Source: the human T2T-CHM13v2.0 reference genome, Homo sapiens
DNA: 64,000 bases
NCBI RefSeq assembly: GCF_009914755.1
Contig: NC_060944.1
Reading direction: 5' to 3' (one strand)
Shown here: positions 1-64,000 of the stretch, piece by piece
Layout of the letters: each line of letters begins with the position of its first letter
How positions within the stretch are numbered: position 1 is the first letter of the stretch
Made by a program: the position numbers and the translations under genes
The notes under the pieces: generated by a model
Databases searched by the model: none
Seen by the model: the letters and a program-made list of their open reading frames with translations, nothing else
Told to the model about the DNA's origin: nothing

Positions 1-279
1 TCTTGAGACACTTACCCTGCCTCACCTGCTCCTTCTTGCAGGAACCACAGAAAAGGTTTGCCCACATTTCTCCCTCACTCCCTCTATCTCTTGACTGAAA
101 AAGGTGCTTTCTATGTGCCCCCCTGCCCTACCCTTCCCATGGCAAGGTGTGGCTCTCCTTTGAGATATGTGAGTATAACAAACTCTCTTTTAAAAGGCAG
201 TAATCTCCTGATATGTTCGCTTTGTCATACCTAAATAATATTAAATACCTAAATAATATTAAAACCCAATTTTTTAAAA
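1..279 (+). mobile_element. 3' part of an ERVL-class LTR (MER73/MER74-like)
   Basis: Sequence resembles recalled ERVL LTR 3' ends (gaaccacagaaaaggtttgcccac...gtgagtataacaaact...aaaaggcagtaatctcctgat); subfamily uncertain. Confidence 0.45.
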
Positions 280-470
280 AGGAGCTTGGAAGGCAAAGGA
301 CTAGAAAATCAGTAGCAAGGATGTCTGTGGTAGGGAAAGAGGACCAAAATGTGAGGAGACATTTACTGTGAAGACTTGTGTATTACATATTAACACCTGC
401 TGGGAAGCATCTATGATAGATTAGACCCTGACAGCCAAGATGAAAAACTCAACAAGTTGACATTAACCAG

Positions 471-638
471 CTTTCTTTTTTCTTTTTTTCTTTCTTTCTT
501 TCTTTTTTTTTTTTTTTTGCGACAGGGTCTAGCTCTGTCGCCCAGGTTGGAATGCAGAGGTGCGGTCTCCCCTTACTGCAACCTCTGACTTCCAGGCTCA
601 AGCCATCCTCCCACGTCAGCCTCCCAAGTAGCTGGGAT
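471..638 (-). mobile_element. Old Alu fragment (AluJ/FRAM-like right arm)
   Basis: T-rich tail followed by gacagggtctagctctgtcgcccagg...cagcctcccaagtagctggga. Confidence 0.8.
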
Positions 639-694
639 AACTAGCCTTCATCACCATACCTGGAGAAGTAACTGCAACACAAGGTAGAGGACAG

Positions 695-1145
695 TGGTGA
701 GCATGGAAATGCACTGCTTAGATCTCCTGCTGCTTCAGGGTGTGCAACTGATGGATGCCCCCAGCTACTGTCCTCTGCATCTGCCACTATGTCTGTGCAG
801 AAGTCATGGATGCTTCCATCAGGTTACTCCCAGCCAATGACTGAGTGAGGCCCGAACACTAAGGCAGGCTCATTCTGAGACCTGGGCCTCTTCTGATAGG
901 TGACTTCAGTTCAAGCGTTGTCTTTCAGCCTGACTGGCACTTTACCAATGTTGTAATTCATTCTGAGACTCTTCCTCCTTCCTTCTCTCCTCCCTCAGAG
1001 CAGGCAGCCCTGCATCATGGTCTCATGCTCTCCTTGCCACTTTGGCTACCTCCCTTTGTCCCTCACAGGCATTTTCCCTGACACACACTCTTGATTACCT
1101 AATCCTGTCTAGGTATCTGCTTTTCAGAGTGAGTCCTAAACAAAC
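695..1145 (+). mobile_element. LTR16-like ERVL LTR
   Basis: Motifs gaaatgcactgcttagatctcc, cccagccaatgactgag, ccctcacaggcattttccct...tatctgcttttcagag. Confidence 0.55.
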
Positions 1146-2416
1146 CTACTCACCTATAGTTTTGGTTTGAATAGTTCAGGAAATGTTGAAAAAAGGGAGA
1201 AGAAGAGGAAGAAGATGGGAGAAAAGAACATGCTTTTTTTTTCCTTAATAGTTATTACTATCAAGTCAAGATGATTAAATTCCGTTAGAAACATTAAAAA
1301 GATTAAGGTTGCTTTTTAAATGAAAGGACAATATTCATCATATTCTTAAAAGTTTATTCTTTGTAACTATTATGCAATTATGATAAAAATGTTAGATGTC
1401 AACTTAAAGCATGCTAGGGAATAATTGGCTTTTCAAAATTTGTTTATAATAGTTACAAATAAAATTTTGGAAGACTTGTCCAGACTTCTACTACCTTTGT
1501 GGTCCTTAACTAAATGTGAAATATTAATCATATCCTTTTTTCAGATCCTAAGGGAAAAGCCATAAAGGATGGAGAGAGAGACAGGGAGAGAGAGAGGAGA
1601 TCCAGCAGTCTTACAGATTTTTCTGTGGTTTTAAATATACAATGCTTTATCTCTTTGTCTTCTTGTCATATTAACAAGCATTTAACTCTGAAATGACATC
1701 TTGGGCCTGGGAAGATCATGGACAAATTGGAGACCAGTTATCCAAATCAGAGCCTGTAGCACCAGCGTCTCCTCAGGCTTGGCTAAGGAGTTTCCACCTC
1801 GAGAGAGAAGAGAGAATCAGGGATGTAGGAAGGTGAAAAGGTTCAGGGAAGGTTCAGCCTGGCTGGTACTTTGTCAATGCCAGGTGACATGGCATTGCAG
1901 GAGACATGAATTTGTGTCCTGGGGCACTGTGGCAGAAATCCTGCTAAGTACTCTCCTTCACAGAAAACTGAGATATGCTGCCCCAGAATCAGGGACTGGG
2001 GATCAGGGACTCTAGGCAAGCCATCCTAAGGAATAATGAATTTATAATCCCTGACCTTACAATTTAAATATGAAGAGAAAGGTGCTGTGAAAGGTATCGT
2101 GAAAAACTAAAATAATAACAATAAAAATTCAATAACCCTTGAGCAACTTAGAGATTATCTTGTCCAAATGTCCCCTTCATACAGAAGAGAAGGGTGATGC
2201 CCCTTATGTGAAATGGACAGTGCATATCCTGAGCAAGGAGGTCTATTGAGCCACCCGCTTCACTGTTCCGAGGCAGATCTGTGGGCCAACCCAACTTGAA
2301 AGATCTGATCTCAATGATTTCCAGGGGCATGGGCAGTTATCAACTCCTTCTAAGATGAATGCTTCTGCAGGAAGGTTTCAGGCGCAGCCGAGAAGGGCAG
2401 ATCTGGGGCTCCTTAC

Positions 2417-2574
2417 CTCAATCCAAAGTCCACCAAAGCTCTGTACACTGATGTTGACAGTTGAAGAAGCAATACTTCTCGATCCCCAGGCAGGCTTTAT
2501 AGTGCAGCACACAGGTAAGAGGGTGAAAGGGCAGGATAGAGTAAACTCTGGGCAATATCCAGGTTTCGGTGCAG
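2417..2574 (-). pseudogene. Wfdc15-like WAP-domain pseudogene, exon 2
   Basis: Acceptor tctttctccag| at 2575; reads (T)APKPGYCPEFTLSCPFTLLPVC, 1-nt frameshift near 2505, then HYKACLGIEKYCFFNCQHQCTELWWTLD*; ends TGA G|gtaagg like PI3 exon 2; resembles rodent Wfdc15 (KPGYCPE...CPF...KCCFF.C...C) as recalled. Confidence 0.85.
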
Positions 2575-2712
2575 CTGGAGAAAGATGCCACAGGGTGAGT
2601 CGAGGGCAACCATAAGTCACTTCCAGGTATCAGGGCCAGCTCGTTCCACGGATTCCTCAGAGGAAATGTTCCCTAACCCCACCCACACCCAGGATTGTCA
2701 CGCCTTACTCAC

Positions 2713-2797
2713 TCACACTCTTCAGGATTCCAGGCTGAACCATGCGGAGGCCAAAGAGGACGGTCACAGAGAGTAGAGAGAGGCTGCTCAGCTTCTT
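2713..2797 (-). pseudogene. Wfdc15-like pseudogene, exon 1 (signal peptide, start codon lost)
   Basis: accAAGaag in place of accATGaag; reads [K]KLSSLSLLSVTVLFGLRMVQPGILKSV, then phase-1 donor A|gtgagt at 2712, in frame with exon 2. Confidence 0.8.
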
Positions 2798-3623
2798 GGT
2801 GCAAGAAAAGGGCGTGGGTGCACCTGGAGGCTGGACGAGTCTATGTCAGTTCTGGCGGGGCTCCACCAGCAGGCGGCGCTGTGGCTCTGGGGGCTGGAGG
2901 TCAGAGGTGCCTCAACTTGACCCGGAACCATCAGCTGTTTCCTTTCACCTCCAGGAAGAGATAACGTGAAACCATTTGTGCGGTATAATTTATGAGAGCC
3001 CTCGTGGACTGCCTTTCTTCAGGGTGTTGCAGGGCTGCCCTGGCTCTTCCTTATTCTGACTTTATCCAGCGGCTTTTGAGGCAATAGGAGGGCATTGTCT
3101 TTCCCCAGGCTTGTATCAGGTCTGACCAACTCCCCTCGTCCCAGTGTGTATCCAGAACAATTGAAACCCACCCCTCCCAGCGGTGTTCACATATGGGTGC
3201 GTTTGGGGTACCACATCGAAGTTGAAACACACACAAAGCTAGATATTGTGCTATCAGTAAGATAATTTCTAGATTCATAGAAAATATAAATGCATTATGA
3301 ACTACAGAGAAATAAGTTTCAGTTGCGTTATTAGTGTTTGCTCCTTTAACTCCTGTCTTTATGTTGCCATGACTCTGCAAAAACTTTATTTGTTGATAAA
3401 ATTAAAAGTCTAACTAGGTTATTTTGTAATGTGACCCCTAGGCTAAATAACCGTTCTGCCTCTCTGCACTCCTGTAAAAGTGTGTGATGTACCTACTCAC
3501 TTGGTGGCTGAGAACATAGCTATCAGTAATGGTGAGAAATGGGTTATGAGTGCACACAGGAAAATTGGTACCTGATGTGGAAGGTAGAGAAATACTGAGG
3601 AAAAAGCTCTCTGAAGCAGGTGT

Positions 3624-3643
3624 TCTATCTATCTATCTATCTG

Positions 3644-3685
<42 letters not shown>

Positions 3686-3717
3686 ATCTGTCTATCATCA
3701 ACATCATCATCATCATC
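3624..3717. repeat. Compound microsatellite [TCTA]4 TCTG [TCTA]10 TCA TCTG TCTA followed by (ATC)n
   Basis: Read directly from the sequence. Confidence 0.95.
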
Positions 3718-3769
3718 CTTTCCTCTCTTTCTAGTGCAATCTGTGGTTACCTCCTAGCTGTGTGTCTTT

Positions 3770-6425
3770 TTGCTGTTTTATGACACAAAGCTGGAAAGTT
3801 GATATATCTTTGAGGTAGGACAGTAAAGGTATATTGCTGGCCTTGCCAGCTGAAGGCAAATTGCTTCTGGTGGGCCTTATGGACAGGAATGGAGGAAAAG
3901 GCATTTGCCAAGTCAATGGCTGTACACCAGGTACCAGGAAATGTGTTAATTTGCTCAAGCAATGAAACCATATCTGGTACAGCAGCTGCAATTGGCGTCA
4001 CCACTTGGTTAAGCTTATGATAATCCACTGTCAGTCTTTAAGATCCATCTGTGTTCTGCCCAGGCCAAGTGGGAGAGTTGATCGGGGACGTAGAGGGAAT
4101 CACCACTCTTGGGTCTTTCAAGTCCTTGAAAGTGGCGCTAATCTCGGTAATCCCTCCAGGGATGTGGTATTGTTTTTGATTTACCATTTTCCTAGGTAGA
4201 GGTAGCTCTAATGGCTTCCACTGGCCTTTCCCACCATAATAGCCCTCACCCTACCAGTCAGGGAGCCAATGTGGGGGTTCTGCCAGCTGTTAAGTATGGC
4301 TATGCCAATTACGCATTCTGGCACTGGGGAAATGACCACAGGATGAGTCCAGGGGCCCACTGGACCCACTATAAGTTGGACCTGAGCCAAAACTCCGTTA
4401 ATTACCTGATCTCCATAAGCCCTTACTTTTGGTCCTGGAGGACCACAATGATGTTTTGGGTCCCCTGGAATCAACGTCAGCTCAGAGCCAGTGTCCAGTA
4501 GTCCCTGAAATGTCTGATCATTTCCCTTTCCCCAGTACACAGTTCCCCTGGTAAAAAGCCAGAGGTCTCCTTGGGAAAGGATGGGAAAAAGATTCACTGC
4601 ATAAATTGGTCATAGGGTAGTGGGGTCTTTCCTCAAGGGGCCCTGGCCTCCCCTTCATTCAAGGGGTTCTGGGTCTGTAAACTGGTTCAAGTCTGGAAAT
4701 TGATTGAGGGGCCATGATTCTCTGCTTTTATAATTCAAATTAGTCTTTTGTCCATTCGACCTAGAAGTTTTATGCTTGTATAAATTAAATAGGAATGCAG
4801 TAGGCCTCCTATCAATTTCACTTTTTAGGAACACTAGGATTAATTAGCCAGTGCCAGAGCTCTACATGAGTCAGACTGATTGCTGCTTTGCCTCTGCTTT
4901 CCATTATGGTAGCTACACCCACCTTGCCTTTGACAGTTGAGTGCTGCCACTTGGCTCCTGCCACCTCGGGCTTCAGTTATTCCCATTGTATTTAAGTTTT
5001 GTAGTTAAGTGACTGCGGTTCCCACTGTTAGATCTGACATACAGAAAAGAGCAAATACAGGGCTCTTCAAAGATGAGGGTGCTGACCTCACAAATCGATT
5101 TCACAAGGCATTGGTCAAGGGTGTATCTTCTGGACCCTCCCAGCTGGGATGAGTAGGTCTAAAGTGACTAATTCGCTCCAGCATCCCAATCTCCCTAAGC
5201 CTTTGGATCCCTTCCTCTACATTAAGCCAAGGGAGATCAGGCATTTCCAGCTCATTCACAGTGGGCCATCTTTTAATCCATATTTCAGCTAAACAAGCAA
5301 ATAAACTATTAGAACCTTTTAAAACTCCCTGAGCTGCAACATTAAATGCAGAGTCCCTACTTAGTGGGCCTAAATAAAGAAATTCAGCCTGATCCAACTC
5401 TATGTTCCTTCCACCATTATCCCACACCCCTAATATCCATGTCCATGCCTGTTCTCCAGATTTCTGCTTATATAAATGAGAAAACTCAAGCAATTCTTTT
5501 TGAGTGTAGTGCATCTCCTCATGGGTCACACTCTCAACCTCACCTCTAGGGGCCTGCTGGGACTTTAGTCTACTTATAGTTCTAGAAGCAAACAGGGGTG
5601 TTGGGGGTGGCTCCTGAGGAGAATCAACATTATCTTGCCTGGCAACTGCCTCAGGGGAGGCCATCACTGTTGTCTCAGGCAGCACAGGGTTTATCTCCCC
5701 AGACAAAGGTGGAAAGGCTGATGGCAGCACAGGTCAGCGAGGTGATGTTGCCACTACTGGGGATGAGGAAGCTGTTTCTTCTGGCAAAAAAAGGTTCATC
5801 AGAGTTTACAAACTCAGTGTCCTCAGCTTCATCAGGGTCCTCCCACATGTCCCCATTCCAAGTTGCAGGGTCCCATTCTTTTCCAATCAATGACACCTGG
5901 CGAGGCTGTGCATGCACCTTTTGTTGCAGGTCAGCCACTCACATGATAAGAGCTTGTGTCTGTTTTTCCACAATTTCAGCTCTTTCTCTAAAGGAGATAA
6001 GACTCTCAGTCAGGGCAATCTTAGCAGATTTGAGACTCAGTATCTGCTTCTGAAGCTGGGAGATAGAATCCCTGAGTTCATCATTTTCTTTCATCACTTC
6101 GTCCACTGAACTTAGGAGCAACCAACCAGCTTCATTATGTTCCTTGGTTCTCCACATATGGTCAAAGGTATTATGTATAGAGTCACTAAACTCCTTGCCT
6201 CTCACAAGCAGTGAATCAGGAGTGTCAAATGTGCTTATTTTGCATAACTCTCTAAACAGTTAATGCCAAGGACTATCAGTGTTCTCCATACTACTATTAG
6301 AACTAGAGTCCTTAGAATTTTTTGTTCTAATCATATTAAGCAGCAAACTCCAGAAACCCCAAACCAATGAAAGAACTCCATTTTTAATATTCTGTTCCTC
6401 TAGAACCACTCTTGGTACCAAAATC
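3770..6425 (-). mobile_element. HERV-L internal region (gag, protease, 5' RT), truncated within RT
   Basis: ORFs 5939-6205, 5675-5938 and 5101-5730 are HERV-L gag-like; 4208-4597 has aspartic protease motif LLDTGSELTLI; 3747-4028 has RT motifs AIDLANAF and YTFTVLPQ; multiple stops and frameshifts. Confidence 0.92.
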
Positions 6426-6875
6426 TGTATTAGTCAGGGTTCTCTAGAGGGACATACCTAATAGGAGGTATGTATATATATATATATATGGAGTAACTCA
6501 CATGATTGCAAGGTCCCACAATAGGCCATCTGCGAGCTAAGGAGCAAGGAGAGCCAGTCCAAGTCCCAAAACTAAAGAACTTGGAGTCTGATGTTCAAAG
6601 GCAGGAAGCATCCAGCATGGGAGAAAGATGTAGGCTGGGAGACTAGGCCAGTCTAGTCTTTTCACATTTTTCTGCCTGCTTTATATTACAGCCACACAGG
6701 CAGCTGATTAGTTGGTGCCCACCCAGATTAAGGGTGGGTCTGCCTTTCCTAGCCCACTGACTCAAATGTTAATCAAATGTTAATCTCCTTTGGCAACACC
6801 CTCAAAGACACACCCAGGATCAATACTTTGCATCCTTCAATCCAATCAAGTTGACACTATGTATTAACCATCACA
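6426..6875 (-). mobile_element. MLT2A-type 5' LTR of the HERV-L
   Basis: Termini tgtattagtcagggttctctagagg ... ttaaccatcaca; adjoins HERV-L leader gattttggtaccaagagtgg. Confidence 0.9.
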
Positions 6876-7978
6876 GTAGTTTCATAGAAATAGCATTGAA
6901 TCTGTAAATTGCTTTGGGCATTATGGCCATTTTAACAATATTGATTCTTTCTTTCCATGAGTATGAAATGTTTTTCCATCTGTTTGTGTAAACTCTGATT
7001 TCGTTCAGCAGTGTTTTGTCATAATTGTAGTAGAGATGTTTTACCTTTCTGGTTAGTTGTATTCCTAGGTATTTTATTTTATTTTTGTGGCAATTGTGAA
7101 TGGGATTGCATTCTTAGTTTGGCACTCAGGTTGGACATTGTTGGCGTACAGAAATGCTACTTACTTTTGTACATTGATTTTGTATATCATACAGGAGCTA
7201 GGGCCTGCCACAGGGGCCTCACAGTTCTGCCTGGTGCCCTATACTACTGTGGCTGAGCTGGCACCCAAGTTGCAAGACAAAGTCCTCTTAACTCGTCCCT
7301 CTCCTCTTGTCAAGCAGAAGAAAGGGATCTCTTTCAGAGCTGTGTGCTGCACTGCCTGGGGTTGAGGGAGGGTGATGCAAGCACTCCTTCAGCTGCCCAG
7401 GCTGGTGCCTCACTAGGTCGCATGCACCCCATGTCCACTGGCCTCTGAGCCCAGCACAGCACTAGGATTTGTCCAGGAGTTGTAGTCCTTGTGGCCTAGA
7501 CGGCCTTTCAAGTTTATTTAGTAGCCCATAGCACTTTAGCCTGCAGTGGCGAGGCTTGCCAAAACTCAAGTTCCAACTGCTGGAATGGGTGATTGTCCTC
7601 TGGCTAAGGGTCATCTAAATGCGCCCTCCGTGGGCATCGGCTGAGTTATTTCTGGTGTTGACAGCACTGAGTTCCAATGCAGAGTCCCACAAGCACTGAG
7701 CTCTCCCTCTCCCAGTGCACGTATTTTCTCTCTGTGCCATGCAGCCTCTGCCGGGGGATGAGGAGGGGGTTGGCGTCAGCAATTCAAGACTCTTTCATAT
7801 CCTCTACAGTGTCTCTTTCAGCGATATGAAGTTAGATCCAGGTATTGAGATTACTCACCTGATTTTCTGTTTTTTATGAAGGTATTCTTTTTGTGTAAGT
7901 AGTTGTTATATTTGGTGTTCCTATAGGGGGGATGATCCATGGAGGCTTCTATTTGGCTGCCTTTCTCTGTCTCCAACC
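6876..7978 (-). mobile_element. L1 remnant: 5'UTR (~7185-7978) joined directly to an ORF2 fragment (6876-~7185)
   Basis: Antisense ORF2 text (gcattgaatctgtaaattgctttggg) abuts L1PB/L1MA-type 5'UTR motifs. Confidence 0.7.
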
Positions 7979-10114
7979 TTCTGTTTGTTTTCGTTTTTAA
8001 AAACATATAAACAGTTTGTGCTCAATTATAAATTTTCCCCTGATCCATGGAATGTATTCACTTAATTATTTGTTTGGGTATGTGAAACTTCCAACATGGT
8101 TCCAGAGTCAGGTCTATGCATAAAGGTATATTCAGAGAAGAATCAGGTATCCATCTCCATTCTCTCTCTACTTTCTACACCATTCCTGACAACACCCTGT
8201 AGGTGATCACTCTCATGGTCTCTTGGTTTTTTCCTTTGTGTGTTTCTTTTTTCCTGCATTGAGTAGAAAAATGAATATTTTCTTCTTTTGCTTTATTTAT
8301 TAAAGACACTTTCACTTTATAATGTATCTAGAAATCATACCTCAGTTTATAGCCATCTTCACCATTCCTCTGAACAGCTGCATAATACTTTGTTGTATAG
8401 ATGTACTATTAACACCATTTACTCAATGACTCTCCACTGTATAGGCGTGTGGGCTGTTTTCAATACTTTGCAGTTACAAACAATGCTGCAATTAATACAT
8501 TTACTTTAATTTTCCCCATTGGGGCTTGGATTGTCTTATTGGTCTGGCATTCTTACTGTAACTCTTTCAACCAGGGACAACCTAAGCTGATCGGTGAATA
8601 TCTTTTGTGAAAGACCTCTGTATCCTCCTGTCTTGGTTGACAACCTGTGGAAAGAAAAATGATTTGAAATCATCACAGATCTTTTCAATTCCAAGCTCTG
8701 TTCTGGACTCCAAAATAATTTTCCCATCTGTATGAGGAGGGCAGTTTTCTAGGATATGTCAGCAGGGATTTCATTCTAAATTCAATGGGAGGTTGTGGCT
8801 CAGGGCATCTGTTACAAGCTGGAAAGAACCTGGAGCCTATCTGGCCCCTAGGCACTCTGCAATCCTGGGGTCAGATACACATGGCTGGCTAGAACAGAGT
8901 CTGCAAGTGGCTCCAGTGTGCCTGAGGTCATCAGTGATGCTCACTGCTCTACCCCTGAAATGTACCCAGAGCCTGGAGAGACGCTATCTGGGCTCCTTAT
9001 CACAGAAAAACTTTGTAGTGCTGAGGTCTCTAGGTCTTCAGTGGAGGAGGGTGGTGTCAGTTGAGTTGTGCCTAAAACCACACTTTCTGACTTCTCTACT
9101 TACAAGTCACACTGAACATCGCAGCTGCCTTTTCTGGGTAATCTCTAACATTTTTTTTAAAAATGGAAACCTTTATCTTTGTTTCCTTTTTTTCATTTCT
9201 CCCCAACAAAGAAGCCAAGGTTGCCCGAATGGGGCCATCAGTCTCCGTACAATCAAGAAGTAACACAGTCAGGATTGCTCAGAGGGCCCCACGAATCTCA
9301 AATCCCTTATTTTTCTGTTGTTTTTTTTTCCCCCAGAAGGTAATTTCAGCTTTAGAAATGGACAGAGACTGTCCAAAATCCTATATCAGGTTGGTAGCAC
9401 AGATGGGGCTACAACAAAATCTGTGGAAGGAAAACACAAAGTTTTTCTTTCCCTGGGACCCAAGATGTAATGAAGGTGGCTATTGTAAACAAGTTTCATT
9501 CTTGGCTTCTAAGTGTAATAATTTCATTCCTATTTTGGGGAAATTAACTACCATATAAGCCCTGGAAGCCAGAGGCTGTGCCACTTTTTATAACAGAGCG
9601 GGAAAATCTGGATGCTTGTTTTCTCTGCCTCCACTGAGAGACAACCTCATATGAGCACATGCTGGGTTAATGTCATATGATGCACAAACTCTAAACTGGA
9701 CTTGGGAGCTAATGATAATAGGATGTGAACATTTATTCCTGGGACATTTATAGCAATGGCAGCTGTATTTGACTTTTCAGAAGAGAAATGGAAATGATGG
9801 TAGAGACATTGGCTGTGAGACATGTAACCTCCACCTGCTTTCAGGTATCACCAGTGAGCTCCACTAAGGCCAGTATCTGGCTGATTTTGACTGTGATTCT
9901 GCATTCATAGCCTTGCTTGCTTTTGCCTTTTCTTATAACTTGGGTTTATAGGTTCCCTAATGGTTTTGTGATCCATTTAATTTTAACTGAGCCAAGACTG
10001 ACTTCTTTGTAATTAAGAAGTGAATGACTGGGTGACTCTTGTTAGGGAATAGATGTGTGGAGAGCTCCATGAATTACTCTAAACCAACAATCACAGCTGG
10101 TGAAAGTTATTTAA

Positions 10115-10300
10115 AAAATTTTTTAAGATTTTATTTTTATTGTACACATTTAAGGTATACAACATGATGTTTTGATATACATATACATAGTTAATTACTA
10201 TAGTCAAGCCAATTAACATATTCATCATCCCACATAGTTTTCTTGTTTTGGGAAGACCACATAAAATCTACTCTCTTACCGAATTTCCAGTAGACAATAC
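10115..10300 (-). mobile_element. L1MA-type 3' end fragment (shared with right arm 56625-56820)
   Basis: ttaaggtatacaacatgatgttttgatatac...tagtcaagccaattaac motif. Confidence 0.7.
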
Positions 10301-12060
10301 TAATAATCAAGTAACCCAGTGACTTCTGCTCTGCAATAGCAGTGTGAGGAGCTCTGTGGAGATACTCTTTAACCAAACAACCATCTGGGAATTGTTCTAC
10401 ATGCATACATTTATTTTTAAAACTCTACTAAACCTTGAAAGAACACAGAGTGCCCGTGCCATTTGAGCCATAACCCACTATGTACTTTCTACCTCCCAGC
10501 TCAGCATGAGGGAAGCTGCACTTGGGGCATGTATAGCCAAGAACAGGGAAAATCCCTTTTCTCCCACCTCCCTGTCAAAGATTATGATGTCTCTCTAAGA
10601 AGAAAAGGCTGCAGGCATCACCTAACCTCCCTCCCAGGTGATGTTGTAGAGGTTGTATTGCAGGTGTGTGTGACCAAGAGGTATGAGGCTCCATTCTTCC
10701 ACCCAACACCACTTGTATTGTAGAGGGTGTACCCCAGGCATTGGAGGTAAAGAATATTGTGACCCCATACCCCCTGGCACAGCTAATTAGTAGGGTAGAG
10801 TTTTCAAGTTAGGGAATGCATGCCAACAACATCAGAGGCTACTGCTTATGCCCAGAACCATGTTGGTAAAACAAGGCTGCCACCCTGAGAGAAGTGGGCC
10901 ACTATTTCCAAAAAAAGCTCCATAGAAAAAGCTCACTGATTTTCCAATGGTGAAACCTAAGCTATAAGAACAGAGGGCTCCAAAGTCCTCCCAAAGAAAC
11001 TGACTATTATCTTGGAACAGAGTGTGAGGAATGTCTAGACTAATAGTGTTCTTGAAAACAATGGGAATTTTAGTGGTAAACCATGAAGAGGAGGTTGGCA
11101 GCTCCATGGCAGAAAATCTAATGATTAAGGAAACTGAACATACCACCTGATAAAGTAGCATTTGAGAATTTCCAGAAATATATTGAGGGTAAATTGTCAT
11201 GAAAAAGGGAGTTACCCATGACACATTTTAATGCTACCAATTTTGTCATAATAACATGTCAACGTAATTAGAACATATGGTATTAATGAAGGAAGTACAC
11301 ACACATATCAGTGGAAAAAAAAGAAACTTGGTGCCTTCGAAAATCTAGCAGACAATAAAGGCAGAATCCTGCATTATCCAAGAAATGTTAGATAAGTCAG
11401 TAAATGATATTAAGACAGATTACCAGCAATTCAGGGGAAATACTGGATTTGTATCTTACACGTTATCTCAAAGTATGTTTCAGATGGTCAAGAATTTAAA
11501 TATAAAGATTGAACTATAAAAGTATTCAAAGAACACGAGTGGAGTTTTGTAAAATGTTGATATGGGAATGACTTTCTGGAGCAAATTGGTATTGTTAACC
11601 ATATGCAAATAAAAAAATTTTGTTGGGAAAAATCTAACATATTGTAATATAAGCAATTAGAAATTCAAAAATATGAGTACATTCGTGGTGGGAATAAATA
11701 TAATCTATATTACATTGAAAGAACGTTTATAACATAAAAGAAAACAGATGATCCAATAGAAAAATGAGCATGAACCACATATATATGATTTATGGGAAAA
11801 GTAATGTAAGTAGATAACAGATGTATGAAAATAAATACAACTTCAACCAAAATTAAATAAATGTTATTTAAAACAAACACACAAGTTATTTTTTTGTTCC
11901 TATGGGATGGTCTTTTTACTACTGATTTTGGGCAAATTTCATTTGCCAGTAGTCTGCGTCTCAGTTATTGTGAAATGAATACCTTGATCGCTTAAGACCT
12001 TTCTTACTATGAGAAAGACTTCAGGGATCTAAGCTAAGGTCTCTGCCAGGGGAAGCGTGA

Positions 12061-12485
<425 letters not shown>

Positions 12486-14684
12486 AGTATGTCACTTTAT
12501 AATCACGTTCCTTTCATCTTCATGGTGTCCCCAAATCTATGTTTTTCTTTGATTGCACACCTTGTCTCAGTCATCCCATTACTCTGATTCCTGCTATTAC
12601 TTTGCTTTCTGTCTTGGCAAAACGAGTTCATCACAAGTCTTTCCTGAAAGGCTACCAAATCTTCCTTCCTTGGTCAACATCCTAGCAAAGAGAAATGACA
12701 TATGAAGACAGGTAGTTCCCAGCCCCAAGTCTGCTCCTGACTTCTAGAGTAAGCTTGATGGCTCCCCTGGACTCCAGTTTTCCCATCTTCATGATGAGGG
12801 TGTTTATCGAGATTATTTCAAAGAGGACTTCCAACTTCAAATTCAACAGAAGGTTGTGGCTCAGGGATCTATTATAAGCCAAGAAGCACATGATGCTTGT
12901 GCGTGATCCTTGTGATTCTGGACTCCAGGAGACACACACATGGCTGGCTAGAACCGAGTCTCTCCATCCCAGCATGTACCGGACAAGGAGATCCTAAGAA
13001 GACTGTCCCAAAATTGTCATCAGTGATTCTCTCTACTCAACCCCTGTGGAGCACACAGAGCCTGCAAATATGATAGCAGAGTTTTTAGTCTCAGCAAAAA
13101 CTCCTCTGCTAGCGAAACTGTTTCTAGGAGGAGCATGGTTGCAGGAGGCTGTCCCTGAATAACCATGTGTTTTCTGTCTGCAATGCAAATTCCAAGTAGT
13201 GAATTACCATACTAGCACCTCTGGGTAACTTCAGTATCATCATGCAGCCCCAAACTTCTCATCTTTCCCATCATTTTTGATCTCGCCTCACCATTACACT
13301 CAGAGATACTACAAGGCAGTAGGTAGTTTAGAGAATCCAGCCAAAAAGCCCTAGAGAGTCTACTGTCTCCAATCTCCACTTTGCTTATACAGTTGGGTAA
13401 AATGTAGGCCACAAGCTGGGGCTAGAACACAGAGTGGAGGAGAGCAGGGAACAGTAGCTGCTCTGGTGCTCACAATGAGATGAGAACAGTCGTGTGGACA
13501 ACTTCATGTCTTGGTTTCTAAGCATACGAGCACCATTCCCAGAAGTTGCAAAGTCCACATGCCTACTTCCCTGCCTTCTTGGAAGCCTCCACATGTGCAC
13601 TGGTTCATACAGTCAGAGGAACACACTCTGTGATGGACTGAGGACTGGGATAGAGAAAGAAGCAGATATGGAGATGGCAGGAAGTGTTTACTCTGGTAGC
13701 AGTGGCATCAGTGGCTGGGTATCTACTTCCAGGAAGACAAGTGGAAGAGGTGTCCAATTTGGCAATGTTGGTGGGCAGATGTGGTGTCACCATGCCTGGA
13801 GGCAGCAGTGGTGTGCTCTGTTGTGATTGGAGAGAAAAAGGCTGTGGGACTGGTATTGTTGAGGTATGTGTGCCCATAAAATCACTAAGCACTAGGCTGG
13901 GAGGACAAAGTATTATCTAGTGTGGAGAAGCTGAGGATGCAGCCTGCGATTAAAATATGGATAGAAAAACAGGTCAGGCCAATTAAAGGTGATCTTGTGA
14001 AATAAATTATTGCTGGCGGAGAAACTCATAAAGGGGTATCTCGCTGTCTAGCTCAATAAGAGAAAACACATTTTAGGGATGTTTTCAAGGTGATTGTAGA
14101 GTGTAGACTTCTACTTCCAGAGGTGGCAACATTTTTGCTGTTTCTGTTGCACCTGCTAATGTAAGGAGTGCCTGGAGTTTGATGGGGAGTTTGGAACCCT
14201 GTGAAAATCCAGTGTAAGAGAGATTTGTATGCTTTTGACTGCTCACAATGTGGCAGTCCTTTGTTACATTGTGGCACCTCCCTATTCACACCATATTTGA
14301 GACTTGGTGAGTGACAGAATTGGCCTCTTGTTGCAGGAATGAAACAAACCAGAGAGTCACTTTTCTTTACCCATTAGACCTAGGGCTGTGCTGATAATAT
14401 ACTCAGCAAATGATGCTTCTACCTGGAGCATTGAGAACTAAAAGACTAAAAGCAGCAACGATAAAGGGGCATTCTTTCTTAGCACAAGGTAGTTTTGTTG
14501 TTCACAGTGACACCTGATTTCAGGGTCATGGGTGACAGTGATGAGTGTCCAGGATTGCAGCAGTAGGACCCATGTCACACAATTGTTGAGGGGTGGTTCT
14601 GGCTGTGATCATGCTGCCTGGATACTCTTACTTCTTACATTGCCTCTGAGTCTGAATCTTCCGTCTTCTCAAAATTCTGTAAGC

Positions 14685-14980
14685 CGCATTTACAGATTGG
14701 GTTATCCAGAAAGCAAGAGCTGAGACACAGCTAAGAGGGCAAGTTGCCTTGTGGGGTCACACCTGTTACAGTAAAGGAAAGGAAGAAGGACTGGCAGAGG
14801 ATGCCATTGCCAACCTGACCTGACAACATCTCTGGCAACCCATCAGGGAGCTCTGGAGCAAGAATTTTCCATTAGAGGAGTCCAACATTGAGCAGAAAAG
14901 GTAGACCCTTATACCACAGCCTTATTCTTCCTTTAGCTGGGGCCCCTGGTTCTACGTGATCTGAGCTCAAACACTGAGGG
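14685..14980 (-). mobile_element. Truncated ERVL LTR (LTR16/LTR33-like); longer copy at ~51780-52200
   Basis: gggttatccagaaagcaagagctgagacacag... motif; cut at the 14980 deletion junction. Confidence 0.55.
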
Positions 14981-16894
14981 TTACTTTCTGTTCTAAATTG
15001 GATGGAAGGCTGTGTGATTAAGGGACATACTAAGAAGTGATAAACAGTGGGTTCCTGTTTTTACCTCCTAGTGCTGGCACCTGCTTACCCTGAGAAGGTT
15101 GGCTCATATGACTGGATGAAAGAGAGTCTCTCTGTCCCAGTTCCAGACAGGGCATAAGAAGTGGCTTGAGTTTTCCTTAAGGAGTCCAGTAGCTGCTCTA
15201 TTATTACTCCTCAAGGATGATTATGGAACCTCAGGGATTAGCACGGGCTCTTGGGCTCAGAAGGAAATCAGGGTCCTGGTGGATGTTGCATTGTTGGATC
15301 TAGGTGGTGGGAGCAAGAGGAGTAGGATAGAGAATATGTGTCTCCTCCTATAACTGAAAACTTCACATTTGCTGTACTCATGAAGCCACTGTGAGTGGTT
15401 TGAATGGTGTTTTAGGTAATCTAAATGTGCAAGGCAGACCCCAAATCCAGTCATTTTCCCCCTTCTTCTAACTTCCTACCCACATATTCAGATGTGCCCT
15501 CAGAAACCTCTAGGTAGTTTGGAGGCTCTGTTAGAGGGGCTCAGAAACCTCCACATGCTCAGGCCTTCACTTTTCCAGATGGTGCTACTGAGATTAGTGA
15601 GAACAAGGGATTTGTTGATGTCCGTTAGGAGTAGGACTTAGGTCTGGAAGATGGCACAGTACTGTCAGTTCCTGAATTCCAGAAAGGAATCAGAGAACAA
15701 ATGGTGCCTAGAAGGAGGATGAAGCTGGATAAGCGAATGTGGGTAAACAGACTCTCTTCTCTACCCAGTTACACAGTCTTCTAGGTGGGCAGGACCACGT
15801 CTTGATAGGCCTAAAACCAAAGGACACGTGTTCCAAAATTTTCTCTCTCCAAAATAGACCCTGATCATGCTGTGAATTCTTTTTTCCTTTCAATTAATAA
15901 TTTCCTTTGAAATTCAAATTAATTGGAAATAATGACAAGCTCCAAATATCAGGAGACATCTTCAGACATCAGTTGGAATCATAGAAATTACATTTGAAAC
16001 AATTGGATCAAGTCAGCTCTTTTCATACAATGGTACAATGAACCCATGTCTGGGAATCAGGGAGCCAGTTGTATTCTGGGCTTGACTTACTGAGTGAAAT
16101 TAGGAAAGGCATTCCTTTCTTCAGGGGTCCGTGCAATCAAGATAAAGCAAAGAGGGAAAATACATCTCTCTACAGTGATTTTATTTCTTCCTTATGCCCT
16201 TCAAGAATTGTTTTGTTAATCAAGTGTCAATATCTCTAGGGAGGCCATGCAGGGGCAGCAAAGTGAAACATGTTGGGGCCTCATACCTCTCTTTGAAGTC
16301 CTGGGTCTCCAAGCCCTTGTCTGGTTCCAGCACTCCTTGGACAAGGCTGTCTTCCCTAGTAACAGCACCTCTCATTGCTTGGGAAGTTGGGAGAACTGGT
16401 ACCCCATACGTGCCTTTGAAACTTGATTTGTGTCTGGAGGACACATCCAATGCATGGATCACATTCAGAATTATTGCAGAGGGAAGCAATGAAATGGCAG
16501 CAAGAAAATTAACATCTTTTCAACTCGCCCAAGACATGACTCACAGTTTCTTTTTTCTGAGTTGATCTCCATCAAGTGCATTAATAATTTTTCTCCAAGT
16601 TCTTTCAGTGAGCAGTTTCTAGGGGATCTTTGGCATAGTTGAAGACAATAGAAGGCAGAAGAGGAGGAATGAGTAACTTCCACAATCTCCTCCTCAAGTG
16701 GTATAAAATTACTCTATCATTAAGAAATTCCTAAGCAAACTTCACCCTCAACATAACTTGAAAACAAAGAATGCCAAAAATACAAAATACCTGTCAGTGA
16801 AAAGGGAACAAACAACAAATCCCAGTGCTGGGGACTCACACTTACCTGCCCTTTCCAGCCCCACTATAAAGCTTAAAGCTTTGCAAAATTGACC

Positions 16895-16898
<4 letters not shown>

Positions 16899-16924
<26 letters not shown>
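16899..16924. repeat. (CA)13 microsatellite
   Basis: Read directly from the sequence. Confidence 0.95.
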
Positions 16925-16925
<1 letters not shown>

Positions 16926-16934
16926 CCCACTGCT

Positions 16935-19900
16935 GAGGAAGGAGTGACATCACCAAGATGGTGAAATAGAAGGTCACCCAGTCGTGTCCCACCACAACCA
17001 TAAGAATTCTACACCATTCACAGGTTAAAGTCTCTCTGAGGGAGCCTCTGGATCCAGGGAGAAATTTGTGAAATGCCAGTGGAGCTCAAGCCCTTAGAGG
17101 ATTATTTTGAGAGTGCAGACAGACACCCAGGTGGCTGATCTGCTGAACCTGCTGCTCGCGAGTTCAATCCTGGAAGTGGCCCAGTCCTCCCAGGGTTTGG
17201 CTACTGTACCATGTTGACTTTAGCCTGCAACCAAAACCATCTGCCAAGGGGTCCAGAAGGAATTACACACACTTGGCAGAAAGGCTGCTCTGCACACTGA
17301 CATTGTCTGGATAGTGAACCTGAAAGTTGCCCTGTGGCTTTGTCCAGCCCCCATCAACTAAAGTCCCAGCTTAGAGCTGCTTACACAACTCACAGGGAGA
17401 CCCATACATATCTCACAGGCCAGCAGTCTGAGCCTCCCGGATAGGCATGCCATCCTTTGTCCCACAGCAGGTCTAGATGGGATCTGCTCTAAGCTCCAGC
17501 CCATCTTGCCATAGTTGGGGAACTATCCTGTCAGTGCTGAGATCTGCTGGAAGACATGTACTGGCCTGGACCCAAAAGATTGGCTCTTCAGCTTCCATCC
17601 CACAGCAGATCCTGAGGGGATTCCAGTTGCAGCTTTTGTCCTTCCTGCTGAAATTGGAAAACTCTCTTGTCTGTGCAGGAACTTGCTGGGAGACGTGCTT
17701 ACCTGTAAACCAATGAGACCAGGTTTTCAGCCTCTGCCCCACAGCATATTGTGAGGGGGCCCAGTCTCAGCTCCCCTTCTGACTGCAATTGAGGAACTAC
17801 CACATGTGCTAAAATCTTCTGAAAGATGTGTGCCTATCTGAGCCAATGAGATGGACACTCCATTCTCTCCCCCACAGCAGATCATGAGAGGGCCCAGTTT
17901 CAGTTCCAGCCAACCCTGCTGCAATTGGGGAACTATGCCACTTGTTCAGAGTCCTCCCTGAAAATGTGCTTCTGCCTGAGCCAACATGACAGGCATGCCA
18001 GTCTCTGTCCCATGAATGGACTTCTTGCCACAGTAGATCCCAAGTGAGCCCAGTCTCAACTCTAGCCACTCTCACTGCAGTTGGGAACCCATCTGCCTAT
18101 GTAGAGACCTGCAAAAAATTTCATCCATCTGAGACATAGCAACATTTTTGGACTATGATTTCTCACCAGCATTCCCACATGTCCCCAGTACCCTCCTTGG
18201 GTCTTCTGCATGTCCATTTAAACTAGAAATCTGCGTTAACTTCAGAGCCTTGCAAGACTTACAGCAAGCCTGGGCTCAGAGTGTCCTCTAGTGTTGAGAC
18301 AATTGCAATGGTCTCAGATACAGGAAACTCATTAAGCGGTCTGTTTGGAATCTCTGGAAGGCCCTCTGAATAAGAATAAGAGCAAACAAAGCCAGACTGT
18401 GAAGATTAAAATGAATATCTAATCTTTAAATGTGTAGACATTGTTGCACATCCACAAGCATCAAGAGCGTTCAGAGAAATATAACCTGACCGAATATGAC
18501 AAAATAAGATGCCAAAGACTGACCCTTAAGTGATGGAGATGTGTGATTTCTCAAACGAAGAATTCAAAATAGCTGTTTTAAGGAAGCTCCACAAATTTCA
18601 AAAAAAACCCCTACAGAGTATCTGATATACTTTGGCTGTGTCCCCACTGAAATCTCATCTTGAATGGTTGTTCCCATAATCCCCATGTGTAGTGGAAGTG
18701 ATCCACCGGGAGGTAATTGAATCATGGGGACAGTTACCTCCATGCTGTTCTCATGATAGTGAGTGAGTTCTCATGAGATCTGATTGTTTTATAAGGGGCT
18801 TTCCCTGCTTTTGCTCAGCACTTCTCCTTCCTGCCATCATGTGAATTAGGACATGTTTGCTTCCCCTTCCACCATGATTGTAAGTTTCCTGAGGCCTCCC
18901 CAGCCATGTGGAACTGTGAGTCATTTAAATCTCTTTCCTTTATAAGTTACCCAGTCTCAGGCAGTCTCTTATAGCAGCATGAGAATGGCCTAATACAGTA
19001 CATTGTTACCAAGTAGTCAGATGCTGCTGTAAAGATACCCCAAAATATGGAAGTGACTTTGGAATGGGGTAACAGGCAGAGATTGGAACAGTTTGGAGGG
19101 CTCAGAAGAAGACAGGAAGATGTGGGAAAGTTTGGAACTTCCTAGAGACTTGTTGAATGGCTTTGACCAAAATGCTGACAGTGATATGGACAATGAAGTC
19201 CAGGCTGAGGTGGTCTCAGATGGAGATGAAGAACTTGTTGGAAACTGGAAGAAAGGTGACTCTTGCTATGTTTTAGCAAAGAGACTGTTGACATTTTGCC
19301 CCTGACCTAGAGATCTGTGTGAACTTTGAACTTGAGAGGGATGATTTAGGGTATCTGGCAGAAGAAATTTCTAACCACAAAGCTTTCAAGATGTGACTTG
19401 GTGTTGTTAAAAGCATTCAGTTTTATGTATTAACAAAGATATGGCTTGGAATTGGAACTTATATTTAAAAGGGAAGCAGAGAATAAAAGTTCAGAAAATT
19501 TTCACCCTGACGATGTGCTAGGAAAGAAAAACCCATTTTTGGTGGAGAAATTGAAGCTACTGCAGAAATTTGTGTAAGTAATGAGAAGCCAAATGTTAAT
19601 TGCCCAGACACTGGGGAAAATGTCTCCAGGGCGTGTCAGAGGATTTCACAGCAGCCCCTCCCATCACAGGCCTGGAAGCCTAGGAGGAAAAAGTGGTTTT
19701 ATAGGCTGGGTCCAGGGCTTGCTTCTTTGTGCAGTCTTGGGACTTGGTGCCCTGCATCCTGGCCATGGCTAAAAGGGGCCAAGATACAGCTCAGGCCATG
19801 GCTTCAGAGGGTGCAAGCTCCAAGCCTGGGGAGCTTCCTTGTGGTGTTGAGCCTGTGGGTGCACAGAACTCAAGAATTGAGATTTGGGAACCTTTGCCTA

Positions 19901-21200
19901 GATTTCAGAGGATGTATGGAAATGTCTGGATGTCCAGGCAGAAGTTTGCTTCAGGAGCAGGGCCATCATGGAGAACCTCTGCTAGGGCAGTGTGGAAGGG
20001 AAATATGAGATCAGAGTCCCCACACAGAGTCCCCACTGGGTCACTGCCTAATGGAGCTGTGAGAAGAGGGCCACCATCCTGCAGACCCCAGAATGGTAGA
20101 TCCACTGACAGCTTGCAATGTGCACCTTGAGAAGCCACAGACAATGCCAGCCCATGAAAGAAGCCTGGAGGGGGGCTGTACCCTGCAAAGCCACAGGGAC
20201 AGAGCTGCCCAAGGCTGTGGAGCTCACCTTTTGCATCAGCGTGACCTGGATGTGAGACATGGAGTCAAAAGAGATTATTTTGGAATTTGAAGATTTAATT
20301 ACTGCCTCATTGGATCTTGGACTTGCATGGAGCCTGTAGCCCCTTTGTTTTGGCCAACTCATCCCATTTCCAATGGGTGTATTTACCCAATACCTGTACC
20401 CCCATTGTATCTAGGAAGTAACTAAGTTGCTTTTGATTTTACAGGCTGATAGGTGGAAGGGACTTAATTTGTCTCAGATGAAACTTCGGACTTGGACTTT
20501 TGGGTTAATGCTAGAATAAATCAAGATGTTGGGGGACTACTGGAATGGCATAATTGTGTTTTGAAATGTGAGGACATGAGATTTGGGAGGGGCCGGGGCA
20601 GAATGCTATGGTTTGGCTGTGTCCCCACCCAAATCTCATCTTGAATTGTAGTTCCCATAATCTCCATGTGTCAAGGGAGGGACCCAGTGGGAGGTAATTG
20701 GATCATGGGGGTGGTTACTTCCAGGCTGGTCTCATGATAGTGAGTGAGTTCTCATGAGATCTGATGGTTTCATAAGGGACTTTTCCCCCTTTTGTTTGGC
20801 ACTTCTCCTTCCTGCCAACAGAAGTGCCATCCTTTTTTTGGCACTTCCCCTTCCCATGGAAGGGGAAGAACGTGTTTACTTCCCCTTCCACAATGATTGT
20901 AAGTTTCCTGAGGCCTCCCCAGTCATGCAAAATGGTGAGTCAATTAAATCGCTTTCTTTATAAATTCCCCAGTCATTGGCAGTCCTTTATAGCAGTGTGA
21001 GAACAGACTAATACAGAATCAATTCAGAAACGTATGAGAAAATGTTAACAGAGAGATTGAATATAATTTTTGAAGATCAAACAGAATATTAGACCTGAAA
21101 AATGCAATGAATAAAATGAAAAAGATACAATTAAGAATGTCAAAGGCAGAATTGATCAAATAAAACAAATAAGAAAGAAAGGAAGAAAAAAGGCAAACAA
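16935..21200 (+). mobile_element. Old L1 5'UTR and ORF1 start, interrupted by THE1
   Basis: L1 5' start motif caccaagatggtgaaatagaagg; repeated 5'UTR units (cccacagcagatc); ORF1-like gaattcaaaatagctgttttaaggaagctc resuming after 21015. Confidence 0.75.
18623..21015 (+). mobile_element. Full-length THE1 (THE1C-like) MaLR element: LTR 18623-18997, internal, LTR 20604-21015
   Basis: Two tg...taataca LTRs; THE1-int ORF remnants (EGSEEDRKMWESLELPRDLLNGFDQNAD); 5-bp TSD gtatc/gaatc. Confidence 0.95.
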
Positions 21201-21219
21201 CAATAACAACAATAAAAAT

Positions 21220-24200
21220 GCAGCTTCTTTTTCTTTTTTCCTTGGAAGGGGTTTATGACACACTCTTCCAGTGGCTACCTAGTGGCCTGGCTTCTAACTA
21301 ACTTGCATTGGGGAGTTAAAGAAGCAGACAAGTGTTAACCTGAGAAGTAGATAGCCACTTTTCAAGCTTTCTTCTCCAGCTCACTGCAGTGATAATTAAG
21401 TCTATTAATTCCACCTGGAAGGAATTTGTTCACACATTTCACACATCAAGTGCCCCAACTTTTACAATTTCCACCTGAGGGAACTAATCCTCCTAGTTCT
21501 GGGAGTAGAGGAGACTGGAATGCATGTCTCTTCCAACCACAGTTAAAAAAAGTGACAGTTTTATATGGGCATGTGAGCACATCTGGGGTTACATCGCCCA
21601 GGAAGAGTAAGGAGAAGAGGTATAGAAAAACCCTGTCCCATTTTTCCCCAGAAAGTGTTTATGCCATGTATCAGTTGCCCCAAGTCAGACAGCTACCTCC
21701 TGAAGGACTCCTTAAACTTCTTAGCTCTGTGAACAGGGGGACAAGCATATTCTAGTCTTTCTAGATCATGGAACAAAAAAGTTGGTTTTAAATGGGAGTG
21801 CAACAAATTCCAGGGGCTACTCCCCCTTGAAGAAGTACAGAAAAGGAGCAAGAATGTGCAGCTCTTATTTTCTCTCCAGAAAGGGCTTACAGCACACTCT
21901 TCCTGTGGCTAAGTGATGGCCTAGCTATTAATGAACTTGCATTTGGGAGTTAATGGGGTAAACAAACAAGAGCCCTCTGACAGCCAGAGCAAGGGTTTGG
22001 CACTTCTTGAGACTTCCATCCAGCTTGCCCAATGATAAATCTAGGCTTACTCATTCTTCCTGGAAGGAGTTTGGCTATGGACCAAGTACTGCAAGTTTTA
22101 TAGCTCTCACCAAATGGACTATCTCTTTAACAACTTAGCTGTGAGAGTCAATGGGGCTTTGTATTCCTGAGCTGCCCTAAACTACAGAAAACAAAGAAGT
22201 GGTTTTACAACAATTTCGTTCCAGAAGCTATCTGTCTATAGCAGAGGGTGTTATGATCAGAGGGTGCAGCATCAGTGTGAGCACAGCATTTCCCACGATC
22301 AGAGGGTGCAGCCTGAACAGGAGCACAGCATTTGCCACAGATTATCTCCCTGGCTTACTGCAAAGAGTTTTGGACCATAATGCCCATGCTCAGCTTCAGC
22401 GAAGATAGATGAAACTGGAACACACATTCATCATCCCAATCCTTTCAGTTACATTTAGAGAGTCAGGCTTCTACCTTAGCAGTCTCTGGGTACAGATAGG
22501 AGGAGGCACATCCTAAGCTCTATGGAGACATCAAAAACAGAGCCAGCAGTCTGAAAAAACACAAATATTTGAGAAGCATCTTAAAATCTCTGACCAGGTG
22601 GATTGGTGGAATTTTTTTTTCCTACAAAATCACAGTTTGACAGGACTGGAAGTTGTAGTTGTCTTATCTAATATGCAGAAATCAACACAAAGAGTCAAGA
22701 AAGACAAAGAAACATGGGAATATATAAGAACAAAACAAAACAAATAAATAAACCAAACAAAATCAGGAAGCCAGCCCAAATGAAATGGGGATATGTTATT
22801 TACCCAAAAGAGAATTAAAAATAATGATTATAAAGATGCTCAGCGAGGTCAGAAGGGGAATGCAAGAAGAAACTCAGAATTTCAACAAAGAGATAGTATA
22901 AAAAAGTAGCAAACAGAAATCATGGATCTGAAGAATACTATAACTGAACTGAAATATTCAATAGAGAGGTTCAATAGCAGACTAAATCAAGGAGAAAGAA
23001 AAACTGGTGAATTAGAATACAGGCCACTGGAAATCATCCAATCTAAGGAGAAAAAAAAACAAAAAACAAGAAAACAAAAGCAAGAGTGAAAAAGGGTGAA
23101 GGTAGCCTAAGTGACTTCCAGGACACTACCAAGAGGGAAAAGCCTATGCATTATTGGCATGTCAGAAGTAGAGGAAGGAGAAAAGGGAACAGAAAACATA
23201 TCTGAAGAAATGATGGCAAAACTTCATAAGCCAAAGGAAAAAAAAAATCCTGATCCTAGTAGTAAGCCTAAATGACACCAACTAAGATGAATCCAAGGAG
23301 ACTCAAACCAGGAAGCATTATAATCATATTGTTAAAAGTTTAAGATAGAAATGGAACGTTTAAAGCAGCAAAAGAGATACAAATCATCATGTATAAGGGA
23401 ACCCTCATAGACTAACAGCAGATTTCTCAGCAGAAAACTTGCAGGCCAAAAAGAAGTAGAATAACTTATTCAAGGTCCTGAAAGACAAAATTGTCAACCA
23501 AGAATACAGTACCCAGAAGACCTGTCTTACAAAACATGCTGAAGAGAGTTTTCAAGCTGAACAAAAAGGATGCTGATAAGATTCATGAAATAAAATGAAA
23601 ATATAAAACTCATTGGTAAAAGTAAGCACACTGTCAAATTGTAAACACTTTAATACTGTAATGGTGGTGGGCAAATCATTTATACCTCCAGTACAAAGAT
23701 TAAAAAGAAAATATATTAAAAACAAATAGAGGTACTATAATTTGTTGAGGGATACAAAATTATAAAAAGATATATATTGTGACTTCAAAAATATAAACAT
23801 GGGAAGAGAGGGAGCAAAAACTAGAGGTTGTATGTGTTATCAAAATAAAGTTGTTATCAATTTAAAATAGGCTGTAATAAGTATGTCTTATGCAAACATC
23901 AGGGCAACCCCAAGCCACACCTTATAATAGCTGTAAAATAAATAAAAAAGAAAAGATCCAAAGAATACCACTAGAGAAAGTCATCAAACCACAAAGGAAG
24001 AAAACAAAAGAGGAAGAAAGGAACGAAGGATCTACAATTGAACCAGAAGACAATTAACAAAACGGCAATAGTAACCCTTTACCTATCAATAATTACTTTA
24101 AGTGTAAATGAATAAAATTATCCAATTAAAAGTCATAGAGTGTATGAATAGATGAAACAAAGACTCAATTCGATGCTGCCTACAAAAGACTTATTTTACC

Positions 24201-25400
24201 TTAAGGAAGACTTATAGACTGAAGGTAACATCTTTTTATTATAAAAACTTGCAAGAAATGAGGTATAGAAGAAATGTTCCTCAATGCAATAAAGGCCATA
24301 CATGACAAGCCAGAACTAAAATCAAGATGGTGAAAGGCTTTTCCACTAAGATCAGGAACAAGACAAGAATGCACTCTCCCACCACTTGTCAACATAGTAT
24401 TGGAAGTCCTAGTCAGAGAAATTAGGGACCAGAAAAAATAAAAGGCATCCAAATAGGAAAGGATGAAGTGAAATAGTCTCTGTTTGCTGATGTCATTATC
24501 TTATATATAAAAAATCCAAAAATACTACAAAAATCAGTTGGAACTGATAAATAAATCCAGTAATGTTGCAGGATACAAAATCAACTTGCAAAATTCAGTA
24601 GTGTGTCTAAACACAGTTCAATGTTTAAAACTGTCTGAAAAAGAAATTTAAAAAACAATCCCATTTATAATAGCATAAATACTTAGGAGCAAATTTAACA
24701 AAAAATAAAATATCTGTATATTGAAAACTAGAAAACATTGATTAAAAAAACTGAAGATGACACAAGTATATGGAAACATATACCATATTCATTAATCAAA
24801 ATAATTAATAGTGTTAAATTGTTCATACTTAAAGTGATCTACAGATTCACTGCTATCCCTATCAAAATTCATGTCATTCTTTACCAAAATAGAAAATACG
24901 ATCTTAAAGTGTGAATGGAACTAAAGGAGCCCCCCAATAACCAAAAGAATCCTGAACAAGAAGAACAAAGCAGGAGGCATCACACTGCCAGATTTCAAAA
25001 TATATTGCACAGCTATAGTAATCAAAACATCATAGTATTGGCATTAAAAACAGACATTTTGGCTAATGAAATAGCATGAGGAATAACCCCACATATCTAC
25101 AGTAAATTGATTTCTGACAAAGGTACCAATAAGACACAATGAAGAAATGGGAGTCTCTTCAATAAGTGGTGTTGGGAAAATGCAATATCTACATACAGAA
25201 GAGTGAAAATGGACTCTTATCTCACCCCTTACACAAGCATCAATTTTAAATGTATTACAAACCTAAATGTAAGACCTGAAACTATAAAACTATGAGAAGG
25301 GACAAATACTGCAAAAGAAAAACTCCATGACATTGATCTGAATGGAGATGTATTGAATATGATGCCAAAAACACAGACAATGAAGACAAAGATACACAAA
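21220..25400 (+). mobile_element. Old L1M element (repeated 5'UTR units, ORF1, internally deleted ORF2)
   Basis: Related units at ~21220 and ~21857; degenerate ORF1 ~22750-23550; jump from endonuclease to RT region near 24228. Confidence 0.75.
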
Positions 25401-25401
25401 G

Positions 25402-25710
25402 GGTTTGTTTTTAGAGAAAAGCTCTCACTCTGTCACTCCATTGCCTATGCTGGAGTGAAGTGGCATGCTCACAGCTCACTGCAGTCTTGACCCCTGGGCC
25501 TGAGGGATTCTCCTGCCTCAGCCTCCCTAGTAGCTGGGATAATGTCTAGCTAAGTAAAAAAAAAAAAAATTTAGTAGACAGAGGGTCTTGATATGTTGCC
25601 CAGGCTGCTCTCTAACTGTGAGACCCCATCCCCCAACCTGGCCAATGACCACTGCCTTGGCCTACCAAAGGGCTGAAATTACAGGTATGAGCTACTGCTC
25701 TAAGTCAAGA
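25402..25710 (-). mobile_element. Degraded AluJ
   Basis: gctggagtgaagtggcatgctcacagctcactgcag...gttgcccaggctg...ccaaagggctgaaattacaggtatgagc. Confidence 0.75.
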
Positions 25711-26760
25711 CTTAACTTTTTGATGGGCTGGTGGATTCAGTTTGCTAGTAATTATATTGAGGATTTTTGGGTATATGTTCATCAGGAATACTGGCTGGAA
25801 GTTTTCTTTTTCTACATGTCTCTGCCAGATTTTGGGATCAGAATGATGCTGGCTTCATAGAAAGAGTTAGGGAAGAGTTGTCCTAGATTTTTTTGGAATA
25901 GTTTCACTAGGATTGGTAGGACCTCTTCTTTGTATTTTTGTTAGAATTTGGCTGTGAATCCACCTGGTCTAGGGCTTTCATTGGTAGGTAGGGTTTTTTA
26001 AAAAATTACTGATTCAATTTCAGAACTAGTCTTTGGTCTATTTAAGTTTTCACTTTCTTCCTTATTCAATCTTGGGAGGTCATTTGTTTCCAGAAATGTA
26101 TCCATTTTCTCTAGATTCTCTAATTTATTTGCATATGTTTATAACCGTCTTTGAGGATATTTTCTATTCTCGTGGGATCAGTTTTAATATCATCTTTGTT
26201 ATTTCTGATTGTGTTTATTTGGATATTCTCTTTTTGTCTTTGTAATCTAGCTAATGGTCTATCAATCTAGTTTATTCTTTCAAAGAACCAACTTTTGGTT
26301 TCGTTGGCTTTTGTATGACTTTTTACATCCTAATTTTATTCAGATCTACTTATTTTAGTTATTTCTTTTCTTCTACTAGCTTTGGGTTTGGTTTGCTCTT
26401 GTTTTCCAAGTTTCTCTCAGTGTGATGTTATATTGTTAATTTGAGATCTTTCTATCCTTTTGGTTTAGGTCTTCAGTGCTATAAACTTTCCTCTTAACAC
26501 TGCTTTAGCTGCATCCCAAATTATTTTAATAATGTTGTTTTTGTCTATTTTCATCAATTTCAAAGAATTTTTAAATTTCTCACTTAATGTTGGGAAAATG
26601 GAATATCTACATAGAGAAGAGTGAAAACAGACTCTTATCTCACCCCTTATACAAGCATCAATTTTAAATGTATTACAAACCTAAATGTAAGACCTGAAAC
26701 TATAAAACTATAGCTTTCTTCATTCAGGAGCAAGTTGTTTAATTTCTGTGTAATTATTGA
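25711..26760 (-). mobile_element. Antisense L1 ORF2 fragment containing a 124-bp templated insert
   Basis: tggattcagtttgctagt...ttgaggatttt and cattcaggagcaagttgtttaatttc motifs. Confidence 0.8.
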
Positions 26761-27016
26761 CATCTTGACTGTGTAAAGTCTTACTATTTAGGATCATCAT
26801 ACATGTTTATTCAAGCATTTTTAATGTACCTCTGAAAACAGAACATTGGCCAGTAGACCTCATGTTTTTCTGGATATGATGGCAAAGGCCAGAAAGCTAA
26901 GGTGTGGGCTCCAGTGCTGCCTATTGCTCCAGAAGTGCCACCTGTCTTGACCCAGGAGACTCCAGAGAGACTATTGTTTGTCCAACCCAGTCCCATCAGG
27001 ACATCTGTTCACTCAT

Positions 27017-27095
27017 CTCCCATTACAGCTGCCTCTACTGCCAGTGTCCTAAGGATGAGGACCACCATTGGGACCAAGAAGCTGCTGGCTTTCAT
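27017..27095 (-). pseudogene. PI3/trappin-paralog exon 1 (signal peptide) with mutated splice donor
   Basis: 79 nt like PI3 exon 1; MKASSFLVPMVVLILRTLAVEAAVMG vs MRASSFLIVVVFLIAGTLVLEAAVTG (16/26 aa, 62/79 nt by manual count); donor G|atgagtgaacag vs PI3 G|gtgagtgaacag; intron homology continues to ~26850. Confidence 0.92.
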
Positions 27096-27655
27096 ATTGT
27101 CAGTAAGGTGCTTGACAAAGAGCTGAGACCAAATCTGTCTTTATGCAGTCCCAGCTTGGCCTGGCTCCAGGGGTGGGTCTGGTATTTACAAGGAACAAGA
27201 CATAGCCTTAGCTCTATCAGGAAATATCCACCCCTTTATGGAGGGCCCTGGAATCTTTACCCAAAAATTATTCACTGGGATAAGCGACAGACATTACATT
27301 ACATCACATCACCACTGATTCTCCCAAGAGCTTTTCTACTTTCTTGCAGAGAAGAAGTGCTGGCTCACTTCTCAGGCAACATTGCAATCAAATTCTTAAT
27401 ATTTTCAAACACTCTGAGACCCAAGAATAGAAGAGAGTTACCCAAGGTCATTCAGCTACTCACTGGGAAATCCAGTCTTGATTATAAAGCCAGGGTGTTT
27501 CCCTATTATGTCCTCATCCTACAAACCCCACCCAGATCTACCCTATCATTTTACTCCTCCCAGTATCACACTGGGCTTTTCTTTCCTTCTTCTCTGGTCT
27601 TGAGAAAAACTTTGTAAGGAAGTTTGTTTTAAAAGCTTAATGGCTAATCATTGTG
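27096..27655 (-). promoter_or_regulatory. Duplicated PI3-type promoter
   Basis: CATAAA kept (27140-27145); GC box changed to CCCACCCC (27170-27177); kB site degenerate GGGTAAAGATTCC (27250-27262); activity unknown. Confidence 0.7.
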
Positions 27656-27659
27656 AAAC

Positions 27660-28545
27660 TCTAAGCACAAGAGAAAGAAAAAATGTACTAATGAGATTCA
27701 AAATATTTGGGAAGGCAAGAGAAAGTATCAGTAAACTTCAAGATATGTCTTTTGAAATGATCCCATCTGTAGAACAAAGGAAAAAGGAAGAAAAAAGAAC
27801 ATGCCTGAGAATACTGTGGGACATCATCAAGCTTACCTACATAGGCATAATGGAAGTCCCAGAACAAGAAAAACACAAAGGGGAAGAAAAAATATTTGAA
27901 GTAATAATGGCAATAGTCACATTCTTGATGATATATGTGACTCTATATTTCCGTGAATCTCAAAGAACTCCAAGCAGTATAAACTTAAAGAAACCTACAT
28001 TTATGCATATTATATCCAATTGTTGAAGCTCAAAGACAAAGGGAGAAGCCATAAAGCAGCAAGAGAGAAGTAACTCACTACATACAATAGATTCTTAAGA
28101 TATTAGCTTCAGATTTCTTGCCAGAAACCATGTTTGTCAGAAGGCAATGAGAAAACATTTTCAAAGTGCTGAAAAAAAAACCTATCAGCCAAGAATTCTG
28201 TATGTAGCATAATTATCCTTCAAAAATGAAGGAGAAATGAAGACATTCCTAGTATAAAAAAGTGAGAGTTTGTAGTTAGGAGACTTACTCTATAAGAAAT
28301 GCTAAAGGGAGTTCTTCAGGCTGAAATGAAAAGAAACTAGACACTATTCAAAGTCATACAAAGAAAGAAAGAACACTGGTAAAAGTAACTACATAGGTAA
28401 ATATAGAAGCCAACATTATGAATTACTTGTAACTTCCCACTTTTCTATAAGATTTAAAGGCAAATGCATGAGAATATTATTATAAAGCTCATTAATGGGT
28501 ACATGATGTGACAATAAAAACATATAGAAGGTTATACTAATGTGT
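27660..28545 (+). mobile_element. Old L1M ORF1 / inter-ORF fragment
   Basis: ORF 27640-28026 is L1 ORF1-like (LWDIIK..IGIMEVPE...EKIFE). Confidence 0.75.
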
Positions 28546-28547
28546 GA

Positions 28548-31500
28548 GTGAGCATGAATCCCACTGCCACTGCTCAATGAAGTGCTTTGGCCAGTACCAC
28601 ACATTGGAATATTATGGCCAGAGGACTGAGAACACCTCAGCAATCCAGAGCAGCAGGTTTCTAACTTTGAGGGGCCCAAGAATAAAGCTAGGGGCCTGTT
28701 ACCACCCCCACTCCAGAGTTAGAGCATGCAGTCCAGGGGTCCTGAACTGAGCCTTGGGCCTTAAAATCATTCCAGAAATGAACCCAGTTGACTGAACTCA
28801 ACTTATAGCAAAATCAACCACCCAAGGGCATCAAAGAAGATAAAAGCAAACAAAACAAAAAACAACTCATCCAAAGGACAGCAACTTCAAATGTTGAAGG
28901 AACATTGCCTGCAAAGATGAGAAAGAACCAACGCAAGAACTCTGGCAACTCAAAAGGTGGCAGTGTGTTTTTACCTCCAAATGACCATATTAGTTTTCCA
29001 GAAATGGTTCTTAACCAGGCTTAAATGGCTGAAATGGCAGAAATAGAATTCAGAATATGGATAGGAATGAAGATGATTGAGATTCAGGAGAAAGTAAAAA
29101 CCCATTCCATGAAATCTTAGGAATACAATAAAATGATACCAGGAATAAAGATATAGTGGCCATTTCAAGAAAGAACAAAACTGATCTGATAGAACTGAAA
29201 ATCTGACTTCAAGGTTTTCAGAATACAATTGCAAGTAGAATCAACCAAGATGAGGAAAGAATCTCAGAGCTTAAGACCTCAAAGCTATTTTGGTTCTTCA
29301 AAATAACTCAGTCAGACAAAAATAAAATGAAAACGATTATGAAGAATGAGGAAAACCTCCAAGAAATATGGGAATATGTAAAGAGACCAAATCTGTGACT
29401 CACTGGTGTTCCCGAAAGGAGGGAGAGAAAGTGAGGAACTTGGAAAACATATTTGAGAATATTACCCACGAAAATTTGCCCAACCTCACTAGAGAGGCCA
29501 AGATTCAAATTCAGGACATGCAGAGAACCCCTGCAAAATATCATACTAGATGACCAATCCCAAGATGCATAATCATCAGATTCTCCAAGATCAAAATAAA
29601 AAAAAAATGTTAAGGGCAGCTAGAAAGAAGAGGCAGGTCACCTACAAAGGGAAGCCCATCAGGCTAATGACAAACCTGTCAGCAGAAACTATACAAGCCA
29701 GGAGAAATTGGGGGCCTATATTCAGCATTTTTAAAGAAAAGAAATTCCAACCGAGAATTTAATATCCAGCCAAACTAAGCTTCATAAGTCAAGGAGAAAT
29801 ACAATCTTTTTCAAGGAAGGAAATGCAAAGAGAATTCATTACCACCAGACCTGCCTTACAAAAGGCCCTAAAGGGAGTGATAAATATGGAAAGAAAAGAC
29901 CATTACCAGCCACTAAAAAACACACTTAAGTACATAAACCATTGACACTATAAAGCAACCACACAACCAAATTTTGTATTAACCAGGTAACAATACAATG
30001 ACAGGATCAAAACCACACCTATCTATATTAACCTTGAATGTAAAAAGGCTAAATGTCCCAATTAAAAGGCACAGAGTGGTAAGTTGGATAGAGAACCAAG
30101 ACACAACTGTATGCTGTCTTCAAGAGTCCATCTCACATGCAATGACACCTATAGGCTCAAAGTAAAGGGATGCAGAAAAATCTACCAAACAGACACAACA
30201 CAGAAAAAGCCAGGTGTTCCTATTCTAATTTCAGGCAAAACAGACTTTAAACCAATAGAGATTAAAAACACACACACACACACAAAGAAGGGCATTAGAG
30301 AATGGTGAAAGGCTTAGTTCAGCATGAAGACCTAGCTCTGCTAAATATATATGCATCTAGCACAGGAGCACCCAGATTCCTAAGTCAAGCTCCTAAAGAC
30401 CTATGAAGAAACTTAGATAACCACACAATAATAGTGGGAGACTTTAACACCCCACTGACAGAATTAGACAGATCTTTGAGGCAGAAAATAACAAAGATAT
30501 TTGGGACCTGAACTCAACACTGAACCAAATGGACCTAACAGATATCTACAGGACTCCCCACCCAAAACCAACATAATACTCACTCTTCTCATTTGCACTT
30601 GCCACATACTCTAAAATTGACCTCACAATTTGACATAAAACAATCCTCAGCAAATTCAAAAACACCACATTCATACCAACCACACTCTTGGACCACAGCA
30701 CAATAAAAATAGAAATCAATGCAAAGAAAATTGCTCAAAGCCATGCAATTACATGGAAATTAAACAACCAGCTTCTTAATGATGTCTCAGTAAATAATGA
30801 AATTAAGGCAGACATCAAGAAATTCTTCAAAACTAGTGAAAAAAAAATACAGCATACCAGAATCTGTGGGACATAGCCAAAGCAGTGTTAAGGGAAAAGT
30901 TTATAACACTAAATGCCCACATTAAAAAGTTAGAAAGATCTCAAATTAACAACTTAAGATTACAACTAGAGGAACTAGAGAAACCAGAGTAAACCAACAC
31001 CAAATCTAGCAGAAGACAAGAAGTAACAAAAGTAAGAGCTGAACTGAAGGAAATTGAGACACAAAAAAACACGCAAAATTCAATGAATCCAGAAGCTGTT
31101 TCCTTAAAAGAATAAAGAAGATTGATATATTATTAGCTAGGGGGATAAAGAAAAAAAGAGAGAAGATCCAAGTAAACACAACCAGAAATCACAAAGGGGA
31201 TGTTATCACTAACCCCACAGAAATACAAACAACTCTCGGAGACTACTTGGAACACTCTGCAGACAAATTAGAAAACCTAAAGCAAATGGATAATATTCTA
31301 GAATTGTACAACCTTAAGATTCAATCAGAAAGAAATTGAATCCCAAAAGCAATGGCAACAAAAGCCAAAATTGACAAATGGGATCTAATTAAACTAAAGA
31401 GCTGCTGCACCGCAAGAGAAACTACCAACAGAGTGAACAGAGTGAACAGGCAACCTACGGAATGGGAGAAAATTTTTGCAATTTACTCATCTGACAAAGG

Positions 31501-34500
31501 GCTAATATCCAGAATCTACAAAGAACTCAAACAAATTTACAAGAAAAAAACAAACAACCCCATCAAAAAGTGGGCAAAGGATATGAACAGACATTTCTAA
31601 AAAGAAGACATTTATGCAGCCAATAGACACATGAAAAAATGCTGATCATCACTGGCCATCAGAGAAATGCAAATCAAAACCTCAATGAGATACCATCTCA
31701 CACTGGTTAGAATGGTGATCATTAAAAAGTCAGGAAACAACAGGTACTGGAGATGATGTGGAGAAACAGGAACACTTCTACACTGTTGGTGGGACTGTAA
31801 ACTAGTTCAACCATTGTGGAAGACAGTGTGGGGATTCCTCAAGGATCTAGAACTAGAAATACTATTTGACCCAGCCATCCCATTACTGGGTATATACCCA
31901 AAGGATTATAAATCATGCGGCTATAAAGACACATGGACACGTATGTTTATTGCAGCACTATTCACAATAGCAAAGACTTGGAACCAACCCAAAATTCCAT
32001 CAATGATAGACTGGATTAAGAAAATGTGGCCCATATACATCATGGAATACTATGCAGCCATAAAAAAGGATGAGTTCGTGTCCTTTGTAGGGACATGGAT
32101 GAAGCTGGAAACCATAATTCTCAGCAAACTATCACAAGGACAAAAAACCAAACACCGCATATTCTCACTCATAGGTGGGAATTGAACAATGAGAACACTT
32201 GGACACAGGAAGGGGAACATCACACACCAGGGCCTGTCATGGGGAGCGGGGAGGGATAGCATTAGGAGATATACCTAATGTAAATGACGAGTTAATGGGT
32301 GCAGCACACCAGCATGGCACATGTATACATATGTAACAAACCTGCATGTTGTGTACATGTACCCTAGAACTTAAAGTATAATAAAAATGTATACATAAAA
32401 AAATTAAAAGGCTATTAACTTCAAAAAAAAAAAAAGCCTACCAACAAGAAAAAGCTCAGGACCAAACAATTCACAGTCAAATTTATAACATGTATAAAGA
32501 AAAGCTCATATTGCTCCTACTGAAACTATTCCAAAAAACTGGAGAGGAGGGACTCCTCCCCAACTCATTCTATTAGGCATCATCCTGATACCAAAACCTG
32601 GCAGAGACACAACAACAAAAAAAACTTCAGGCCATTGTCCTTGGCAAACACTGATGCAAAACTCCTTAAAAAATTACTAGCAAATCAAATCCAACAACAC
32701 ATCAAGAAGTGAATCCACCATGATCAAGTAGGCTTTAACTTTGGGATGCAAGGTTGGTTCAACACTTGTGAATTAATAATTGTGATTCACTACATACACA
32801 GAACTAAAAACAAAAATGTGATTATCACAACAGATGCAGAAAAAGGTTTTGATAATGTTCAGTGTTCCTTCATGTTAAAAACCCTCCACAAACTAGGCAT
32901 TGAAGGAACATACTTGAAAGTAATGAGTCATTTCTGAAAATCCTACAGCCAGGATAATAGTAAATGGGCAAAAGCTGGAAGCATTTCCCTTGAATAACAG
33001 AACAAGACAAGGATTCCCTCTCTCACCTCTCCTATTCAACATAGCACTGGAAGTCCTAGCTAGAGGAATCAGGAAAGAGAAAGAAATAAGAAGTTTCCAA
33101 ATAGGAAGAGAGGAAGTTAAACTATCCCTGTTTGCAGGCAATATGATTCTATACCTAGAAAACCCCATAGTTTCTGTCTAAAAGCTTCTTGATCTGATAA
33201 ACCACTTCAGAAAAGTTTCAGGATACAAAATTAATGCACAAAAGTCAGCAGCATTCCTATATACCAACAAATCTAAGCTGAGATAAATCAGAAATGCAAT
33301 CTCATTAACAATAGCCAAATAAGAAAAAAATTCCTAGGAATATAGTTAACCCAGGAAGTGAAACATCTTTACAACAAGAATTACAAACCACTACTCAAAG
33401 AAATAAGAGATGACACAAATAAATGGAAAAACATTCCTATGCTCATGGTTAGGAAGAATCAATATTGTTAAAATGGCCATACTACCCAAAACAATTTACA
33501 GATTCAATTCTATTCCTATGAAACTACCAATGACATTCTTCACAAAAGTAGAAAAAACTATTTTAAAATTTATATGGAACCAAAAAAGAGCCTGAATAGC
33601 TGAGTCAATCCTAAGCAAAAAGAACAAAGCGGGAGGTGACACATTGCTTGACTGCAAACTATACTTCAAGGCTGCAGTAACCAAAACTGCATGGTACTGG
33701 TACAAAAACAGATACCTAGAACAATGGAACATTACAGAGCCCAGAAATAATTAATGCTGCAAACCTACAACTATCTAATCTTCAACAAAATCAACAAAAA
33801 AAGAAACAATGGGGGAAGGGACTTCCTATTAAATAAATGATTCTGGAATAACTGGCTAGCCATATGCAGAAGACTGAAATTGTACCCCTTCCTTAAACCA
33901 TATACAAAAATCTACTCAAGATGTATTAAAGACTTAAATGTAAAACATAAAACTATAAAACCCTGCAAGGTAACCTAGGAAATATGATTCTGGACGTAGA
34001 ACTTGGTAAATATTTCATGATGAAGATGCCAAAAGCAATAGCAACAAAAACAAAACTTGACAAATAGGACCTAGTTAAACTAAAAAGCTTCCGCACAGCA
34101 AAAGAAACTATCAGCACAGTAAACCAACAACCTACAGAATAGAAGAAAATATTTGTGAGCTATGTGTCCAACAAAGGTCTAATATCCAGAATCTATAAGG
34201 AACTTAAACCAGTTAACAAGCAAAAAACAGACAACCCCATTAGAAAGTGGGCAAAGGACATGAACAGAAACTTCTCAAAAGAAAACATACATGTTGCCAA
34301 CAAACAAATGAAAAAATGCTCAACATCACAGATCATTAGAGAAATGAAAATCCAAACAGTAATTGAGATAGCATCTCACACCAGTCGTTATAACATAACA
34401 TATGCTGTCAAGGTTGTAGAGAAAAGGGAACATTTATACACTGCTGGTAGGAATGTAAATTAGTTCAGCCAGCATGGAAAGCAGTATGGCAATTTCTCAA

Positions 34501-35066
34501 AGAACTTAAAACAGAATTACCATTCAACCCAAGATATTCCATTAATGGTTATATACCCAAAGGAATATAAATCATTCTATCATAAAGACACATCCATGTA
34601 GTATGTGAATCACAGAACTATTCACAGTATCAAAGACATAGAATCAACCTAATTGCTCATCAATGATAGACTGGATAAAGAAAATGTGGTATGTAAACAC
34701 CATAGAATACTACGAGTCATAAAAAAGAACAAGATCATGTCCTTTGCAGCAACATGGATGGAGCTGGAGGCCATTATCCTAAGCAAACTTTCACAAGAAC
34801 AGAAAAGAAAATACCACATTTTCTCACGTATAAATGAAAACTGAACATTGAGTACATATGGACACAAAGAAGGGAACAATGGACACTAGGGCCTACTTGA
34901 GGGTAGAGAATGGGAGGAGCGTGAGGATCAAAACACGAATCGAGTACTATGCTGATTACCTGGTGATGAAATACTTCTGCACACGAACCCCCCCATGACA
35001 TGAAATTTACCTATACAACAAACCTGCACATGTACCCCTGAAACTAAAATAAAAGTTAAAAATAAA
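28548..35066 (+). mobile_element. Near-full-length older primate L1 (L1PA13-16-like), interrupted by a younger L1
   Basis: Continuous degenerate ORF1, ORF2 and 3'UTR; ends gtacccctgaaactaaaataaaagttaaaaataaaa. Confidence 0.88.
31345..32435 (+). mobile_element. 5'-truncated younger L1 (L1PA4/5-like) nested in the older L1
   Basis: ORF2 C-terminal ORFs 31352 and 31814; 3'UTR atacctaatgtaaatgacgagttaatggg; poly(A); host ORF2 resumes at 32436. Confidence 0.9.
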
Positions 35067-36201
35067 ACCCCAAAATTAGACACACAGTCTGTTCATGAGG
35101 CTTGATGGAAACAGCAGGCAAGTTTATCCACTACTGGTGGGATTACAATATGGTACAACCCCTATCAAGGGAAATATGGCAATATTATCAAAATTTCAAA
35201 TGCATTTCACCTTTGTATAAGCAAATATACTTCTGGGAATCTGGTTCACAAGAAAGCAAGCTAAGAAAGGCCACATGTGGTATAGTTTGTAATGGCAAAA
35301 TATTGGAAACAACTTGCGAGGGTAGCAATGTGGGTTTATTGAAAGCTAAGGTAGTCTATAAATGATTCGCTCTGCAGCTTTCTCTCTCTCTCTCTCTCTC
35401 CAAGCAATCAAAGAACTAGAACATTACTAATAACCAACAACTTAAATCAACCCGTGTCCTTCTCACCCATCCAGAATGTTTTCTTCTCTCGTTTCCAGAG
35501 TTAGCCACTATCTTGTATGTCATTTTTATAGTTTTTTCATTTTTTATGTATCCCTTTTTGAGCTTTGCTTCATATGTAAATATGCCTAGGCAATATATTT
35601 CCCAGTTCTCCTTCATTTGAGTTTTATGACAAGTGGGTAATTCTAAATATTGTCACTGTGGACTTGTGTTGTTTATTCAACATTATTTTAATTATGGTCA
35701 TATTGTGCATGGCTGTAATTCAGTTATTTTCATAATTGTATAATACTTCCTTGCATTAATATGTCATGACATATTTATGCATTAATATGTCATGACATAT
35801 TTATCCAGTATTTTAGTATTGGTAACATGGACTGTTTCCAGTATGTTATTGTTAAAAACAGTACTTTTATGAACATTATTGTGCATGTTTCTTGGTAAAC
35901 ATGTGGAAATATTTTCCTTAATTAAATCTTTAGGAGTGCAATTGCTGAATTATAGATTGTGTACACATTCAATTTTACTAGCTGATGTCAAACTGTTTTT
36001 AAATGTTTCACCAATATAGACTCTCATTAGTAATGCATAAAAGTTTCTTTTCTACTACAAATCAATAAGAAAAGATAAACAACCCATTCAAATCTAAAAT
36101 AAAAGTTGAAATTAAATAAATAAGTAAATAAAAGGTAAGATACTTGAATTGGCACTTCACAAAAGAGGATAGCCAAATGGATAATAGAAATATTAAAAAT
36201 G

Positions 36202-36513
<312 letters not shown>

Positions 36514-37914
36514 TCAGCTTCACCAGTTATTAGGAAAGTGTAAATTCAAATCACAGGAAATCCCACAAGATGTCCACCTGAATGGCTAATGAAAAGGCAA
36601 ATCATATGAGGCATTGGTGAGATTATGGAGCAAATGGAATGCTCACACATTGCTGATAGCAGTGTGAATTGGTACAATGATGTTGGAAAATTGATTGCAG
36701 TATTTATGACAGCTGGATGTATCTATACTCTGTGATCTGTACTCTGTGATCCAGCAATTCCATTCCTAACCATATATCCAAAATAAATGCATACCTATGT
36801 TCTGCAAGAGATATGTACAAGAATATTCATAGCAACACTATAATAGCTAAAACCTAGAAATATCCAATGTATATTGACAGTAGAATGAATATATAACATT
36901 TTTGGTATTTTTCATAGAATACTGTACAGCAGTGAAAATGATGAACTACAGGTGTAGACTTCAAAATGGATGACTCTCAAAAATATAATGTTGAGCAACA
37001 TAAGCAGGACATATGAACACTATACCTTAGATTTCATTTACATACAAATTGAAAAAGTATACTAAACTGAATATATATTTCAGAATACAGACAGAAGTGG
37101 CATAACTATAAAGGAAAGCAAGGGCTAATTACCATAAAATCTTAGGAAGCAGTTATCTCTGGGGAGGAAGGAGAATGAAGCAACTGAGGAGAGGCATGGA
37201 GCATAGATATAGCAAATATTCTCCTCCTTTACCTGGCAGCTCATTTTAATGCTATTCTTTAAAGAATATAGGTATTTTCTGTGAGCTTTTTATTTGTTTG
37301 TATGGCTTATTGTACAATGAGCTTTTGTGTAAGGTAGCCAAAGGCTTCCACAGTCTGACATTCGTTTATGTCTCCCTCAGTTTCAGGCTTGGTGGGCATG
37401 TGGTCAGAGTCTAAATCGACAAGGGGTGGGGATTTCACCAGCTGAATTAGTGTCCAATAATTAGTTTGTTACCTTCCCTGCCTTAACTCCACCTCAACTC
37501 AGTGACTTTCTTAACTCAGATTCTGTCCCTGACAATACCCAACTTCAGGATATTCATTTCTATTACTCAGAACTTTTGGTAACAATGACAGAATAGTAAG
37601 TCAGACTAGCTGAAGCAGAGGGCTAATTTATTGCCTCATAACCCAACCATGAGAAGGGTGTGTGAAGAACTGCTCTCAAGGTAAAGGAGGGAAACCTGGC
37701 TGTGTCATCTGAATCTTCTCTCACCATCACTTCTCTCCTTGTCTCAGTGTATTAGAGTCGTTTTTCTCAGACAATTGATCTCCACCCCCAGACTTAGATA
37801 ACCACTTCTGGAATTCCCTGGTTCATATATATCACCTTTTCCAGAAGAAGGAACCCCCGTTTTCCCCTTTCATTACTCATTCAAATAAAATATGTTAATA
37901 GACCAGACCAAGTC

Positions 37915-37965
37915 TCACACACAACACACACACACACACTCACACACACACACACACACACACAC
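37915..37965. repeat. Interrupted (CA)n microsatellite ~0.9 kb upstream of the PI3 ATG
   Basis: Read directly from the sequence. Confidence 0.95.
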
Positions 37966-38659
37966 CCCTACCTGTGGTCAGGGGTCAGGCTTTCATGATT
38001 AGCAGTCCCCATTAGACTCACAAGTTGATGGTTCAAAGAGACAACAATTCTTCACAAGAAACAGGGTGCTGTTCAAAGAAGTGGGGAGGCATGCTGGACA
38101 CACACACTGTAGATGTCCAATGTATACATGATACATGTTTTCTACTACTTTCTGATTATTTTCTCCCTACCACTGTGATTTCAAGGGCATCATCCCTCTT
38201 CAGACCTAGAATTCCACCTTCCAATTACTTTCTTGATGCATCTGAAAGGCCGTCTCTGAAACAGCAAAGTGCAATAATTAGTCATTATGTATTCAAGGCA
38301 AATTTGTCTTACAGAGTTTTTTGCAGGACCAGGGAAGAAGGAAGGAAATGCCCAGTTTGATGCTGGGAGTGGTAAAATGATAAAGTAGATCTGGGTGGGG
38401 TTTGTAGCACCAGAGCATAATGGAGAAACACCTTGGTTTTGTAATCAAGACTGGATCTACCAGTGACTTGCTGAATAACCTTCGGTGATTCCTTTCTCTT
38501 CTTGGGTCTCACTGTATTTCAAAACATGAAGAATTTCATTGTAATGTTACCTAATAAGTGAGCCAGCACTTCTACTCTGTGAGAAAGTAGGAAAACTCTT
38601 GGGACAATCAGAGATGATGTGATGTAATGTCCATTAGTTCTTCCTGTGAATAATCCTGA

Positions 38660-38778
38660 GGGAAAGCCCCCAGGTCCCTCCCAGAATGGGGTGGATATTT
38701 CCCAATACAGCTAAGGAATTATCCCTTGTAAATACCACAGACCCGCCCCTGGAGCCAGGCCAAGCTGGACTGCATAAA
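38660..38778 (+). promoter_or_regulatory. PI3: PI3 proximal promoter: NF-kB site GGGAAAGCCC (38660-38669), Sp1 GC box CCCGCCCC (38742-38749), TATA-like CATAAA (38773-38778)
   Basis: Motifs read directly; consistent with known cytokine/NF-kB inducibility of elafin. Confidence 0.8.
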
Positions 38779-38822
38779 GATTGGTATGGCCTTAGCTCTT
38801 AGCCAAACACCTTCCTGACACC

Positions 38823-38901
38823 ATGAGGGCCAGCAGCTTCTTGATCGTGGTGGTGTTCCTCATCGCTGGGACGCTGGTTCTAGAGGCAGCTGTCACGGGA
38901 G
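38823..38901 (+). CDS. PI3: Elafin / trappin-2 preproprotein, coding exon 1 (signal peptide)
   Basis: accATG; MRASSFLIVVVFLIAGTLVLEAAVTG+G; phase-1 donor gtgagt at 38902. Confidence 0.99.
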
Positions 38902-39760
38902 GTGAGTGAACAGGTGACCTGCTGGGCTGGGTTGGACTAAGGGGAGACCCTCTGGGACACCCTGGGCCAGGACAGGGAGCACTACTGAAGCAGTAGGCAG
39001 CACTGGAGCCCAGATTTCAGCTTTCTGTTCTTTGCCATCATATTCAGAAAAAATAGGACTTTGGCTGGTGGACTCCACGTGCTTTCCACCTCAGTGACTG
39101 AGATATCAGGACTGTTTGTGGAAGTAATGTTGGTATGTGGCCTTGGCCTCAGATGTCAATACCTGTGCAGAATGTGCAATAAAATAATGAACTCCAGGAT
39201 TTTAAACCTTGGGTGTGGACACAGTCCCCCGTTTCTCTGCCCCATAAAAGCACTGGAGTAATCAGTACTCTAAAAGGAGGTTAAGAAACAACAAGCCTTC
39301 AGGAATCATGTTGTTTGAGGACCCCCATTTTATAAGGAGGGAACCAAAAATGTAGAAATGAGTGAGCAATTGCCAAGGTAATTCCCAGAGCCAGGATGGG
39401 GCTCAAGTCTCCTAGTATGTGGCTCAGGGTTCTTTCCTACTCCAATGCACTTCCTAACAAATGACAATGTGTCCTCTTCACTGCTGGGTGTCACCCCAGT
39501 CTGACCACTGCTCCTGAGAGACTTGGAGTGGAGGAAGGGGGAAGAAACAAATACTCAAGGGAACTCTGGTCCTGTAGACCACCCCAAAAAAGGAAGAGCC
39601 TTCCAAGAGTGTAGCTCCCAGAGGTGTACCTTCCCTACTCAGGCCATGGTTTGAGGATGCTGCAGTAAGCAGTGGATGGACCCAGACCCAGAGGAAAGAC
39701 ATGGCAGCTGAAGCAGAGGCTTACTGGGTATAAATGTGGGCTCGTTTCTTCTTTTAACAG

Positions 39761-40035
39761 TTCCTGTTAAAGGTCAAGACACTGTCAAAGGCCGTGTTCC
39801 ATTCAATGGACAAGATCCCGTTAAAGGACAAGTTTCAGTTAAAGGTCAAGATAAAGTCAAAGCGCAAGAGCCAGTCAAAGGTCCAGTCTCCACTAAGCCT
39901 GGCTCCTGCCCCATTATCTTGATCCGGTGCGCCATGTTGAATCCCCCTAACCGCTGCTTGAAAGATACTGACTGCCCAGGAATCAAGAAGTGCTGTGAAG
40001 GCTCTTGCGGGATGGCCTGTTTCGTTCCCCAGTGA
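39761..40035 (+). CDS. PI3: Elafin / trappin-2, coding exon 2 (cementoin repeats + WAP domain)
   Basis: Acceptor cttttaacag; VPVKGQDTVK...AQEPVKGPVSTKPGSCPIILIRCAMLNPPNRCLKDTDCPGIKKCCEGSCGMACFVPQ*; spliced CDS 79+275=354 nt = 117 aa; donor after 40036. Confidence 0.99.
39772..39897 (+). repeat. PI3: 18-bp coding repeat x7 (GQDPVK-type transglutaminase-substrate units)
   Basis: GQDTVK GRVPFN GQDPVK GQVSVK GQDKVK AQEPVK GPVSTK. Confidence 0.9.
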
Positions 40036-40269
40036 GGTGAGCACTAGCTGGAGAACGAGGAGACCCCTGAAGACACAAAAGAAGGCTGAGCGGTGGGGAA
40101 GCATCCCAGGTTGGTGGGAGGGAGGTTGTGGGAGGTGACAGAAAGACTGGGAGACTGAGGGGTCTGAGAGGCTATAACCAGAGTGCCTAGAAGGATGATC
40201 TGTCTTCCTCACTGCCTCTGAGTGCTTTGATGTGCTGACTCTCACCTCTGATACTCTTCTCTTCCACAG

Positions 40270-40445
40270 AGGGAGCCGGTCCTTGCTGCACCTGTGCCGT
40301 CCCCAGAGCTACAGGCCCCATCTGGTCCTAAGTCCCTGCTGCCCTTCCCCTTCCCACACTGTCCATTCTTCCTCCCATTCAGGATGCCCACGGCTGGAGC
40401 TGCCTCTCTCATCCACTTTCCAATAAAGAGTTCCTTCTGCTCCAC
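40270..40445 (+). other. PI3: PI3 non-coding exon 3 (3'UTR) with AATAAA at 40422-40427
   Basis: Acceptor cttctcttccacag at 40269; poly(A) signal; 3' end approximate. Confidence 0.9.
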
Positions 40446-42619
40446 TTGTTTCTGGTTCCTATGACTTCTGGGCTCCTGGATGCTTTGGGGAAATGGATGT
40501 AGAATTGGGACTTCTTCTCTCCAGTGAAGAGGGGAAACGGTCCCATGGTGAAAGAGAGCAGGGCGGGGGGAGGAAACAGGAGGCACATTGCTAGGGCTTC
40601 ATATTACAAATCCAATAATCAGCCCCAGTGCTGCCAGCTCCTTTTCACCAGGAAATGGAAATATGGAAATCTTGCCTTTGGCCAAGGACCAGGAAAAACA
40701 CAAAACACAAAAAATAAATAAACATTACATAAACCATAAGCAGGTCTTTTTTTTCCAATCCACCATCAGTCCTGACCTGGCTACTGTCGGCCTTACCAGT
40801 GTGACCAGCCAACCCTTATGGCTGCAACTACAGCTCCCCACTTCCTTCTCATTAATGTTTCCCAGGAATCTATATCTTTTCAACACCACATAGAAAGGAT
40901 GATGTTACAGATGCTGCGAAACTCCTGCTCTTTAGAATTTCACTGGTTTATGCCTGAGATTCCTCCATGAAGTAGCATTCCTTTAGGTTAAGCAATATTC
41001 TCTTCCAGATTTCTGTTTTAAGATGTGAATGAGGAGGCAAGATACACTAAGTCCTTCATACTATGGTGTCAGAGGTTTGGGTGAATAGCATTCTCTGGAG
41101 ACATACATGTTGGGGGCAGGGCAGACTTGAGTAGTGGAGAAAGGGGCAGGAATATGAGCAACCTCATGGCTCTCCTGTTGACCCACTCGTCCCACTGCGA
41201 TTGCACAAGGAAACTCTCAGAGAAGGCCACAGCCCCCAGGAGGGGAGCAGCCTGGGTGAAGGGGAATAAGCACAGGCTTGACAGTCAGGTGATCTCAGCA
41301 CTGGCTTTGCCTCCCCACGTATTGGGTGACCTCTGGCAAATGTATGTCCCCCTTCCAGGCCTCAGAGGTCTATTTCAGTTGAGGGGGTAAGGTATAATTA
41401 TTCTGCAAAGGAAGGTCTAATCCTGCCACTCTGGGATATGAAACAGCTCTTCTTTGTGTATTGGGTTCTTGCTCTGAGATGACATGGGGAGCAGAGGCTT
41501 GGGGTGAGACAATGTGGATCCCTGCACCACTTTGCCCCATCCACGAGCATCTGAGCCATGATTTTTCCCTATTGTTCAGAGGCTAGTCCGAACAACTGTA
41601 GGGCTTTGACACTAGGGTGTCTTGGAGTACAGGTGACAGCAGTACCCAAACTTCTGGCTTGACAAATACAAAATACATCATTGGAGGAAATAATGGTTTC
41701 TGTTTTTTAATATTTACTCTATTTCCTATACCTAGTAGATTACATGTATTGTCACTTATTTTTCATAAGTCCCTTTCAGATGGCCATTATACATATTTTA
41801 TTTTCTAATTTTGTAAAAAGATTGAAGCTAAGAGAGATTAAGTAACCATTAAAAGCCACAAGGTTAGTAAGTGATAGTAAATGATATTTTTATTATATGC
41901 TAGCAACAATCAGTTAGACATGCTGCATTTTCTATTATTAATATCAACAAAATCACACCATTGCTATAAATAAACAAGAGAGAGGCAGAGCTTTAGAAGA
42001 GAAATCTATGTAACTTTTCAGAGGCATATAAAAATGCTTGAATATACACATACTCACAATACATGAATATGCACATATCACAATACATGAAGACTATGTG
42101 GTGAAGATGTCACTATTTACTCAATATTTAATATTTATTTAATTTATCCCTAAGGTGTATTATACCCAAAATCCATTTTTAATATGGTGTGGTTATGGAG
42201 GTTAAGGGAACTTGAAACCATACTTAAGTTTATGGGGAAGCATAAATTCTTGTGAATAGGCGTAGATGTTTACAAATGAAGATTAACCCTAGGGCTCTGG
42301 AACCTCCTAGACTTAAAAAAAAGTTTTGCAAAGTAACAATAATCAATATGTTGTTTTTATTAGAAGAATAGTCAGGTTGAGAAATCAATAGAAAACAAAA
42401 GAAAACCCAGAATCAGGCCTCATTATATCTAATTCAGGTAAAGATCAATGTCAAGTTCCAAAACAATGAAGAAAACTTGAATTTTTTAAGAAACAAGATT
42501 CAGACGGTAGGTTCACTATTTGCAAAAACAAAAGAACTAACTCTGGTCTGAATTCAGGCAAAGATTAAGCCACTGAGAGAGAAAAATTGAAAGGTTCCAA
42601 AAAGACACTTTCTTTTCGC

Positions 42620-43662
42620 TCAGGAAGCAGGCCAGGATGACAGTCCATGCCTAGCAAGGTAGCTGAGCAACTCAAGATCTCACAGAGACCAGTGGTTTCT
42701 TCCATCCAGGATTTGCTGTGGAACAGAGACTGTAATTCCTTTCATGTTCAGTCAGGCAGGGACACATCTCCCAAGAAGACCCTGCCATTTGGAATAGTCC
42801 TCTGACTGCAGTAGGAGAGGGTGGAGCTGATACTGGGCCCCTCAGGATCTGCTGTGGCACAGTGGCTGGAGATCCCGATCTCATTGGCTTAGAAGGAGTG
42901 CACATCTTCCAGCAAGTTCCTGCGGAGACGTAATAGTTTCCTGATTCCAGCAGAAGGAGCTGAAGCTGGGAATGGCCCCACCTTGGGATCTGCTGTGGGA
43001 TGGAGGCTGGAGAGTCCATCTTGTTGGCCAAGACAAGTACATATCTCCCTGCAAGTCTCAGCACCGAAAGGATAGTTCAATTACAGCAGGAAGTGTCAGA
43101 GCTGAGACTGGATCCCATCTCGACCTGCTGTGCAACAGAGGTTGGCAAGCCTGTCAGGGAGGCTTAGGATCTTAGGCTATGAGATATGTGTGAGTCTCCC
43201 TCTGGGTTGTTGTGTGAGCAGCTCTGAGCTGGGACCTCAGCTGATGGGGGCTGGAGCTGAATCACAAGGCAACTTTCAGATTCACTGCCCAGTCAGTGAG
43301 CAGAAGGGCCTTTCTGCCAAAGCCCTAGTGTATGTGATTCATTCTGGACCCCACAGCAGATGGGTTTGATTGCAGGCTCAAGGCCAAATGTAACCAAACC
43401 CCTGAATGGGCCATTTCTGGGATTGAACTCTGGAGCCAGCTCAGTGGATCAGCCACGTGGGTGTTGGTCTGCACTCTCAATATGACCCTCCAAGGTCTTG
43501 GGCTCCACCAGAGTTTCACAAACTTCCCCCTGAATCCAGATCCAGAGGCTCCCACAGAGAGACTTTGGACTGTGGATGAGTGTAGAATTCTTGTCATTCT
43601 GGTGGGACATGAGCAGGTGCCTTCTATTTCACCATCTTGGTTATGTCATTCCTTCCTCAGCA
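42620..43662 (-). mobile_element. L1 5'UTR remnant, paralog of 16935-~17900
   Basis: Same L1 start (ccaagatggtgaaatagaagg) at the same flanking position as in the left arm. Confidence 0.8.
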
Positions 43663-45054
43663 GTTTTTTTGGTCGATTTTGCAAAGCTTTAAGTTTTACA
43701 GTGGGGCTGGAAATAGCAGGAGAGTGTGAGTTCCAGCCCTGGGATTTGTTGTTTGCTCCCTTTTCACTGACAGGTATTTTGTATTTTTGGCATTCTTTGT
43801 TTTCAAGTTATGTTGAGGATGTGGTTTTGTTTAGAAATTTCTTGGTGGTGGTGTTATTTTATACCTCTTGGGGTGGAGATTGTGGAAGTTACTTATTCTT
43901 CCTCTTCTGCCTTCTATTGTCTTCAACTACCCCAAAAAAATCTCCTGGAAACTACTCTCTGAAAGAAGTTGGAGAAAAATTATTAATGCACTTGAAGAAG
44001 ATCAAGAAAAAAGAAAGCGTGAGTAATGTTTTGGGTGAGTTTGAAAGAAGCTATTTTTCTTGCTTCCATTTCATTGCTTCCCTCTGCAATAATTCCGGGT
44101 GTGATCCATGCATTGGATGTGTCCTCTAGACTCAAACCAGATTTCAAAAGCAGATATGGGGTACCAGTTCTCCTAACTTCCCAAGCAATGAGAGGTGCTG
44201 TTACTAGGGAAGACAGCCTTGTCCAAGGAGTGCTGGAACCAGACAAGGGCTTGGAGACCCAAGGCCTCAAAGAGAGATACAAGGCCCCAACATGTTTCAC
44301 TTTGCTGTCCCTGCATGGCCTCCCTAGAGATATTGACACCTGATTAACAAATCTTGAATGGCATAAAGGACAACAAAATGACTGTGGGGAGATGTCATTT
44401 CCCTCCTTACTTTATCACGATTGCACAGACCCCTGAAGGGAGAAATGCATTTCCTAATTTCACTCAGTAAGTCAAACCCAGAAAAGAACTGGTTCTCTGA
44501 TTCCCAGACATGGGTTCGTTGTACAATTGTCTGAAAATAGCTGACTTGATCAAATTGTTTCAAATGTAATTTCTATAATTCCAATTGATGCCTCAGTATT
44601 TGTCTCCTAATACTTGGAGTCTTTCATTGTTTTCCAATTGTTTAGAATTTCAAAGGAAATTATTAATTAATAGAAATAAGGAATTCACAGCATGATGAGG
44701 GCCCAATTTGGGAGATGTGACTTTGGACCAAGTATCTTTTTTTTTTTTTTTGCGACATCTAAGCTTGGTCCTGCCCACCTAGGAGGCTGTGTAACTGTGC
44801 AGAGAAGGGAGTCTTTCTACCCACGTTAACTTATCCAGCTTCAAGTCCCTTCCAGGTACCCTCTGTCCTCCGATTCCCTTCTGGAATTCAGGAACAGGTA
44901 GTACTATGTCACCTCCCAGACCTAAGTCTTACTCCTAACAGACCTGGATAAGTTCCCTGTTCTCACTAACCTCAGTAACACCATCTGGAAAAGAGAAGGC
45001 CTAAGCACGTGGAGTTTTTGAGCCCCTCTAATAGAGCCTCCAAACTACCTAGAG

Positions 45055-45670
<616 letters not shown>

Positions 45671-46716
45671 TTAAGTCCTCTAAAATGCCATTTGAGTGAG
45701 TCACAGTGGCTTAATGAGCTTAGCAGACATCAAGTTTTCAATTACAAGAGAAGACATATATTCTCTGCTCTCCTCCCTTTGTTTCCACCATCTGGATCCA
45801 ATAATCCAAAACCCAGCAGGGTTCTGGCTTCTTGTCTGAGGCCAGCAGCCCTCTGCTTGTCCCTGAGGCTTTATGGTGATTCCCAAGACGGAACGATAGA
45901 GCAGCCACTGGTCAGCCTCAGGAAAAATCAAGCCACTTCTCATGCCCTGTCTAGAACTGAGACAGAGAGACTCTCCTCCAACCAGTCATGTGGGTCAGCC
46001 ATCTCAAGGGTAAGCAGGTGTCAGCCCTAGGAGGTAAAAACAGGCACCTAGTGTTTATCAGCTCTTAGCATGTCCCCTGATTACACAGCCTTCCATCCAA
46101 TTTAGAACAGGAAGTACCCCTTGACATTATCACGAACCACCTTCTCACATTAAGGAGGAGAAAACTGAGTCCCAGAGAGGAGAATGAAGGTCTTTCAGTC
46201 ACAGAGTGCTCCGTAGCCTTGCTGGGCCTAGAACTAAGATGTAGCGCTAACTTCCTAATAAGGTCACTTTGATGGATCCACTTGATCTGGGCCATGAAAG
46301 GTGGTCCATTGGATTGAGCCTGACAGCCTAGAGTGATGGAACAGCATAAGGTAATGTGTGAAAGCAAAAACAAAGAGAAGACACTGCAGATGGAAGCAAT
46401 CTGGCTGAGATAATTTTCTACAACTCTGTGACAAGTCAGCTATTCTCAGTGGAATTTTCAGCACCCCCTTATTCTCTCATTTTAATTATCTTAACTTTCT
46501 GTATTTTTTATTCTTATCTCACACGTTTCAATAAAATAGCTTTATAGTATCTTTTAGCCTCTTTCATTGTGGAAAGGGCTGTAGGAGTTTTAGAGACAAT
46601 CTTTCTACCTCATTCATTTTTACGTTTGTTAGAACTGAATTCCAGAGATAGGAAAGAATTTGCCTAGTTTTTAGCAAATCCACTGTGATACCAAAAAAAA
46701 AAAAAAAGCCATGGAA

Positions 46717-47054
<338 letters not shown>

Positions 47055-47252
47055 TCAGTGAGATGGTAGAGGTTTCATATTGATTCAGATGTTAACCTTT
47101 CCCCAGTGACTGCTTTTTAATACCGTTTGCTTCCTTTCTTATTGGATTGTCCAGATTATTTCAATCTATTTGTAGGAGTGCTTATTATTTAAATATGATT
47201 CACTATTTGCTTTTATACATTAACAAATATTTTTCTGGTGAGTTGTTAACTA

Positions 47253-49007
<1,755 letters not shown>

Positions 49008-49924
49008 CCTCATGCTGGAGAAGAGTATCCGAGCATAGTTGCTGCTTCGAGTCACTCCAGGGAGATCTAAAATTCCAGGTGGGAGCATTGTGTCTACTGA
49101 GCATGTTTAGAGATGGGAAATAATTTGCCTAAATTTGTGATACAGGAAATGAAATGATAACATGATAATTTTTAACTTGTGTTTAATGATGAACAAGGCG
49201 GTACACTTTTCATATTGATTCATGTGTTAACATTATTTTTCCCTGTGTACTGTCTTTTCATACCCTTTGCTCTTTTTTCTACTAGGTGTCCATAATATTT
49301 CAAGTGATTTGTAAGAGTGATTCTTATACAAAGAAAACCCAACTCTTGCTCTCATACATTTAAAAATTTTTTTCTGGTTGGTTGTTAACCATTGTTTTAG
49401 CTAGATTATATATTTTAACCTTACAAAGTTTTTCAATTTCTATAAAGTCAAAATTTTTAAAAATTCTTACAAAAATATTCTCCAGTTGGGTATTTTACCA
49501 GAAAAATAAAAATTCGCCAGACTTTGAGGGTAGCTAGAGTTATGGTGTCCTTGTGAATGTAAATCTCCCAAGGTATTCTTATAAAGCCATATCATTACAC
49601 AGAAGAATGAGAAAACCTCAGAAACATCATTTCTTCAGCAAAATCTGAAGTCAGAGAACAGTAAAAACTTCAAATTATACAGAAAGAACATCTGATTTTC
49701 AATGGAGAGCTCTCTTGAACTTCTGCCTCTACCCTTTTCAAAGGAAACAGTGGGGTCCAGAAATATGTGTGTAAAGAATAGGAGAGCCTATGATTGAAAT
49801 AAACTCATTCCCAGGAGGATGTCCACATATGAAAATACAGAGAAAGAGTCCTGGAGGCTCAGAGCATTTGCTAGACTTTCTGTGTGCTGGTGTGCAGTCC
49901 TTGCTGCTGTTAACACTTTACTAG

Positions 49925-51135
49925 GGTGCATTTGTCACAAGGAATGAACCAGTATTGATACATTATTAACTAAAGTCCAGACTTTGTTCATATTGCCTTT
50001 GCTGTTACCAAGGTTCTTTTTGTTTCAGGAGCCCATCCAGGACAATGTGGATTATAATTAGTGGTCATGTCTTCTTAGGCTCCTCTTGGTTGTGACAGTT
50101 GCACACATTTTCCTTGTTTTTGAAGACCTTGACAGTTTTGAGGAGTACTGCTCAAGTATTTTATAGAATGTCCCTCAACTGAGATTTGTCTGATGTTTTT
50201 CTCATACTGGGGTTGTGGTTTTTTGGAGGAAAACATCAGAGGTAAAGTGCCCTTCTTATCATGTAATATCCAGGGTACTGACTTCAACATGATTTACTGT
50301 TGATGATGTTGACCTAGATGACCAGTCTGAGGCAGTGTTCGTCAAGTTTCTACACTGAAAAGTCAACTTTTCCCCCTATCCTTGCATACTATACTCTTTG
50401 AAAGGAAGTCACTGCACAACCATATGTAAGATATTCCTTAAAGGGGAAGTATCTAAATAAATTGTTTGGAATTATTCTATAAAAATGATAATTATAATTA
50501 TTGATGTCAGATAATTGTTTATTATCCCTCATTTATTTACTTACTCAATTGTTTATTTATATCAGCGTGGATTCATAGATATTTATTACATACATTCGTT
50601 ATAACTTGTTTTGTTGCTGAAACAGTAAGAAGGACGCTTTTGAACATTAAAAGCCACAATTCTCAGTAAAGATATTAGTTATAAGTATGTAAGCACTATA
50701 TAGCACAGAAAACACTTTATAAAGAAGAAAATATGAGATACACCAAGGAGATATAGATAAAAACACAGTAACAGTAGGAGAATTGAACACACTGTATTGG
50801 TATAAGACAAACCAAGTGGACAAAAAAGTAAACAAGGATACAGAGGACACACCCAGGCCTTAAATACTTATATCAACAAAAATGAAATAAGAAGTGTAAA
50901 TAAATCAAATTTTCAACAAAAGAAGAAAAAGAGAGAATAAGGCCAAAAAAAAGCAATAATAAAGATAAAAGCAAATTTTTGAGGTCAAGAAGAGACAAAC
51001 AGTAGCTCTAATTAATAGATTTAAATGTTGTTTTTGAAAAAATTACAAAATAGGTGAACCATTTGCTGCTATAGTCAAGATGAAAAGGAGTGAAGAACAG
51101 CTAAATAAAATCAAGTATAATGGAGGGAATCACCA
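49925..51135. mobile_element. Old L1M fragments (L1MC-like 3' part antisense ~49925-50620; ORF2 pieces sense ~50620-51135)
   Basis: gaaccagtattgatacattattaactaaagtcc motif; A-rich degenerate ORF2. Confidence 0.55.
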
Positions 51136-51194
51136 CCAAAAGAGGGAAAAAAGAAAGCCCTGAGACTCCTTTGTAGACCAGGTTCCTTTCTCAC

Positions 51195-51270
51195 CTCCTG
51201 GCTGCTGTGCTGACCCCCAAGGTCCTGAGGATGAGGAGGCTGAGCAAGGGACAAGGCCACTGGTTGTCAT
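51195..51270 (-). pseudogene. Third, more decayed PI3/WFDC-type exon 1
   Basis: ATG ACA ACC AGT GGC CTT GTC CC- TTG CTC AGC CTC CTC ATC CTC AGG ACC TTG (MTTSGLVP/LLSLLILRTL after a 1-nt shift); ends ggag|gtgag; 5'UTR, promoter and intron start also align to PI3. Confidence 0.7.
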
Positions 51271-51549
51271 CTGTCTGGGCATTGGGTAAGGGCTCCTATT
51301 CTGTGTCTTCCCTAACATACAGCAGGGGCTGTGGATTTCAAGGATCATGGTGAATAATGTTTTAGCTTTACTAAGCAGGGCTCCAGACAAACATCATAAT
51401 AATTAAAGGGCAGACTCTCTAAGTAGCATGTCTGCTTAGTCAAAAGAAGAGATTTATTCTAAATTTTTAGCAGGATACCCTGTCCTGAGTAGGGCATAGT
51501 TACACCCAGGAACGAGAATGTGAGTCCTACCACCAGGTAAGCCACTGAC

Positions 51550-52200
51550 ATCAGCAGTGATCGTAGCTGAAGGTGGGAGACTTTAAAATGAGAATACAGG
51601 AGGGTGATGATGAGAACCAGCTGCCACCCACACAACAACTGCAGAGGCCACAGCTGTTGTGTACCCCCTTCCCTTCCACCTTCTTATGGTTTATCTCAGA
51701 GGGAGAGCCCATCAGAGCCTGGGAGAAGCTTCCCAAAGTGTGTGGAGCCCGGATCCCAGCAGTGCCAGGGGTGCACTGTGGCTGACAGAGGTACTGCTTG
51801 GATGCCCCTTCAAGGAGCACCTTGTTGCCCAGCTGCATGGAGTGTGGTTAGTTAATTGCTGCCAGCCACTGCTCGACCTCAGGCACAACCTCAGTTTTTG
51901 AGCTGAGATCACACAGAACCAGGGCCCTCCAGCCAAAGGCAAAGTAAGGCTGTAGTATGAGATTCTACCCTTCATGCCCAATGTTGAACTTCTCTTATAA
52001 AAAAATTCTTGCTCTTGCTCTTGCTCCAGAGCTTCCTGTTGGGCTGACAGAGATGTTGTCAGGACAGTTTGGCAATGGCATCCTTTGCCTAATACTGCTT
52101 CCTCACCTTTACTTTCACAGGTGTGACCTCACAAGGCAACTTGCATTCTTAACTCTGTCTCAGCCCCTGAGAACCCTGAGCTTGTTGGATAACCCAACCT
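51550..52200 (+). mobile_element. ERVL internal end plus LTR16/LTR33-like LTR
   Basis: Resembles recalled ERVL internal/LTR junction (ggggtgcactgtggctgacagaggtactgc...cccagctgc); paralogous to 14685-14980. Confidence 0.5.
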
Positions 52201-55200
52201 GCAAAACACAGCTCACAGATTTCTGAGAAGCCTGAAGATTCAGGATCAGGACCATAGTAAGATATGAGTGTCTAGGTAGCATGACAACAGCCAGAACCAC
52301 TTCTCAACAATTGTGTGATGTGTACACAGCTGCTGCAGTCCTGGACACTCATCACTGCCACCCATGACTCTGGAATTGGGTATTGCTGTGGACAACAATA
52401 CTACTTTGTTCTGGGAAAGAATGCCCCTTCATCCTTGCTTCTTTGAGTCACTCAATGGAGATTCAAGGTGACATATGGGAACATTACATTTGCTGAGCAT
52501 GTTTGTGCAGCCCTAGGCCTCAGGGGTGAAGGAAAGTGCCCCCTGTTTTGTTCTGTTTTTGCAGTAGGAACCCAGCTCTGTCACTCAGCAAGTCTCAAAG
52601 ATGGCCTTAAATAGGGAGATCCCACAACATAACAAGGGAGTTCCACATAGTGGACAGTCAAAAGCATGGACACATCTCCCATACCGTGGATCTTCCTAGG
52701 GTTCCAAACTCCCCTTGAAACTTACACATTGGCAGGTATAAAGTGAACAGCACAATTGTTCACCTCTGGAAATAGAAGGGCCACTCCCTAATCACCATGG
52801 AAATATTCCTAAGAATGTGCCTTTTCTTATTGGGCAGAAGGCCAGATATCTTTTTTTATCAGTTTTTTCAATGGCAGTAATTTATTTCACAAGGTCACCT
52901 TTAATGGGCCTGACCCATTTTTCTGCCTATATTTTAATCACAGGCTGTATCTTCAGCTTCTCCACACTAGATGATACCTTATCCTCCCAGCCTACTGTTC
53001 AGTGTTTTTATGGGCACGCTCATTCCTCAACAATACTGGTCCCACAGTATTTTTCTCTCCAATCACAACAGAGCATACCACTGCTGCCTCCAGGCATGGC
53101 AACACCATGTCTGGCCACCAACATTGCCAAATTGGACACCACTTCCACTCTCCTCACTGGAAATAGATGCTGTAGCCATTTATGCCACTGCTGCCGGAGT
53201 AAACTCTCACTTCCTACCACCTCCATGTCTGCTTTTTTCTATCACCAATTCTCAGTCCATTGCAGTGTATACCTCTGACTGTGTGAACCGGTGCATATGC
53301 ACATGTGGAGGCTGCCAAGAAGTCAGAGAAACAGGCATGTGGACTTTGCAGCTTCTGCTGGGAATGGTGTTTGTAGGCTTAGAGGCTAAGACAGGAAAGT
53401 TGCCCACACAACCATTCTCATCCCATTGTGAGCACTGGAGCACCTACTATGCCCCTCCTTTCCTTCACTCTGTGTTCTAGCCTCAGCTTATGACCTACAG
53501 TTTTAATCAACTGTAAAAAGGCAATGGAGATTGGCAATAGTAGGGACTTCACCGCCTCTTGCCTGGATTCTCTAATCCACTTACTTCCTTGAAAAGGCAT
53601 TTACAATTCTGTAATCATGAGGGGAGATCAAGAATTATGAGAAAGATGAGAAGTTCAGGGGCTGCATGATATTACTGAAATTACACAGAGACTCTAAAAT
53701 GGTAAATCAATGCTCAGAATTTGCATTGCAGTCAGAAAAGATATGGTTATTCTGGGATAGCTCCACTGCTACCATGTTCCTCCTAGAGGCACAATGTTCT
53801 CTAACAAAACAGTTTTTGCTGAGACTGGAAACACTGATAACATATTTGCAGGCTGTGTGTGCTCCATGGGGGTTGAAAGCGGGGATCACTAATGATAATT
53901 TTTGAACAACCTTCTTAGGCCTTCCTTGTCCAGTACCTCCTGGGATGGGGACACTCTGTTCTAGCTAGCCATGTGTGTCTGTCTTTTGGAGTCCAGAGTG
54001 ATAAGCGTCATGCACAAGTACCAGGTGCTTCTCAGCTTGTAACAGATTCCAACTTTTCTTGAATTTGAAGTTGGAAACTCCCTTTGAAATATCCAGACAA
54101 AACCCCCCATCTTGTGGATGGGAAAACCGGAATCCAGGGATCCATCAAAGTTTAATCTAGAAATCAGGGGCAGAGCTGGGGCTGGGAACTATCTGTTCTA
54201 ATATGATGTCATTCCCTTTGGTAGAATGTTGAAAAAGCAGGAGGATTCATTAGCCTTTCAAAAAAGACTAGTTGAGGGGTTAATTTGCCAAAAAGCACAG
54301 TGACAATAGGAATTCCAGGAAAATAGAATAATCCAAGCCAAAATGTGGAATCAAAGAAAAATATAGATTTGAGGAGACCCCAAAGAAGTCAGCAACTCAA
54401 CTATAAAGTAACCCTCCACAATATGCTAATTCTGCCACCATCCAGGTCTTCCGCATCACCTTGGTGTTCTCACTTGCGGTGTGCCCACTGCACGAGCTTT
54501 CTGCTATTCTACTGCACATTCACAGCTCACTTGGAAGAAACTTTAGTAAGATTCTTGGAATCTTTCTCACAGCAGGAAGAGTCCTAAGAGACCGAGCTAC
54601 TCCTTTTACAATAATTGAGACACAGACCGCTGGCAAATGAAATTTGCCCCAAATTTGGAAGACCATCTCATAGGCATGACAACAAAAGACTCATGTGTTT
54701 GTTTTAACTTGGTGTGGTTTTTTTTAATTATGGGGGTAGTTTTATTTATTTTCAAATATGTAGTAGCTACTTGCATTACTTTTTAATAAACCACATGTTC
54801 ATGGTCTATGTTTATTTTTCTATGAGAAGATCTATTTTCCTTATTGTGTTTTAAAAATTCTTTCAATATATTATAGAATATCTCTATTCCCACCATATGT
54901 GTTTATACATTTTAAAAATTTCTGTTTTCTTACTGTATGCATGATTTTCCCTGTAAAACTTTTTATTTGCTTGTAGTTAATGATATTAATTTACTTCAGA
55001 AAATCATTCACGTGTAAATATTCTACAAAACTTGTCTCATGTTTACTTTGAATACTTTTATAGTTCGATCTTTATGTTTAAATCCTTGACCACCTAAAAC
55101 GTACTTTGAAATAATGGGTGGAGTGGAAATCCAGTATTTACTCCTTGAATTGCCGGTAATCAGTCTAAACATCATTCGCTGAATTACTAACATTTCTTAA

Positions 55201-55513
55201 GTGATGTGGAATTCTGCCCTTATCATTTGTAAAATTCTCAAAGGCATTGAGTTTATCTTTTATTCCATTGAGATGTGTGCATTTTCTCACCATTAATGTA
55301 TGTTCTAATTATGTTGACATATTTTTGTGATAATTTTGGTGGAATTAAAATGTGTCATGGGTAACTCTCCCATGACAATTTATCATCAATATTTTCCTGG
55401 AAAACCTCAAATGCTTACTTTATCAGTTGGTATGTTCAATTTCATTAATCATTGGATTTTTATCTCATGGGCTTCCAACTTACTCTTCATTGTTTATCAC
55501 TAAAACCCACTAA

Positions 55514-55818
<305 letters not shown>

Positions 55819-58800
55819 TCCATAGTTTTTAAGAGCGCCGTTAGGCTGGATATTCCTTATACTCTGTTCCTAATACTGTCAGTTCCTTAGGGAGGACTTT
55901 GGAGCTCTCTATTCTTATAGCCTGCCTCTCACTTTTGGAAAATCACTGAGTTCCTTCTAAGGAGCTGTTTTGGAAAGAGTGGTTCACTTTTCTCAGAGTG
56001 ACAGCCCTGCTTTACCAACTGGGCTCTGACCATGAGCCAGAACATCCTCTGATGTTGTTGGCAGGCATTCACTGGCATGAAAATTCTGCCTGGCAAATGA
56101 GCTGTGCCGAGGGCTATGGGGGTCTCAGCATTCTTGACCTACAATGCCTGGGATAGAACCTCTCCACTACAAGTAGTGTTGGGTGGAAGAATGGAGCTCT
56201 GTACCTCTTCATCACACTCACCTGGAATCTCTGCAATACAACCTTGGAATGGGTTTGAGAGATGCTGGCAACCTTTTGCCTCTGGTGAGATATCATAACC
56301 CTTTAAAGGGAAGTGAGAGGAAAGAGACTCTCCCATTACTTGGCTAGATGTGCCCTGAGTGAAGCTTCCCTCATATTGAGCTAGGATATAGAAAGTATAG
56401 AGTGGGTTATGACTCAAATGCTGTAGACACTCTGTGTTCTTTCAAGGTTTAGTAGAGTTTTAAAAATAAATGTATGCACTTAAGACAATTCCCAAAGACT
56501 TCAAGTGGCTGTTTTAAAAAATAACTTTTATCAAGTATGATTGTTTGGTTTGAGGGTATTTCCATGGATCTCCTTACACTGCTATTCCAGAGGAGAAGCC
56601 ACCAGGTCACTCAACTCTTAGTATCATCTACTGGAAACTGGCTAAGACAGTATTTATGTGCTTCTCTCACAATAACAGGAAGATAACTATATCACACAAT
56701 GGATATGGCAGTTGGCTTGACTGCAGTAATCATTTAACTATGTATATGTATATCAAAACATCATGTTGCATACCTTAAATATGTACAATAAAAATAAAAT
56801 CTAAAAGAAATAAAATAAAAATAACTTTCACCAGCTGTGGTTGTTGGTTTGGAGTAATCCAAGGAACTCTTCACACCATTCCCTAGCAAGACTTGCCCAA
56901 TTATTTTCTTCTTAATTTCAAAGAAGTCTATTTGGCTCTGTGAAAATACAAGTATCTGACTGGTTCACAAAACCACTAGGAAACCTAGAAATTCAAGTTA
57001 AAAGAAAAGGCAAAAACAAAGAAGTCATTGAATGCAGAATCACAGTCAAAATTAGTCAGATATTGGCCTTTGTGGAGCTCATTGGTGCTACCTCAGAGTA
57101 GATGGAGGTTACACATCTCTCAGCCAATATGCCAAAGCCAGATGCTCTTCAATGCATGGGCCATCATTTCCATTTCTCTTCTGAGAAGTCAAATACAGCT
57201 GCCATTGCTGTAACTGCCCCAGAAATGAATCTTCACCTCCTACTATCACTAGCTCCCAAGTGCAGCCCAGAGTTTGTGCATCTGATGATCTGAACACGGC
57301 ATGTACTCACATAAGGTTGTCTCTCAGTGGAGGCAGGGAAAACAAGTGTCCAGACTTTCCTATTCTGTTATAAAAAGTGGCAGAGCCTCTGGATTTCAGG
57401 GCTTATGTGGTTAATTCCCCCAAAATAGGAATGACATTCTTATGCTTAGAAGCCAAGAAATGTCTACAACACCCACACTCATTACATCTTGAGTCCTGGA
57501 GCAAGGAACACTTTGTATTTTCTTCTCGCAGATTATATTCTATGTAGCCCCATCTGTGCTACCAACTTTCTGTAGGATCTTGGACAATCACTGTCTGCTT
57601 CTGATGCTCAGAATACCTGCTAGAAAAAAAAATAAAATAATAAACAAAAAAAATAAGAAGGGCTTTGAGGTTAGTGGGCCCTCTGTGCATTCATGACTAT
57701 GATATTCCTTGATTATACAGACACTTATGCCTCATTCAGGCAACTATGGATTCTTTGTTGAGGACAGATGAAGAAGGGAAAGAAAGATGAAGGGTTCTGG
57801 GACCACAAAAACTGTTTTAAATTACCAAGAGAAAGCAGATGCAGTATTCTATGAGATTTGTGAGTAGAGAAGCCAGAAAGTATTATTTTAGGCACAACTC
57901 AACTGATACCACCCTCCAACAAATACCTGGAGTCCTCTGGCAACACAGCTTTACTGAACCAAGGAGCCCAGATAGCATCTCTCCAGGCTCCGGATGCACC
58001 CCAGGGATAGAGCAGTGAACGTCACAGACGACCTCAGGTACATTGGAGCCGCTCTCCAGGGCCTTGCAGACTCAGTTCTAGCCAGCCATTTGTGTCTGTC
58101 CCTAGGATCACAGAGTGTCCAGGAGTCAGGCCAAGCCAGGCCCTGAATTCTTTCCAGATTGTAATAAATGTCCTGAGTCATAATCTTCCATTGAATTTGG
58201 AGTCGAAATACCTGCTGACATATAGAAAACTGCCCTCATCTAACAAAGGGGAATATTGCTTAGGATTGAGGAGTAAAGCTGAAAATGAAAAAAATCAGTC
58301 CTGATTTCAAGTCATTTTTCTTTCCATAGGATGTAGACTAAGACAGGAAGATGCAAGCATCTTGCTCATAAAACCATTGTTCCATCAGTTTGGCCTGACG
58401 CTGGGTGAGAGGGGTAGGGTTATAATAGAAATTCCAGACCAACAGAACAATATAAGTCAAAGTGTGGAATTACAGTAAACATATTGATTTCAGCATTATT
58501 TATGACCGCAAAATGTTGGGAACAACCAAAATACCCATACAGAAAAGAGTGGTTGTATAAATGATAGTACAACTATAAAATGAAGTACTGTGTAGCTATT
58601 CAAAGGTACACGGAAGATGTCCATGAACTGATGTATGTTAATTATAAATACATTGTGGAATGATAAATTTAAAGTGTCTTATAACAATGAATACAAAATA
58701 AGAAAATATCCATTTACCTACTCATTGCAGGAAAAAAGAAAAAAGAAAGGAAAAACCCAGAGACCAATGAGAGTGGTCACCTATGTGGTCAGGAATTGGT

Positions 58801-59123
58801 AGAAAGGAAAGAGAGAATGGAGATGGATATCTGATTCTTCTCTGAATGTACCTTTATGCACAGATCTGACTGGGGAGCCATGTGAAAATTTCACATACTC
58901 GGATGAATAAATAAATGAATAAACCCCACAGGATTGAGAGATAATTTGTAATCAAATACAAACTATTTGTTTGACAAACCAACCAGCAAACAAATAAACC
59001 ATAGATATGAGAGGACCATGAAGATTAAAGAAACTTCCATTTGCGAAACCATTATAAAACGTAATGAAGATGAATAAACACTCATTACAGAATATCAAAT
59101 CAACCATTATCATGAGGTTTTCT

Positions 59124-60686
<1,563 letters not shown>

Positions 60687-61242
60687 TTATCATGAGGTTT
60701 TCTGTACTCCTTTGGTGTCTCCATGCACAGTGATCCCAACCTCATGTGCTTTGTGTTGTGCTCTTGCAAATTCTCTCTTCACCAGGCAGAGGGCTTTGCT
60801 TAATCTGCTAGTCCTTGCCACAGCAAGGACTTCAAGAGACTACATAGTCCCATTTTCTCATCTTACAATATCTAGAACTGAGGCTGGAGATAGAAGGAAC
60901 TTGCCCAGAATCATTACTGGGTAATCAGCCTCATAAGTGAAAAGACAAATTATACTTTATTTAACTTGCAGTCCTTGAACTATGAATGAAGCTATAATTG
61001 TTTTCATACATGCATTAACTGTTTGTATTATAATTTCTCTAAATACCTGATGGAGCTCATATCTTACACTCTTTATTAGATGATATGCCCTTCTTTATCA
61101 CAGTGAAGAAATTTTTTCAATATGCTATGAAATTCACCCTTTATCTGATATATGTTTATTAATGTTTTCCATTTTCTGTTCATTACTTTTTCTTTATCTA
61201 TGGCTGGTTTTGCCTCACAATTTAAACATTTTTGTATAGTTT

Positions 61243-61955
61243 TAAATTTTTTTCAAATTTTATTTTAGATACAGGGGGTACATGTTCAGGTTTGTTACAT
61301 GGGCATATTGTGTGATGCTAAGGTTTGGGGTATAGATCCCATCACCCAGGTAGTGAGCGTAGTATCCAATAGATAGTTTCTCAACCCATGCCCACTTCCC
61401 TCTCTCTTCCTTCTAGTAGTCTGCAGTGTCTGTTGTTCCCGTGTTTATGTCAGTGTGTGTTCAATGTTTAGCTCCCACTTATAAGTGAGAACATGTGGTA
61501 TTTGGTTTTCTGTTCCTGCATTAATTTGCTTAGGATAATGACCTCCAGCTGCATCCATGTTCCTGCAAAAGATAGGATTTCATTCTTTTTATGGCTATGT
61601 AGTATTCTATGGTATATACATGTCATATTTTCTTTATCTAATCAACCATTTATGGGCACCTAGGTTGATTCCATATCTTTGCTATTGTGCATAGCAAAGC
61701 AATGAACATGAGTGCAGGTGTCCTTTTTGTAGAGTGATTTATTTTCCTTTTGGGATATACCCAGTAGTGGAATTGCTGGGTCAAACGGTGGCTCTGTTTT
61801 AAGTTCTCTGAGAAATCTCCAAACTGCTCTCCACAGTGGGGCTGAATTAATTTACATACCAACTAACCAAAGGGGAAAGAAGATATAAGCATTCTCTTTT
61901 CTCCACAGCCTACAGCATCTGTTGTTTTTTGACTCTGAAATTACAGCCATTCTGC
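61243..61955 (-). mobile_element. Older L1PA 3' end
   Basis: gggggtacatgttcaggtttgttacatggg...tatacccagtagtggaattgctgggtc. Confidence 0.85.
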
Positions 61956-64000
61956 AACAGTCCCCTCTGGAACATCAACCCAGTGGCCTGAGAACTGTTC
62001 CTGTACCCCAGCACCCACAGGGGCTGCTGCTTTCTCTGAATTGGAAGACTCAGAGTGCAAACCTGCCTGACCCAGCCCCCACCTGGCTTTGTTCTGCCAC
62101 CTGCCCTGGTAGCTTAATACAAAAAACAGAAACTCTTGGAAGCTCTATGGCCCCAACTATTGCCTGAGAAACCAGAGGGCAATCTAAAGCAAGCAAAAAT
62201 CCCACTGCTACTACCATAGCTGGTGCTTTTTTGCAAGCACCACCTCCGGGCTGGAGGCCAACCAACACAGTCCATTATAGCATCTCCCGGTAGAATAACA
62301 CTGCACCTAGGAAGGAGAAAATGGCTGAGGAATCTCAGCTATCACCACTGCCTGTACCCCTCTGACTAACCAGGAGGTACTGATTCTGTCCAAGTGACCA
62401 GTTCAGTGCTACTATAACCAGTGTTCAAGAAAACCAACACACTAAGGCTATCAATAACCAAGGAATCTCACAGAGTCTGCATCACTCCCCTGCTACCCTC
62501 ATGACTGGTGTGGCTACCCACTGCTGGGAGACTTGAGGACAGGCCACATCACCAGATCTCTTGCAGACATTCCCCAGTACTGGCCTGGAGTGTGGCAACT
62601 TCACTGGGCAGCTAGATCCAGAGGAGCATTTGAGAATTCTCAGTGCCCTACTCTAAAAGAGTTTGCTGCTATAGTGGCATGACATTTTTAGGGGTGAGCT
62701 TGCAGGGTTATTTCTCAGGTCAGGGTTGTGTGCATGCAGTTGGTGGATCACCCAGTTGTGGTCTGGCTCACTGGCATTGGAACCAGGGTGCCATGATACC
62801 AACAGGGAACATGGGTATATGTTTGCTGGGCCAGCATGAGGCATGCCTGCCAGGAGTGGCATATGTAGCTGTTTCTCAGTCTCAGGACATGGATGCACAG
62901 CTGCTCAGATAGCCTGAGGTCACGTCTGTCAGGAGCAGCCCACTGGGCTGTTTCTCAGGCCGAAGACATGGGTACAAGGCTACTTGGGTAGCCTAGTGGC
63001 ATGTCTGCTGGAGGAGGGAACAGGGCTGCCTCTTTGGCCTTTGACACAGCTGCATGGCTGCTTGGCTAGTCTTTGGGCATTTCTGTGAGGGGTGGCACAA
63101 GAAGTGGTTTTGTTGTCCCAGGGTCCAAGCATGGGGCTTCTTGTTAGGCCTTGGGGCATGCCCACCAAGGCAGACTGTGGAGTTCTTTCTCAGTGGTGAG
63201 ACAAAGGCCCATAGCTGCTTGGCTGGCCTGGGCATATCCACCAGGGGTGGCCATTGGCTGTTTCTCAAGTTTGGGACATGGACTCTTTGCTACTTGGGCA
63301 GTCTGGGGTCATGCCCACTAAGGGTAGCTTGTGGGACTGTTTCTCAGGCCCTTATTTAAAAGATTGGGTCACTGGGCAAGCCATGGATGTATCTGTGGAG
63401 GGCAAGGGTGCTGCAGGGCTGTTTCTCAGGTATTGAGGGAGGACCATATCAGCTGCTTGGAGCTCAGGGGCCCCTCCTGCTTAGTAGAGGGTATGTGGCA
63501 GTTTGGCTAGTTCAAGGACAGGCTTACTTGGTACGACTGGACAATTATTCCCCAGCTGAAATGCAGTGGCATGAGTTGGTTTCCCTGCTGTGCCAGAATA
63601 GAGTCACAGCCAATCCTGGGCTCGAACTCTGCACAGCTGGGGTTGTGGAGTTCAGCCACTATGTGACCTTGGCGTAATGAAGATGGAGCCCAAATGCTGG
63701 AGAAGTGTGGTTGTCAGAAGTTCCAGAGGAGGCTACACTCCAGAGGGGGCTCTGTTGTCAAGATGGGACTGTGCTGCGGCAGCTTGGCCCAAGTGGGTGA
63801 GTGGGATGTGGGTAGTGCACACCTTGTGCCCCTAATGCAGGGCAATACAGCTGTGTGAATTCCCAGCAGCTCTCCAAACTGGGCTCAGGACTTTAAAGGA
63901 CTGTGGGATTCTCCTCTTGTAAGGATAGTACATGTTTGCAGTCACAAGGTGACTGGTGGGGACCTTCTCCTTACATTTTCCCTGCAACAGGAAGACCCTC
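61956..64000. mobile_element. L1 5'UTR-type fragments (sense ~61956-62640; antisense repeated units ~62700-64000)
   Basis: Recurrent gggctgtttctcagg units and L1 5'UTR-like motifs. Confidence 0.55.

What the first reader, a model, noticed from the sequence alone, without database searches (positions are those of the whole stretch)
7980..58995. Hidden ~51-kb palindrome-like structure: old inverted duplication of the PI3 region
Seen: three collinear reverse-complement blocks (7980-14980/58995-51889, 14980-17900/46120-42650, 26850-27655/39065-38270) around a 10.6-kb L1-rich spacer. Both arms share the L1 5'UTR, an L1MA 3' fragment and an ERVL LTR; MER30, AluSc and AluY are right-only and one AluS is left-only. 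Inference: the duplication post-dates the shared old elements, pre-dates the MER30/AluS insertions, and created a head-to-head trappin gene pair. At roughly 80% identity it would fall below usual segmental-duplication thresholds.
Basis: partly seen in the sequence, partly recalled or inferred. Interest (0 to 1): 0.8.

Follow-up and report, generated by a model that had tools for sequence, protein, structure and literature searches.

The report
Ancient inverted duplication around PI3
About 20 kb of DNA around the human elafin gene PI3 was copied in mirror image tens of millions of years ago, leaving a dead stub of a second PI3 gene; it is a real but ordinary genomic fossil.

Summary
They give 10,176 aligned bases at 79.8% identity (K2P 0.24). 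Except for a few short old repeats, the left arm matches nothing in the T2T genome but the right arm, so this is a true inverted duplication and not two repeats lying head to head. The inner block is the PI3 promoter, exon 1 and 150 bp of intron 1. The left copy keeps an open signal-peptide frame but has lost its splice donor and the rest of the gene. Arm-specific insertions with target-site duplications and empty sites in the other arm post-date the event: two Alus so checked (the other four Alus lie in arm-specific DNA) and a hAT-type transposon. An L1 5' end predates it. A shared 'ERVL LTR' was not found. The one clear retroviral relic is a complete 2.4-kb MaLR-type LTR element, present only in the left arm and about as old as the duplication. 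Estimated age is 55-80 My (early primates). No accessible paper describes it.

The parts
8004..27653 (.). Left arm of the inverted duplication (the decayed copy)
   Evidence: Outer and inner ends of the collinear minus-strand blocks.
38272..58973 (.). Right arm, which carries the live PI3 gene and LINC02597
   Evidence: gene table.
8004..14979 (.). Block 1, left. It pairs with 51889-58973.
   Evidence: Three sub-blocks: 3012, 1088 and 2450 aligned bp; 76-79% identity; K2P 0.25-0.29. Genome-wide it matches only the right arm apart from short repeats.
51889..58973 (.). Block 1, right
14977..17886 (.). Block 2, left. It pairs with 42707-46121.
   Evidence: 535 and 2314 aligned bp; 79% and 83% identity.
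42707..46121 (.). Block 2, right
26865..27653 (-). Block 3, left: relic of the PI3 5' flank, exon 1 and the first 150 bp of intron 1
   Evidence: 777 aligned bp, 80.8% identity, K2P 0.226. The only genomic matches are the PI3 5' end (79%) and, weakly, WFDC12. 80.7% identical to PI3 against 44-51% to SEMG1, SEMG2 and WFDC12.
27017..27095 (-). Exon-1-like signal-peptide frame of the relic: 26 codons, open, 16 of 26 residues as in PI3. The donor GT reads AT.
38272..39052 (+). Block 3, right: PI3 promoter, exon 1 and the start of intron 1
   Evidence: gene table.
39053..42706 (+). Right-only unique DNA: the rest of PI3 (intron 1 to exon 3) plus 2.26 kb of 3' flank. It has no left-arm counterpart.
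   Evidence: nhmmer finds nothing in 17000-28500. Unique in the genome (2 of 2 candidates scored).
27654..38271 (.). Spacer. 27615-35082 is L1-derived, there is an Alu at about 36181-36520, and 35083-38271 is PI3 distal upstream DNA.
   Evidence: tblastn with L1 ORF2 stretches. BLAST to L1-bearing loci. 37470-37975 is homologous to the WFDC12 upstream region. No inner palindrome.
16934..17886 (+). 5' end of an old L1, shared by both arms (right copy about 43650-42707, minus strand)
   Evidence: A common 5' boundary in the scored genomic copies. Collinear with L1-bearing loci L007-L009. 929 aligned bp at 77.5% between the arms.
17887..25433 (+). Left-only continuation of that L1, with ORF2-like stretches at 24235-25433, interrupted by the LTR element
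18623..21016 (+). Complete MaLR-type LTR element, left arm only. LTRs are at 18623-18998 and 20604-21016, the ends read TG...CA, and the 5-bp target duplication matches at 4 of 5 positions.
   Evidence: LTR pair: 398 aligned bp, 79.9% identity, K2P 0.238. No other copy in the window. At least 20,916 candidate copies in the genome, with full-length copies of about 2.35 kb at 80-82% (40 scored).
10118..10308 (+). Short high-copy repeat shared by both arms (right copy about 56839-56591)
   Evidence: 2663 candidates, 40 scored, 75-82% identity. 82.4% between the arms. The L1 3' end identity is recalled only: 0 of 3 fetched copies had ORF2-like sequence upstream.
12177..12491 (-). Left-only Alu with a target duplication. 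The site is empty in the right arm.
45055..45569 (-). Right-only hAT-type non-autonomous transposon (about 230 bp, terminal inverted repeats, 8-bp target duplication) with an Alu nested at about 45253-45553. The site is empty at left 15510.
55522..55820 (.). Right-only Alu with a target duplication. The site is empty at left 11064-11068.
46122..51888 (.). Right-only 5.77 kb between blocks 1 and 2. It holds two Alus, an LTR-like direct pair (47011-47459 / 49147-49512), a 465-bp high-copy repeat (48542-49007) and at least 1 kb without dispersed matches (50850-51889).
   Evidence: The unique stretch next to the junction favours a deletion in the left arm.
16000..17000 (.). Patch of 88-98% identity between the arms (right 43595-44557). 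It covers LINC02597 exon 1 and its upstream DNA.
   Evidence: heterogeneity chi-square 127.4, 19 df.
1508..3415 (-). Fourth mirrored block, left: a WFDC15-like pseudogene transcribed as LOC101929863. Its partners lie outside the window at window-scale 93075-96202 (chr20:46965075-46968202).
   Evidence: K2P 0.22-0.285; Pfam WAP.

Best explanation
This is the decayed remnant of one inverted (mirror-image) duplication.

Origin. In an early primate ancestor, PI3 together with at least about 15-20 kb of its downstream flank was copied and laid down head to head. The inner breakpoint is about 530 bp upstream of the PI3 start, and about 3 kb of PI3 upstream DNA was left as a single-copy spacer.

Later history. 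Both arms then drifted neutrally to about 80% identity.
- The right arm kept the working gene.
- The left arm lost most of intron 1, exons 2-3, the 3' flank and about 5.8 kb further out. It keeps only promoter, exon 1 and 150 bp of intron, with the splice donor gone.
- The right arm lost the body of an old L1 whose 5' end both arms still share.
- Alus, a hAT transposon, a MaLR element and L1 pieces then landed in one arm or in the spacer, stretching the spacer to 10.6 kb.

Function. The structure has no function of its own today. At 80% identity the arms can no longer pair.

Shown: the homology, its uniqueness in the genome, the collinearity, the state of the relic, and the arm-specific insertions with empty sites.

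Inferred: that it was a single event, the direction of the deletions, that a complete second gene ever existed, and the date.
For: - Three collinear inverted blocks give 10,176 aligned bp at 79.8% identity and K2P 0.241, with similar K2P in every block (0.20-0.29).
- Left-arm pieces match only the right arm genome-wide, apart from short old repeats.
- The relic is 80.7% identical to PI3 but only 44-51% to SEMG1, SEMG2 and WFDC12. Its TATA-like box, ATG and 26-codon frame are kept and its donor is lost.
- No trace of PI3 exons 2-3 is found in the left arm.
- Post-duplication insertions are proven by target duplications plus empty sites.
- None of the 6 Alus in the arms is shared.
- The shared L1 5' end is closer between the arms (77.5%) than to any other scored copy (65-72%).
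- Date: K2P 0.241 divided by twice 1.5-2.2e-9 substitutions per site per year gives 55-80 My. These rates are recalled, not taken from a call.
- The neighbouring SEMG1/SEMG2 tandem duplication has K2P 0.19-0.21 in its flanks. It is present in 'most primates' (PMC3209443, passage seen).
- A left-only LTR element of MaLR build has LTR-LTR K2P 0.238. If it belongs to the MST/THE1 group, print says that group is primate-specific (PMC10735291, Introduction and Results read).
Against: - Identity along the arms is significantly uneven: 72-90% in 500-bp bins, chi-square 127 with 19 df. Gene conversion or constraint has therefore acted, and the date is a minimum.
- The two arms differ by four large indels whose direction I could not polarise without an outgroup.
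- The right arm holds only the first ~950 bp of the shared L1. That needs an extra deletion, or a more complex origin.
- A fourth block of equal divergence may mean the event was larger than stated here.
- Whether any paper already shows this structure is unknown. Hurle 2007 and Clauss 2005 are not held, and figures and supplements were not visible.
Confidence: 0.75

Rival explanations
1. The event was much larger: one mirror duplication of the whole cassette PI3 - downstream flank - semenogelin precursor - WFDC15. Its present limits would be about window 1508 to window-scale 96202 (95 kb). The left copy would later have lost the semenogelin part (34 kb on the right against 4.6 kb, mostly L1, on the left).
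For: - A fourth inverted block, L 1508-3415 / R 93075-96202, lies in the same order and orientation as the other three, with K2P 0.25, 0.285 and 0.22.
- It is unique in the genome (2 of 2 candidates scored).
- It holds WAP pseudo-exons (Pfam WAP 21.9 bits, cut-off 20.8). nr names the chimpanzee counterpart 'WFDC15A-like'.
- The two lncRNAs LOC101929863 and LOC105372630 start at homologous points and both have a 158-bp second exon.
- The right-hand copy has an intact 80-aa counterpart in a Pongo protein record. This fits the right side being the original.
Against: - No remnant of the 34-kb semenogelin region is detectable between left 3415 and 8004.
- Kato 2010 (Results read) implies that WFDC15, where present, lies between WFDC5 and trappin. 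That is the left side, and it would make the right copies the derived ones and require a separate event.
- A fourth block falling into collinear order and orientation by chance is not improbable.
Confidence: 0.35
2. The duplication is far older (eutherian, like the WFDC12/PI3 split), and the arms look only about 20% diverged because gene conversion kept homogenising them.
For: Identity is patchy, with a 1-kb stretch at 88-98%. Inverted arms are known substrates for conversion; this is established knowledge, recalled.
Against: - The truly old paralogue pair WFDC12/PI3 stands at 60-62% identity in the same locus.
- All six sub-blocks have similar K2P.
- Conversion would have tended to erase the arm-specific insertions.
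- Kato 2010 reports a single trappin in most eutherians (Results and Discussion read).
Confidence: 0.08
3. The blocks are separate small duplications, or two independent repeat insertions of one family in opposite orientation, that merely line up.
For: Block 1 is about 7 kb, roughly the size of a full L1.
Against: - Blocks 1-3 have no other long match in 3.1 Gb.
- No L1 ORF2-like stretch lies in the aligned blocks.
- Order, orientation and divergence agree across the blocks.
Confidence: 0.03

Closest known systems
Human segmental duplications / low-copy repeats (usual catalogue definition of at least 1 kb and at least 90% identity; definition recalled)
   Same: An intrachromosomal duplication of non-repeat DNA that includes a gene, with arms of about 20 kb.
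   Different: 79.8% identity puts it below the catalogue threshold. It is a fossil, not a current substrate for rearrangement.
[quoted passage not shown]
   Same: Duplication of a trappin (PI3) gene within the WFDC locus.
   Different: Those families are tandem, recent (3-16 My) and expressed. Trappin-18 maps to the WFDC12 position. Here the copy is inverted and of primate age, and it is reduced to promoter plus exon 1. It is 80.7% identical to PI3 but only 48% to WFDC12. Kato 2010 lists human as having a single trappin gene and does not mention this relic.
WFDC12-PI3 common ancestry (Hurle 2007 as reported in Kato 2010; Hurle not held)
   Same: Also a head-to-head, inverted pair in the same locus. 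I see it as 60-62% identity over about 1.5 kb of gene 5' part and upstream DNA.
   Different: Much older, and both genes are alive. The present duplication is a second, later round on the PI3 side.
SEMG1/SEMG2 tandem duplication next door
   Same: Similar age class (K2P 0.19-0.21 against 0.24) and the same gene superfamily (REST/WFDC locus).
   Different: Direct rather than inverted, and both copies are functional.
Sex-chromosome palindromes (recalled)
   Same: Inverted arms around a short spacer.
   Different: Those arms are kept above 99% identical by gene conversion. Here only a 1-kb patch stands out (88-98%), and the rest has drifted.
ERVL-MaLR LTR retrotransposons, MST/THE1 group (Zuo 2023, PMC10735291, Introduction and Results read)
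   Same: The left-only element has two about 390-bp LTRs, a total length of 2.4 kb, TG...CA ends, a 5-bp target duplication and a very high copy number.
   Different: Subfamily not assigned. It is not shared by the arms, so it is not the 'shared ERVL LTR' of the finding.

Membership tests
Inverted duplication / palindrome with spacer | Two arms in reverse-complement orientation, collinear, made of non-repeat DNA | tested here: met
   Uniqueness shown.
Catalogued segmental duplication | At least 90% identity over at least 1 kb (definition recalled) | tested here: not met
   79.8% overall. The best 1-kb stretch is about 88-90%.
Unprocessed (duplicated) pseudogene of PI3 | Retains promoter and intron sequence of the parent, and is closest to that parent | tested here: met
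   5' flank, exon 1 and 150 bp of intron 1 align at 80.8%. It is closest to PI3.
Unprocessed (duplicated) pseudogene of PI3 | Disabling lesions | tested here: met
   Exon-1 donor lost. Exons 2-3 absent.
Functional second trappin gene | WAP-domain exon present and spliceable | tested here: not met
   tblastn with PI3, WFDC12, WFDC5 and SLPI finds no WAP remnant between 3500 and 38000.
   The shared old repeats found are 10644-11121, 8345-8497 and 14761-14979. They have few, short, 65-84% matches with variable starts and none shows LTR ends. No repeat library is on hand to name them.
ERVL-MaLR element (left-only, 18623-21016) | Two LTRs in direct orientation flanking a short internal part; TG...CA ends; short target duplication | tested here: met
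   (398 bp, 79.9%). The termini and the 4-of-5 target duplication were read from the sequence.
ERVL-MaLR element (left-only, 18623-21016) | Internal part with only a gag-like frame and no pol or env (Zuo 2023) | not tested
   The inner genes were deliberately not analysed. Six frames that fell inside the element were scanned in Pfam before I knew what it was, and none matched.
ERVL-MaLR element (left-only, 18623-21016) | Subfamily (MST or THE1) from the LTR sequence | not testable with these tools
   This needs Dfam or Repbase LTR references. A search of print for a 23-base LTR stretch found 0 papers. The MST/THE1 likeness is recalled.
hAT-type non-autonomous transposon ('MER30') | Terminal inverted repeats, 8-bp target duplication, about 230 bp | tested here: met
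   Print says MER30 derives from Charlie12, a hAT element (PMC5753468 and PMC1914374, passages seen). The assignment to MER30 itself was not tested.
L1 5' end shared by both arms | Common 5' boundary among copies; collinear with elements carrying an L1 reverse transcriptase | tested here: met
   RVT_1 at E 1e-43 in L008, though that open stretch may belong to a younger nested L1..
WFDC15-like pseudogene (outer block) | WAP four-disulfide-core exon; three-exon layout; named relatives | tested here: met
   Pfam WAP 21.9 bits against a cut-off of 20.8. nr 'WFDC15A-like' at 95% identity and a Pongo WAP protein. Exon layout.

The most novel reading that the evidence does not exclude
The 51-kb structure is only the core of a mirror duplication of about 95 kb. 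At its birth in an early primate that event would have doubled the whole innate-defence and semen-clotting cassette (PI3, the semenogelin precursor and WFDC15), briefly giving two head-to-head trappin genes. The left copy was then dismantled piece by piece, while a 1-kb stretch upstream of LINC02597 has been kept nearly identical in both arms by conversion or by selection on a duplicated regulatory element.
Probability: 0.3. Interest if true: 0.5.

Novelty: new member of a known kind. Interest (0 to 1): 0.35.

Why it matters
- It adds a missing step to the history of a fast-evolving locus studied for innate immunity and reproduction. Humans, listed as having a single trappin gene, carry the stub of a second one in mirror orientation. 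The locus went through at least two rounds of inverted duplication: WFDC12/PI3, then this one.
- It gives datable markers for primate comparisons: shared L1, arm-specific Alus, a hAT element and a MaLR element.
- It explains the origin of two or three lncRNA annotations (LOC101929863, LOC105372630 and part of LINC02597) as by-products of duplicated genes or promoters.
- It illustrates how much duplication lies under the 90% catalogue threshold.
- It does not point to a new mechanism.

Tried and rejected
- Two independent L1s head to head: rejected. The arms are unique in the genome and carry no ORF2-like sequence in the aligned blocks.
- Left relic as a WFDC12, trappin-18 or SEMG relative: rejected.
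- Search for PI3 exons 2-3 in the left arm with nhmmer and tblastn: nothing found.
- Search for an inner palindrome in the non-L1 part of the spacer: only chance-size pairs.
- Pfam on 20 frames of at least 70-75 aa from 17000-38360: no true family. L1 was therefore mapped by tblastn with open stretches of another copy.
- Test of the 190-bp shared repeat as an L1 3' end: 0 of 3 fetched copies had ORF2-like sequence within 3 kb upstream, so that name stays recalled.
- Search for remnants of the semenogelin region in left 3380-3660 and 7180-8010: only same-strand repeat matches.
- Naming the LTR from print: 0 papers hold a 23-base stretch of it. Zuo 2023 gives class features but no sequence that I could use.
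- First protein word search with a WAP pseudo-exon: no candidate. A second copy then gave two named hits.
- Literature: five searches and passages of Kato 2010, Lundwall 2011 and Lundwall 2020 mention no inverted duplication or PI3 pseudogene in man. Figures and supplementary files (for example Kato Fig. 4A and the Lundwall dot-plots) were not visible and may bear on this.

Full report
OBSERVATION. A minus-strand self-comparison of the window gives three long collinear blocks (57 HSPs at E<=1e-10). They are L 8009-14979 / R 58968-51889 in three pieces broken by arm-specific Alus, L 14977-17886 / R 46121-42707, and L 26865-27653 / R 39052-38272. A more permissive run on a 124-kb extended region gives the same blocks with outer ends at 8004 and 58973. 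Pairwise MAFFT of the six sub-blocks gives 3012, 1088, 2450, 535, 2314 and 777 aligned columns at 76-83% identity. Together that is 10,176 columns, 79.8% identity and K2P 0.241. Without CpG sites it is 9,971 columns, 80.6% and 0.229.

IS IT MORE THAN REPEATS? The annotation's soft-masking covers 11.8 kb of the window and, inside block 1, only the left-only Alu. Because old repeats escape such masking, I searched the whole T2T genome with left-arm pieces.
- With 7980-17900 the five best matches are the right arm and the rest are Alus (39 of 7294 candidates scored).
- With Alu-free pieces the right arm is the only long match.
  - 7980-12160: besides self and the right arm, only a 190-bp repeat at 10118-10308 (40 of 2663 scored).
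  - 12495-17900: only a repeat of about 960 bp from 16936 on (40 of 124 scored).
  - 7980-10110, 12495-16930 and 10310-12160: all 14, 12 and 32 candidates were scored, and they gave only short 65-84% matches at about 8345-8497, 14761-14979 and 10644-11121.
- Block 3 matches only the PI3 5' end and, weakly, WFDC12 (40 of 52 scored).

About 8 kb of the aligned 10 kb is therefore not detectable repeat.

WHAT WAS COPIED. Block 3 is the PI3 5' flank (530 bp), exon 1 and 150 bp of intron 1.
- In the left copy the TATA-like box, the ATG and a 26-codon signal-peptide frame are kept. The donor GT reads AT.
- Over 488 columns the relic is 80.7% identical to PI3 but 44-51% to SEMG1, SEMG2 and WFDC12. It is a PI3-lineage copy, not a WFDC12 or trappin-18 relative.
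- Nothing of intron 1 beyond 150 bp, exon 2, exon 3 or the 2.26-kb 3' flank is left in the left arm (nhmmer; tblastn with four WAP proteins).
- The right-arm stretch 39053-42706 is unique in the genome.
- In its place the left arm has about 9 kb made of the body of an old L1 (ORF2-like 24235-25433), a nested LTR element, an old Alu and further L1 pieces.

That the left one was ever a complete gene follows only from the collinear blocks on both sides of the gap.

SHARED AND ARM-SPECIFIC ELEMENTS.

Shared, so older than the duplication:
- The first ~950 bp of an L1 (16934-17886 / about 43650-42707). It has a common 5' boundary among the scored genomic copies and is collinear with L1-bearing loci. 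One of those loci carries RVT_1, although that open stretch may be a younger nested L1. The two arms are 77.5% identical here, against 65-72% to other copies.
- A 190-bp high-copy repeat (82% between the arms). That it is an L1 3' fragment is my recollection only, and 0 of 3 fetched copies had ORF2-like sequence upstream.

Arm-specific, so younger:
- A right-only element of about 230 bp with terminal inverted repeats and an 8-bp target duplication, with an empty site in the left arm and an Alu nested in it.
- A right-only Alu at 55522-55820 and a left-only Alu at 12177-12491, each with a target duplication and an empty site in the other arm.
- Two more Alus in the right-only 5.77 kb.

None of the 6 Alus in the arms is shared. 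The names MER30, AluSc, AluY, AluS and L1MA could not be tested without a repeat library.

THE VIRUS-DERIVED PARTS.

A shared 'ERVL LTR' could not be shown. The three weak old repeats shared by the arms have few, short matches with variable starts and no LTR ends.

What is real is a complete LTR retroelement at 18623-21016, in the left arm only, nested in the L1.
- Its two LTRs are at 18623-18998 and 20604-21016.
- It has TG...CA ends and a 5-bp target duplication matching at 4 of 5 positions.
- The LTRs are 79.9% identical over 398 bp, K2P 0.238.
- There is no second copy in the window.
- The genome holds at least 20,916 candidate copies, with full-length relatives of about 2.35 kb at 80-82% (40 scored).
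- This build is that of ERVL-MaLR elements as described in print (Zuo 2023, PMC10735291, Introduction and Results read): short, with LTRs around an internal part that has only a gag-like frame.
- From recollection the LTR looks like the MST/THE1 group, which that paper reports as primate-specific. The subfamily needs LTR reference sequences that I do not have. I did not use the inner part to name it, and I did not examine its gene.
- Its LTR-LTR distance equals the arm-arm distance, so it entered at about the time of the duplication.

A second LTR-like direct pair sits in the right-only 5.77 kb (47011-47459 / 49147-49512; 72% identity, K2P 0.35). It is of another family and unnamed.

THE SPACER AND THE BREAKPOINTS.
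- Of the 10,618-bp spacer, 27615-35082 is L1-derived and starts exactly at the left arm's inner end. An Alu lies at about 36181-36520.
- The remaining ~3 kb (35083-38271) is PI3 upstream DNA. 37470-37975 is still 62% identical, in inverted order, to the region upstream of WFDC12.
- There is no inner palindrome. The original spacer was therefore about 3 kb, and the inner breakpoint on the PI3 side is at 38272.
- The right arm has 5.77 kb (46122-51888) that the left arm lacks at a clean junction. It contains at least 1 kb without dispersed matches next to the junction (40 of 136 scored), so I read it as a deletion in the left arm.

- Window 1508-3415 matches, again inverted and in collinear order, window-scale 93075-96202, downstream of SEMG2 and outside the window (loci L006, L010, L014). 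K2P is 0.249, 0.285 and 0.221 over 1436, 1024 and 492 columns.
- Nothing else in the genome matches it. The right side is itself locally duplicated.
- These blocks are WFDC15-like pseudogenes.
  - Pfam WAP scores 21.9 bits against a cut-off of 20.8 for one copy.
  - A human frame of the second right copy is 95% identical to an nr record named WFDC15A-like of chimpanzee and 81% to a Pongo WAP protein.
  - The Pongo record keeps all eight cysteines, while the human and chimpanzee readings leave the frame.
- LOC101929863 (left) and LOC105372630 (right) are their mirrored three-exon transcripts, each with a 158-bp second exon.
- Between this block and block 1 the left side has 4.6 kb, mostly L1. 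The right side has 34 kb holding SEMG1 and SEMG2.
- Either one large event was followed by loss of the semenogelin copy on the left, or there were two events of like age. I cannot decide between these here. No remnant is detectable, and Kato 2010's text suggests WFDC15 normally lies on the WFDC5 side.

AGE.
- K2P 0.241 with 1.5-2.2e-9 substitutions per site per year (rates recalled) gives 55-80 My.
- Internal yardsticks agree.
  - The shared L1 is older (pairwise 65-72% to its kin).
  - The arm-specific Alus are younger (87-90% to their best genomic matches).
  - The SEMG1/SEMG2 duplication, present in most primates (PMC3209443, passage seen), has K2P 0.19-0.21.
  - The MaLR-type element has 0.238.
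- Identity is uneven along the arms (chi-square 127.4, 19 df, P 5e-18). A patch at 16000-17000 / 43595-44557 reaches 88-98% and covers LINC02597 exon 1. Conversion or constraint has acted there, so the date is a minimum.

MECHANISM AND MEANING. The anatomy is two inverted arms, a short single-copy spacer and a breakpoint just upstream of a gene. That is the anatomy of a fold-back or template-switch inverted duplication; this step is inference. The structure does nothing today. Its effects are historical: a second PI3 promoter and exon 1 left as a stub, duplicated promoters that now give lncRNAs, and a locus that has been through at least two inverted duplications (WFDC12/PI3 at 60-62%, and then this one).

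KNOWN OR NEW. Kato 2010 (Results and Discussion read) lists human as having a single trappin-2 gene and mentions no relic. Lundwall 2011 and 2020 (passages) do not mention it either. Five full-text searches found nothing. Hurle 2007 and Clauss 2005 are not held, and figures and supplements were closed, so prior depiction cannot be excluded. A genome-browser self-alignment track would very likely show it. I rate it a new member of a known kind, of moderate interest to students of this locus and low general surprise.

Noticed in passing
window 991-3415 and chr20:46965075-46968202 (window-scale 93075-96202; loci L006, L010, L014): A mirrored pair (one left copy, two tandem right copies) of WFDC15-like pseudogenes, transcribed as LOC101929863 and LOC105372630 with matching three-exon layouts. 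A Pongo protein record keeps the full WAP motif, while the human and chimpanzee readings go out of frame. This suggests recent loss in the human/chimpanzee lineage.
   Followed up: partly
window 16000-17000 and 43595-44557: A 1-kb patch of 88-98% identity between arms that are otherwise about 78% alike. It covers LINC02597 exon 1 and its upstream DNA. It is not a CpG island (CpG observed/expected 0.09-0.12). The cause is conversion or constraint, undecided.
   Followed up: partly
window-scale -12434..-10422 (L002, L003) against window 39636-37470: An older inverted homology between WFDC12 with its upstream DNA and PI3 with its upstream DNA: 60-62% over about 1.5 kb. It marks an earlier round of head-to-head duplication in the same locus.
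   Followed up: partly
window 8703-9012 ~ 12767-13102; 53618-54373 ~ 57759-58493: Each arm holds an older direct repeat about 4.1 kb apart (58-64% identity) with no other genomic match among the scored candidates. It is either an older local duplication or two copies of a very old repeat.
   Followed up: no
window 47011-47459 and 49147-49512: An LTR-like direct pair (72% identity, K2P 0.35) in the right-only 5.77 kb, next to a 465-bp repeat with thousands of copies (48542-49007) that overlaps a LINC02597 exon. Family unnamed.
   Followed up: partly
window 31343-32409 and 59126-60188: Two L1 fragments in opposite orientation at 91% identity, one in the spacer and one just outside the right arm. 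They are much younger than the arms and not part of the palindrome.
   Followed up: no
window 17427-18136 and 42707-43145: The shared L1 5' end contains tandem units of about 137 bp. The right arm's homology ends inside this array.
   Followed up: no
window-scale 69006-77562 against 82937-90997 (L004-L006): The SEMG1/SEMG2 tandem duplication has a period of about 14.3-14.7 kb and 79-84% identity. A more diverged piece further upstream (62609-63471 against 82035-82904) stands at 74%.
   Followed up: partly
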